Notes under the pieces: generated by a model
Databases searched by the model: none
The model's input: the letters and a program-made list of their open reading frames with translations, nothing else
Told to the model about the DNA's origin: nothing
Shown here: positions 1-64,000 of the stretch, piece after piece
How positions within the stretch are numbered: position 1 is the first letter of the stretch
How the letters are laid out: every line of letters begins with the position of its first letter
Origin: Okamejei kenojei
Taxonomy: Eukaryota
Direction of reading: 5' to 3'
Length of the DNA: 64,000 nucleotides
Assembly (NCBI GenBank): GCA_035221665.1
Contig: CM069133.1
Coordinates: 44,764,001-44,828,000, forward strand
Position numbers and translations under genes: made by a program

Positions 1-1525
1 CTCACCAGCTTAGTCTTAATCATTTTGATGTTGCCCGCAGCTCCGGTACCAATAGTAGGCATAGCATTACTGGATTTCTTTATCTGCCCGGTGGACAATT
101 TTGGCTTACGAACAGTGTTGTCTGGAGCATGTCGTCGACCCTTTTTCACAACATGACTCCACTTTGGAGAGTCTTGCAACGTTAGACCATTGGGACTATT
201 CTCCACGTTTAATGCAAGGCCCTCCGCCACAGCCCTCACTCCAACAACTAAGCCAGAGGCTCCTGCCCGTGCAGCTCCCAGTGCTGTCTCTGCCATGCCA
301 ATGGTTCCATCCAACACCGCCAATGCATCTGGACCACCGCCCCGAGACAGGTCAGTGTTGTGCTCCAATGCACACACTGGAGTAGTGATCAAGGTGCGCT
401 CCAATGCACCCACTCAGCGATCAAATTCCACCGTGATGGCACGAAAATCTTCGCTTATATCAGCCTGTAGCTGCATGATGTGTTTCATTGAACAGACCTC
501 AGCGTACAGCTGCTCCATTCTCCCAAGTAGGCTCGAGACATCTATGTTAGAAAATGTCACCGGCGGCAGTTCATCCAAGTAGTGAGAGACAAATCTAGGA
601 GTATTCTCCGCACACTCATTCATTACTTTAAGGCAACTCTTTATGTTGTTTATGTCTTTCTGTGCCCCTTTATGGGAGACGTTCCGCTGTGTAGTGGGGC
701 AGAGTTCAAACAGAACTTTCTTCGAGGACTCTATCCACTCAGAGTCAAAGGTATTTGCGGCCAGAAGGACGATCTCATCCTGGCTTAATGTCTTAATCTT
801 TACAGCAAGAAAATTAAGTAACTCATCCTCGACAGTAACCTTACCGTCAACAGTCTTGTAGATCACAGGCTTCATTCTAGACCTGCCAAGACGAGGTGCA
901 ATGCCCGCTAACTTCGCCTGTCTACTTGCTGCCCATGGCCGATGCACCAGCTCTCCCGTCGCCTCTTGCCCGGCACCAAGTTCCAGGTTTTCACTGCTCC
1001 ACGCTCTGGGTCTCTGCTGTTCCAAGCTCCGGGCTCCGCTGCCTGACTCCAAGCACCACTGCTCCCCAGCCCAGGTCGGGCCCGTCTCGGACCACAGCTC
1101 CGGCTGTTCACCGCCTGAACTTGGTGCCCCTTCCCCCGGGCCTGGACTGTGACTCTCTCCCGGCACTGCGCTGCCGTTAAGGACCAGGGTTTTCTTCCTG
1201 CAGCAACATCCAGGTGACATTCGCCACTCCTCGCAGGGGTAAGTAAGTTGTTTTTTTGTTTTTTTTCGGGCACTAAGGACACAAGTTTGACTTTGCCGCC
1301 AGGCGCGAGAACGTGACCGTAGTGTGTGTAAGATAGTGTTAATTATCAAGAACCATCAGTTTTTACTGATACTTAATGTGATTTTTGTGTGTAATAAGTA
1401 GTGCTGTCTGCACTCTTATGCTGATACTAAAGTCATGAGCATTATTACTTTCAATGTTAATTTTTTGAATTATTGATAGAATTGGAGTCCATTGCCTAAG
1501 GCAAGACAGGACTATGCCTATATAT
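1..1525 (-). mobile_element. RTE-X-type LINE, 5' UTR and ORF1 (runs off window start)
   Basis: ORF 414..1349 contains MKPVIYKTVDGKVTVEDELLNFL...PRFVSHYLDELPPVTFSNIDVSSLL, resembling RTE-X ORF1. Bases 1-543 match 63455-64000, where the same ORF1 lies directly upstream of an APE-RT ORF2. The 5' boundary is approximate. Confidence 0.75.
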
Positions 1526-4500
1526 ATATTCCTTTTACATATCGGGATATTACGGATGAGCCCGATAAATTCTTGGTCAGCAATTTGTCCGAAATAGGAC
1601 GATAAACACTATGAGCCCTATTATTGGCCCTGTCACTTAGATGCTGAGAAAAAATGCAATCCACAAGGAACTCCCATGTATCTAATACTGATAAAATAAC
1701 TTTTACTGTCTACAAAAGACTTCCAATTTCTTATAAAAACAAAATATTGTTTTTTAATGCTATTTCTCCAAATTGCAAGTATAACATTCCTTTTGTACAT
1801 AATTGTTATATTGTTAAAACATTCATAGACCTCTTTGACTATCAAACTGTTATAATGGTCTGGTCAAACATGCAGATAACCAAATTCATATCTTCATGCC
1901 ATGGATGAATTTGTACAACAATAAATTACTTCAACTATGAGTCGTCATAACTTGTTCAAACATCACTCTCAACATTAATGAGAACCATGACGTCCGGTTT
2001 GGGCCACCAAAGCGCCCCTGGCAGTGTCCTGCTACATTTTCATTAGACACTGCCCAATTAGACAGAATGAGGAACATAAAAGAACATCTTTCCTCATTTA
2101 ATTTAGCGAAAATGCATCCACCGCTCCTGCTCCTGGTTTTCCCATGAGAAACATTTGAGCAATCAGTGATTTAATCTGGACACAAATAGATTAATCTTAA
2201 GTAATCCATAGTACTGACAATGTTTTTTCCCATGATTTGTTGTCTGCGACAACATTGTCACCGCCTTAGAGATAAACAGCTGAACTCAAATATTAATGAA
2301 TACGCCACATCTGGTTACCCAGATAATCACTTGATAATGATCTCCTTGACCCATGTGATTGATATATGCCCCAGCTGTGGTATTGTTCACCTGATTGGAC
2401 ATGCAAACTTTCATAGTAGAACAATAAGCTTTTAATCCATAAAAAGCTCCTGATACTCCAATAATTAATACAAATGTTTGGAGAAAAAAGTTTCTTAGGA
2501 CAATCCATTTGCAACTCCCTGGTGTTATTGTCCGTAGTCCCCTAAACAAGGGACGTATCAAATATTAACTTGATAAGAATAGATATTATACTTATCTTAG
2601 CCCAAATAATCACAGAAACTGTCCATCATCTGAGAATACTTGCTTCAGTTTGCAACGGCTGCTAAGCTTATATGTTTAAAGCAGCTTGTGGAACCTTCTC
2701 TATCCACCACTTTAATTCTGATAAAGTATCCTTTGGTAATTGCATAGGCCTGTCAAAAAAGGCCTGCATACTCACATATAATGCTTGTGTTTTTCCCTTT
2801 TTTGGAGCTTTTTTACTCATTTACCTAAGCGCCTTCTCGGATAGAGGGACAAAGTTTGTCAACAAAGCAATGACACATATTTGTAATATTGACATTTTGT
2901 TTCTTGGAAAAAAAAATTCCCCCATATGGTGCTGAATTACTCCTAAACCCAGAATAGTAATTTGTTTAGGAATGCCTAAAACATAGTTTTTATTGGATGG
3001 GTCAGGACCCTTGCCTCTCAAAAGGCTTGAAATTGCTGCACTAATTTGCAGCTGACTCCTGATCAACCTTCCAATTTAAAATGTGATCAAGATAAACCAT
3101 GACCATGTGTCCTCATTAGTGCAAGTGCTGATCTTCTATCAGTGCAAATGCTGTTCCAATAATTGTGTGAACAACCTAGAACTGAGTTTAAGCCATTAGA
3201 CAATGTCTTAACTTGCAACAGCTGACCCATCTAATTAATTTCAAGCACCTGTAAATATGATAATAAATTGGTACTAAATACCATCTTTCAAGTCTTATAG
3301 TAATGATTAACAATTTGTTAACAACAACTGTTTTGCAGTGTTGAAGATGTCCATTTTGATAAAATGTTTTACACTGTAAAGGTGTATTTAAAATGATGTC
3401 TCGTATGGCTTTACCACCACATCTTCCTTTTTCCCTGGGGAAATTTATCTGATACAAATTTGCTTACCTCTTCTTTATTGGAGATATTTTGGGTGCAAAC
3501 CTAAAATCAATTTTTAGGTTTTCCTATACAGGTGAATCAATCATTGATCATAACACACCTGTAATCTCCCACAATTGGAGATTTCATCAACTTCTTCTGT
3601 AACATGTTTTTGCACCTCTTCAAATAAAGCCTTCTATCCCCAACCATATGGGTTCACATAAGGCTGTGTTGGATACAATATTTCTTTACCATACTCCTGC
3701 CTCTGTTTGATCCATTATCAAATCTTTACATTGGATCATAATTTTGCCAATGTTTAATGACCAGTAGTCTTTCCTTTGTAATCAATGTCTTTGATTTATC
3801 TTGAGGCAGGTTTACTCCATAAATAATCAGGAGTTTAACATAACTTGATCTGTATTGACCTGCAAATCTAAAATCCCAATAACNNNNNNNNNNNNNNNNN
3901 NNNNNNNNNNNNNNNNNNNNNNNNNNNNNNNNNNNNNNNNNNNNNNNNNNNNNNNNNNNNNNNNNNNNNNNNNNNNNNNNNNNNNNNNNNNNNNNNNNNN
4001 NNNNNNNNNNNNNNNNNNNNNNNNNNNNNNNNNNNNNNNNNNNNNNNNNNNNNNNNNNNNNNNNNNNNNNNNNNNNNNNNNNNNNNNTAACTAATGGCAA
4101 TTTGTCTTTTTATTAATTTTTTTTTGGTTATTGCACAATGTTTTACTTGTTTTACATAAGTAGTGATGCCACGCACCAGCTTGAAATTCTTTGAAATCGT
4201 ATTTCCTTATGTCTCCATATAATTGAGACATGGGTACCGTAATCGGATTCACCGTTGGTACCTTAATAAAACACAAATGTTTTATCAATAACTGCCGTTT
4301 CAACCATAACAGCCTTATGAAGCTGGTGAGAGGCCAATTAATGTTGGTTACCATGGTTTCCTTTCATGGCCTCACTCCTTCATTCAGGTATCGTACTTAG
4401 TACACTTGTATGTATATTTGTGCTGTAGTGGGTACTTATGACCAGCCACCACTATCAATGCACCTTCAGGGTCAGTTTTTTCATTTTCCTTATACTGCCC

Positions 4501-5204
4501 TGGTACTCCTGAGATTTTGCTCAAGGAGACTACCTCCACACCAATCTGAGGTAGATATTCCCACTGGTAAAAAACCACCATATATTAGTATATGGAAACC
4601 CCTCAGGGTCTGTTTTTGGGAATATTCTGGGCCTTTTTTAAACCCTTTTGGTTGAAATTTTAAATTGGAGTCTTTCTCCATTAATTTATTCTAAGCCATA
4701 AAGCTTTTTTTTTGTCTGGAGGCCTTTTTTATTAGAACTTTTAAATCATGGCCTCTCAAACTTCTTAAAATTTCTCCTCACTGGTGTTTTTCTCATAGCC
4801 AAAGGTTTGTGGAGCAACTAAAGTCTCCCTAACGGGAACTTTAATGGCCACTGGTATCGGAACCGGCTCTGCACTAATCTGCCGTCCCGATCGCTGAGTT
4901 TTCCCCCGGGACGCTTTTTAAACTCTGTTTTTTCACCCGGAGTATTTTCTTTTCTTTTTAACTTTTAAACTCCGTTTTTTCACCCGGAGTATCTACTTTT
5001 CTTTTTAACTCCTGGTGGCTGTACACACCAGCCACGGAGACATGCCCTGTAAGTTATTCAAATGTACTTACCTGATGGCCCGTTCCTACCGCTGAGAGGA
5101 GCTGCGCTCTGCAGCTCTTGCTCTGCCGTCAGCGTCGACGTAATGCCGATCATGCACCAGGCGGGGCTTCTTCACGTAGTCACTCACGTGACTCCGAAGT
5201 AAAA
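1526..5204 (-). mobile_element. Decayed DIRS1-like tyrosine-recombinase retrotransposon (5' terminus, RT, RNase H, MT, N-terminal part of YR)
   Basis: RNase H motif NNTTAGAYINHMG (ORF 2286..2561). MT-like NLFVSRLNH...GAVDAFSL at ~2040-2200. YR N-terminal ISRYVKGI at ~1530-1555. Terminal repeat 5142-5190 is inverted relative to 59630-59677. Confidence 0.75.
3884..4087. other. Assembly gap (204 N)
   Basis: Run of N. Confidence 1.
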
Positions 5205-8200
5205 TAGCTTCTAAGTGCTGACATTTATCACATTAGGCAGATACATTTGAAAAAATTTTATGTAATTGGGATTTTGAATAATGCAATTATGTAATACTTT
5301 AAATTGTGTCAAAGAGTGTCTAGCATTTAATGAACAGTGGTGTATATGTTGTAAACTTTCATCCCATACTTCTGGTCTGATTATTTGACCTAATTCGTTT
5401 TCCCATAATTGCCTATATATTTCTGTCATTGGTACATCGTTTTCCAATAAAATGTTAGAAATATATGATATCAATTTTTCTGTGTTCGGGTGTTTATTTA
5501 GACATTCATCTAAAATTTCTGTCTTTCTATTTCTAAATTCCTGTGTATTTGATTTTACATAGTCTCTGATTTGTAAATATCTAAAGTAATCTTTTGAATG
5601 TAATTCATAAATTTGTTGTAGTCCTTGAAATGAAAGAAAGGAGTTTTCCCTGTCGAGATCGCCCATCTTATTAATTCCATAGTTTTTCCATTGTAAAAAA
5701 CCTTTGTCCATCATTGAGGGTTTAAATGTAAAATTGTTTACAATGGAGAGTTAGTGGTATACATTCCAATTTTAATGTTTTCTTTAGTTGTTTCCAGATA
5801 CGTATCCCACTTTCTATTATAGGGTTTTCTCTATAGGTTTTCTTACATAGTTTAGTATTGGCAAATAAAATCGAGCTAATTTCAAAAGGTGAACAATCTT
5901 CTTTTTCCATTTTTAACCAATTTGGTTGTTTATCTATTTCTTCCAACCAAAAGTTCATATTTTTAATATTAATTGCTCAGTAATAAAACATAAAATTTGG
6001 CAGTGCTAGACCTCCATTTATTTTTGATTTACATAAATGTTTTTTATTTATTCTATGACTCTTATAATCCCAGATAAAGTTGGTGACTATGGAGTCAACC
6101 TTCTTAAAAAAAAAATTAAGAAGGTATATCGGAATCAATTGGAAAAGATATAGTAATTGCAGGAGAAAAATCATTTTTATTGCATTAATTCTACCTAGCA
6201 TTGAAATAGGTAATGTTTTCGAATATAAGATATTCTTATGTAATTTATTCAGTAAGAGTGGGAAATTAGATTTAAATAAAGAATAAAATCTTTTTGTTAC
6301 ATAGATTCCAAGATATTTGATTTTTTTCATTTGCTATCTTAAAAGGAAATTGTTGTAATATATGTGGGTTATTTACCATTATTGACATGTTCACTTTTAT
6401 TCCAATTAATGCTATATCCTGAGAATGAGCCAAATTCAGTTATTAAAATTAATAAATTTGAAATACTAAGTTCCGGCTTTGTAATGTAAAGTAATAAATC
6501 ATCTGCATATAAGGAGATTTCACTTTCAGTTTCTCTAGTTTCATACCCATATATTTCAGGATGTAATCTCACGCTTTGAGCTAATGGCTCAATTGCGAGT
6601 GCAAACAATAGTGGGGATAAGGGACAACCTTGTCTACAGCCTCGAAATAAATTACATTTAGTTGATAACATTTGATTTGTTAGTATTCTAGCTGTTGGAT
6701 TAGTGTATAATAATTTAACCCATGTAATAAACTTCTCTCCCAACTTAAAAGTTTCCATGACCGAAAACAGATAAGACCATTCCACCTGGTCAAAGGCTTT
6801 CTCCGCATCTAACGAGATGATTACTAGGTCTTTATTAATACCTCTTTTCGAATATATAATATTGAATAATCGTCTCAAGTTATATGAGGAATATCGTTTT
6901 GGTATAAATCCTGTTTGATCCGGGTGAATTAATTTATTGATCACTGTGCTTAGTCTTTGTGCTAGTATTTTGGTTAATATTTTTTGATCAGTGTTTAAAA
7001 GAGCTATAGCTCTATATGATCCTGGATCATCCAGATCCTTGTCTATTTTAGGTATAAGTGTTATAATAGATTAATTTAAAATTTCTGGTAGTTTCTGTTG
7101 GGTATAAATGTATTCATAGAGTGTCTTCAAAAGTGGTGCAATCAGATCATAGAATGTTTTATAAAATTCCGAACCAATATCATCTGGTCCCAGAGTTTTA
7201 CCATTTTTTAATGATCTGATAGATTCTTTGATTTCTTTTGCTGTTATTTCAGCGTTTAGTGATCCTCTATTTTCTAAATCCAACCCTTTTAGATTACATT
7301 TTTTTTAATGCTTCTATTCCTATCAGGTTTTCTGTTGTTTTGACTGAGTATAAATTTTTATAATATTGCAAAAATCTCTCATTAATATCTTTAGGTTGTA
7401 CTAGTGGTTCACCATTGTGTGATTTAATCCTATGGATTATTTTTTCTCCCTCCAATTTCCGTAATTGACGAGCCAACAATTTTTGGGGTTTATCTCCGAA
7501 TTCAAATTGTAGTGTTTAGAATATTGATAGAGTTTTACAACTTGATCTGAATATATTTTATTTAATTTATATTTCAATGCAGAGATTTTATTATGTTTTA
7601 TCATGGTTGGATTTGCAGCGTTCTCTGTGTCTAATTGTTTAATCTCCTTTTCCAATGCCTGTTGTTCCCTCTGATTCTCTTTATTATAAAATGCTTTAGA
7701 AGAAATCATAATTCCATGGGCATATGCTTTAAAAGTTTCCCATAATAGGGAAGAAGATATTTCCGGCTTATCATTTATTTCAAAGAAAATCTTGATATGT
7801 TCTGTAATGTATTCCTGAGTTACTTTGTCCTTTAAAATTTGTGGGTTAAGTCTCCATTGTCCCTGTTTTTCCATTTTACCATTTATTTTGATCATAAATG
7901 TTAAAGGTGCATGATCTGAGATTGTAATATTATGGTATTTTGAATTGTAAGTGAGTGAGATAAGTTTAGAGTCTACCAAAAAATAATCTATTCTTGAATA
8001 CGTTGTGTGTACAGGTGAATAAAATGAGTATTCTCGTCCAGTTGGGTTTTCTATTCTCCAAACGTCTTTAATATTACTAGTATCCATGTTTGCATTTAAT
8101 AAGTCACCGGAATGCGATTTGATTTTCCGTTGTCTTGATGATCTGTCTAAATAAGAATCTAGGGTACAATTTAAATCTCCTCCAATTATTAGGTTATATT

Positions 8201-10693
8201 GTGCTAATTCCGGGATGGTATTAAATATTTTCTTAAAGAACAATGGGCTGTCAAAGTTTGGTCCGTAAACATTAACAAAGATCATTTTTTGTGCGTTTAA
8301 TTCTCCTATTACAATAATATATCGACCATCATGGTCAGTTATAGTTGATGTGTGTTTAAATAAAGTACCTTTACGAAATAATATTGCTACACCTCTGGAT
8401 TTGTGTGTAAAAAAAGAATGATACGCTTTATCTATCCATTTAGCTTTCAATCTATGCTCTCCATCTTTTTTTAAGTGTGTTTCTTGGATAAAAATCACAT
8501 CTACTTTAAGTGCTTTTAAATGTGCTAATACTTTACCTCTCTTAATTGGTTCATTAATACCTTTAACGTTCCAGCTACAAAACGTTATTCCTTCATTCCC
8601 CATATTAATTTTTAAGTCTTGCATCTTTAGTTTAAGGAGGTCTATAATAGAGCAAATGGTTCAGTTCGACAGGCCCGACCATACACCCGAACTCCGAATA
8701 GACGAATGTCAAGGACCTTGGATGTCTCTCACATATATATCTCCTTTGATCTAATTTATAACTCCATTCAAACTTAAAATAATAATGATAGATTATAATA
8801 TAAGAAAAAAAAGGGATAGATTAAGAAGTTAGTGATGTGTACAAAGAAGGAAAAAACTACATCTAGTATTAGTGTAGTTAGTGATAGCCATACTAACATG
8901 GCTAACCATCTACCGACTTCCGTAATTGATGTTACAAACTTAACCAGCTCCATGGTTTCTTAAAATTATTATTCCATAACAGTATTTTACCAGGGATATT
9001 AAATTCTGAAGTATTCGGGTTCCATTAGTCGGGATTGTGAGGATACATATTTTTAAAACATATTAAATAATATAATTTAAAAAAGAAAGAAAATGGGGGA
9101 AAATTTCTTTTAAAAAAGGGTTCCAAGGAGGACAAATGAAATCAAACTTTACATTCAGCACAATTATAATTACTATTTATCTGATTCTACTAAATAATTC
9201 AGTTATGATTAAGTATTAGTCATTAATGATAATTATTAACTCTAATTAGTAATGGTACCGCGCTATAGTTTTAGTATTTATTAGTTATTTGTATTAATAG
9301 TGCTATTATTCTAATTATTAGTATCCATGGGAGAGTTTCCAATCCGCATCTTTCTCCAGCATCTTTCCCAGCTTCCTCAGACAAGTCGTTAGTTCCATCC
9401 AATCCTGCAAAGTCAGTTTATTCCTTGATGTAGTTCGATTTTAGATTTTAAAGATATGATTCAATCTTCCACTTGATCCTTAGTCTTCTGGGCATAGTTC
9501 AGTGCTTCCACAGGGTTGGTGAAAAAATATTGTTTCTGATTGTAAGTGACTCTTAGGGTAGCTGGATACCTCAGACCATACTTCAAATTCTTCACTTCAC
9601 TCGTTTCGTTTCCTGGAGACCTCTGCTGGATAGTCTCGATAAATACTGATCTTATCTCCTTCATATATAAGATTTCTGCTTCTAATAATTTTTTCCATCA
9701 TCTCCTCCAGAACATAGTCACACTGGACTCTGATTATCATTTGTCTTGGAGGGGCATCATGTCTTGTCTGACGTCTCATCACTCTGTGTGCTCGAGCAAG
9801 TAAAGGCTTTTGATCCAGAGATAAAACTTTTTGCAGTAAGTTTGCAGTAAATTCTCGGGGATCTTGATTCGCCTCTCTCCCTTCTTGAATACCCACAATT
9901 CTTAGGTTCTGTCTTCTCTGGCGTCTTTCCAATTCAGTGCATTTATCAGTTATTTTGCCCAGTAGTTCAGATAGACGTTAATTTTCTCTGATGAGTTTTT
10001 CCGCAGTCCGAACACTTGTTTCGGCTATCTCCTCAAGGTTCTTTATGGCTGTCGTCTGTTGATTCAGTGTTTGTCCCACGGGATCCATCTTTTCCTCAAG
10101 ATCAGTTACCACCTTTTTGATTTTAACATTTGTCTCTTTTGTCATGACTGCAGCTTGTTCAGTCACTGTTTCTGCAGTTTCCTTCCTCAGTTTGTCTGAT
10201 AGATCCGTAACCGTGGAATTACTTTCAAGCTTTAACTCCATCATCTCCTCCTTGATTTTTTTAATTTCTTCCTTGAAATTCATTTTCTTTAATTCTTCAT
10301 TCGTTTTTGCAAGTTCAGTCTTTAATTCCAGCTTTATTTCATCCTTTAAATTTGCAATTTCTTGTGCAATAAAAATTCTGAGATCTTCACTTTCCGATTT
10401 TTTCGTTGTTTTTTTCGATACATCTTGGGATAGTTCCCTACGTGAGCCCGAGGCTTCCATCAGGCCTTTTTCTTGTTCTGCCAGTTTCTGCCTAGTAACT
10501 CGACTTTTCGGTTTTTCAGCGAGGGGGCTGCGCTGCATAGACATTGCAAGTCGCACGCCTGATGACATCACTCACGACATTCGATACAGAAGCAGCAGGT
10601 AGCAGGTGGGTCATTTTATCCCTGTTTTTTTCAGCGTTTTCTCAAGGAGCTGGCTGGCATTGCTCCCTAGCCCTCCATGGTGCCACCGGAAGT
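5205..10693 (-). mobile_element. L1 LINE (L1a): 5' end, ORF1, spacer and most of ORF2; frameshifted; 3' part cut off by DIRS
   Basis: 5' start ACTTCCGGTGGCACCATGG. ORF1 ERRQRRQNLRIVGIQEG (9461-10571, 3 frames). APE domain SWNVKG/QETH/GGDLN/SDHAP (7437..8624). RT DAEKAFD, RQGCPLSP, LYADD (6369..6944). Confidence 0.95.
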
Positions 10694-10708
10694 CGGATGT
10701 TTCTCTCT
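10694..10708 (+). repeat. L1a target-site duplication copy (CGGATGTTTCTCTCT)
   Basis: Identical 15-mer at 58893-58907 abuts the L1 3' tail. Confidence 0.9.
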
Positions 10709-11356
10709 AAGGGAGAAATTCAGGAAAGGGCTAAGACTGGAGTGGAGAAGATTGTACAAATATCAAGCTGCCAACAGAAATTGGTGAATAATTCATAGAC
10801 ATGGATCACACAGAGCACAGGAACAGGTACTTGGCCCATTACGTACATTCTGACCATCCAATGCCCTCCAGTAGTGATCCTACCTACCTGCACTTGGTCC
10901 ACTAAGGGGAGGTGAGACGGCGGGTGGATTCACTCGCGTTCTAGAAACTTCCACGGACACTCAGCTTCCATCACACCACACAGTCAGGCGAGCAGGCTAT
11001 GTTTCCTCCAGATTTCTCTATATCCCTCTGGATCTCTCCTTATCTCTCTGGATCTCCTCCTCTCCCTCAGGATCTCTGACTCAAGACCTCTCCATCTTCC
11101 CCAGGTTCCGTTTTCTCCATCAGGAGCACTTGTTCTCCCTCAGGATCTCTCCCCTCCCTCTAGGCCTCCACCAACCACCCACAGCTGGAGCAGCTTTTTA
11201 ATTGTATGACTGACCTGGCAAGTGAAATTCCTCGTATGTTACAAAACATACTTGGCGAATAAAATCTGATTCTGATTCTGATGATTAAATGGGGGAGTAG
11301 ACTTGATGGGCCAAATGGCCTAATTCAGCACCTTTCCCTTAGGACTTTATGACCTT

Positions 11357-12454
11357 ACTAGACTAACTGGGACCCGTTGGGTCCCATTATCACATGGGAG
11401 GGCTGGTCCCCCAACGCAATATTCCACCTCTCCACCAATTCCAATATTCCACCACTCACACATAGTCCCCAACCACGCAGGCGTGGCTGACCCCCTCCTC
11501 CCCTTACCTCCTCACCCCTCACCCCCCCCACTCTGCTCCTTGCCCTTCAGCCCCCCCCCACACACTCATTCCATCCCCCCCTCAATACCCCCCCCCCCCC
11601 CCCCCCACTGCCCCCCACACCACCTCCTAATCCCCCATAATTCCCATTGTGGCGTAGAACATGCATGTATTATTGTGCAGGTGCAGTTGACAGGCACGGC
11701 AAGTGGAAAAGGGATATATTAAAGCTTAAAATGTGAATAACTCTTAAAATATCACAACAATTTAAACGTTAAAGAGGAGATTTATTCAATCCATTCTTTC
11801 TTGTTGCATCTCTTGTTGCGTTCTGCAGCCGGTGGAGGGTGTTGGCATCAGGGAGGGTTATCGGGGGCCGGACGGGGGTGCATCCTTCAGCCTGGGGAGG
11901 GGCATGGCTTCAGACGGGCTGTTGGTGGCTGGTGGGGGAGGGGGGAGCGTCCTGCAGCCGGGGGTGGGGGGATTAGGAGGTGGTGTGGGGGGCAGTGGGT
12001 GGTGTGAGGGGGCAGGGGGTGGTGTGGGGGGGGGAGGAGTAGGTGGTGTGGGGGGCTGCATTCATCGGCACATGGGTCGACGTGGTGGTCACCGCCCCCG
12101 CTTGCAGAACACAGTCCCCGCTCACAGAGCACAGCCCCTGCTCACAGAACACAGACCCCGCTCGCAGTTTGCTTCAGCTTTATTCTGCCCACCGGACAGC
12201 GGGTGCTGGAAGATGCGTTACCTTCATGGTGAACGACAGGCAGAAGACCAATCTGCTCATCTCACGATCTTTTAAACCTTCATATCTTTTATAATATTCC
12301 ACTGATCGGAACAAAACTTGGTGTGCTTGGAGCAGAGGAGAACGGTGAGTAAGGTGGCGAAAATCCTAGTGATAAACAGTACCGTTTTTGCGCAAATTTA
12401 AATACAACGCAGACAGGAAGTGGTCAAGATGAGAGTTTTAGTAATAATATAGAT
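11357..12454 (+). mobile_element. Non-autonomous Helentron/Helitron-like element
   Basis: Starts TACTAGAC with hairpin GGGACCC-GTT-GGGTCCC. Ends CAGGAAGTGGTCAAGATGAGAGTTTTAGTAATAATATAGAT; a related end occurs at ~18120 and ~18907. Internal C-rich/G-rich inverted blocks. Confidence 0.55.
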
Positions 12455-13118
12455 GACAGGATAACATACAACAAAAAAACTTTAACTTTATATTGGTTTA
12501 CGTGGCAATAGCAAAGCTAAAGAAATGCATTGGAGATGCTGGTTAATACACAAAAGGACATAAAGTGCTGGAGTAACTCAGAGGATCAGGCAGCCTCTCT
12601 GTGGAACATGGATATGTGTCCTTTTGTGTTGGGACCTTATGGGAGTATAGAAATCAGTCATTGTACCTTTATATTTTTTATATCCTTAGTGTTGTAATAC
12701 TTGAGATACTTAACTTTTATCCTTTGTATTTTCTTTGGAAATTCTGCATGATTATATAAGCCTTGTGTGCTCTGTGTTTGTTTTTGTTTGTTTTTGTAAG
12801 CTTTGGGTTCTTATCTCACAGCAATCGGTGTAAATCTATCGTGACAGGTATATGACCTTTGTAACTCTAACAAACCCTAGCTGGATGAGCAGAGATAAGG
12901 GGGACCAAGATAAGAGAAGTCATGTGGTTTAAAAAAGAATGGATTAAGGAATGGAAAATAACTGGTGTAGTAGGGGAAAGGTGAATGCGAGTGATTGGTT
13001 ATTGCTAAGGGAATGTTTGCAAGTGAAAGGTTATTGATAAGGGAATGTCTGCAAGCGATTGGATATGGAAATGTACCGGGGGTGGAACATACAGAATTAA
13101 ACATGCCATAAAAAGAAG

Positions 13119-13243
13119 TCTGAAGAAGGGTCTCGACCCGAAACGTCGCCTATCTCCTTCGCTCCTTAGATGCTGCTGCACCCGCTGAGTTTCTCCAGCC
13201 TTTTGTGTACCCTCGATTCTCCAGCATCTGCAGTTCCTTCTTT
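13119..13243 (+). mobile_element. Penelope pseudo-LTR fragment with minimal hammerhead-like motif
   Basis: CTGAAGA-A-GGGT-CTCG-ACCC-GAAAC-GTC at 13120-13147. Near-identical to the reverse complement of 22807-22900 at the Penelope 3' end. Confidence 0.8.
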
Positions 13244-13579
13244 AACTCTTTGTGTGGGGTGGGCAGTCAAGCGAGTTACTCTTTGAGTGTCCCAGCCTTG
13301 ATTTGCAAATAAAGGTTCGAACGCATCACCTGACTTAATTTTGAGTATCGTTAACCACGACCACCTTAACTTAACCACGCCCACCTTAACTCAGAAGAAG
13401 AAAGTGCAGTCTTCAGCCGAACGGTTTTGACCCGAAACAACAGCTATCCATGTTCTCCAGAGAAGCTGCCTGACCCATTACTCCAGCATTTTGTGACCCA
13501 TGTTGACTGATCCTGTTCCGTGCACATTCCCATCAACTCTTGCCTAGATTCATCGCCTCATGGACAATTCAAAAGAATT

Positions 13580-14200
13580 AAGATAGTTTTATTGTCATAT
13601 GTACCAAAAAGGAACAATTAAATTCTTACTTGCAGCATAGCAGGTTTGTAAACATTGCACTCAACAGAAAATATAACGAACAAAAAACATTCAATTAAAA
13701 AAATAGACAAAATAGAATAGCAAGAGCGAAACAAAACTCAAATGCTCTGGAGCAACGCAGAGTTTAGAGTTTAGTCGGCATTCCTAGTGTTTAATAGCCT
13801 AATGGTTGTTGGGGAGAAGCTGTTCCTGAAACTGGACATTAGTTTTCAGGTTCCTGTACCTTGGTCCTGATGGCAAGATTGAAAGGAGAGCATGGCCAGG
13901 CTGGTGTGGGTCCTTGACGTTGTTCGTTGCCTTTTTGAAACTGTGCTTCTTATAGATCCCTTTGAAGGTGGGGAGGTCAGTACCTTTGATGGACCGGGCA
14001 GTATTCACCACTTTATGTAATGTCCTTTGTTTCCGAGTGTGCGAGTTGCTGAACCAGGCCATGATGAAAACAATCAATGTGCTCTCTACCATACACCTGT
14101 ATTCATTGACATACCAAGTCTCCTCAATCTTCTAAGGAAGTAGAGATGTTGATGGGCATTCTTTACGATTGCATTAATTAGCTGGGTCAAGGACAAAGCT
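13580..14200 (-). mobile_element. Rex1/Babar-type LINE 3' fragment
   Basis: ORF 13799..14092 (VESTL...AWFSN...LHKVVNTARSI...KDPHQPGHALLSILPSG) resembles the C-terminus of 32455-33925. Confidence 0.7.
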
Positions 14201-14749
14201 CTGCACACCCAGGAACCCAGGACATCTGTTGGATTTTTTGTTGAAGATGGGTTTATGGATCCTCAGATTTCCCAGGGTCCACAAACTCACCCAACAACCT
14301 GTGTATCGTTGGGTGCAGTTTGCCCTGGTTTCTTCTCATATCCCAGGGTATCACAGATTAAGATTGAACTCTTGTCTCTGGAGCTGTTCAGAAGTTTTTC
14401 TACCCATGCAACAGTAATTTGTCCCTCAAATAGGTGAGTGGTAGAAACGTGGGTGTGGAGGTGAGGAGTTGTAGTTGATGCAGATGTGGGCAGATTAAAA
14501 TGAGTCCTACCGTTTATTGTCTCCATTTTATTGCTCCACTGTGAAATCTATTCAAAATATCCCACAGGGAGTTCTGTGAATTCTTGCACCTTTTCGCTCA
14601 GTCACCCACAGACAGGAGACAACTGAACACAGTTGACTGGACTTGACGCTGTTATGTGAGCAGCTACACCTTCTATGGGACTTCTGGGACTTGGTTCCAA
14701 TTTACAGTTTGATTGTTGGGTGTAAATATTGTAGCATAGGGTGGAGATC

Positions 14750-15035
14750 TGAGCCAGAGGGCGACACCCTCATTGCATCTGCTAGTTCCACTCAGATTCA
14801 GCAAGGACGGGGACTGGGTGACTGAAATGCAATGTGTCAAAATGGAATTTGCCATTTGATGCCAACTGACATTTCTTGCAAAGTCTCTGGAGCCCTTTTA
14901 CACTCTGTTTTAACCGCACAACTCAAGCAGCAAGGAGTCTTGATCCCAGCGTGCCTGAGGGATTTGAAGGCTCAATAAGAGAAGAGAATGTTTTTGATTT
15001 GCTTTTGCACTGCCTGTCTCCACTGATCATACGCA
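14750..15035 (+). pseudogene. Orphan paralogue of the receptor promoter/5' UTR and leader exon (dead)
   Basis: Aligns by eye to 34420-34720 (gttccactcagattc, ggactgggtga, ttttacactc, gagaagagaATG). ATG at 14988 is followed by a deletion, an early TGA and loss of the GT donor. Confidence 0.75.
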
Positions 15036-15360
15036 TATTTTAATACAGAGCAGCAGTTGGTTTTCTGGCTGCTTCACTATAGGGTGAAACAAATAACTAT
15101 GAGATGGACTGGGCTGTCCATGGCATGGAGCAAAATCAGTCTTTTGATGCTATACTTAAAGTGAGAGGCAGACGTTCAAAAATGGAATATGTGAACGTTT
15201 TCCATTTATTCTCTCAGCAGTTGATGCCTGACCTGCTGAATTCTCCAGCACTTGTATTTAGTTTGATACAAAAATTAATGATGGGTTAGTGTATGTGTGC
15301 TCGATGTTCCTCATTTCAATCTCCAACATGCCTCTTGTTCCGTAATGTGGACTTGGGAAA

Positions 15361-16195
15361 TTCAAAGTCAAAGTCAAATTTATTCGTCACATGCACCAAC
15401 TAAGGCACAGTGAATTTGCCAGCAGCGATACAGTTGAAAATAAGAACACACAATACACAATAGAACTTAACACAAACATCCACCACAGCATTCTTCACTG
15501 TGGTGGAAGGCAACAAAGTTCAGTCAGTCCTCCTCCCTTTCTTCATCCATGGTCGGGGCCATGAACCCTCCGTAGTCGCCGTTACGGATGGCCGGATGTA
15601 CAGGCCCTCTCGTTGGGATGATCAAAACTCTGACGTCGGGACGGTCAAATACACTACGCGGCTTGGAGTGCTGAATCGGCCACTCTCCCACCGGAGACCA
15701 TGCCTTTAAGATGTTATAGGCCGCATGCCGGTGTTCGGAGCTCTTCTCCAGTGATCCCCGGGAAACAATCCCAGACTCCGGATGGTAAGTCCATGCCACG
15801 CACGCGGCTAGAAGCTCCACTGACCACAGCCCCCACTATGCCAAAGTCACCAGGCCAGCGATCGGAGCACTCCTTTCTGGCAACCCCCGGCAAGGGTTTG
15901 CCGCGCTCCGCGATTGAAAAGTCCACACTGTGCACACTGCTGAAGCTTTGGTCCCGACTCCGGGAAAGGCTGCTCCAATCCAAGCTGTTAGGCCGCGAGA
16001 GGGGAGGCAGAGAAGCGATATGGAAAAAGTCGCCTCTCCGTCAAGGAAGCGACTGAAAAACAGTTTCCCCCTTTTCCCCCCACACAAGACACACCGAGAG
16101 ACACCCAAAACACACACTTAGACATTCCAAAAAAACCAAAAAATGTCTTAGTAACGAACACGCTGCTGGCAGGACAGCCGACTCGCAGCGCTACT
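15361..16195 (-). mobile_element. Non-coding retroelement with LINE-type tail (related copy 57572-58327)
   Basis: Shares aaacatccaccacag..cactgtg.tggaaggc and tgttaggccgc...agtttccccc blocks with 57572-58327. Minus-strand AATAAA followed by a short-repeat tail. Confidence 0.55.
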
Positions 16196-17689
16196 AACCG
16201 AAAATTAAAAACTTGCCATGCTAAACAGTAATTAAAGCAAAAGTGGAGATACTTCTCTCTGGATGATGCAAATTAGAAGAAAAATGGGTATGATAGTTAA
16301 AAAGTAACATATTGCTGGAGTAACTCAACATATCAGTCACTATCTCTGGCAGACATGGATAGATGAAATTTCAGGATGTGACCCGTCAGACAATGTTAGG
16401 TGTTTTTTTGGAAATGAAACAACTGGGCTCATTGCAGAACATCCAGAGGGAAGGGGACCAAAAATTAAATGCCGCCCAGAACACAACAACCAAAGAAAGG
16501 AAATCCCAAAATATTCCAGAAAAATGTGACTGGGAGAAAGGTTGAAAGGAGAAGTGGAGCTCATTGGAGACCAAGTCCTAGCGGAAGCAGAGAGCATGGC
16601 TGTGTTAGCAAATAAAAATATTCTCAAAGTGTCTTTACCATGAAAGCATCTTTGAAAAGGACAATGCATTTGAAATTCTAGATATATAATAATAACTTGC
16701 TGATGAACCAAACTTGAAGTTGTAGGGAAGAGAAAGCCGTGCTGCAGCGGGATTATCCCGGGAAGCTGCGGCCCATAGACTGAGAACTAACCTGCCTGGT
16801 GGCAGGGCCGGATGTAGATGAAGAGAGGCCCTAGACTATTTCATGGGAGGCCCTCCCCCTCCCAATCCTCCACCCCCACGACAAGAGGACCATGACTACC
16901 CAATAGTGACAGTGTGACACTTTAAGATCCTACTGTATGGTGGCGCTGAGGGTGTTCTTTCGTTCTGACGTCAGAATTCCATCATCCCGGCGAGAGAGTT
17001 TGAGCAGCGGCGACTGCGGGGGCACTGCAGGATAAACAAACAAAACAAACAAAAACGTGAGCTTAAAAATGTTATTGCCTGAGAAGTGACCATAATTACC
17101 TGACAGTGACAGTGTGACACTTTTAGATCTGACTGAATGGTGTCATTAAACATTTGGTTTTAAAATACATATTGGATTCACTGCGGAGCGGGCAATGCTT
17201 TACCTGGATCGCCGTTTGAAGCTCCGGAGTGTTGAGCCTGTTGCTTCAACATCATGGAGCTGTGGTTTGCGGAGCTCCCAGCCTCGGGCCGCGCTGATTT
17301 CAACATCGCGGAGCCCTGGGGTCCCTTTGCCGAGGGCCGCCAGTGTGAATCACCGCCCAGCTCAGCCTGTGGACTTCGGGAGCCGCGGTCTCTGGTACGA
17401 AGTGGCCGATTCAGAGGTCCAAGCCGCAGAGAATGTTCTCCTGTTCCGATTGTGGATGGTGACCTCAAATTTCATTGTGCCAATTGGTGTCTCTTGAATT
17501 CAATCTTGAATATTAAAAAATAAAGAAACTACAAATACACTAAGAGTAAAAGTGTTTTTTTCTCACCTTCTTCATAGAAAAATCACCAAGATATGTTTGT
17601 CTAAGTTTGTCACTCTCAATGCACAGAATGCTCAGTGCAGACAACCTCTCTTGAGACATTGTGGCCCTTAATTCATTTTTAATGAATTA

Positions 17690-18908
17690 ACAAGGCCACC
17701 AAATTCGAGTGCTGTTTCTTACCACTTCAAGCAGGGTGCAAGGTCACCCAATTCAAGTCTAGTTTCATACTATTTCAAGCGGGGTGCAAGGCCACTAAAG
17801 ACAGCGAGTCTTGACCTCTCCATCTTGCAGAGACTGAGCCACGCCCACATTTCTGGCTTTATAGTCCCTCCCCCTCCCACCAGAAGGGGGGAGGGACTAT
17901 AAAGCCAGAATCAGATTGACAGGAGAGAGAATCTCAACATTTTTTAAACACTAATAACTCTTTTATGTTTCATTGATGGGGAAAATCCTCAGCACCTGAT
18001 GAGTGGAGGGGAACTCTGACTAAGATGGTCAAAAATCACAGCCGTACGTGGTTGCGTTTTTTCTAAAATCAATGTAAAGCGCAAACAGGAAGTGGTCAAG
18101 AATAGACATTTAAATATATAGAAGGCAAGGCAACTTTAATTAGGTAAGGCAACTTTAATTAGGCATGGCAACTTTAATTAGGCACGGCAACTTTAACTAG
18201 GCAAGGCAACTTTAACTAGGCATGGCAACTTTAACTAGGCAAGGGAAATTTAATTAGGAATGACAACGTTAATTAGGCAACACAGCTTTAGCATTTCCAA
18301 ACCAAAGGCAACACAGCTTTAGCATTTCCAAACCAAAGGCAACAGAGCTTTAGCATTTCCAAACCATAGGCAACACAGCTTTAGCATTTCCAAACCAAAG
18401 GCAACACAGCTTTAGCATTTCCAAACCAAAGGCAACACAGCTTTAGCATTTGCAAACCAAAGGCAACTCAGCTTTAGCATTTCCAAACCAAAGGCAACAC
18501 AGCTTTATAATTTCCAAACTATATTTTCAAACCACATTAGGGGCACTGACAGGTCAGTAAAACCACTCACAGTTTAGTAGACATATGTTCTGTGATATTT
18601 ACAGCTCAGACTGAGAGATGTGACCCTCTCACTCCCCCATCTTGCAGAGACTGACTGAGGCACTCAACACTTCCAGGTTTTATAGTCCCTCTGGAAGGGG
18701 CGTGGCCTTTAGGAGAGAATCTCAACATTTTTTAAACACTAATAACTTTATTTTTCACTTATGGGAAAAATCCTATTGTCCTGCGCAGGGGAGGGGGACT
18801 CTGAGTAAGATGGCCAAAAATCACAGCCGTAAATGGCAGCGTTTTTTCAAAAATCAATATACAGAACAACAGGAAGTGATCAAGATCAGACTTTTAGTAA
18901 TATAGATT
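17690..18908 (+). mobile_element. Helentron-like element with duplicated 3' module, inserted in the hAT ORF
   Basis: 17810-18122 resembles 18620-18908. Both end CAGGAAGTG.TCAAGA...TATAGA, like the end at 12454. Confidence 0.55.
18123..18520 (+). repeat. Two adjacent minisatellites: ~19-bp GGCAAGGCAACTTTAATTA and 31-bp GGCAACACAGCTTTAGCATTTCCAAACCAAA
   Basis: About 8 head-to-tail units of each are directly visible. Confidence 0.95.
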
Positions 18909-20984
18909 AAGGATTTTATCCTAAACTCATATCTTGAAGAGAGTTTATCTAAAGCATCAGGACCAGATGCACTTCCATAATTCCCTTGGAGTTTCCTTAC
19001 TCTTGTCTCCCTGTGACAGTTCTGTAGTTAACAACTGGCAAGGTGGCCTTTGCTTGTTGCTCAAGCTCATCATAATATTCTCTAATTTTGCTTACAAAAT
19101 CCTGAAGTGAACTGTACAAACTTGCACAAGTACTCAATAACAGTTTTGATTTTTGAATGGCTTTGTTGACGTTGTGGAAATGACCTAGCACACGGGTCCA
19201 AAAAACACAAATTCTAGTTCTTCCATTTTCTGCAAAACATTGTTAGCTTAAAGCCTGGTATCACCCTTCACATTAACATCTGAGTATAAATGATCGAGGG
19301 CATTGGTGACAGCACTGTGAATTTCCAAAATAGCTTCTGTGGCTTTTGCATGTGCCTCCCATGTAGTGTCTGACAAATATTTAGGCACTTTTGACTGAGG
19401 TTGCAAAAATGATTTTAGAACTGCCCATCTCTTTGTGGAGGATGAAAAGAAGGTATACATTTCATTGCTTTTTCCAAAAGAGTTCACTGCATCAAGGCAG
19501 CAATCAACAGCCAAACGGCCCACCAAATTTAATGAGTGAGCAGCGCATGGAATAAATCTTGCAAAGTTGTTTTCTTTTGAGGATTTCGAGGCATACCCTT
19601 GTATCTACCAGCCATGTTGGCAGCATTGTCATAAGACTGCCCTCGGCATTTTCTAAAGACAATCTCAAGCTCAGTAGTGAGATAGTTTAACACAAAATCA
19701 GCCATGCTTTCTCCTGAGTGGTCTTTCAGCTCAAGGAAAGTTAAAAATCGCTCACTTGGTAAACCGTCTTCAGGTGATACATATCTGATAATTAGTCAAC
19801 TGATCAGTATATGAAATGTCAGGGGTGGTATCCACTGACAAGCTGAAATATCCAGCCTTTCTCAAGTCAGCCGGAATTGCATCCTTAACTTTTTTTACCA
19901 TGAGTTGAATTATTTCCTCACATACAGTTTTTAACAAATAAGAGGGATTTCCTGATCTGGAGTTTCCATACCGATTGATAGAGCCAGTAAAAATTGATCA
20001 AATTTTGCAACTAGCTCTAAAAGACCAAGACAATTGCCGTTATTTGGAGTTCCAAATTGTTCATTGTCTCCTCTGAATGGTAAGCCTCATTCTGCAAGAG
20101 TGCATTTTACGGCAACAATTCACTCCATACATGCCACCAGTAATGCTGCACTGCTTTTATTTGCTCCTGTATCTTTGAAGTTAACGTTTGCCTTCGCTTT
20201 CTTGTTAAGTAGGTCAACATGGCATTCCTGTGCTTCTCTGGGTTTTCATGAGTTTGGATAAGATAGGGGTTTCGCCAATCATCAAATCCTTCAGAAGCTA
20301 AAGATGTAGCAGAAGAATAAGATGCAATGTTTGGAAAGAGTTTACAAACAAAGCAATATATCCGGCCTTTTGAGGGAGAATACACAAGCCACTCTCGGCT
20401 ATATGTTTCTCCATTGACTTTTGTTGAATAAAAAAGAGCCTTGGTGTAAAACATAGACTGATTTTTATACACTCGCTTGGAATTTGAAAATGGTCCACAA
20501 CGATGCTGAACTTGAGAGGTGCCACTTTCTACCCAATAGGATACGTCCTCATGTGATAATTCTGTCCACAAACCAACGTCTGTTGCAGTACATCTATATT
20601 TGGCATCATCAATCAGTTCTATATTTTCATTTTGAACTGATTGACCATCAATCAGTTCTATATTTTCATTAGGAGGAATATTAAAAAAAGTATTTGTTAA
20701 AGAATTGTTCCTTATTGACAATTATATTGCAAAACCTGAATCAAATATGAATCAAATCTGGCTAACTTATAACTGAAAAAGGCTAACTTATAACTGAAAA
20801 AAACAGGTTCACTTCTTAATAAACAGACAACTCACAAAGCAGTTTGGTAGACCAATTCAAAACTTTACTAATTATCGGCCGATGGAAGTAGCAAGGAAAA
20901 CAAACCTCAACCAAGTGAGCAACACAGACACTTGGCTGTCTTCTCTCCACTTCCCTGAACACAGAATTACATGGTATTATATAT

Positions 20985-21890
20985 TGTTGAGGCGGTTGAT
21001 GTCCCGCCGGCAGTTTAAAATAAAAAGATCTAAAGCCGGAAGATGGCCATGAGGGGGAGTCCAAGAGGAGGGGGTCCGTTGGAGATGGGTAAAGGGATCA
21101 TCAATGGGAGCGAGAACTTCCCATGGAAGAATGCTGTGAGGTGGAGGCGATGGAAGACGAGCTCCAAATCGTGGCGTGCGCGGAACTCATTGAGGTGGGG
21201 ACGGAGGGGGACAAAGGTGAGGCCTCTGCTGAGAACATTCGATATCTGAGAGGGGGAGGTCAGGGGGGATGGTGAACACATGGCAGCAATGTGGCTTGGG
21301 GCCGGAGGAAGGCAAGTCAGTGGACCGAGGCAGAGGCGATGATTGGTGGGGGGGGGGGGGGGGGGGTGGTTGGTGGTCAGAGGGCAGGGTGGTATGAGGA
21401 CTGTAATGTGGGTGGGGAAGAGCTGGGGTCACATGGTTTGAGGGGGATGAGGAAGACCCAGTGGAACAGCCACTAATGTTACCAGGGTGGGGGGACTGGC
21501 ACTAGGACCCAGCGCAGTCAAACCCAGGGGAGTTGTAGTCTGCAGTGTGGAAACTCCAGGCCCGGTGCTGAGCCCAGGATGCAGGTAAGGTGACAGCTGC
21601 GGGCTGCTGGAGGCCGGTGGAGTGGCGAGGTCAGTGGAATCGATGGTGGAAATCCACGGGGAGTGAAGTCAGGGTCAGCGGGCAAAGCATGGGCGCTCCT
21701 GGTGGGCGGATGGTTGGTGGGGTGGTGAGGTTAGGTGGGCCCGGTGCAGCGGGGAGGTTTGTATGCCCCAGTGCGGCGGGCAGGTGGGTAGGCGCCGGTG
21801 CGGCAGCGAGATGAGTAGGCCCCAGTGCGGCGGCGAGGTGGGTGGGCCCCGGTGTGGTGGCGAGGTGGGTAGGCTCCAGTGCGGGGAAAA
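20985..21890 (-). mobile_element. Penelope-like element 5' fragment nested in hAT
   Basis: VLSRGLTFVPLRPHLNEFRARHDLE matches 25065..25568. ~30-bp GC-rich tandem repeats at 21720-21885. Confidence 0.85.
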
Positions 21891-22804
21891 ACGGTTAAAT
21901 AAACTACATGCCTTTTGCTTTGTCCTGCATTTGTGATCCATGATAGTGAAGGCGTTGAAGGCGTTTTTAGTCGCGTAGAACGGAATTTCAGCATCAGGTC
22001 TTTTAGTAGCATTCCGAGCAAATCAAAGATCCAAGGATCTTTGGTGCAAATTCCTCTCTGACACAAATATAAACTCACCTGCATTTTTAATCCAGACCCC
22101 CCTCCGGAATTGCAAACACAGCGACACTGATGGGTTTTGTAACAACGCCACTATGTCAAAAGTTTTATACACCTTGGTGAAGCGAGGCCGAGACCCCCTA
22201 GATCTCGAGGCCCTAAGCTTATGCTTGTGAAGCTTATACGTAAATCCGGCTAGACTAACCCCCAAAGGACGGAAACTGCTTGGTAAACCCGACTCGCCCC
22301 CCCGGGGTTCGGGAACTTGCCTGCCGCAGATAGTGGAACCACGACCCGCATTGTAGACTGGAAACCCACCCCCCCCTCCCCCCCCCCCCCAGAAGGCCCG
22401 GCTTGCCCAGTGAGGTCTGGGGAATCACCCGACAGTGGACCCGTAGACCGGAACCCACCCGGAAGGCCCGGCTCGACCGCCTCGGATCGAGGACCCACGG
22501 GAACCCACCTGGAGGGCCGGTAAGCAGACAAGCTGCGGGAGGGAGCGCACGGACTCGACGGGGGTGTGGGCCGTTGGAGGTCCTGCAATTGCCTGGAGCT
22601 CGGCTGGTCCGGGCGCCGCTCCAAGAGACCGAGCACGTGGAATGGACGTGGCCTGCAGCGGTGGAGCAGCAGCGGAAGACACCATGGCAACGCTTGGCCA
22701 GGCCGACCCTGCAATGCAGCCTGGACAACAGGCCGTCATGGTCAGGTCAAGATCCCTGCACTTAAAACAACCTCAAATTGGTGCCAAACAGGCGACTCTG
22801 TACA

Positions 22805-25785
22805 CTGGGTACACAAAAGGCTGGAGAAACTCAGCGGGTGCAGCAGCATCTAAGGAGCGAAGGAGATAGGCGACGTTTTGGGTCAAGACCCTTCTTCAGA
22901 CTGGTCAGGGATCAGGGAAACGAGAGATATAGACGGTGATGTGGAGAGATAAATTACAATGAATGAAAGATATGCAAAAAAGTATCGATGATAAAGGGAA
23001 CAAGCCATTGTAAGCTGTTTGTGGTGTGAAAATGAGAAGCTAGTGCGGCTAGGGTGGGGGAGGGAGATAGAGATAGAGGGAATGCCAGGGCCCGAGGGCT
23101 GAGGGAGAGGTGGGAAGGGGAGGATACAGCAAGGGTTAACAGAATTGAAAAAAATCAATGTTCAAGCCCAGAGGATGCAGGCTCCCCAAGCGGAATATGT
23201 GGTGCTGTTCCTCCAACTTGCGGTGTTGCTCACTCTGGCCGTGGAGGAGGCCCAGGACCGAGAGGTCGGATATGGAATGGGAGGGGGAGTTGAAGTGCTG
23301 AGCCACCGGGAGGTCGGCTTGGTTATTGCGGACCGAGCGGAGGTGTTCAGCAAAATGATCGCCAAGCCTCCGCTTGGCCTCACCGATATAGATCATCTGG
23401 CATCTGGAGCAGCGGATGCAGTAGATGAGTTTGGAGGAGGTGCAGGTGAACCTCTGTCGGACCTGGAAGGACTGCTTGGGTCCCTGAAAGGAGTGGAGGG
23501 GGGAGGTGAAGGGACAAGTGTAGCATTTCTTGCGGTTGCAAGGGAAAGTGCCCGGGGAAGGGGTAGAGCGGGAGGAAAGGGAAGAATTGACAAGGGAGTT
23601 GCAGAGGGAGCAGTCTTTGCGGAAGGCAGACAGGGGGGGAGATGGGAAGATGTGGCGAGTGGAGGGGTCACGTTGGAGGTGGAGAAACTGGCGGAGGACT
23701 ATGTGTTGTATTTGCCGTCTGGTGGGGTGAAAGGTGAGGACCAGGGGGACTCTGCCCTGTTTGCGAGTGGGGGAATGGGGAGAAAGGGCAGTGTTGCGGG
23801 GTATGGAGGAGACCCTGGTGCGAGCCTCATCAATAGTGACGGAGGGGAATCCCCGTTCTCTGAAGAATGAGGCCATTTTGTGATGACCTGGTGTGGAACA
23901 CCACATCCTGGGAGCAGATGCGGCGTAGACGGAGGAATTGGGAATAGGGGATGGAGTCCTTACAGGAAGCAGGGTGGGAGGAAGAGTAGTCCAGGTAGCT
24001 GTGGGAGTCAGTTGGTTTGTAGTGGATGTCGGTCAGGAGTGTATCACCTGCAATAGAGATGGTGAGGTCAAGGAATGGTAGGGAAATGTCGGAAATGGTC
24101 CAAGTGTATTTGAGTGCCGGATGGAAGTTGGTGGTGAAATGGATTAAGTCAGTCAGTTGTGTGTGGGTGCAGGAGGTGACACCAAAGCAGTCGTCGATGT
24201 AACGGAGGTAGAGGTCAGGGATGGGGCCCAGGTACGCCGAGAACAAGGAGTGTTTGACGTACCTGACAAAGAGGCAAGCGTAGCTGGGGCCCATGCGTGT
24301 GCCCATAGCTACGCCTTGTGTTTGGAGGAAATGGGAGGAATCAAAAGAGAAGTTATTGAGGGTAAGGACCAACTCCGCTAGGCGGAGGAGGGTGTCAGTG
24401 GAAGGGTATGGGTTGCTCCTCTGGTTGAGGAAGAACCGGAGGGCTTTGAGACCGTCCTGGTGGGGGTTGGAGGTGTAGAGTGACTGGACGTCCATGGTAA
24501 AGATGAGAGGATGGGGGCCTGGAGAATGGAATGCACGGAGCCGACAGAGAGTGTCTGAGGTGTCTTGAACATAGGTGGGGAGGGATTTAACAAAGGGGGA
24601 TAGGATGGCATCAAGGTATGTGGAAATGTGTTTGGTGGGGCACGAACAGGCAGAAACAATGGGTCTGCCAGGGCAGTCGGTTTAGTGGATTTTGGGGAGA
24701 AGGTAAAATCGGGCCGTGTGGTGCTGGGAAACGATGAGGTTGGAGGCTAGGGGGGGGTAGGGAGCAGGAGCTGATGAAGTCGTTTATGGTGCTCGAGATG
24801 GTGGCCTGGTGTTCGTCAGTGGGGTCATGGTCCAGGGGTAAGTAGGAGGAGGCGTCCGAGAGTTGGCGCGCGGCCTCTGCTTTGTAGAGATCGACGCGCC
24901 ACACTACGACGGCACCTCCCTTGTCGGTGGGTTTGATAACCCAGTCTGGGTGTTACGGAGTGAGTCGATGGCAGTACGTTCGGGGCTGGAGAGATTGGAG
25001 TGAGACAGGGGAGTGGAGAAGTTGAGGCGGTTGATGTCCCGACGGCAGTTCTGGTTAAATAGTTCTATCTACAAGTGGGGGTCCAAGTGGAGGGGGTACG
25101 TTGGAGACATGAAAAGGGATCATCAGTGGGGGGCAAGGACTTCTTCCCATGGAAGAACGCTGTGAGGCGGAGGCAACGGTAGAAGTGCTCCAAGTCGTGG
25201 TGGGCGCGGAACTCATTGAGGTGGGGACAGAGGGGGACAAAGGTAAGACCTCTGCTGAGGACAGACCGTTCGGTGTTGGAGAGGGGGTGGTCCGGGGGGA
25301 TGGTGAACACGCGGCAAGGATGGGGGTTGTGGCCGGAGGAAGGCAGGTGAGTGCACTGAGGATGGAGCGTTGTGTGGTGGGGGGGTGGAGGGTGGTCAGT
25401 GGGTGGGGAGGTATGGGGGCTGTGGTGTGGGTGGGGAAGAGCAGGGATTACATGGTATGGGTGGGATGGGGATGACCCAGTGGAATAGCCACTAAGGTTA
25501 CTGGGGCTGGGGAGACGGGCACTAGGACCCAGTGCCGTTAAAGACAGAGTGGTGGGAGGAGTTAGCAACGTGGATACTTCGGGCCCACTGCAGAGTCCAG
25601 TCTGCAGGTGAGGCGACGGCTGTGGGCTGCTGGAGGGAGGTGGAGTGTCGTGGGTCAGCGGACCCGAAGGTAGGAGTCAGCGGGCAGTGGAGTCGGGGTC
25701 GGCGGGCGATGTGTTGGAGGTCCCGGTGGGCGGGTGGCGGGGTCGGCGGGCGATGCGTTGGAGGTCCCGGTGGGCGGGCGACTCT
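22805..25785 (-). mobile_element. Near full-length Penelope-like element (RT + GIY-YIG), frameshifted
   Basis: RT MDVQSLYTS, GVAMGTRMGPSYA, YLRYIDD (23830..24495). GIY-YIG LIYCIRCSRCQMIYIGE..RRLGDHFAEH (23136..23906). pLTR at 22805-22900. Confidence 0.95.
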
Positions 25786-28649
25786 GTACGCTGTATTGAT
25801 GTGCTACTGCTATACATTTGAGCTGTATCTGAGATGCTTATCTAATATGTATGTAAGTGCTTAAGAAAAGTGATGCTTGTATTGAACTGCACACAAAAAT
25901 GAATTTCACTGTACCTCGGTACGTGACAAATAATGTACCACAAAGAGTGAGGATAATAATAATTTTAACCAAAGTGATAAATGCAGGGTTAGAATGGATG
26001 GACAGAAGCAGGTGGAATTTAATATTGAACAATTATATCTTTGAAGTCAGAAATTTGAACGAGAGGACATCATTCTCTAGCTGTAGAAAGGAAATTAGGT
26101 TTGGTAGTCTTGTACATTGTTCCTTGAAAGTGGCCGCACAGTCTGAGCAAGTGCCTTTTTTAAACATACGTGCTTCTGGGCTCCATATGCATCTGCAAAC
26201 ATTACAAGAATAAAGGAGTCTTGATGAACCTTCCATAAATGTCTGCCCACCAATATTTTAAGAAAGATAGGGAGTATAGCAAAGTGATTTATCTAAAATG
26301 CATCCAGAGATGAGAAAGTTCAGTTATGTGGATTGACAGGAGAAACTGAGGCTGTTCAATCTGAATTGAGTTCTGTTAAGTGATTCTCTGAGGCAGCAGC
26401 TAAATGAGTTCATGGTGGAATGCGGGAAAGTCATTACTTTTGTGAGAGAAGGGGACAGAGGTGTACCTGGAGTTCATGGAATGTGGGAATGTCGGAATAA
26501 TTGTCATGGTGTGGCATATTAATGGCGTGGAAATATCATGCAAAGAATTACATATCACCAGGGTGTGGTGATTCTTGAGGAATTGCCATATCATCGGCTC
26601 AATCACTTTAAGTTGCGTTATCAAAAATCCTCTTTCCATCATCAGGTCACGAGATGCAAATGATCGTTGATTTCACAATGTGTAATGCCTCAGCAAATAA
26701 TGTAGCCCAGGCCTGCAGAGAGCAAAAAGACGTAGTCATTAGACTGCCATGCAAATACTGCGCCTATTAGAGCAGGTCAGTCTGAGGAAATTTACCTCCT
26801 GCTGACACTCACCATCTGCACAGCACAAGCCAGGAGTGTAATGAAGAACTTTCATTTACTTAGATGAGAAGAGCGTTCAACAACTCAACACTAAGATGAA
26901 GAAAGCAGCTGCTTTGATTGGGATCTCAACAGCCAACCAGTCTACAATAATACCTGTTTCCTCCAGTGTTGGGCCTTGGCTGCCATGTGTACCCATCTCC
27001 AAAGTATAGTGCAGTTACTCATGCACCCTGCTCCATCAATACCCCTGACCTCCACCATGAAGGACAAATGCAGCAGGTGCATCACCAGATTTTACCATTC
27101 GCAAACCACCCGGATCTGGAAATATCTTCAGGTCTCTGAAATCATCTATTGCAGAGGTTGGATCATAAGAGACATTTAATGAGATGATTGATAAATCTTT
27201 GAAGGATTATGATCAAAGTGCAAGGGATTCTGAATGGATACTCCGATGTATTATGTCTTCTTGCATCGTCACTGGGTCTGTATCCTGCAACTCACTTCCC
27301 AACAGCCTAGTGGGTACAGCTTCAGTGCAGTGGTTTAAGAAGGTTCTCACCACCACCTCCTTGTGAGCAATGAGGGGTGGGCAAATATTCTGAAAAAATA
27401 TTTCAAAAAGTAAATTGAAATAATTCATAAAAGTAGTTCAAGTTTTGTCAGAATGTGCTGATCCCGCTCTCACTCACGTTCAACTCGCATTCCAACACCT
27501 CCGAGTATTGATTCATCTTTCACCCAACACACACCCCCGTAAATATCAACCAAATCCTGAAATTCAAACCCCTTCATGCTGCAAAGTAGTCACGAGTCAA
27601 ATAAACAACAGTCAGACTACTCTAGATAAAATAAATGGTGGTGGTGACAAAATGCCAATCTCCTTTGGAGTATTGTTGGATTTCTGGTCGTTGCATCAGA
27701 TATTGGCATTAGTTTATTATTGTTGTGTGTACTGAAATAGGGTGCTATCCAATCAAACCATACCAAACACGATTACAATCAAGTCGTATGCAAGTGTAAC
27801 ACGTAATGCAAAGAGAAAAGGTACCAGTGTTGAATATAGTATCATGGCATTCTAGTATTACAGTTATGGAGAATAAGTGCAAGGTCTGCATTTGAGTTAA
27901 TTTGGAACATTGGGACTACACCCTAGCCCATCGGAGGACCATTTAGTTCTGATAACAGCAAGGAAGAAGCTGTTCTTCAAATCTGATGGAACATGCTTTC
28001 AAGCTTTTGTATCTCCTGCCCAATGGAAGAGAGAAGAGAATGACCAGAGTGAAACTGGACTTTGATTATATTGATTGCGTTCCTAAAGCAGTGTGAAGTG
28101 CAGATGAAATCGATGGTGGGAAAGGTAGTCTGTGTGATGGACTGGGCTTACATCCACAACTGGAATTTCTTGCAGTCTTGGGCAGAGCGGTACTCAAACC
28201 AAGCTGTGATATAATTAATGGTGTAACATTCCTCCATAATACAGAAAGATAAAACAAAAACAATCATCAATACAGTGAGTGGTTTCTATGTCTATGAACA
28301 AGGATCTCCAGAATGTAGCATTTTGTTCCTGCATGATTTGTCACTTGTAGTTCACTGTTCTGTTAAAAAATATCCACGAGGTCTGGCTGGGACCACAATC
28401 TGCCATCACTACTCAAATGGAAGAATTCTTCAGGTTACTGGTTTTAAAAATTGCAGACTGATTGTCCTTTTACAAACACGAGAAAATAGTTGTGTCAAAC
28501 TAATAGCGAGATAACTCAAATCTGCTTCATCTTTGATGAAAATATGGCTGATATTCCATTGTCCTGCGCTATTCTTAAATCCACATCTGGAGCTGTTCTC
28601 TTTCCTTCTATTCTCAACAGGGGAAAGGGATGAGAAATATCTTCTTGAA

Positions 28650-28950
28650 AGACAGCACAGTGGTTCATCTGGTGGAGCTACTGCTTCACAGCGCAAGAGA
28701 ACCTGGTTCAATCCTGAACTCCGATTCAGTCTGTGTAGAGTTTCCACCTTCTCCCTATAAACATGTGGATTTTCTCCCGCATCCCAAAGACAAACGGGTT
28801 TGTAGGTAAAATTGTCCTCTGTAAATTGCCCCAAGTGTGTAGGGGAGCGGATGCAAAAGCAGATTAACATAAAACTTGTGTGAATGGATGTTCGATGGTT
28901 AGCATGAACTCGGTGAGCCGAAGGGTCTGTTTCCATGCAATCTCTTTAAA
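28650..28950 (+). mobile_element. tRNA-derived V-SINE (HE1-like)
   Basis: tRNA-like head (gctactgcttcacagcgc...ctggttcaatcc), core cccaaagac..ggtttgtaggt, CR1-like tail. Confidence 0.75.
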
Positions 28951-28957
28951 ATAATCA

Positions 28958-29705
28958 CATAGAAACATAGAAAATAGGTGCACGAGTAGGCCATTTGGCC
29001 TTTCGAGCCTGCACCGCCATTCAATATGATAATGGCTGATCATCCAACTCAGTATCCTGTACCTGCCTTCTCTCCATACCCCCTGATCCTTTTAGCCACC
29101 AGGGCCACATCTAACTCCCTCTTAAATATAGCCAATGAACTGGCCTCAACTAACTTCTGTGGCAGAGAATTCCACAAATTCACCACTCTCTGTGTGAAAA
29201 ATGTTTTTCTCAACTCGGTCCTAAAAGGCTTCCCCCTTATCCTTAAACTGTGACCCCTTGTTCTGGACTACCCCAACATCGGGAACAATCTTCCTGCATC
29301 TAGCCTGTCCAACCCCTTAAAAATGTTGTACGTTTCTTTAAGATCCCCCCTAAATCTTCTAAATTCTAGCGAGTACAAGCCAAGTCTATCCAGTCTTTCT
29401 TCATGTGAAAGTCCTGCCATCCCAGGAATCAGTCTGGTGAACCTTCTGTGTACTCCCTCTATGGCAAGAATGTCTTTCCTCAGATTAGGAGACCAAAACT
29501 GTATGCAGTACGCCAGGTGTGGTCTCACCAAGACCTGTACAACTGCAGTAGAACCTCCCTGCTCTTATACTCAAATGCTTTTGTTATGAGTGCTAACATA
29601 CCATTCGCTTTCTTCACTGCCTGCTGCAGCTGCATGCCTACTTTCAATGACTGGTGTACCAAGACACCCAGGTCTCGTTGCATCTCCCCTTTTCCTAATC
29701 AGCCA
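28958..29705 (-). mobile_element. CR1 LINE 3' fragment
   Basis: VRPHLAYCIQFWSP...LGLYSLEFRRFRGDL; (TTTCTATG)n tail. Confidence 0.92.
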
Positions 29706-29854
29706 CATATCGGATTTTGGATCAGGCCATGGAGAGCCATGCACATGAAAGTCTTGAATATTATCTCAGCAATCATCATGTCAGCCTGGCCCAGGAATTC
29801 AAGACCGTGACTCGAGAATCTTATGACCTGATCCAGTGGGAACTGGCTGCTACA

Positions 29855-30980
29855 GGGAGAAGTAGAAACTAAACAGGGAGAGCCAGTGGATGTAGTGTAC
29901 CTGGACTTTCAGAAATAATTTGATGTCCCACATAGGAGATTAGTGGGCAAAATTAAAACATTGTATTGGGGGTAGAGTGCTGACATGGATAGAAAATTGG
30001 TTGGCAGACAGGAAACAAAGGGTAGGGATTAACGGGTCCCTTTCAGAATGGCAGGCGGTGACTGGTACCGCAAGGCTCGGTGCTTGGACTGCAGCTATTT
30101 ACAATTTATATTAATGATTTGGACGAAGGGATTAAAAGTAACATTAGCAAATTTGCACATGTCACAAAGCTGGGTTGTAGTCTGAACAGTGAGGAGGATG
30201 CTATGAGGATGCAGGGTGACTTGGATAGGCTGGGTGAGTGGGCAGATGCATGGCAGATGTAGTTTAATGCGGATAAGTGTGAGGTTATCCACTTTGGTGG
30301 CAAAACCAGGAAAGGCAGATTATTATCTAAATGGCGTCAAGTTTGGAAAAGGGGAAGTACAACGGGATCTCGAGGTCCTTGTTCATCAGTCAATTAAAGT
30401 AAGTATGCAGGTACAGCAGGCAGTGAAGAAAGCAAATGGCATGTTGGCCTTCATAACAAGAGGAGTTGAGTATAGGAGCAAAGAGGTCCTTCTGCAGTTG
30501 TACAGGGCCCTAGTGAGACCAGGATAGAATTGAGCGGCTGGGCTTGGTAGAATGGAGCGGCTGGGCTTGTATACTCTGAAATTTAGAAGGATGAGAGGAT
30601 ATCTTATTGAAACATAAGATTAGTAAAGGTCTGGAAACGCTAAAGGCAGGAAACATGTTCCCAATGTAGGGGGAGTTCAGAACCAGGGGCCACAGTTTAA
30701 GAATAAGGGGTAAGCCATTTAGAACGGAGGTGAGGAAAAACTTTTTCCCACAGAGAGTTGTGAGTCTGTGGAATTCTCTGCCTCATAGGGCAGTGGAGGC
30801 TGGTTCTCTGGATGCTTTCAAGAGAGAACTAGACAGAGCAGTTAACGATAGAGAAGTCAAGGAATATGGGGAGAAGGCAGGAACGGGGTACTGATTGTGG
30901 ATGATCAGCCATGATCACAATGAATGGTGGTGCTGGCTCGAAGGGCCGAATGGCCTTCACCTGCACCTATTGTCTATTGT
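29855..30980 (+). mobile_element. CR1 LINE RT/3' fragment
   Basis: VYLDFQK, LFTIYINDLD, ISKFA, KKANGMLAFI; CTATTGT tail. Confidence 0.92.
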
Positions 30981-31063
30981 TTAAACACAGAACTGTGTTT
31001 TAGAAGAGAAATGAAAAAAGGGAAGAGAGGAAAAGAAAGATACTATGATGGATTGAGATGAAC

Positions 31064-31358
31064 TGGGTGGCATGGTGCCGATAGAGTTGCTGCCTTACAG
31101 CGCTTGCAGCACCAGAGAACCGGGTTCCATCCCAACTACGGGTGCTGTCTGTATGGAGTTTGTAAGTTCTCCCTGTGACCATGTGGATTTTCTCCGAGAT
31201 CTTCGGTTTCCTCCCACACCCCAAAGACGTACAGGTTTGTAGGTTAATTGGCTTGGTGTCAATGTAAATTGTCCCTAGTGTGTAGGATAGTGTTAACGTG
31301 TGGGGATTGCTAGTCGATAAAGACTCATTGGGCCCGTTTCCATGCTGTGTCTTTAAAA
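31064..31358 (+). mobile_element. tRNA-derived V-SINE (HE1-like)
   Basis: ttgctgccttacagcgc...ccgggttccatccc head; ggtttcctcccacaccccaaagacgt core. Confidence 0.8.
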
Positions 31359-32454
31359 CTAGAAAAAAAGAGCAATGAGAGGAGGCTTGACACAGCAACA
31401 TCCTCAGCCGTCCATCTGGGCTGATGGCCCCATTCGACGTGAACCAGAGCAAGGAAATGATCTAATTGGTATCTAATTGGTTTGACAACTAATTAGAGAA
31501 AAGAGCAGAAATGGAGAACGGGAACTGCGGGTAAACACGGGGACTAAAGTACAAACAGAATGAGGAAGGATAAACATTTCCTTCCCCAAGGGGCAGACAT
31601 CTGTTTCTTTACAACACTGTGTTAGATTGAGGGATGACGTTGCAGATCCAGCTCAGGTCTCCATCCATAGATAGGAACCAGATCCCAGAAGGGCCACAGA
31701 AAGTGTAGTTGCTCACATAACAGCATCATGGTCTAGTCAACTGACTTCCAGTTGTATCCTGACTGTGGGTGACTGGAGTCCCTGGGCTAAAATGTGCAAG
31801 AATTAGTTTCTCAAACTCCAACAGTTTAACTGAATGTGCGGAATCCTGTCCCACCGTCGGTGTATTCCAAAGAGCTTTACAAACAATGAAGCACGGTGAA
31901 GCACTGTGATTGTGATGTTAGGGAAAGCAGAAACTAGTGCACAAATAACTTTCCACAAACAGCAATGACCAGGCTAGGAAGAACCATACCATCTAATCAT
32001 TGTTCTTGGTAAGCAGCAACCTGGCACATGTCACCAGAGAATTTTGTCCCTGACCTCAGTAAAATCCACGAACAAACTAATCCCACCTAGGCACCAGAAA
32101 TCAATGACTTGTTTTTGTTTCTAATTGTGCTTTGCTCCAAAGTATCGTTTTTGCTTTAGTTTGTTTTGATTGTCTTGCAGAATTTGTGTGATTTTTGTAT
32201 CATTTGTTTATGTGTCTGAGTATATGTACCTCTCATGCTGCTGCAAGCAAGATTTTCATTGTACCTGTACCTCACTATACCTGCGCATATGTGACAATAA
32301 ACCATGACAATAAAGTGTGAAATTCAGACATTTCTAGTGGTGGGTGACTGTGAAAATCCCTGCAAAGCAACATATTTTTGATCTGATGTGAATGTCTCCT
32401 TTAGGACTGGACTGGATGTGTCTCCAGGACCGGACAATGTTTCCCCCTCTACTC

Positions 32455-33925
32455 TCAAGCTCTGTGCCGAACAATTGTGTAGAAAATGTTTACACAGACA
32501 TTTTTAACCAGTCCCTGCAAACCTGTACTGTCCCTACCAGCTTCAAAGCCTCCACCATTGTCCCTGTACACAAAAAGGCAAGGATTAATTGTCTTAATGA
32601 CTACAGGCCTGTCGCACTGATCTCTGTGAAGGGCCAATGAAGACCCTTGAAAGGCTTGTGCTGACCAAGCTGAAAAATATCACAAACCCCCTGCTGGATC
32701 CGATGCAGTTTGCATATCAGGCCAATAGATCTGTGGATGATGCAGTCAACCTGGGCCTGCACTTCATCCTCCAGCACCTAGACCGCCAGAGGAACTATGC
32801 AGGGATTTTGTTTTTCTGATTTTTGCTCTCTATTCAACACCATTGTTCCAGAGCTACTACACTCCAAACTTTCCGAGTTGACTGTGCCTGAACCCCTCTG
32901 TGAGTGGATCACCAGCTTCCTGACAGACAGGAAGCAGCATGTGAGCACATCTCGGACCCGCAAACCCTCAGCATAGGAGCACTGCAAGGCTGCGTACTCT
33001 CCCCTCTTCTCTACTCTCTCTACACCAATGACTGCACCTCCATAGACCTCTGTCAACCCTGATTGGACTGATCCAGGATGGGGAGGAATCTGCCTACAGA
33101 CAGGAAGTGTCACAGCTGGCATCCTGGTGCCAATGCAATAACCTGGAGCTCAATGCTCTTAAGACAGTGGAATTGATTGTAGACTTTAGGAGAGCTCCCC
33201 CTCCCCTCACCCCACTCACCATCAACAACACCCCAGTCACATCTGTGGAGTCTTTTAAGTTCCTTGAACCATCATCTCCAAGGACCTTAAGTGGGGGGCT
33301 ACTATCAACTCCACAGTCAAAAAGGCACAACAGAGAATGTACTTCCTACGTCAGCTGAGGAAGCACAATCTGCCACAGGCAATGATGGTCCAATTCTATA
33401 CGGCCATTGTAGAGTATGTCCTCACCTTCTCCATCATGGTCTGGTTTGGCTCAGCCACCAAGCACAACACCCGGAGGCTGCAGCGAATCATCTGATCAGC
33501 AGAGAAGGTTATTGGCTGCAACCTTCCCTCCATTCACAAACTGTACACTGCAAGGGCCAGGAAGCGAGCGGGCAAGAACATCTCTAACCCCTCTCACCCT
33601 GGCCACAAACTCTTTGAATCACTTCCCTCTGGAAGGCGACTCTGGACTGTCAAAGCTGCCACAGCCAGACATAAACACAGGTTATTTTCCGCGAGTAGTA
33701 GCTCTACTCAATAACCAACAATCTGTAGCCTCCTTTTGCTCTGGTATTTTGTTTGGTTCACATGTTTGATCAATGGTATTTTATTATTAATGTTTAGTGT
33801 TTTATGTGTCATTTGTAACTGTGACTGTATGTCATGTTGTCACTTGTGGGCAAAGCACCAAGGCAAATTCCTTGTATGTGAATACCTGGCCAATAAACGT
33901 ATTTATTCATTCAATCATTCATTCC
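32455..33925 (+). mobile_element. Rex1/Babar-type LINE, 5'-truncated, decayed
   Basis: LNDYRPVAL, DPMQFAYQANRSVDDAV, WCQCNNLELNALKTVELIVDFRR; AATAAA plus (ATTC)n tail. Confidence 0.9.
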
Positions 33926-34665
33926 TTAACAATTATGCACGGTATCACATATCAAATATTTGGTGATGCATTGAGGGATGATGCAGGGTCTTGACCTGAA
34001 ACGTCACCAACCCTCTGCCTCCACAGATACAACATAACGCGTTGAGGACATCCTGCAATTTGTTTTCCTGCATGTCAAATGTTTGTTCAAATGAGGTACT
34101 ACTGTATTTAACAAGAACCTGATTACTATCAGGTATGGTTTCTTACATTTGTGACAAATGTATCCATGGCGTAATCAAAGCTATGAAATTATAAAAAAAA
34201 CTTGATAACATATAATTTCATCATCACCCAGCACCAATGCATTTTGCAATCCTTTTCATATTTTGCTTCAGGTTATAAACAAGGAACAATCTTTCTTCTT
34301 CCTCCTGGTCAACTTTCTGAGAATTCTGCAAACTCTTTCTAATCAAGATATGTGAAGTGCGGTGTGGACTTGAAATGTTGCTGGTGCATTTTGCAATGCA
34401 CCACAGATGGCTCAGCAGACAGAGGGTGAAGCCCTTGTTGCTGCTGTCAGTTCCACTCAGATTCTGCAAAGACAAGGACTGGGTGATTGAAATGCAAAGT
34501 GGACTTGTCCATTTGAAGCTGTCTGACAATTCTTGAAGTCTTGAGCTCTTTTACACTCTATGTTAACTGTAAAATTCAGAAAACTACAGGAAACAGCAAG
34601 GAGTCTCGGTTCTACTCAGCCAGTGGAAAGACATACGGCATTTGAAAGCTCAACGAGAGAAGAGA

Positions 34666-34714
34666 ATGCTGTTTATTTTGCTTTGTGTCTTTGCACTGCC
34701 TGTCACCGCTAATC
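34666..34714 (+). CDS. Exon 1 (signal peptide MLFILLCVFALPVTAN) of Siglec-15-like receptor
   Basis: ATG at 34666, hydrophobic core, consensus donor C|GTAAGT in phase 1, matching the phase of the V1 acceptor. Confidence 0.75.
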
Positions 34715-37087
34715 GTAAGTATCCTTTTTTTTTAAATATATTTATTAGAAGTACATTACATTTTAATGGTACCTTTTTACAGGTTCCCAGAATTATTAAA
34801 ACATTATTTGTATAACTTCCTTTTTTTTTAAACATTTTTTTTAGAAAGAAATGAGAAAGAAAGAAGTAGTGAAGTGTGAAGAATAGACTAGTGAGTGTAG
34901 AGTGAAGAAAGAAATGTGAGAAAGTAAAGCAGAAAGGAGATTCTCCCAAGCAACCCATCGATGTTATTTTTTAAATATTCTTAATCAATTCAGTCAAAAC
35001 CAGAATTTTTTATTTTATGATGATATTACACCGCATGATTCCACTAGGTCAATAAATGGAGACCAACTCATTAAGAATTGGTCTTTTTTTCTATTAGGAG
35101 GAGTCTCATTTCTTCCAAATGTGCCGTTTCCAATATATTACCAATCCACATTTTGAGTGTTGGTATAGTAGCCTTTTTCCAAAATTTAAGTATGAGTTTT
35201 TTCGCTATTATTAAACCATAATTAAAAAATGAGATTTGGGATATATTTAATGTATTTACATCTCCAAAGATATTCATTTCCATGCTAGGTTCCATTTTTA
35301 TCTTAAATAAACTAGTGAATATATCAAATATATCACACCAAAAACTTTGAAGTTTTATGCAAGAAATGAAAGAGTGTGTAAGATTGGCATTTTGAGAAAG
35401 ACATTTATCACAAATTGGTGAGATATTTGAATAAAATTTATTCAACCTAACTTTTGAATAATATAGTCTGTGTAATATTTTAAATTGAATTAAATTATGT
35501 TTGGAGTTAATCGAACATTTATGTATATATATCAAATAGCTCTCCCATGTTTCTTTAGAAATTTTTATCATTAAATCTTTTTTCCAGTCTTATCTAATTG
35601 CCTCTGTTGAAGGCAATTCTCTATTAAGAATACTATTATATAGATATGATATTAATTTTTGTGAGTCCGCCTTAATATTCATTGCTTCTTCCAGTGGGTC
35701 TATCGTTATATTCTGTAATCTTGGTATATATTTTTTTATAAAGTCACATATCTGTAAATAATTAAAGTATTGGTTATTATTCAAATTAAATTTTGATTTT
35801 AATTGTTGAAATGATAATAAATTTGCCATTTCATACATGTCACCCAACTTTTTAATTCCCAGTCTTTCCCATTGTCAATATGTTTTATCCATAATAGATG
35901 GTTTAAATACCGGGTTATTCACTATTGGTGTTAATGAAGATAAGTTTCTTAATTTTAAGTTTAACTTTATTTGTTTCCAAATTCGAATTATATCGTGTAT
36001 AATTGGATTCTTCTTATATAATATATTATTCAATTTTATCGGGGAGAAGAGAATCGCTCCTAAATCATAAGGGAAACAATCCTCTTTTTCCATTCTTATC
36101 CATTCCATCTGTTGAGAAGAACAATCCAACTAATAAATAATATTCTTAATATGCACTGCCTAATAATAATATAAAAAATTAGGCAGTGCAAGTCCCCCTA
36201 CATATTTAGGTTTACATAAATGATTTATTTTAATTCTATGTGCTTTGTAGTCCCATATAAAATTCGTAATATTAGACTCTAGTATAAAAAATATATATTT
36301 TGGTATATATATTGGTGTGGATTTAAATAAATATAATATTTGTGGTAGCACTATCAGTTTTATAGCATTTATTCTGCCAATTAATGATAGTGATAGCGTT
36401 TTCCAAAATGTAATCAAAGTGTTCAATTTATTTAACAGAGGACTAAAATTAGCATTAAATAATGATTTATATCTTCTGGTAACTTGAATACGTAAATACT
36501 TACATTTTTCCGTTGCAATTTTAAATGGAAATTTTAATAGATGATTCGCTTTCTGAGGATGTAATGACATAATTTCACTTTTATTCCAATTTATTCTATA
36601 TCCAGAAAAGGAACCAAATTCCTCTATTACATTTAATATGTTCGGGATACTCGTTTCTGAATTTCTAATATATAAAGGTATATCATCCGCGAATAATGAA
36701 ATTTTATTATTAGAGTCCTTAGAATTATATCCCTGAATATTCGGATGAGTTCTTATCCTTTCAGCCAATGGCTCTATCATAAGGGCAAATAGCAGGGGTG
36801 ATAAAACACATCCCTGCATATTGCCCCGTGATAGTTGAAATTTTTGAGACAACGTATTATTAGTTAATATTCTTGCTGTTGGTTTATTGAATAATAATTT
36901 TACCCATCTAATAAAATTATCTCCCATATTAAATTTTTGGAGTACTATGTATAAATACTGCCACACTACCTGATCAAATGCTTTTTCTGCGTCCAAAGAT
37001 ATAACTGATAAGTCTTCCTTTTCCCCTTTATGTGAATACATTATATTATAAAGTCATCTCAAATTGTTAAATGATTGTCTTTTGGGT

Positions 37088-37991
37088 ATAGAAACATAGA
37101 AACATAGAAATTAGGTGCAGGAGCAGGCCATTTGGCCCTTCGAGCCTGCACTGCCATTCAATATGATCATGGCTGATCATCCAACTCAGTATCCTGTACC
37201 TGCCTTCTCTCCATACCCCCTGATCCCTTCAGCCACAAGGGCCACATCCAACTCCCTCTTAAATATGGCCAACGAACTGGCCTCAACTACCTTCTGTGGC
37301 AGAGAATTCCACAGATTCACCACTCTCTGTGTGAAAAACGATTTTCTCATCTCAGTCCTAAAAGACTTCCCCCTTATCCTTAAACTGTGACACCTTGTCC
37401 TGGACTTCCCCAACATCGGGAACAATCTTCCTGCATCTAGCCTGTCCAACCCCTTAAGAATTTTGTAAGTCTCTATGAGATCACCCCTCAATCTTCTAAA
37501 TTCCAGCGAGTACAAGCCAAGTCTATCCAGTCTTTCTTCATATGGAAGTCGTGCCATCCCAGGAATCAGTCTGGTGAACCTTCTGTGTACTCCCTCTATG
37601 GCAAGAATGTCTTTCCTCAGATTAGGTGACCAAAACTGTACGCAATACTCCAGGTGTGGCCTCACCAAGACCCTGTACAACTGCAGTAGTACCTCCCTGC
37701 TCTTGTACTCAAATCCTTTTGCTATGAATGCCAACATACCATTCGCTTTCTTCACAGCCTGCTGCACCTGCATGCCTACTTTCAATGACTGGTGTACCAT
37801 GACACCCAGGTCTCACTGCATCTCCCCTTTTCCTAATCGTTCACCATTCAAATAATAGTCTACCTTCCTGTTTTTGCCACCAAAGTGGATAACCTAACAT
37901 TTATCCACATTATACTGCTTCTGCCATGCATTTGCCCACTCGCCCAGTCTATCCAAGTCATCCTGCAGCCTCCTAGCATTCTCCTCACAGC
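37088..37991 (-). mobile_element. CR1 LINE 3' fragment inserted in L1b ORF2
   Basis: ORF 37186..37800 (VRPHLEYCVQFWSP...FFTQRVVNLWNSLP). L1 RT resumes on both sides, with a shared TATA at the junctions. Confidence 0.95.
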
Positions 37992-40094
37992 TATAAACCC
38001 CGTTTGGTCCTGGTTTATCTATTTATTAATATATTTGCTCAATCTTCTTGCTAAAATCTTTGCTAAAATTTTTTGGTCTGTATTTAAAAGTGATATAGCT
38101 CTATACGAGCCCGGATCTTCTAGATCTTTATCTTTTTTTTGTATAAGGATAATTGAAGATTCTGCTAAAGTTTCTGGTAATTTCTTATCGTCAAAAGCAT
38201 ACCTGTATAATTTAAGTAATCGTGGGACCATTAACTCCTGAAATCTTTTATAAAATTAATTATTAAAACCATCAGGCCCTGGAGTCTTCCCATTTTTCAA
38301 TTCTTTTATTGTTTCTCTTATTTCTTCACTTGTAATCTGGGCTCCTAATTCCTCTTGTTCTAAGATATCCAATTTTGGCAAGTTACACTTATCTTATTAT
38401 GTTATAATTTTATTGTCTTCAATGTTAGTTTTATATGTATATAAATTTTGATAAAATTGAGCAAACCTTTTGTTAATATCCTTAGGTAAAGTTAATAGTT
38501 CCCCGTTCTCTGATTTGATTTTACTAATTGTTTTTTCCTTTTCTTGTTCCTTCAATTGTCGTGCTAGAGGTTTATGTGGTTTATCCCCAAATACAAATTG
38601 TACTTGTTTTGTGATCTGAAATAATCTTATTGCTCTTGCCGATAATATTCAATTAAGTTTAAATTTCAGTAATGTGATCTTATTATGTTTATCTATGTTT
38701 GGGTCTTTTGTGTTTCCTAATTCTAATAATTTAATTTCCTTTTCTAACGTCCCTTGTTCTGTCCTGTTTTTTTTATTTAGAAAACTTTGATACGAAATTA
38801 TAACTCCACAAATGAATGCCTTAAAAGATTCCCATAATAGAGATGGTGAAATCCCTGGAGTCTCATTTATTTTAAAAAAATGTTCATTTGTTGTTTTAAA
38901 TACTCGTAACCTTGTGAGTCATTAGCTATTTATGTGTTAAATCTCCAAAAAACGTTTGTACCTGGCATACACTTAAAGTGAAAGTCAGCGGGGAGTGATC
39001 AGAAATAATACTGTTGTGGTATTTAGGATTAATCGTGTATGGTATTAGTTTTGAGTCCACTAAAAAATAATCAATTCTTGAATAAGTTTTGTGTACTGAT
39101 GAGTAAAACGAATATTCCCTTCCAGTTGGGTTAGTTATTCTCCATAAATCTATTATATTAGTGTTTTTTATATGTGTTTAAGAATTCACTAGACTTGGAT
39201 TTAGCACTACCCTTCCTAAATTTTGTTGATTTGTCTAAGTATGGATCTATAACACAATTAAAGTCCCCCCCCTAGTATTACATTTTGAAAATTGTACTCA
39301 TCTATTTGATCCATAATTTTCTTAAAAAATTGGGGATTATCAAAGTTTGGAGCGTAAATATTTATCAGAGTCAGTGGAGTGCAATACATTTCTCCTGCCA
39401 CTATCGTGTATCTTCCTTCTTTATCAGATATTGTATTCTTTAATATAAACGATATACCTTTCCGAATAATAAAAGCCGTTCCTCTGGCTTTAGCAGTAAA
39501 TGACGAATGATACATTTGGCCTATCCAGTTTGCCCTAAATCTCATCTGTGTTTGTAGTTTCGTATGCGTTTCTTGCAGAAACGCTATATCCACCTTCAAA
39601 GATTTTAAATGGGCCATAATCTTGCCCCTTTTAATTGGATCATTCGCACCCCTAAAATTTCAACTACAAAATGTGACTCCTCCATTCTTATTTTCCTTAT
39701 TGTCCTGCATTATAAATAGGTTTTAATAATTTTACTTCATGTGGTGTAATTAGGTTCCTCAGACTTTTGGGTATGTGGGTATCATCCCACACTTCTGATG
39801 TTATTTTACCTCTCCTCCGTATATTGAACCTCTGTAATAAAAAGAGAAAGGTGTGTTGAAAAATAGTGATGAAAAAAAGAAAAATAGTTAATTGAGCCAC
39901 ATAAGAGTAAATGCAACAACAACAACAACAAAACTCTTGATTTTAAGGTATCAAAAAGGTGATACCCTAAATACAAGAAGCCATCTATGATGACTAAAAA
40001 TTGATTGACCTCCGTAGATGGAATTATACATTGAGTTCAGCCACCTAAATACATTGGGATTTACAACTACATGCCGTTTCATCCAAATATATCT

Positions 40095-40798
40095 TATTAT
40101 TACCCATATCATCCATCTGAGGTATGCTTTTACGAAATTGTATTCCCTTCCTTTTTTACTGCCAGCAGCGCTAACAGGGGAATATTTTCTTATATTCCCC
40201 TTTCTAGCGAACGCCTATGGACTTTACCTGTTTAAACAGCGGGGAATATAGTCTTATATTCCCCTGGTCTCACATCCGGGAACTTGGCAACGTGACGCTG
40301 CGTGACGGCAACGTGACGCTGCGTGACGGCAACGTGACGCTGCGTGACGGCAACGTGACGCTGCGTGCGAAATTTAAAATTTATTCTCAAAACAAACAAA
40401 ATGGCAGCCGGTTGCGAGAAGAGGTTCGCGATTTAAAAGTTCGACCTTCACATTGTCACATAAATGAATTACATAAATTACATAAATGAAACATAAATGT
40501 TACATTGTTTTAGTACCCTTATTTACAATGTTGGAATGGTTTTAGTACCCTTATTTACAATGTTGCAATGCATATTGCAAAATGTATAGATACATTCATA
40601 TCATATGAGATGTTCAGATTTTTCTCTAGATGTCTGATAATGGGTAATAATAACAATATTGACTGTCCTCTTTCGGGAGATACGACATATATTGCCCTCA
40701 CTAGATCCATATTGCCCTCGTCTTCGACTCGGGCAATATGAATCTACTTCAGGCAATATATGTCGTATCCCCCTCAAGGCCAGTCAATATTCTATTAA
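40095..40798 (+). mobile_element. Non-autonomous element with asymmetric inverted repeat and ~137-bp terminal hairpin (Crypton-like, unassigned)
   Basis: TATTATTACCCAT (40095) pairs with ATGGGTAATAATA (40640). Hairpin 40655-40791. 21-bp GGCAACGTGACGCTGCGTGAC x4 at 40286-40367. Relative at 56838-57310. Confidence 0.6.
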
Positions 40799-42920
40799 TA
40801 TGTCTTAATATATCTAAGGAAAAAAAAAAAAAAGGTCATCCTTAATGTTTCTCTTTTCTACCCCGATTTTAAACCTTCTATATTACTTGCTCGGTATCCC
40901 CGAGTCCTAGAATTAAAAAACATGAGAACACCTGCCCTGTCCCTGTCCAAATATACAGTATTCATTAGTACCTTAATTACCAGCCTGTTTCAAGGGTTGC
41001 ATTTCTTATCTTAAATACAACCATCTTCCAGCCCAAACCTCTGGAACTTTTCCAGATCATTAATGCCTCTTTCTTCCCACAGGTTTATGATGTTCTAATA
41101 TTCTTATACCCCTTTTCATTAATTATAATGTGTTAGCGTACATCCTAAATTGTATTTCATTTCTTTTCAACCAAATTAACCTTATATATCTGTTAATAAT
41201 AATCATCTCTATATGCCCCTTATCCCCTGAATCCATTAGGTTAATACCTTGGTTCCTCATATTAACATTACTGTAATAGCATAACCATTAATTAGTGATA
41301 TATATTAATTAATTCTTTAAGTTTATATAGTTAATTAATTCTTTACATTACATATATACTGTATTATAAAACATTTCTTAAGTCCATAATGTCCTTTGAT
41401 TTTCTTTCAAATCTGATCGAGTTGTTTCAAAATAACTGTTCTTTCAGTTATTTCTCTTCTCCTTATCTGTTCAAGGTTGAAACCAGGGCCTGTTCATTGC
41501 ATACATATTCCTGACAGATAAGCCTGTCTGGTTAATGTCTAGAGCAGTTCCATCGTCTTAATTACAGCACAGATTCCCAATAGACATTTACTCATCCGCT
41601 TTTACTTCTGTTTTTTCTATTTTCTTTACAATTTCTTGTGCGTAATTAAATGCCAAATCCGGGTCCGTGAAGGCGCGTTGAATAGAGTTATAATTAATTT
41701 TCATTTTCGCGGGAAACACTATTCCGTATTTCACCTCTGATTTACCTTGCAGAATGCTGCTTACTCTTTTAAATTTATTTCTTTTTTCCAGTATTTCACG
41801 TGAGTAGTCTCTGTAGAATCTGACAGTTTCTCCATCAAATGTAAGCCTCTCCCCACATGGTATCATCTTCATAAGTTTATCCAAACTTGAAATGTCCAAA
41901 AATTTCACAATAATCTGTCTTGGGGGAGAATTTGTTTCTCTTCTGAAGCGACCTACCCAATGTGCCACATCAATCCTTGGGTTTTCCTTCAACTTAAAGA
42001 CATCTTTGAGTATTTTAGTAACGAGTTCAGTCATTAAAATTCCTAGCTCTTGCCCTTCCTTTACTCCTACAATCCTCAAGTTCTGTCTCCTTGATCTAGC
42101 TTCAAAGTGTTGAATTTTATCTGTCAATTTATTCAATTGCTCCCGATTAACCCCTTGTTCTTCTTTCAGGGTCGATATTTCCCGAGACATCTCACGTATT
42201 TCAATCTTCATATCTTCTATCAACTTATCAACTCCTTCATTCAATTCATCAAATTTCTTATTATAATCATTATCCATTCTCGCAAATTCCTGAGTCGTCC
42301 TCTGATCCAAATCCGACAGTTGTTGCTCCAAAAATTCAAACTGTTCCTATGATTCAGCACGCGCAGCCTCTGTTTTCTTGGAGAGATTAACCTCCATTTT
42401 AGATAATTTGCTCTCCAGTATCTTGTTCATATTAGTGAGCATTTTGGAGAATTCCTTAGTAAGATCTATGGTAAGATCTTTAGTAAGATTAGCTCTTACT
42501 GTTTCTTCCCACTGCTTCATCTCTTTCTCCTTTTCTGTCCTTTTCGTCTCCCCTTTTGTAGCCATTTCAGATACTGCTTGTTGAGAATCAAATTCTTCGT
42601 CTGAACTTTCAGTTGTTGTTTGGAGGGCTGCCAAATCGTCTTCCAGCAGGAGTCTGATAGTGGATTTCAGTCTGATAGTGGAGCCAGCAGGAGTCTGATA
42701 GTGGAGCCAGCACAGCCGGGAGAAGGGGAACCACTGTTAGTGTCACAATCCCACCTCTCCCATTTCTCACAGCTCACCACGTGGTGAGGGTGACAAACAG
42801 CACAGCAACATCGCAGCTCAACCGCCTTCCACAAGGGCAGGGACCCAGGGTGGGCGCAGCCTCCTACAGTGACTGTGGCCCTCAGATCAGTCTTAACGTT
42901 ACATCTCTGTGTCTTCACAG

Positions 42921-43304
42921 GCTGCAATGTCAATGGTTGGAACATGGAGACACCGGACAAGGTGACGGGGAGGGTGGGGAAGCTCATGGTTCTGTACTGC
43001 AAGTTCACTCACCCTCACCATGAATACAAAGACAACATCAGCATCATCTGGAGTGAGAAGAATTCCAAGAAGATCTTTTTCAAATACACAAATTATCTAT
43101 CAAGCAACAAGTATAAAAATGTGATCATGAATAATGTAGAAACTCGCTACAAACCAATGGGGGACCCGCGGAAGAACGATGCTTCCATAATCATTAATCA
43201 GCTGAGAAAGACGGATACAAACAAGGCCCTCAGTTGTCGTGTTGAGCTCACAGAGCCAAACGGAGCAATGTTTGGATGCCCACATGGGACTATCACAGTA
43301 TCAG
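42921..43304 (+). CDS. V-set Ig exon V1, Siglec-15-like, with the sialic-acid-binding Arg position intact
   Basis: Open 384-nt phase 1-1 exon (cttcacag|...G|gtgagg). WNMETP..CKFTHPHHEY..IW..GDPRKNDASI..CRVEL parallels the recalled Siglec-15 motifs WSMQVP..CTFTHPHRHY..AIW..GNPRRNDLSL..CRVEF. Confidence 0.9.
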
Positions 43305-45199
43305 GTGAGGAATTATTGTAACTGAATGATTATTGTACTGTAAACTAATGATTTGCCTGTGATTCCGATGTCACTGGCATCGCAGACAATTGTTCAAGCT
43401 GTTGACTTGTTAGGTACATCACTGGGAGATCATGTCCTGGTTTGACCGCCTAAAATACAACACGTTGCACTAAACTGAATTTAACTCTATTAACCATCCC
43501 TCAACCCACTTGACCCGCTGATCAACATCCTGCTGTCGTTTTTGATAACCATGTTCACTCATACTCCTCATTTCTGCCTTGACCATGATGTACAGTCACT
43601 GCGGAATGGGGTGATGTCATTGCCACATCTGGCCTGCTGTTATAGTCACATATTATGTCTCCTCCAGTTAAGTTTCAGATATTGGTATTGGTTTATTATT
43701 GTCTATTGCACTGAGATACAGTGCCATTTTTCCGAGTGCTATCCTGACAAATCATACCATTGAGGCACTAGAAACTGCAGATGCTGGAACCATGAGCAAA
43801 ACACAAAGTGCTGAAGACACAGTGGGTCAAGCAACATCGGTGGAGGAAATGGACAGGCAATTATCTGGGTGGGTTCCCTTCAAACTGATGGAGTAGTAGG
43901 GAGAAAGATGGGAATGGGGCAAAGCTTGCCCAATGATAGGTGGATGGAGGTGGAGGTGGGGGGGCATGGGGGAGGTGCCCATCAGATGGGTGGAGACAGT
44001 GATAATGGTGAGTGGTGGAAAAGGAGACATAAAAGATGTCAGACAAGGAAACAAAATGTAAAGGCGGAGGCAAATGGATGTAATGGGTCAGGGGAGATGG
44101 GCAGGGGAAAGACGTGATAGAAGGAACTATGGGATTTGAGGATGAGAGATGAATACGGGAGAAAAAAGGAGCAGTGTGACAGGGATAATGGGAGCAAAGT
44201 GTGCACAGTGGGCTGGTGGGGGGGGGGGGGGGGGGGGGGGAGTGGGAGGTATTATTTGAACTTTGAGAGTTCAGTGTTCATACGGTTGGGTTACTCAAGC
44301 TACTCAAGCTGACCATGAGGTGCTGTTCTTCCAGTTTGTGTGTGCTCTCACGCTGATAATACACAAGGCCAGTGACAGTCAGGTTGGTGTGGGAACAGAA
44401 AGAGGAGTTAAAAAGCATAGTAACCAGGAGCTCCAGCAGGCCTTGGCATGATTGGCAACCTGATAATCATGTTTCTCTCCTGCTTTTTTTCTGTTTGATG
44501 GCAATGTAACTATTGCAATCTTGTATTTAATACTTTCATCATTGAGCCCAGTGTCTCGCACTTCACTAACCATTGCCTCAATGTGTCACATTTGTTTTAT
44601 TTAATTGTGTCTCGTAAGGAGTTCTCCACATGTTCCTTGGCACCCTTTAGCATTGTTCTCCACTTCTTCATATTCCATCTGCAATCTTGTTACAATTCAA
44701 TGGAAAGTGAACATGTAGTAGAACATACAGTAGAAAATGTAGTAGGGGTATACTACATCCACTGGATCCTCCCTTATCAATCCTGCTTGATATATTGTCT
44801 ACCCTAACCCTAAACTTCACTTAAAGTGTCAACAGAACTTCCCCTTCATCAAGAATTAAAACAGAAATTGCTGTAAAATTAATCAGGTCTGAATGCAAAG
44901 TCAACTAGAGGGGCGACATTATCAATGTAGGGAGATGTGTTGCTGCTACTCAGGAGGATTTAATCTAGTTTGGCAGAAAGTTGGTAACTGGAGCAGGTGG
45001 AGCGTTTGAATGGGATGTAGACTTCAGCTTAAGACTGATCAGAAGGGCTGGCAGGGCCAGGTTAACGAACGCTATTTATAAAGAAGATGAAGTTACATAT
45101 ATAGTTACATTTCACCTCTCTAGAGCAGCGCTGGAGGGTCACGTCCAGATGGGTCAGAGTGGGAGTGGGATGGAGAAACATGGTCTCCATCACATGATG

Positions 45200-45405
45200 T
45201 GTAGGAAGGAACTGCAGGTGCTGATTTATACCGAAGATAGACACAAAATGCTGGAGTAACACAACGTGCCAGGCAACATCTATGGAGAAATGGAATAGAT
45301 TCTTCTTCAGGTCTGAAGAAGCGTTCCATTCTGAAACATCACCTGCTCCTTTTGTCCAGAGATGCTGCCTGATCCGCTGAGTTACTCCAGCATTTTGTCT
45401 ATCAT
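45200..45405. repeat. Palindromic Penelope-pLTR-derived short element (another at 51025-51230)
   Basis: aaatgctggagtaac...tcttcttcag / ctgaagaag...gttactccagcatttt inverted arms. Confidence 0.75.
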
Positions 45406-45589
45406 CGTGGTCACAGACACAGGTGAAGTATTGATGAAGAAAATGTGGTTAATGCGTTCGACCAATGAGAATCAATGGACTAGATGTTAAGAAGTCCCTT
45501 GTGCCAGTAGGTGGGGAGCATTTCACGACATTCATTGATTGCTCGCGGGGGGGGGGGGGGCTGGGGGGGGGGGGGGCTGGGGGGGGGGG

Positions 45590-46925
45590 GTACGTATATG
45601 TATATCAGGACAGCTGGGCACAGGACACATGCATCACTGGGTGTTTCGGCCTTTTATCACTATACACCCTCCACAAGGTGATTGCCCTCAGCGTGTGTCC
45701 CGTGTCAAACTGAAAGATTCACCGTTGGGGCCCAGCATAGCCAAATCCAACAGCTGCTTCTTTCAGAGAGTGATCTTTTTGGTCTTCTGCAGAGCCTGAC
45801 ACTCCTTCAGCAGTCTGATGGTAGATGACGCAACAAATCCTCTGCATCCCACTTCAACAGGATAAACGTTGATGTTCCAGCACGCTGCCTTGCCTCTGCT
45901 GCAAGCTCTGTGTACGCAGCTTCTTACGCTCATAGGCCCTCTATGATGTAAGCAGTCTTCTGTGAGTAGGTTGGTCGAAGCAATTTCAGAAAGATTAGTT
46001 GTCGATGTCGCACGATCTAAAGCAAAAGGTTGTCGCCCTTAAGTGGGAGGGGTTTGCTTGTGCAGCCTCCATGATGAAGCTGATCTTGTTTGATTCCATT
46101 TCCCATAGTTCTTTCCAGCTGATCTTCCTCCGCTCCACCTTCCCACTGGCCCTGTTTGTTTGCCTTCTTGCGGCACCTCCTCAACCACCAATGTCCTCCG
46201 CTCTGATGTTGTGGCCTTTCGCCAAGTTGGTTTACTTGTCGTAAGGCCAAAGCCACTTGCCCCACGACGTCTTTGTGCCTCAGGGCTGATGAAGCTTGCT
46301 GTACTGCATCAGATGGTGTCCACTTCCGGGCGGTTACTAGGGGCGGCGCAACAGCACTGATGGTCTTGTCTCTAGAGTCCCTCAGTGTCATCTGGAGTCT
46401 TACTTTGGAACACTTGTATTCCTCTGTTAGATAGTGAGAGGTAGTTCCAGGACCCCTTTGCCATAGAGGCCGATGTTAGTTAGACATCGTGGGACACCGA
46501 GCCATTTCTTCGCGTATGAAGTTATGGTTCGCTCCATCTTCTCCACAGTTGTTATTGGAGCTTCATAAACGGTCAGTGGCCACATTGTCCGAGGAAGGAG
46601 TCCAAACTGTAGGCACCAGAGCTCAGTTTCCCAGGCAGTCTCCAGACAATTTCTTGCCTTTGCTGTTGCAGCTCTTTGTCCTTGAGACTTGCGTTGTACG
46701 CCCAGGCTTTTTACTGGCTGCTCAACACTGCGTCACCGATGCAGAACCTTGTGTCTCTATTAACTTGGAGATGCTTCGAGACTTACTTGGTTTGATTTTC
46801 ATTCCCCACCTCCTGCAAAGTAGCCGCTTGGTGCAATATCGTCCCTGATGGGTGGCAGACCCCAGCTCTGGTTCGTTCACCGCCCCACCACCCATTTTGA
46901 GGCCCTGATGATGACTTCCATGGCC
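45590..46925 (-). mobile_element. HERO/R2-group LINE 3' fragment, internally deleted
   Basis: MTLRDSRD...RKWTPSDAVQQASSALRHKDVVGQV (46017..46391) and C-terminal YPVEVGCRGFVASS at ~45825-45868. Confidence 0.65.
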
Positions 46926-46952
46926 ATATTTTAAATCTTTCTCATATCCGAG

Positions 46953-47215
46953 GTGATGTCAGCGCATCCATGGTGACTGAGCAGTCGATGAGCAAGGTGA
47001 TCACTATCCTCTGGATGACTCCACGTCCGTTGTCTTTAGAGACACTGTAAATATAGGAGGTCGACTGGTGGGAAGCCTAAACAAGGGAGACGCCTCCATC
47101 AGAGTGAGGGGACTCACGTTGAATGACACCAACGACTATTTCTGTCATGTTTGGACCTGGAAATCCCCTCTGAAGAAAGATATTCAGGTGACTCAGCATG
47201 AGACGGGACAGTCAG
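46953..47215 (+). pseudogene. Degenerate V-set exon paralogous to V2/V3
   Basis: Retains gcatccatggtga, LVGSLNKGDASIRVRGLTLNDTNDYFCHVW and gtgactcagcatgaga. Several deletions remove the B-strand Cys region and the donor site. Confidence 0.85.
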
Positions 47216-48924
47216 TGTTGAGGAGTAAATGATAAAATCACATTGAACAATGGTAAGCAGAATGAGCTTCGTTCTGTTTCATCTCTGAATATTTCACTCC
47301 ATTCTCCTTCTGGGTCTCTTTCAAATCTTCACACCTTCCTGGTTCTCCCCCTGCACCAATGAATAACATTGAATGTAATTGACTTTTATCCCTCTCTAGG
47401 CTTCAGCCACCATCTTGGAGCAATCGTGATAATGTATCTGGAGATACCTGTGTGTGCGGGAGGGAATGGGCAGGTTGTTCATTTGAGCTGCCATTTTTTG
47501 ATCTACTTTCTTGTGATTGGCTTCACTTTCTAGTGTTAAACATAGGTGGACATCATGTCCAATCTCCATTGTTGGTGTACATGGGAGATCATGGGACCTC
47601 CAGTGACATTGTTGTCAGCCTCTGGTTCTGGTAATGAGGGAGGGGAGAAGAGAGAGTAACTCAGGTGTGAATGATCCTTGATTATGTTGGCTGCTTTCCC
47701 AAGGAATAAATGCAGTTGATGGGCGGGGGAACGAGGGAAAACCTTTTACTCGATCTACATGGTTAATCCTGAGCTTTCTGTTGCTTGTAATCTTAATCAT
47801 CCATGCAATTCCCCCTCTGACTATTTTTTGTGATTTTCTTATAACCAGTCTGATGCAATTTGAAGAACAGGGCTCACTGCATCATTCCAGATTGCATTGA
47901 ATTCAAGAATTTTGGATGTTGCTTTTTCTCTCTTTACTCAGAACTAACCAGCTCTACTGAAGATCAGCAAAATGGAATATTAATCAGTTATTCTCTCAAC
48001 AATTATTGCAACTTAAAATAAGTTAGCTGAAGTTGCAGAGGTTGTATAGAGGGGCGGATTGGAAATAGGAAATATCTCTGAAAGGGTGAGTCTAGGTTTG
48101 CTGTTGATGAAATTATCTGGTTGATAAATTAAAGAAGAAAGCTGGAGACAGAGAACACAAACAAAGATATAAACCAGAGCTGCAAAATGCACGTCAGAGC
48201 TGCAAGATACACCCTGCAGATCAGGCAGTGTCAGTGGAGAGAGGAGACCTGAGTCAGTATTGCAGATGGATAACCTGCTGCAGAACTTCTGATAAAAACA
48301 GCGAGAAAGTTACCAGAAATTGTTGTATTCAATGTTGACTCAATGGTTCATTGGATCAACCTTGAATAGAACAATTTCTGGTGACTTGCTCGCTGTTTGT
48401 ATCAGAACTGGCGAGTTCTACAACATCTGCGATACTGACAGTTCTCCTGAAGAAGAGTCATGACCCGAAATCTCACCCATTCATTCTATCCAGAGATGCT
48501 GCCTGCCCGCTGAATTACTCCAGCATTTTGTGTCTATTTTCGGTTCAATGATTTCTTTATTATCACATGTACCAAGTGCAGTGAAATACTTTTTTGCATA
48601 CAGATCAGTAAGAATATCACCTTACATAAATAAGCACAATCCCCCCGGTTAGTACATAATGTACAGAAGAATCCACTGAGTCTGGGCAACAGTTGCCATT
48701 TTGCACCATTTTACAGTCCTAGTTGCAGTGGCCATAGAGGCCCATTGCAGCCGCCGCTTCTATTCCAGTTGTCCTGGAATGTTGACCCTCACCTTGCACA
48801 GCCCTCTTCAGCCCTTCTTCCCCACGGGCGGTGTGTGGTGGGGGGCTTCTCCCGCAGATGAGATTAAGGTGCGGAAGTTAAAAACCCCTCCACCCCTCCT
48901 GATTCGGTTGACCATGCCATTTCT

Positions 48925-49660
48925 GGTTGGCTGTCAGTTACTAGCAGAGTTCCGCAGGGTTTGGTGCTTTGGCCGCTGCTCTTCACGTTGTATATTAATG
49001 ATTTGGATGAGGGGATTGAAGACTTTGTGGCCAAGTTTGCGGATGATACGAAAATAGGCGGAGGAGCAGGTAGTGCAGAGAAAGCAGGGTGTCTGCAGAA
49101 GAACTTGGATAGGTTGGGAGAGTGGGCAGAGAAGTGACAGATGGAAAAGTGTGGAAAAGTGTGGAGTCATGTATTTTTGTAATAGGATTAAAGGCGTTGA
49201 TTAATTTCTAAATGGGGAGAGAATCCAGAATTCGGAGGTGCAAGGCGACTTGGGAATGCTCGTGCAGGATTCCCAAAAAGTTAATCTGCGAGTCGATTCA
49301 GTTGTAAAGAAAGCAAACAAAATGGGATGTGGAGGAGATGTTTCCATTAGTGGGATAGTCTAAGACGAGAGATTTTAGCCTCAGAATTAAAGGACGTCCT
49401 TTTAGGAAGGAGATGAGGAGGAATTTCTTTGGTCGGAGTGTGATGAATCTATGGAATTCTTTGCCACAGAAGGCTGTGGAGGCAAAGTCGGTGGATATAT
49501 TTAAGGCAGAGATAAATCGATTCCTGATTAGTGCGGGTGTCAGAGGTTATGAGAAGGCTGGAGAATTGAGTTAGGAGAGATAGATCAGCCGCGATTGAAT
49601 GGCGGAGTAGCCTTGATGGGCCGAATGGTCTAATTCTACTCCTATCACATATAATTGTAT
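48925..49660 (+). mobile_element. CR1 LINE fragment
   Basis: YINDLDEG..VAKFADDTKIGG; CR1 3' UTR. Confidence 0.85.
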
Positions 49661-50021
49661 GAACCGTGCCTCCCGTAGATGAGCTTATGGTGCAGACCCT
49701 AAGACCCCCACCCCACCCAACCTGATTCAGCTACCCACGCCTTTAGCCATCCTCCATCCTCCTCTCCGGTTCCTCATCTTCAAGGTCAAAGCTCAATGGG
49801 AGCCATGAAGGCTCCATCTTGTCCAGACTAAAGCTGAGATGTCTTTAGTTCAGATTGGCCCTTAATAGAATACTGCAGGAGGTCAGGAACAGATGGATCA
49901 GAGTGGGAATGGGATGGAAAATCCAAGTCACAAATGTGGATGAACTATTGATAAAGACCGTGTGGTTATTGTATTCAATTACTAAATCATATTCACACTT
50001 TAAAACTCTTCTCTGTGCAAG

Positions 50022-50384
50022 GTGATAAAGACAGAGCATCCATGGTGATTGGGAGGAAGGGTGCGACTGCCACACTGCCCTGCTCCTTCAGTCCCTCGAA
50101 CAGGAATCCCAGCTCCATCACCATCAGCTGGATGAAGGGGAATCCATCAAAATGGTCTGTTGTCTTTCGTCACACTTCTCCCCGCCCAGCAGCACATCGC
50201 ATTCCTGAAAATGTAAATATAGGGGATCGATATGAGCTGGTGGGAAACCTTACGCAGGGAGACGCCTCCATCAGAGTGAGGCAACTCAAACTGGGTGACG
50301 CCAGCGATTACTCCTGTCACGTTTCTGTCAGGAATTCAACGTTGATGACTGTGACTCAGGATGAGATGAAACTGCAGGTTGTGG
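50022..50384 (+). CDS. V-set Ig exon V2 (intact; no Siglec Arg)
   Basis: 363-nt phase 1-1 exon (gtgcaag|...G|gtaagg): ATLPCSF..ISWMK..RYELVGNLTQGDASIRVRQLKLGDASDYSCHV..KLQVV. Confidence 0.9.
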
Positions 50385-51785
50385 GTAAGGAAACGTAAGT
50401 TATGCTGTAAACGATAATATCATATTGAACAACCTTAAGAGGAATGAGCTCCCACTGACAGCGTAGACCAGCACAGGAACAGGCCCTTTGGCCCGCAATG
50501 TCTGTACCGAACATGATGCTACGTTAATCTCATCTACCTGCAGGTGATACATTTCTTCCATTACCTGCATTTCAAAAAGCCTCTAAAACTCCACTATCAT
50601 AGCTGCCTCCACCTCCACCCCTAGCAGTATTTTCCTGGCACCCACCACCCTCTATGTAAACAATAACTTTCCCCAAATATCTCCTTTCATCTTTTCCCCT
50701 CTGTCCTTATCACAATGCCGTCTATTCATTGACATTTCTGCCATAGGCAAAGGATTCTGACTCTCTGTCCTATCCATGTCTTTCATATTTTTATAAACTT
50801 TCGACAGTCCAGAAAAACAGTTCAAATATGTCCGACCTTTTCTTATCACTAATACCCTCTAATCTAGGCAGCATTCTGGTAAACCTCTTCTGAACCCTTT
50901 GCAAAGTTTCCACATCCTTCCTGTAATGGGTGAGAACTGCACATAAAACAGAATGCAATAATCCCAGTGTCGTAACTAAAGTTATATAGAGCTACAACAT
51001 GACTTCATGACTTGTATTCAGTAGATAGACACTAAATGCTGGAGTAACTCACCGGGACAGGCAGCATCTCTGGAGAGAAGGAATGGATGACGTTTCAGAT
51101 CGAGTATCTTCTTCTTGACCCGAAACATGACCCATCCTTTCTCTCCAGAGATGCTGCCTACCCAGCTGAGTTACTCCAGCTTTTTGTGTCCATTTTCAGT
51201 TTTAACCAGCATCTGCAGTTCCTTCCTACACTTCTTGTATTCAGTATCTTGACCAATGAAAGCAAGCATACTGTACACGTTTTTAACATGTTGCCATTTT
51301 CAGAGAGTTATGGAATTGGATCCCAATATTTTTCTGTACATTAGTAATTTTAAGGGTCTTGCCCTTGTCTACTTTCCACTTGCATTCAACCTCTTAAAGT
51401 CAACACTTCACACGTGTTCGGATCAAACTCCATCTGCCATTTCTCTGCCTATATCTGTATTTAGATTAAAAATTGCAGTATCTTTCTACAGTTCTACAGT
51501 TATCTGCCTTCCTCATGATAGTCTTGCACTTTCAATAAGCACACTACAGACCATGCGTGGGTTTGATATTTGAGCTGCCACTTATGTGGACTGTACTCTT
51601 GCAATTGACTTCACTTTCTCATGTTTGAACAGAGGTGAACGCCACTGTCTCATCTCTAATGTCACTGTTGACAGCAGTCTTGTGCCATCTCCAGTGATAT
51701 TGTCATCAGCCTATGGTTATGGTGGTATGGGTCAGGTGATATTGACTTCTGAGGCAGTTCTGGCCAGTTCTTGTACAAACAATAA

Positions 51786-52172
51786 AGGGCCTGTCCCTCT
51801 TTGGTGACAACTGAAGACAACTGAAGACTTCTCTTGATGCCGGTAGCTGTCGCCGGTTGACGTAGGTTGACTTAGGTAGTCGCCAATTGAATTCACCGAA
51901 GTCAGCACCGGCGACAACCTACGTTATCCTGGCAACAACCTACGACAGCACCTACGTCAGGAGAAGACAAGCTACGAGAAGCCCAAGGTTGCCAAGAGTC
52001 GCCGAAAAGTTTAGACCATTTCAAAATCCAGCGGTGATCAGAAAAACGTTACGACTCTTTAGGCGACTTGAGGAGACAACTCACAACCATACAGATGATA
52101 CCCGGCGACCGTGTGGCGACTGCCCAGTCGCATGTAGTGGCCTAAAAAAAATCGCGTAAGTTGGACAGGCCT
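51786..52172. mobile_element. PIF/Harbinger-type MITE
   Basis: Imperfect TIRs AGGGCCTGTCCCTCTT / AAGTTGGACAGGCCT flanked by TAA on both sides. Confidence 0.7.
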
Positions 52173-52399
52173 TAAGCAAGTTATTGAAATTGTTGCTTTA
52201 AATGTTAGCACAAAGGCTTCATGCTGCCCAGACAGAAGATGAGGTGCTTGAGATTGGGCCTCGTTAGAACAGTGCAGGAGGTCTGAGACAGACAGATCAG
52301 AGCGGTAGTGGGATGGAGAATCAAAGTCACAGGCATGGATGATGTATTTTTATAAACCATGTGGATTAGTTTGTTAAATACAGCTTTTGTCTTTACAAG

Positions 52400-52761
52400 A
52401 TGGAAAGAAGAAGACATCCATGGTGATTGGGAAGAGAAGAGATTCATCCATACTGCCCTGCTCCTTCAGCCCCTTGAACAAGAATACCAGCCCCATCACT
52501 GTCCGCTGGATGAAGGGGAATCCACGGGAGGAGTCCACAGTTTTTAATCACACCCACCCCCACTCTGTGAACCGTCCCTACACTGTCACTGTAAAGGGAG
52601 GAGGTCGATATGAGCTGGTGGGAAACTAGACCAGGGAGACGCCTCTATCAGAGTGAAGGAGCTCAGAGTGAACGACAGCAGTGACTATTTCTGTCACGTT
52701 TGGGTCAGGAATTCCACACAGGAGACGGTGACTCAGGATGAGATGAAACTGGAGGTTGTGG
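52400..52761 (+). CDS. V-set Ig exon V3, with a 1-bp deletion as assembled
   Basis: 362 nt versus 363 for V2. GGAAACTAG (52621-52629) versus GGAAACCTT in V2 gives an immediate TAG. The shifted frame continues DQGDASIRVKELRVNDSSDYFCHVWV..KLEVV to G|gtaagg. Confidence 0.85.
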
Positions 52762-53414
52762 GTAAGGAAGATCTGTCTGTGTTGTGCTGTGAACGATAAA
52801 ATCACATTAACAACTGTAAGAGGACATGAGATCCACTGACAGCTGGAGCCGAGATCGGCCCACTCCATTGTAGGTTCCAACCCTTGCCCTGGGCTTCCCT
52901 TGCTCAGCACTGCCCCAGTGGTTGGACAACAGTGCTGATTCCAGCCAGAATGCACGGAGCTCCCTGCAGCAGGATCAGAGATTCAGAACCACATTCATCT
53001 GCTGAACCTCCAGTCCCTGTGTCTGTGACATGGTCTGTGTTGCAAAGATCCACAGACTGCCCTGGGGTATTTACATCCGTCTCTTTCATTCACATTGAGT
53101 CCGGGAACCTGTATGTTCTCTCACTGAATATTACACAGACAGTACAGCACAGGAACAGGCCCTTTGGCCCGCAATATCTGTGCAGAACATAATGGTACTG
53201 TAAGTTAAACTAATATCATCTGCCAACACATGATCCATATCCCTCCATTTTCTGTAGATCCATGTGCTTCTTAAAAACACTATCATATCTACAAATATTT
53301 CACTGCAGTCTCCTAGGTGTGTTCTTCCAATCCCCATTCTGAAGGACTCTATCTGCACACACCATCAACAGTGATTAATTCAATTAATTTAATTTAATTT
53401 CTTCCTTCTCCAAG

Positions 53415-53781
53415 TCCCAGCCACCATCCTGAAGCTGTCTGTTGTGAGCGACAATGTAACTGGAGAACACACCCTCGTGTGCTGTGCTGAAGGGAAGCCC
53501 CCTGCAAAACATCACGTGGATCGACCCAGGGAACAGCGCACTGCCCGGGAACAGTAGTGAGATGACAGTCACGCATGATCCAGAGAAACTACTGACTGTG
53601 GGAAAGATGCTTCACCCCAGACTGCCAGGGAAATACACGTGTGTGGCTGTGAATGAGTACCAGAGAGACACGCGTGAGATCCGCCTATTCGAGGATGGAC
53701 TAAGAGCGTTGGCCATTCGAACTGCCATTTATGCGGTCTATTTTCTTATAATTGGCTTCACATTCTGTTGGTTGAAGAGAG
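53415..53781 (+). CDS. C2-set Ig plus transmembrane exon, with a 1-bp insertion as assembled
   Basis: Acceptor ccttctccaag|. PATILKLSV..LVCCAEGKPPA /+1 near 53498-53509/ NITW..GKYTCVAVN..ALAIRTAIYAVYFLIIGFTFCWLKR. Donor G|gtgaac. Resembles Siglec-15 domain 2 (CTAEGEPPP, GRYTCTAAN). Confidence 0.85.
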
Positions 53782-54833
53782 GTGAACGTCGCCATCTCAG
53801 CTCCATTGCTGGTGTCAACAGGAGGGATGCTGCACCTCCACTGGCAGTGGCAGGTTCTGGTGATGTGGATCAGGCAGTGTAACTTCGGAGAGAAACAATG
53901 CTACATTCCCCCAGCTATGACCGTGTGTCTGTGGGGTACATGGAGCTGTCCTCACGTCAGTCCGACTCAGCGGCTCCTCCCTCAGTAGTGTATCCCATAC
54001 ATTTGCAACTGCATTGCTGCTGATTCCTGCATCCGCATAGAACTCAAATTTCACACATGCCTCTTAGCTGTCTTCCTTCATCCTAAACCATGGCTTAATC
54101 TCTACCTTAGCTGACAGAGGCCTTGGCAGCTTTGAATCGTTTTCATGAACTTCTTTGCTAATTCCTTCCCCAAGGCAGAGCAAGAATAGATTTTCCCTGA
54201 TCCTCATTTCCCACCCACTAGTCTCTGCATTCAATGGATCAACCTTTATAGCTTCTGTTACCATCAATGGTGCACGTACACCAACAGACACATCTTCCAG
54301 CTGCCTACACTTTCAGCATCCTGAAGGGTCCATTCCCTTTGCGACTCCATCATCTGCTCTTCCATGCCATTCAACCATTTACTCAGAACAGTGCATGGTG
54401 TAATTTTCCAGGTTAGACTCTGCAATCAACAATATCGGTTTGCTCACTTTCTCTGTCTGTGTCAAGGCTGGTCAGCTGTGTTGTAGATAATCCATCTGCA
54501 TTATGAACTTGTTTTCCTCTCTCTACGGGCACGGCCTGATCTGTGGCCATCTCCTGTAGCTCTGGCTTCCATTTGCAGTTTCTACGTGTTCTCTTTCTAA
54601 ATGCTCAGATAACTTTGTCAATCATTTATTACTATGGAAACCAGACATCTCCCTATAAGACATTCCTTTTTTGCTGTCCCTCTCTCTCTCTATCTCACTC
54701 TTTCTGCACCAACAATCTTTTTTATTGTCTCAGCTGTTCAATCAGAAGCACAAACTCTTTCTCTCTGCAAAGATGCCACCTGACCCGTTGAGTATCCTCT
54801 GCACTCTGGGGAGACATTCCCTTTTCATTGCAG

Positions 54834-54868
54834 ATCACAGGTGTCCCCTGCATTATGGAGCGTTGCCT
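54834..54868 (+). CDS. Probable short cytoplasmic exon (DHRCPLHYGALP)
   Basis: cttttcattgcag| and |gtaagc sites; phase 1 in, phase 0 out. An alternative acceptor at 54841 is possible. Confidence 0.5.
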
Positions 54869-54969
54869 GTAAGCTGAAACCGCATAATATTTTTTTCGCA
54901 CTAATTCTAAGAGTGCAAATTTTATTCTGCATCTCAAATTTTTCACTGGTGATTTGTGAATTCTGCAAG

Positions 54970-55131
54970 GGAGAATTTCCATTACCGGAACATCCGGAAT
55001 ATGGGCTTTACTCAAATTGGACTGGTGGTTGGGTTCAAGGATTGGGCACGTCTTCTAACATGAGACGAGATCTCCTGGTAAAGAGTGATGACTACATTGA
55101 CGAATCTGGTATCCAGTTCACTTGTGTCTGA
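54970..55131 (+). CDS. Probable terminal cytoplasmic exon (GEFPLPEHPEYGLYSNW...DDYIDESGIQFTCV*)
   Basis: ttctgcaag| acceptor after a 101-nt intron; phase 0 is open to TGA at 55129-55131; Tyr motifs present. Confidence 0.45.
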   Translation, partial: GEFPLPEHPEYGLYSNWTGGWVQGLGTSSNMRRDLLVKSDDYIDESGIQFTCV

Positions 55132-56837
55132 AGCCAGTGTGCTAAACTTTAATTAAGGCACAAAGGTGAAATGGCGGTTGGCTAAAATAGTTTCAAAATG
55201 AAAGAAAATGCCGACAGTAATGTTGTGAAGATTATTTATAGAGGATTGGGAGATTGGAAGACAGAAGTAAACATCTTAAAAAATTATGAGGACAGAATTG
55301 ATGGAGAAAATTGGTAAATATAAAAGGGATAAAAGGAGCTTCTGCAAGTATAAAAAAGGAACAGAGTATCCAAAGCAAACAATGGATGAAAGCACCAAAA
55401 GTACAGCAGATACGCTGTCTGACGATACAAAGACAGGTGGCTTAGCAAGTGATGAGGACACAATGGGCCGGCACAGACATATAGATGGTTTAAGTGAGAG
55501 GGGAAAAAAATAGCTGAATTAGTATGATGGGGGGGAAATGTACCCTGTAATGTTACATTAAAACATCCTTACTTTTATACACTCATCTTGTGCAATAAAA
55601 ACCAGCATTCCATTTGTCTTTACAACTGCTTACAATACCTGCACGCAAGTCTCTTGTGTTTCACATGCAACATACCCAATTTTAGGGGAAAATGAAATGG
55701 CAAGTTATTATTTGATTGGTAGGTGAATACAAACCATTTCCTAACTGTCTTCCACATATCTTAACACCATCACCCTCATTCTACGGCCCACTGGTTCCTA
55801 TTAGATTTCATTCCCCCAATATCAGTGCTTGAATTTTGCATACCTACCTCAATGTGGTATTTGATTAAAGATCTTCTGAACTTGCAAACACACTGCACCC
55901 ACACATATTTTCCTACCAATTACATACATAGAAAAAAACTCCCAGCAGGGTTGTCGAACCTTGAATTAAAAAAAATAGCCCCAGTACAGGAAGCATGTGG
56001 AAGCTCTTTGGAGAGGGTGCAGAAAAGGGTTACCAGGATTAGAAAGTATGAGCTATGAGAAGATGTTAGGACATACTTGGATTGTTTTCTCTGGAGAGTT
56101 GGATATTGAGGGAAAATCTGATAGAAGTATAAAAAATTATGAGAGGCAGAGATTAGGTCAACAGTTAAAACCTTTTCCCCAGGTAAAAATGACTAAGACT
56201 AGAGGGTATCGCTTTAATACGAGGGGCAGGTTTTTTTCTACATAGAGTGATGGAGCCTGGAATGCCCTGCCGGGTTTAGTGGAATCAGATACAATAGGCC
56301 ATCCAAGAGGCAATTAGATAGACACGTAGATATGCAGGGAAGGGGGATATGTGGATCACATGCAGACAAAAGAGGTTAGTTTACCTTGCCATCAAATTTG
56401 GTTGGGACATGATGGGCTGAAGAGCTTGTTCCTGTGCTGTACTGTTCCTATCTTCAGTATAATCAAATTAATTTTATCTAATCCCTTAAAACTTTCAAAG
56501 CGTGCTGTTATCACATGTATAGATTCCAGCAAAATACATGCTAATTGTGTGAGGCTAACTGGTGTGTAGTTTGTTTATTTCTCTCAAACACCATTTGTTG
56601 CATTTGGCACTTGCCAACCTTCAGGAAACGTTGCAGAAGATGTGAAATTTGGGGCCATTGCAACCAGTGCATTTTGCGGTGACTGGCAAGTGGCAGTGGC
56701 AAGGGAGACGTGAGTGTGGAGGGATGAGCGCACCTGGGTGCAGGGGCAAAGTGGTCTCTTGTCAAGGCAGAAATGGGAGGTGACATGAAGATAGACCATG
56801 GGTGGGCATCGCGTTGAAGTTGGTGGAAATATCATAG

Positions 56838-57310
56838 ATTATTACCTATACGAGGTAGTTTTACCGGGCAATATTAGTTCGTATTTTGACAGGTCCAAAA
56901 ACGCACAGTTTCCGGCGGGCAATATTACTTGGTATTTTTCTTCTTCCGGGTTTCGCCATTGACTTTACGTTGAAAAACTGCGGTCAATAACAAAGATGAA
57001 ATATTACATCCGGCATACATCCGGGACACGAACCCGGCCAAAGTTCACAGCGAAGAATCAGCTCACGGCATCTAAACAAACATTGGCAGCCTCCAGCAGT
57101 GCGAGATTCGCGTCTCTTGACGACGACGGAATTATTTTAATTTACGTGCGGATAGGTAATAATTATAATATTGACTGTCTTCTTTCGGGAGACACCAGGA
57201 ATATTGCCCGCACTGAAATTCATATTGCCCTCGTCTTCGACTCGGACAATATGATTTCAGTTTGGGCAATATTCCTGGTGTCTCCCTCAAGGCCAGTCAA
57301 TATTATATTA
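56838..57310 (+). mobile_element. Second hairpin-terminated non-autonomous element, inserted in a Penelope remnant
   Basis: ATTATTACCTAT (56838) pairs with ATAGGTAATAAT (57152). Hairpin 57167-57304. Confidence 0.6.
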
Positions 57311-57571
57311 ATGTTCACGTGGATGTGGAGGCTGGTGGGGTAAAAGATAAGGGCCAGTGGAACTCTAAACCTGTTCTGCCTGGGGGAAGGGAAGGGGGGG
57401 AGCTGCACGAATGGAGGAGGACACAGGTGAGGGGCATCATCCACAACTGTAGGGTGTTGAGGAGTGTGGGGGGCAACCGCATTTCCTCTAAAAGGAGGAC
57501 ATCCCAGATCTCCTAAAGTGGAAATCACCCATCTTGAAATCATTCAAGAAGAGGCTTTCCACTCCCGGAGA

Positions 57572-58327
57572 TCACAATCAATCAATCACAATAATACTTT
57601 ATTAGCCAAGTATGTTTTGGCAACATATGAGGAATTTCATTTATGAAGTCAATCATACAAATAAAAAGCAAAGGGACACACAAAATACATTTTAACATAA
57701 ACATCCACCACAGTGACTCCTCCGCATTCCTCACTGTGATGGAAGGCGAAAAAAAGTTAAATCTCTTCCCTTATTTGCTCTCCCGCGGTTCGGGGCCTCG
57801 AGTTCTCCGTTGATGGAATGATCTTGAGTCGTGTAGCTGGCATCATTTGGGGCCCCCGCATCATCAGCTCCTGCGTTGGGGGGATGTCAGTTCCCCCGCG
57901 CCAGTGATCGGACCCCCTCGGGGCTGGTCGAACCTCTGCATCATTGGAGCTCCCGACCCGGCCTCTCCCGAGACTGCAAGCTCGATGGTAAACTCCGCAG
58001 GCCGCGACTGGAGCGATCCCAGGCAAGGGTTCAGCTTCGATGTTAAGTCCACACCCCACAGAGGGGCTCCAAAGTCAGTCTGATGAGTTCTCCAGCTCCA
58101 TTGATGTTAGGCCGCAGAGCGACCGGAGATGCAACCCGGAAAACATCGCATCTCCGGTGAGGTAAGAAACTAAGAGAAAAAGTTTCCCCCTCCCCCCTCC
58201 CCCTCCCCCCACATGAAACAAACCGGGGAAACATTTACACAAAACTTTTAAAACACACTAAAAATGTTAAAAAGGATGGAAGAACGGACAAGACTCTTGG
58301 TGAGGCTGCCAATCATGCACCGCCCCT
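57572..58327 (-). mobile_element. Non-coding retroelement with LINE-type tail (related to 15361-16195)
   Basis: Shared blocks with 15361-16195. Its tail is the reverse complement of 11222-11280-like sequence. Confidence 0.55.
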
Positions 58328-58907
58328 GGTGCAACAGGCAGTATGGGTTTGGGGAATTGTCAGGTTGGTGGTTTTGGTGGAAAGTGATGAGATGCATTAT
58401 GGGATGGGAGACAGAGGTCTGCTGGCTGTTTGTAGTTCACTACATGAGGAGGTGTTCAAAGAGCTGTCCCATGGACACACCAAGGGTGAATGGAATAGAT
58501 CTATCAGATGGTATGTCCAGAACATGGGTAGATCTGATCTACGGTAGAAATGTGTGTGAACAAGTGCTGATGGAACTGTGAACATTTTCACAATTACCCC
58601 CATGCTGCTCAATAAAACTTTGTATCTTCACCTTTTCCCATTCCCACCCCAGCTTCTGCAGACTATTACAGGACGATATTATAGAATATGGTTCACCAAG
58701 AGTATCAGAGAATAAGCGGCAGCCCTTTTGTACCAGGACAGGAAAATAAAATGACTCCTTGACAAATAACAAGAGCAACACAGTAGACTGTAAATCAAAT
58801 GGCAGTAAAGACGAGGAATGGGAGAAGACCAGGCTGGGGACATTAAAAAAAGGAGCACTGTAAACAGAGGTTCAAGGTTCAGCCACTGATTGCGGATGTT
58901 TCTCTCT

Positions 58908-59573
58908 TTTGTTAATTATTTTTATTAGAAGTAAGTACATAATAAAAGAAGAATATACATGTCACATACATTCTTAATATTATTAATATTAACAATTATA
59001 TCTTAATTGTACTATGCATTTTTTTTATTTTTAATACAGGTAGGAATTAATGGAGAAAAAATAAAGTAAAAATAGAAAATCAAAAAGATGAATGAGGTGT
59101 TAAGCAGGTTATACATCATTGGAGATATATCTATGGTTTATTATATGTGATTCTTCACCTATTCTTTCATTCAGGCTTCAGTCAGGTTCTCGCACCGAGC
59201 CATTTTAACCCTTTAAATATTCAATAAATGGAGACCATATCCCTCTGAGATGATCCAGCTTGTCCAGTCGGACAAGTCTTAATCTTTCCAGGTGAAGTGT
59301 CTCCGACATTCCTGTAATCCACATTTTGATTGTGGGGGATGTAAGACCTTTCCAAAATTTTAATATTAATTTTTTCCCAATTATTAAACTGTAATCGATA
59401 AAAATTATTTGATTCGTTGTTATTAATTGATCTGTTTCTAATATTCCTAATATTATTAATTTTGAGTCAGGAACCAAATTCGTATTAACAACATTCGAAA
59501 TTATCTTAAATATTTCTGTCCAAAAGTTAGTAATTTTTTATGTAGTTTGTGAATGAGTGCGTTTTTAAATTAG
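58908..59573 (-). mobile_element. 3' end of L1a (ORF2 C-terminus and 3' UTR)
   Basis: ORF 59205..59477 (IIGKKLILKFWK...WSPFIEYL). Joins 5205 in frame as HLEA|NLKTHSF. TSD at 58893-58907. Confidence 0.9.
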
Positions 59574-60135
59574 TAAGATTAAATGAGAACTTACCAGTTC
59601 GAAGTTTGATTGTTATTTTATGAGGAGTACGATGAGGGATTACGTGAAGAAGCCCTGCCTGGCGCATGATCGGCATTAATTCAAAGCAGCGGCATGAAAA
59701 AAACAGAACCAATATAGCCGGAGTAGTAGTAAGACTGTACATAGATTGAGAAACTACCAGTACGATCATTTATTTTTATGAGGGTTGGAGTGGAGGGCAC
59801 GTAATCCTCAAGTTTTTTCATTATAAAAGAATGAAAATAATGCCCTTTCTATTGAAAGGCAAATTTATCACCAAAATCAATTGATAATATAATTTGATAA
59901 TATAAACAAAGCAACAATTCCAGAGAACCCAACACTGCGTGTCTAAACCTGACACCATGACTGGTTCTTTGTAACTTTAAAATTTATTTTACATCCTCCT
60001 ACGGCCTTTAATCATTGCTCGAGCGGCCCACCCTGTGCCATTCCTTTGAATGTGTCTAACTCCTTAATGGAGTGATTTTCCACATCTCAATGTCTACTTC
60101 ACTGAGTCTTAAACATGTTTTAACTATCTAGAATG
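59574..60135 (-). mobile_element. 3' end of the DIRS element (YR C-terminus and right terminal repeat)
   Basis: Decayed HSTR-like region (HSIK) at ~60060-60135. Terminal repeat inverted relative to 5142-5190. Confidence 0.65.
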
Positions 60136-63100
60136 TAATTAATAATAATAATTATAACTTTATTACGGACTCAAGGTCCAGACAAGGGGCAACATTACAT
60201 TAAAAATGCATTGCATATCAAATATCATAAATATATATAAAATCATGGTAAATCACATAAAAACACCATAACTTAGATATTTTTTAAAAAACCCACAATA
60301 CTTAAGTTAAAAATCCAGAGTAAAAAATGATCAATGTCGTACAACGAGACAACGATACCAGTGTCTCCACAACTGGGATTCGTAGCGTGTAGTGCTAACC
60401 CTTATGTTTGTCAAGGCCACAATAAGCACATTTTTAGAGTAATTTATCCTGCAAATGAATTTATACATGTGGTGTCTTAGGATAGCTTCTAAAGTACTGA
60501 CTCCTGCAGCCACAAACATATTACTGGCACTACACCATCTTGGTTGCCTTAGCAATGTTCTCATGGCATTGTTATAAGCAACATTTAGTCTCTGCATACT
60601 TGCCTTTAAATAGTTCGACCACAGGTGTGCAGAGTAAAGGGGTGTGCAGTATGCTCTAAATAAAGAGATCTTCACCACGTCTGCACGCGCACCAAATTTA
60701 TGCAAGAGGATATTTGCCTGTATATACAGCATACGTCATTGCCTATAAATATCCTCATCATCTGTCATTTGTTCTGTAATAATATGCCCTAGATATTTTA
60801 TCTTATTACAGACACTAAGATTGTTGTCAGACAATTTAAAATCAGGATATTTTAGGCTTTTATTCTCTTTGGTTCTACAGACCATAACAGCACTCTTACT
60901 AGCATTATATTTAATGTCATGTTCAAACCATCACGGAACATGCAGGAAGGAGCTGCTGGAGACCAGCGCTAGATGGACTAAGACGACAAGCTCATCTGCA
61001 TACATAATATGGTTCACTAATATATTACCAATCACGCACCAGTGTTACAGGCTTTCAATTTTTTAGACAGATCATCAATATATAGATTAAAAAGGACTGG
61101 GGACAAAATTCCCTCTTGTCTAACACCATTGCTAACCCCAAATGGGGCTGAGACCCTATTGCCCCATTTTATTTGCATAGTCTGGTGGGCATACCAGTAG
61201 GCCAGTATTCTCACAATGTATTTAGGCACCCCTCTTTGACGCATTTTTACCAAACAGCTCTCTGTGATTAACACGGTGAAAGGCTTTGGAAGCATCAATA
61301 AAGCACATAAGGATTGAAGAGTTTTTGCCTCTATATTTGTTTACAATCTCCTTTTGGGCATATATGCATAAGTCAGTGCCATGTTTAGATTTAAAGCCAA
61401 ACTGGTTATCTGTGGAGTTAACAAACTCATGTATTCTATCCAGCAGAACTCTTTCTAAGACTTTTGACAATATGCTGGCTAAAGCTATGGACCTGTAATT
61501 ATTTAGACTGCCTACTTTACCTGCTTTGTCCTTAATAACCGGCACTAACAGGACAGACAAACATTGAGTCTGGTAACATGCCATGTATCATAAAGCCAGT
61601 AAAACAAATAGCTAGGAGAGGAGCTTTCCTCATACTCGCATACTTAAGATGTTCAACAGAGATATGATCCAAGCCACTTGCTTTGTTGTTGGACAGCTTG
61701 TTCATGGCATGATACACCTCATGTGACCATCGAGTCATTACTCTTAATATTGTCCACCCTATTACAAGTCTCCTTGGACACAATTGAATAAAGTGCTATA
61801 ATGTTGTCGGCATAACTCCGCGATATTAGCCATTCCGGAGATTCCATCTACAGTACATGGTAGAGATGTTTTGCAACTGCTAAGAGCTCTCACTTCTTTC
61901 CAAAAAGCTGTAGCATTGTTACTTAGCAGCTTCTTAGCCATGGAATCAGCCCTCATAGCTTGCTCATTTGTACAGATGAAGCGAACAGCATACTTATACC
62001 TTGCATTAGTGAGCTTCTTGTGCTCAGACACAGGCCCCTGTCTGGGTTACCTGCCATAGCCCATGCTTTGGTGGCTTCACGGGCTTTCAGTATGGATACT
62101 CAGCTACATACTTTTCCAGCCAGGTCTGATGTTATGTGTCTTATTTTTATGCTTGCAGTAGGACTTACTGCCTACATATAAGGCGCTTACTATATCTTTA
62201 TACATGGAGCAGATATCTTCCCTATGCTTCATATCTTTACAGTTAACATTACTACATATTATTGCATCTTTAGGTAGATGAATATTGCTTAAGGATTTAT
62301 TTGTATGGGCATAATAGGCTAGGATGGCGTCCTTTGTAAGCGTTGACCAGTCCAGTTTTTCTGTGTTAAGGCTATTTCTATCTCTGGATACCACAGGTAT
62401 GTGTTCAACATTTATTGTCATAGCAACAGGTATATGATCAGTCATTGTGCCCGTACAGAATGCTCATACACCCAAATGAGGCATGTGCATCAGCTGTACT
62501 AATACAGTGGTCCAGCCATGATGTGGTTGTGCCAGGCCTCACTAATATAAGTATAGCTATCTGTAGGTAAAAGCACTTTGCTTGATAATATTAAATTATT
62601 ATCTTGACAGAACTGAGCCATATGATTGGCAAATAATGAGTTCCTATCTGAGATATCTGCATTCATATCCCCAATGACATATACGGTACATATAATTATT
62701 GTTTTGAATGAAAGAATAGATGAAAGCAGGTCTATTTAAATATTCATCCTCATTCTGATGACATTCATAGGGTGTATATACATTCAGGATAACAAATTCC
62801 TTATTGTTGTGAATAAAGTGTATGGCAATGCACCAATCAACATCAAGCTGAATCAAATTTACTGATGAGTCAAGCTTCTTGTTCCATAGAATGGCCACCC
62901 CACCTGGTATCCTACCTCTGACTATTCCCATGCCAAGGTCAGTTGTAGACTCCCCAACCCCGTGAAAGTTGTCATTGAGAGAATTGAGTTTGTCATAGTC
63001 TTGCTTCGCTAAGAATGTCTCTTGCATACATAGTATGCCACAGTTTCCAGGAGGTTGTCAACAATGAGCGGCGAGAGCTTTATCCCTTGCACTCTGGCCC

Positions 63101-64000
63101 AAATGCAGGCCACGACAATTGTATGATAGTACTCTAATGTTCATTTAGTAAGACTAGTGAGTGCCCCTAGCACCAGCAGGTATACTCATTCGCCCCGCGG
63201 CAGGCGCAGTGCTTGATCCGATTACTCCAACCCTGCGCGGCTCGTAATAGCGCCGTACAAATGCCCCTTCTGGCCAGATCTCCGGATTGTACATTTCGCC
63301 AACCTCATTGCATTCCGCAGATACTTTAAATGAACTGTATCTACTGTGTACATTGTCAATCTTTTGACAGGTAACCTCACGGCCAAGTTTTTCATTAAGA
63401 TAGACAGATAAAGTTCTGACGTCTAGATCTGGTGAAAACGTGGAGGCAAAAACACTCACCAGCTTAGTCTTAATCATTTTGATGTTGCCCGCAGCTCCGG
63501 TACCAATAGTAGGCATAGCATTACTGGATTTCTTTATCTGCCCGGTGGACAATTTTGGCTTACGAACAGTGTTGTCTGGAGCATGTCGTCGACCCTTTTT
63601 CACAACATGACTCCACTTTGGAGAGTCTTGCAACGTTAGACCATTGGGACTATTCTCCACGTTTAATGCAAGGCCCTCGCCACAGCCCTCACTCCAACAA
63701 CTAAGCCAGAGGCTCCTGCCCGTGCAGCTCCCAGTGCTGTCTCTGCCATGCCAATGGTTCATCCAACACCGCCAATGCATCTGGGACCACCGCCCCGAGA
63801 CAGGTCAGTGTTGTGCTCCAATGCACACACTGGAGTAGTGATCAAGGTGCGCTTCCAATGCACCCCACTCAGCGATCAAAATTCCACCGTGATGGCACGA
63901 AAATCTTCGCTTATATCAGCCTGTAGCTGCATGATGTGTTTCATTGAACAGACCTCAGCGTACAGCTTGCTCCATTCTCCCAAGTAGGCTCGAGACATCT
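60136..64000 (-). mobile_element. RTE-X-type LINE: ORF1 3' half, ORF2 (APE-RT, many frameshifts) and 3' tail
   Basis: ORF1 stop at 63154. ORF2 ATG at 63144 (MNIRVLSYNCRGL), QETFL, GGVAILW, NNYRSIAL, DNQFGFK, DASKAF, GVRQEGILSP, YADE. AATAAA plus (ATT)n tail at 60136-60164. Confidence 0.9.

What the first reader, a model, noticed from the sequence alone, without database searches (positions are those of the whole stretch)
1..64000. Window is one full turn of a ~63.45-kb tandem unit carrying an immune-receptor gene
Seen: (1) 1-543 equals 63455-64000 apart from 7 single-base indels, with no substitution noticed. (2) The L1a 5' end (10693) and an L1 3' tail (58908) are flanked by the same 15-mer CGGATGTTTCTCTCT (10694-10708 and 58893-58907), in permuted order. 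(3) L1 ORF2 broken at 5205 resumes in frame at 59573. So the right end of the window continues into its left end. Both TSD copies lie on the same side of the N gap, so scaffolding alone does not explain this. Inference: a recent head-to-tail amplification of the Siglec-15-like locus, or a collapsed array or circle in the assembly.
Basis: partly seen in the sequence, partly recalled or inferred. Interest (0 to 1): 0.85.

Follow-up and report, generated by a model that had tools for sequence, protein, structure and literature searches.

The report
Two-copy 63-kb repeat, possibly artefact
The window really does run once around a 63.45-kb head-to-tail repeat that carries a Siglec-15-like immune-receptor gene, but it looks like two near-identical copies rather than an amplified array, and I could not tell a very young real duplication from an assembly error.

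Summary
All three observations hold. Bases 1-543 equal 63455-64000 with no substitution and 7 gaps, every one a homopolymer-length difference. The 15-mer occurs only at 10694 and 58893. A full-length minus-strand LINE-1 has its ORF2 zinc knuckle cut at 5206/5207 and resuming in frame at 59572. Both window ends therefore cut one nested composite: L1, a ~9.1-kb insert holding the N run, and an inner non-LTR element.

Earlier notes place an in-register gene copy one period upstream. The gene downstream is out of register. The assembly evidence is thus for two copies, not an array.

Public contigs from two other animals and a related species show ~0.5% indel noise in the window. They hold two to three sequence types of this stretch. 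Their contigs leave the window at 58891, beside the L1 target-site copy, and do not enter the L1.

Only contigs were served, so depth could not be tested. The N run lies between the copies, a known mark of false duplication.

- Real, very young two-copy tandem duplication: about 0.45.
- Assembler re-use of one locus: about 0.40.
- Larger array or circle: about 0.07.

Either way this is ordinary.

The parts
1..543 (.). Left copy of the terminal direct repeat. It lies inside the ORF1-like frame of the inner non-LTR element.
   Evidence: Equals 63455-64000 with 0 mismatches and 7 homopolymer indels.
63455..64000 (.). Right copy of the terminal direct repeat, offset 63,454.
1..5206 (-). Right-hand part of the ~9.1-kb insert nested in L1 ORF2. 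It holds the 5' part of the inner non-LTR element (ORF1-like frame 414-1349), non-coding DNA, the N run, and an inverted-repeat arm at 5141-5206.
   Evidence: ORF list. No Pfam hits on its other ORFs. The inverted repeat matches 59614-59678 at 87% over 67 nt.
3884..4087 (.). N run of 204 letters inside the nested insert. Continuity across it is unknown.
   Evidence: The flanks neither overlap nor repeat.
5207..10693 (-). LINE-1, 5' part: 5' UTR, fragmented ORF1 (about 9461-10571), and ORF2 endonuclease and RT up to the first half of the zinc knuckle.
   Evidence: L1 ORF2p match at E 6e-52. Exo_endo_phos and RVT_1. ORF1-like frames. CDKCQHLEA ends at 5207.
10694..10708 (+). Copy of the 15-bp target-site duplication next to the L1 5' end.
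10709..58892 (+). The 48.2-kb segment between the two 15-mers. It is TE-rich DNA plus the receptor gene. If the duplication is real and has two copies, its junction should lie here, upstream of the gene.
   Evidence: The position of the junction is inference.
42794..55128 (+). Siglec-15-like receptor gene. Exon-like open frames: V1 42794-43318, degenerate V2 46919-47229, V3 49955-50395, V4 52354-52769 (frameshift at a homopolymer near 52620-52635), C2 plus TM 53460-53879, tail 54784-55128.
   Evidence: V-set and I-set hits. V1's best solved match is Siglec-15, 7zoz, E 1.2e-10. tblastn and sequence views. The spliced model was not joined or searched.
58557..58891 (+). Last 335 nt before the L1. 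Contigs of three public runs cover 58531-58891 and differ there by about 14 substitutions and 9 gaps per 358 nt. All three leave the window at 58891.
   Evidence: records 6-8, 24 and 32.
58893..58907 (+). Copy of the 15-bp target-site duplication next to the L1 3' tail.
58908..59572 (-). LINE-1, 3' part: the second half of the ORF2 zinc knuckle, the C-terminal ~110 aa (59208-59537), the 3' UTR and an AT-rich tail.
   Evidence: A contig of run X20 joins other DNA at 58907/8, which marks the family's 3' end (table 5).
59573..64000 (-). Left-hand part of the nested insert. It holds an inverted-repeat arm at 59614-59678 and the 3' part of the inner non-LTR element: C-terminal frame 60331-60732, RT 61032-61584, endonuclease 62644-63027, ORF1-like frame 63154-63780.

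Best explanation
In the sequenced animal a ~63.45-kb segment is present as two near-identical head-to-tail copies. The segment holds the Siglec-15-like receptor gene, its 3' flank, and an old full-length L1 that itself holds a ~9.1-kb insert with a further non-LTR element.

The window starts inside the L1 composite of the first copy and ends 546 nt further along the composite of the second.

The inferred mechanism is one recent tandem duplication, by unequal crossing-over between flanking repeats or by a replication template switch. Its junction should lie upstream of the gene, somewhere in 10.7 to about 19-31 kb. It must post-date all three nested insertions. It is so young that no substitution separates the copies. 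The 7 differences are homopolymer miscalls of an unpolished long-read consensus.

Shown here: the repeat in the assembly, the nested anatomy, and the noise level. Inferred: that it exists in the animal's DNA, that there are exactly two copies, and where the junction lies.
For: - The wrap-around has three independent supports. These are the 546-nt overlap, the 15-bp TSD pair in permuted order, and the L1 ORF2 zinc knuckle split across the window ends in frame.
- Both TSD copies and both halves of the composite lie in one gap-free stretch, 4088-64000. A simple unmerged overlap of two contig ends at the N run therefore cannot produce the layout.
- Earlier notes place the same TM motif (RxxxYAVxFL) 9669 nt before the window start and the gene end 8317 nt before it. 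Here the equivalent distances are 9669 and 8323 nt before position 63454. The upstream copy is thus in register to within 6 nt.
- The next gene downstream has V exons that do not match this unit's register. This fits exactly two units followed by a different neighbour.
- Public contigs show 0.3-0.9% gaps against near-identical sequence. This matches the 1.3% indel-only difference between the two copies.
- Each of two other animals holds two to three sequence types of this stretch, so the locus is multi-copy in the species.
Against: - No read depth could be had, because all runs were served as contigs.
- An N run lies between the two gene copies and the region is noisy. Both are marks of false duplications (PMC9516828).
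- Two identical 63-kb units are usually collapsed by long-read assemblers rather than resolved. This rests on my own knowledge.
- In two other animals and a related species the gene's 3' flank runs past 58891 into other DNA without a branch. The window-like type is not at double depth there. If real, the duplication is private or polymorphic.
- The window switches abruptly at about 58557 from identical to about 6% different from the only type seen in those animals, 335 nt before the L1. This could mark a wrong join.
- The register of the upstream copy rests on unchecked AI notes.
Confidence: 0.45

Rival explanations
1. Assembly artefact: one locus laid down twice. The most likely form needs two real, closely similar gene copies that share roughly 20 kb or more up to about 58556. 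That repeat has two exits. The contig that starts at 4088 took the wrong exit and re-used the reads of the stretch '335 nt + TSD + left part of the L1 composite', which truly follows only the upstream copy. It then stopped at the same hard spot, the N run. A less likely form is a single-copy locus whose graph loop or haplotype bubble was traversed twice inside a contig.
For: - There are no substitutions and only homopolymer noise between the copies.
- An N run lies between the duplicates and the region is rich in erroneous words; the best public runs share only 0.58-0.60 of the sampled words. Both are hallmarks in PMC9516828.
- There is an abrupt switch of sequence type at about 58557, just before the junction with the L1 (records 6-8).
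- Public contigs of three runs continue past 58891 into other DNA with no branch.
- There is no in-register third gene copy downstream.
Against: - The permuted layout lies inside one gap-free stretch. The common 'duplicate on each side of a gap' error is therefore not enough, and a rarer in-contig misjoin is needed.
- The public runs are from other animals and are contigs, which drop rare branches. Their silence is weak evidence.
- The 335-nt divergent block could be a real haplotype or paralogue mosaic. Similar blocks are seen elsewhere in the 6 kb laid.
Confidence: 0.4
2. A larger real array of more than two units that the assembly under-represents, or an extrachromosomal or re-integrated 63-kb circle whose sequence was placed in the scaffold.
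For: The window alone is equally well read as a rotation of a circle. Word depth in the gene's 3' region equals roughly three units in each of three runs.
Against: - The downstream gene is out of register.
- The extra depth in other animals belongs to types that are 4-8% divergent, that is older paralogues, not to the window-like type.
- The scaffold is chromosome-sized, with notes 9 and 37 Mb away.
Confidence: 0.07
3. No unit at all: the two ends are simply two separate insertions of one young retroelement family, and the 15-mer match is chance.
For: The 546-nt overlap lies in a retroelement. Related sequences are highly repeated in all runs (table 2).
Against: - The same three-level nesting continues across the ends. 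The L1 halves join in frame, the insert has paired inverted-repeat arms, and the 15-mer pair was never seen in 100 shuffles.
- Independent insertions would not share a TSD.
Confidence: 0.01

Closest known systems
Recent tandem segmental duplication or copy-number variant in an immune-receptor gene cluster
   Same: Head-to-tail copies tens of kb long carry a whole receptor gene. The copies are near-identical, and older, more divergent paralogues sit nearby.
   Different: Existence in the DNA is unproven. There are only two in-register copies. The junction itself was not identified.
False duplication in long-read assemblies (Ko et al. 2022, PMC9516828)
   Same: An assembly gap lies between the copies. 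There is an excess of erroneous words and indel noise, and no substitutions between the copies.
   Different: The duplicated layout sits inside one gap-free stretch rather than simply on both sides of the gap. Depth and linked-read tests could not be run.
Full-length LINE-1 insertion with target-site duplication and nested later insertions
   Same: It has an APE endonuclease and RT matching L1 ORF2p, ORF1-like frames, an AT-rich 3' tail, a 15-bp TSD, and a nick site TCTCT/AAGGG.
   Different: Its two halves are seen at opposite ends of the window, because the window is a rotation of the repeat. The frames are broken, partly by assembly indels.

Membership tests
Real tandem segmental duplication | Two or more head-to-tail copies in the assembled sequence | tested here: met
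   546-nt overlap at offset 63,454, and a nested composite cut by both window ends. The in-register upstream gene copy is known only from earlier notes.
Real tandem segmental duplication | Read depth or k-mer multiplicity proportional to copy number in the same individual | not testable with these tools
   Only Logan contigs of other animals were served, and no single-copy control lies inside the window.
Real tandem segmental duplication | Reads that span the duplication junction, or a whole unit | not testable with these tools
   No raw long reads were available. The junction was not located.
False duplication (assembly artefact) | Assembly gap between the duplicated pair | tested here: met
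   The N run 3884-4087 lies between the upstream gene copy and this one. The criterion is from PMC9516828.
False duplication (assembly artefact) | Excess of erroneous k-mers or sequence noise in the copies | tested here: inconclusive
   7 homopolymer indels per 546 nt between the copies; 0.3-0.9% gaps against near-identical public contigs; word share of only 0.6. Real near-identical duplicates also escape polishing.
False duplication (assembly artefact) | Half or lower read depth over each copy | not testable with these tools
   The contigs give no usable depth baseline.
False duplication (assembly artefact) | Copies abut the gap on both sides (unmerged contig ends) | tested here: inconclusive
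   The layout is compatible with this in its period. However, the permuted composite lies within the gap-free stretch 4088-64000, and the flanks beyond the window cannot be seen.
LINE-1 (outer element) | ORF2 with APE endonuclease and reverse transcriptase related to L1 ORF2p | tested here: met
   E 6e-52 to 8sxt residues 4-360. RVT_1 at E 3.5e-29.
LINE-1 (outer element) | Target-site duplication flanking the 5' end and the A-rich 3' tail | tested here: met
   15-bp pair at 10694 and 58893.
   An ORF1-like frame of 311 aa (414-1349) continues into 63154-63780, upstream of the endonuclease. The clade was not determined.
Siglec-15 | N-terminal V-set domain most similar to Siglec-15 | tested here: met
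   7zoz at E 1.2e-10, ahead of CD33. V-set hit at E 5.5e-6.
Siglec-15 | V-C2 ectodomain and a mid-membrane lysine for DAP12 pairing (from my own knowledge) | tested here: not met
   There are three to four V-like exons before the C2 exon. The TM stretch begins with Arg (..AIRTAIYAVYFLIIGF..) and has no Lys.

The most novel reading that the evidence does not exclude
The unit is a germline amplicon. It would be either an array of more than two 63-kb units that the assembly under-represents, or a circle that has re-integrated. It would carry an activating-type Siglec-15-like receptor and be polymorphic between individuals of a slowly evolving cartilaginous fish.
Probability: 0.07. Interest if true: 0.55.

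Novelty: new member of a known kind. Interest (0 to 1): 0.2.

Why it matters
If real, this is a very young copy-number gain of one immune-receptor gene. It would give a dated, nested retroelement marker for following receptor-gene turnover in a cartilaginous fish.

If it is an artefact, it is a false gene gain. One of the two 'Siglec-15-like' genes noted by the scan should then be dropped.

Either way, the measured ~0.5% indel noise matters. Frameshifts in this locus, such as the one in the V4 exon, and 'intact' or 'pseudogene' calls made here should not be trusted without accurate reads.

Tried and rejected
- **Read depth.** The one run search returned only Logan contigs. The one lay gives per-contig word depth with no single-copy control. 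No copy number is claimed from it.
- **Tails of the three public contigs that leave at 58891.**
  - A protein search with ORF 10723-10902(-), meant to reach such contigs, found no candidate.
- **Aligning the two L1 ORF2 C-terminal pieces to solved L1 ORF2p.** No match was found. Pfam was also blank for them and for the L1 ORF1 pieces.
- **Looking for a transposase in the nested insert.** None was found.
- **Junction at 58891|58892.** I considered that the unit junction lies there, 1 nt outside the TSD. I rejected it as the leading view. A random breakpoint that close to a TSD edge is very unlikely. It would also predict a third in-register gene. An empty, L1-free site in the other animals explains the coincidence better, though the alignment should then have reached 58907.
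- **Earlier-notes searches.** Searches for other reports of the repeat gave nothing.
- **Spliced receptor model.** It was not joined or searched as a whole. The exons were searched separately by reference.
Full report
**Observation**

The window has one N run, 3884-4087.

- Self-comparison finds 1-543 equal to 63455-64000 over 548 columns, with no mismatch and 7 gaps.
- A global alignment shows every gap is a one-base difference in the length of a homopolymer. Two extra bases are in the left copy and five in the right.
- The 15-mer CGGATGTTTCTCTCT occurs only at 10694 and 58893, on the same strand. It never appeared in 100 shuffles.

**The N run, tested first**

- Its flanks neither overlap nor repeat one another.
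- Frames drawn through it are only X.
- The second copy of this region covers only the first 546 bases. Continuity across the run therefore cannot be tested.
- The period of 63,454 includes the estimated 204 letters. The spacing of the two 15-mers, 48,199, does not.
- I did not try to fill the run.

**Anatomy of the ends**

The outer element is a full-length LINE-1 on the minus strand.

- ORF 7437-8624 matches L1 ORF2p residues 4-360 with E 6e-52.
- 6369-6944 carries RVT_1.
- Frames at 9461-10571 look like a fragmented ORF1 with a coiled coil, although Pfam is blank for them.
- The 5' end is at 10693 and the AT-rich 3' tail ends at 58908.
- A contig of run X20 joins unrelated DNA at 58907/8. 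This marks the family's 3' terminus independently (table 5).
- The implied nick site TCTCT/AAGGG fits the L1 endonuclease preference. That preference is from my own knowledge.

The ORF2 zinc knuckle is cut.

- ..CDKCQHLEA ends at 5207 and NLKTHSFTNY.. resumes at 59572 in the same frame.
- This gives C-x2-C-x9-H-x4 with Tyr where Cys is expected.

Between the two L1 halves lies an insert of about 9.1 kb, 59573-63454 plus 1-5206.

- It has inverted-repeat arms at 59614-59678 and 5141-5206.
- No transposase was detected in it.
- Inside it sits a further minus-strand non-LTR element. This has an ORF1-like frame (414-1349 and 63154-63780), an endonuclease (62644-63027) and an RT (61032-61584). Because it has an ORF1-like frame, I would not call it RTE.

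The window ends cut this innermost element. Three nested levels continue across the ends, so the right end of the window runs into the same composite that its left end leaves.

**The gene**

- On the + strand, open frames at 42794-43318, 46981-47229 and 49955-50395 carry V-set domains. Frame 53460-53879 carries an I-set/C2-like domain followed by a TM stretch.
- V1's best solved relative is Siglec-15 (7zoz, E 1.2e-10).
- A fourth V exon (52354-52769) changes frame at a homopolymer (gggaaac) near 52620-52635. The second V exon is degenerate.
- No other V-like exon exists in the window.
- I searched the exons separately by reference.

**How many copies?**

Earlier notes of this scan are unchecked AI notes.

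- They put a TM helix with the same RxxxYAVxFL motif 9669 nt before the window start, and the end of a V-V-V-C2 gene 8317 nt before it.
- In this window the same features lie 9669 and 8323 nt before position 63454. An upstream copy is therefore in register to within 6 nt.
- The downstream gene noted at +18.4 to +52.6 kb has its V exons at +30.9 to +39.0 kb. That corresponds to unit coordinates 31.4-39.6 kb, where this unit has no V exon.
- That gene is a different neighbour, not a third unit.
- The assembly evidence is for two in-register copies, with the window running from the composite of the first to the composite of the second.

**Public reads**

The run search found only Logan contigs.

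- Five runs of a coded organism A, from two samples, hold 58-60% of the sampled words.
- Runs of a related organism B hold 22%.

I laid four runs on 53400-59399. The findings are these.

- (a) Against near-identical contigs the window shows 0.3-0.9% gaps. This is the same kind and size of noise as between its own two ends. The 7 indels are therefore assembly noise and say nothing about age.
- (b) Each animal holds two to three sequence types of this stretch. Some are near-identical to the window and some are 4-8% different. The word-depth splits are unequal, so the locus is multi-copy in the species through older paralogues or deep haplotypes. The window-like type is not at double depth.
- (c) Contigs of X1, X5 and X6 (records 8, 24, 32) align up to 58891 and then continue for 457-468 nt of sequence unlike the stretch. 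They do not enter the 15-mer or the L1 tail.
- (d) In X1 that contig accounts for all the depth there.
- (e) In X1 a contig identical to the window over 58346-58556 feeds into a contig that differs from the window by 14 substitutions and 9 gaps over 58531-58891. This is an abrupt switch 335 nt before the L1.

Contigs drop rare branches, and the runs are from other animals. Absence of the junction is therefore weak evidence.

**Reading the 58891 boundary**

- Homology that ends 1-2 nt from the outer edge of a TSD is very unlikely to be a random duplication breakpoint.
- The more likely reading is that those contigs come from copies without the L1 composite, that is an empty site, and that the last 16 nt were clipped in a 6%-divergent alignment.
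- Their tails would then be the sequence at 10709 and onward.
- If so, the composite is absent from the copies seen in two other animals and in the related species. It would belong to a divergent haplotype or paralogue lineage carried by the sequenced animal.

**Real or artefact?**

A simple unmerged overlap of two contig ends at the N run cannot give this layout.

- The gap-free stretch 4088-64000 already holds the right part of the composite, the 48 kb, and the left part of the composite.
- Either the animal has at least a partial second copy, or a contig is misjoined.

For a real, very young two-copy tandem duplication:

- the coherent layout;
- the exact register of the upstream copy;
- a different gene after the second unit;
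- a multi-copy receptor cluster as the setting.

For an artefact:

- no substitutions between the copies;
- an N run between the copies and excess noise, both named as marks of false duplications by Ko et al. 2022 (PMC9516828);
- the abrupt type switch just before the junction;
- the junction not being seen in other animals;
- the general tendency of assemblers to collapse, not resolve, identical 63-kb units.

A specific artefact fits well. Two truly similar gene copies share a long near-identical stretch, and the contig takes the wrong exit and re-uses the left part of the composite.

My estimates are real two-copy duplication 0.45, artefact 0.40, larger array or circle 0.07, and the rest for more complex histories.

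**Comparison with known things, and verdict**

Tandem duplications of immune-receptor genes, L1 insertions with nested elements, and false duplications next to gaps are all well known. Nothing here needs a new mechanism.

- The finding is a correct and careful structural observation.
- It should be read as 'two copies, possibly false', not as an amplification.
- The useful by-product is a warning. This locus carries about 0.5% indel noise, so frame-based claims about the receptor genes here need accurate reads.

Noticed in passing
window 52590-52660: The fourth V exon changes frame at the homopolymer run gggaaac, compared with the in-frame V3 exon at 50230-50260. Given the measured indel noise, this is more likely an assembly miscall than a pseudogene lesion.
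   Followed up: partly
window 46919-47229: The second V-like exon is degenerate. Only the C-terminal half aligns well to V3. The N-terminal half is in another frame and has a deletion.
   Followed up: partly
window 57600-57799 and 11193-11277: A SINE-like element at extremely high copy. Summed word depth is 10^5 to 10^6 in every run, including the related species. The two copies lie in opposite orientation on either side of the L1 insertion site.
   Followed up: no
window 56154-57594: Contigs of X1, X5 and X6 each join 56153 to 57595, skipping 1,441 nt. The anchors are short (22-25 nt), so this may be a repeat effect or an insertion difference between copies.
   Followed up: no
window 28957-29700, 37094-37838, 30189-30982: Two direct copies at 93% identity over 745 nt, and inverted partial copies, of an unidentified repeat upstream of the gene. 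Reverse-transcriptase-like frames lie at 30207-30524, 32392-33500 and 48868-49134.
   Followed up: no
window 18123-18519: Adjacent tandem arrays: a 19-nt unit in 8.3 copies and a 31-nt unit in 7.9 copies at 95% identity.
   Followed up: no
window 53762-53841: Five linked variant letters form one type that is shared by both organism-A animals and by organism B. This suggests an old paralogue or a trans-species haplotype across the C2/TM exon.
   Followed up: no
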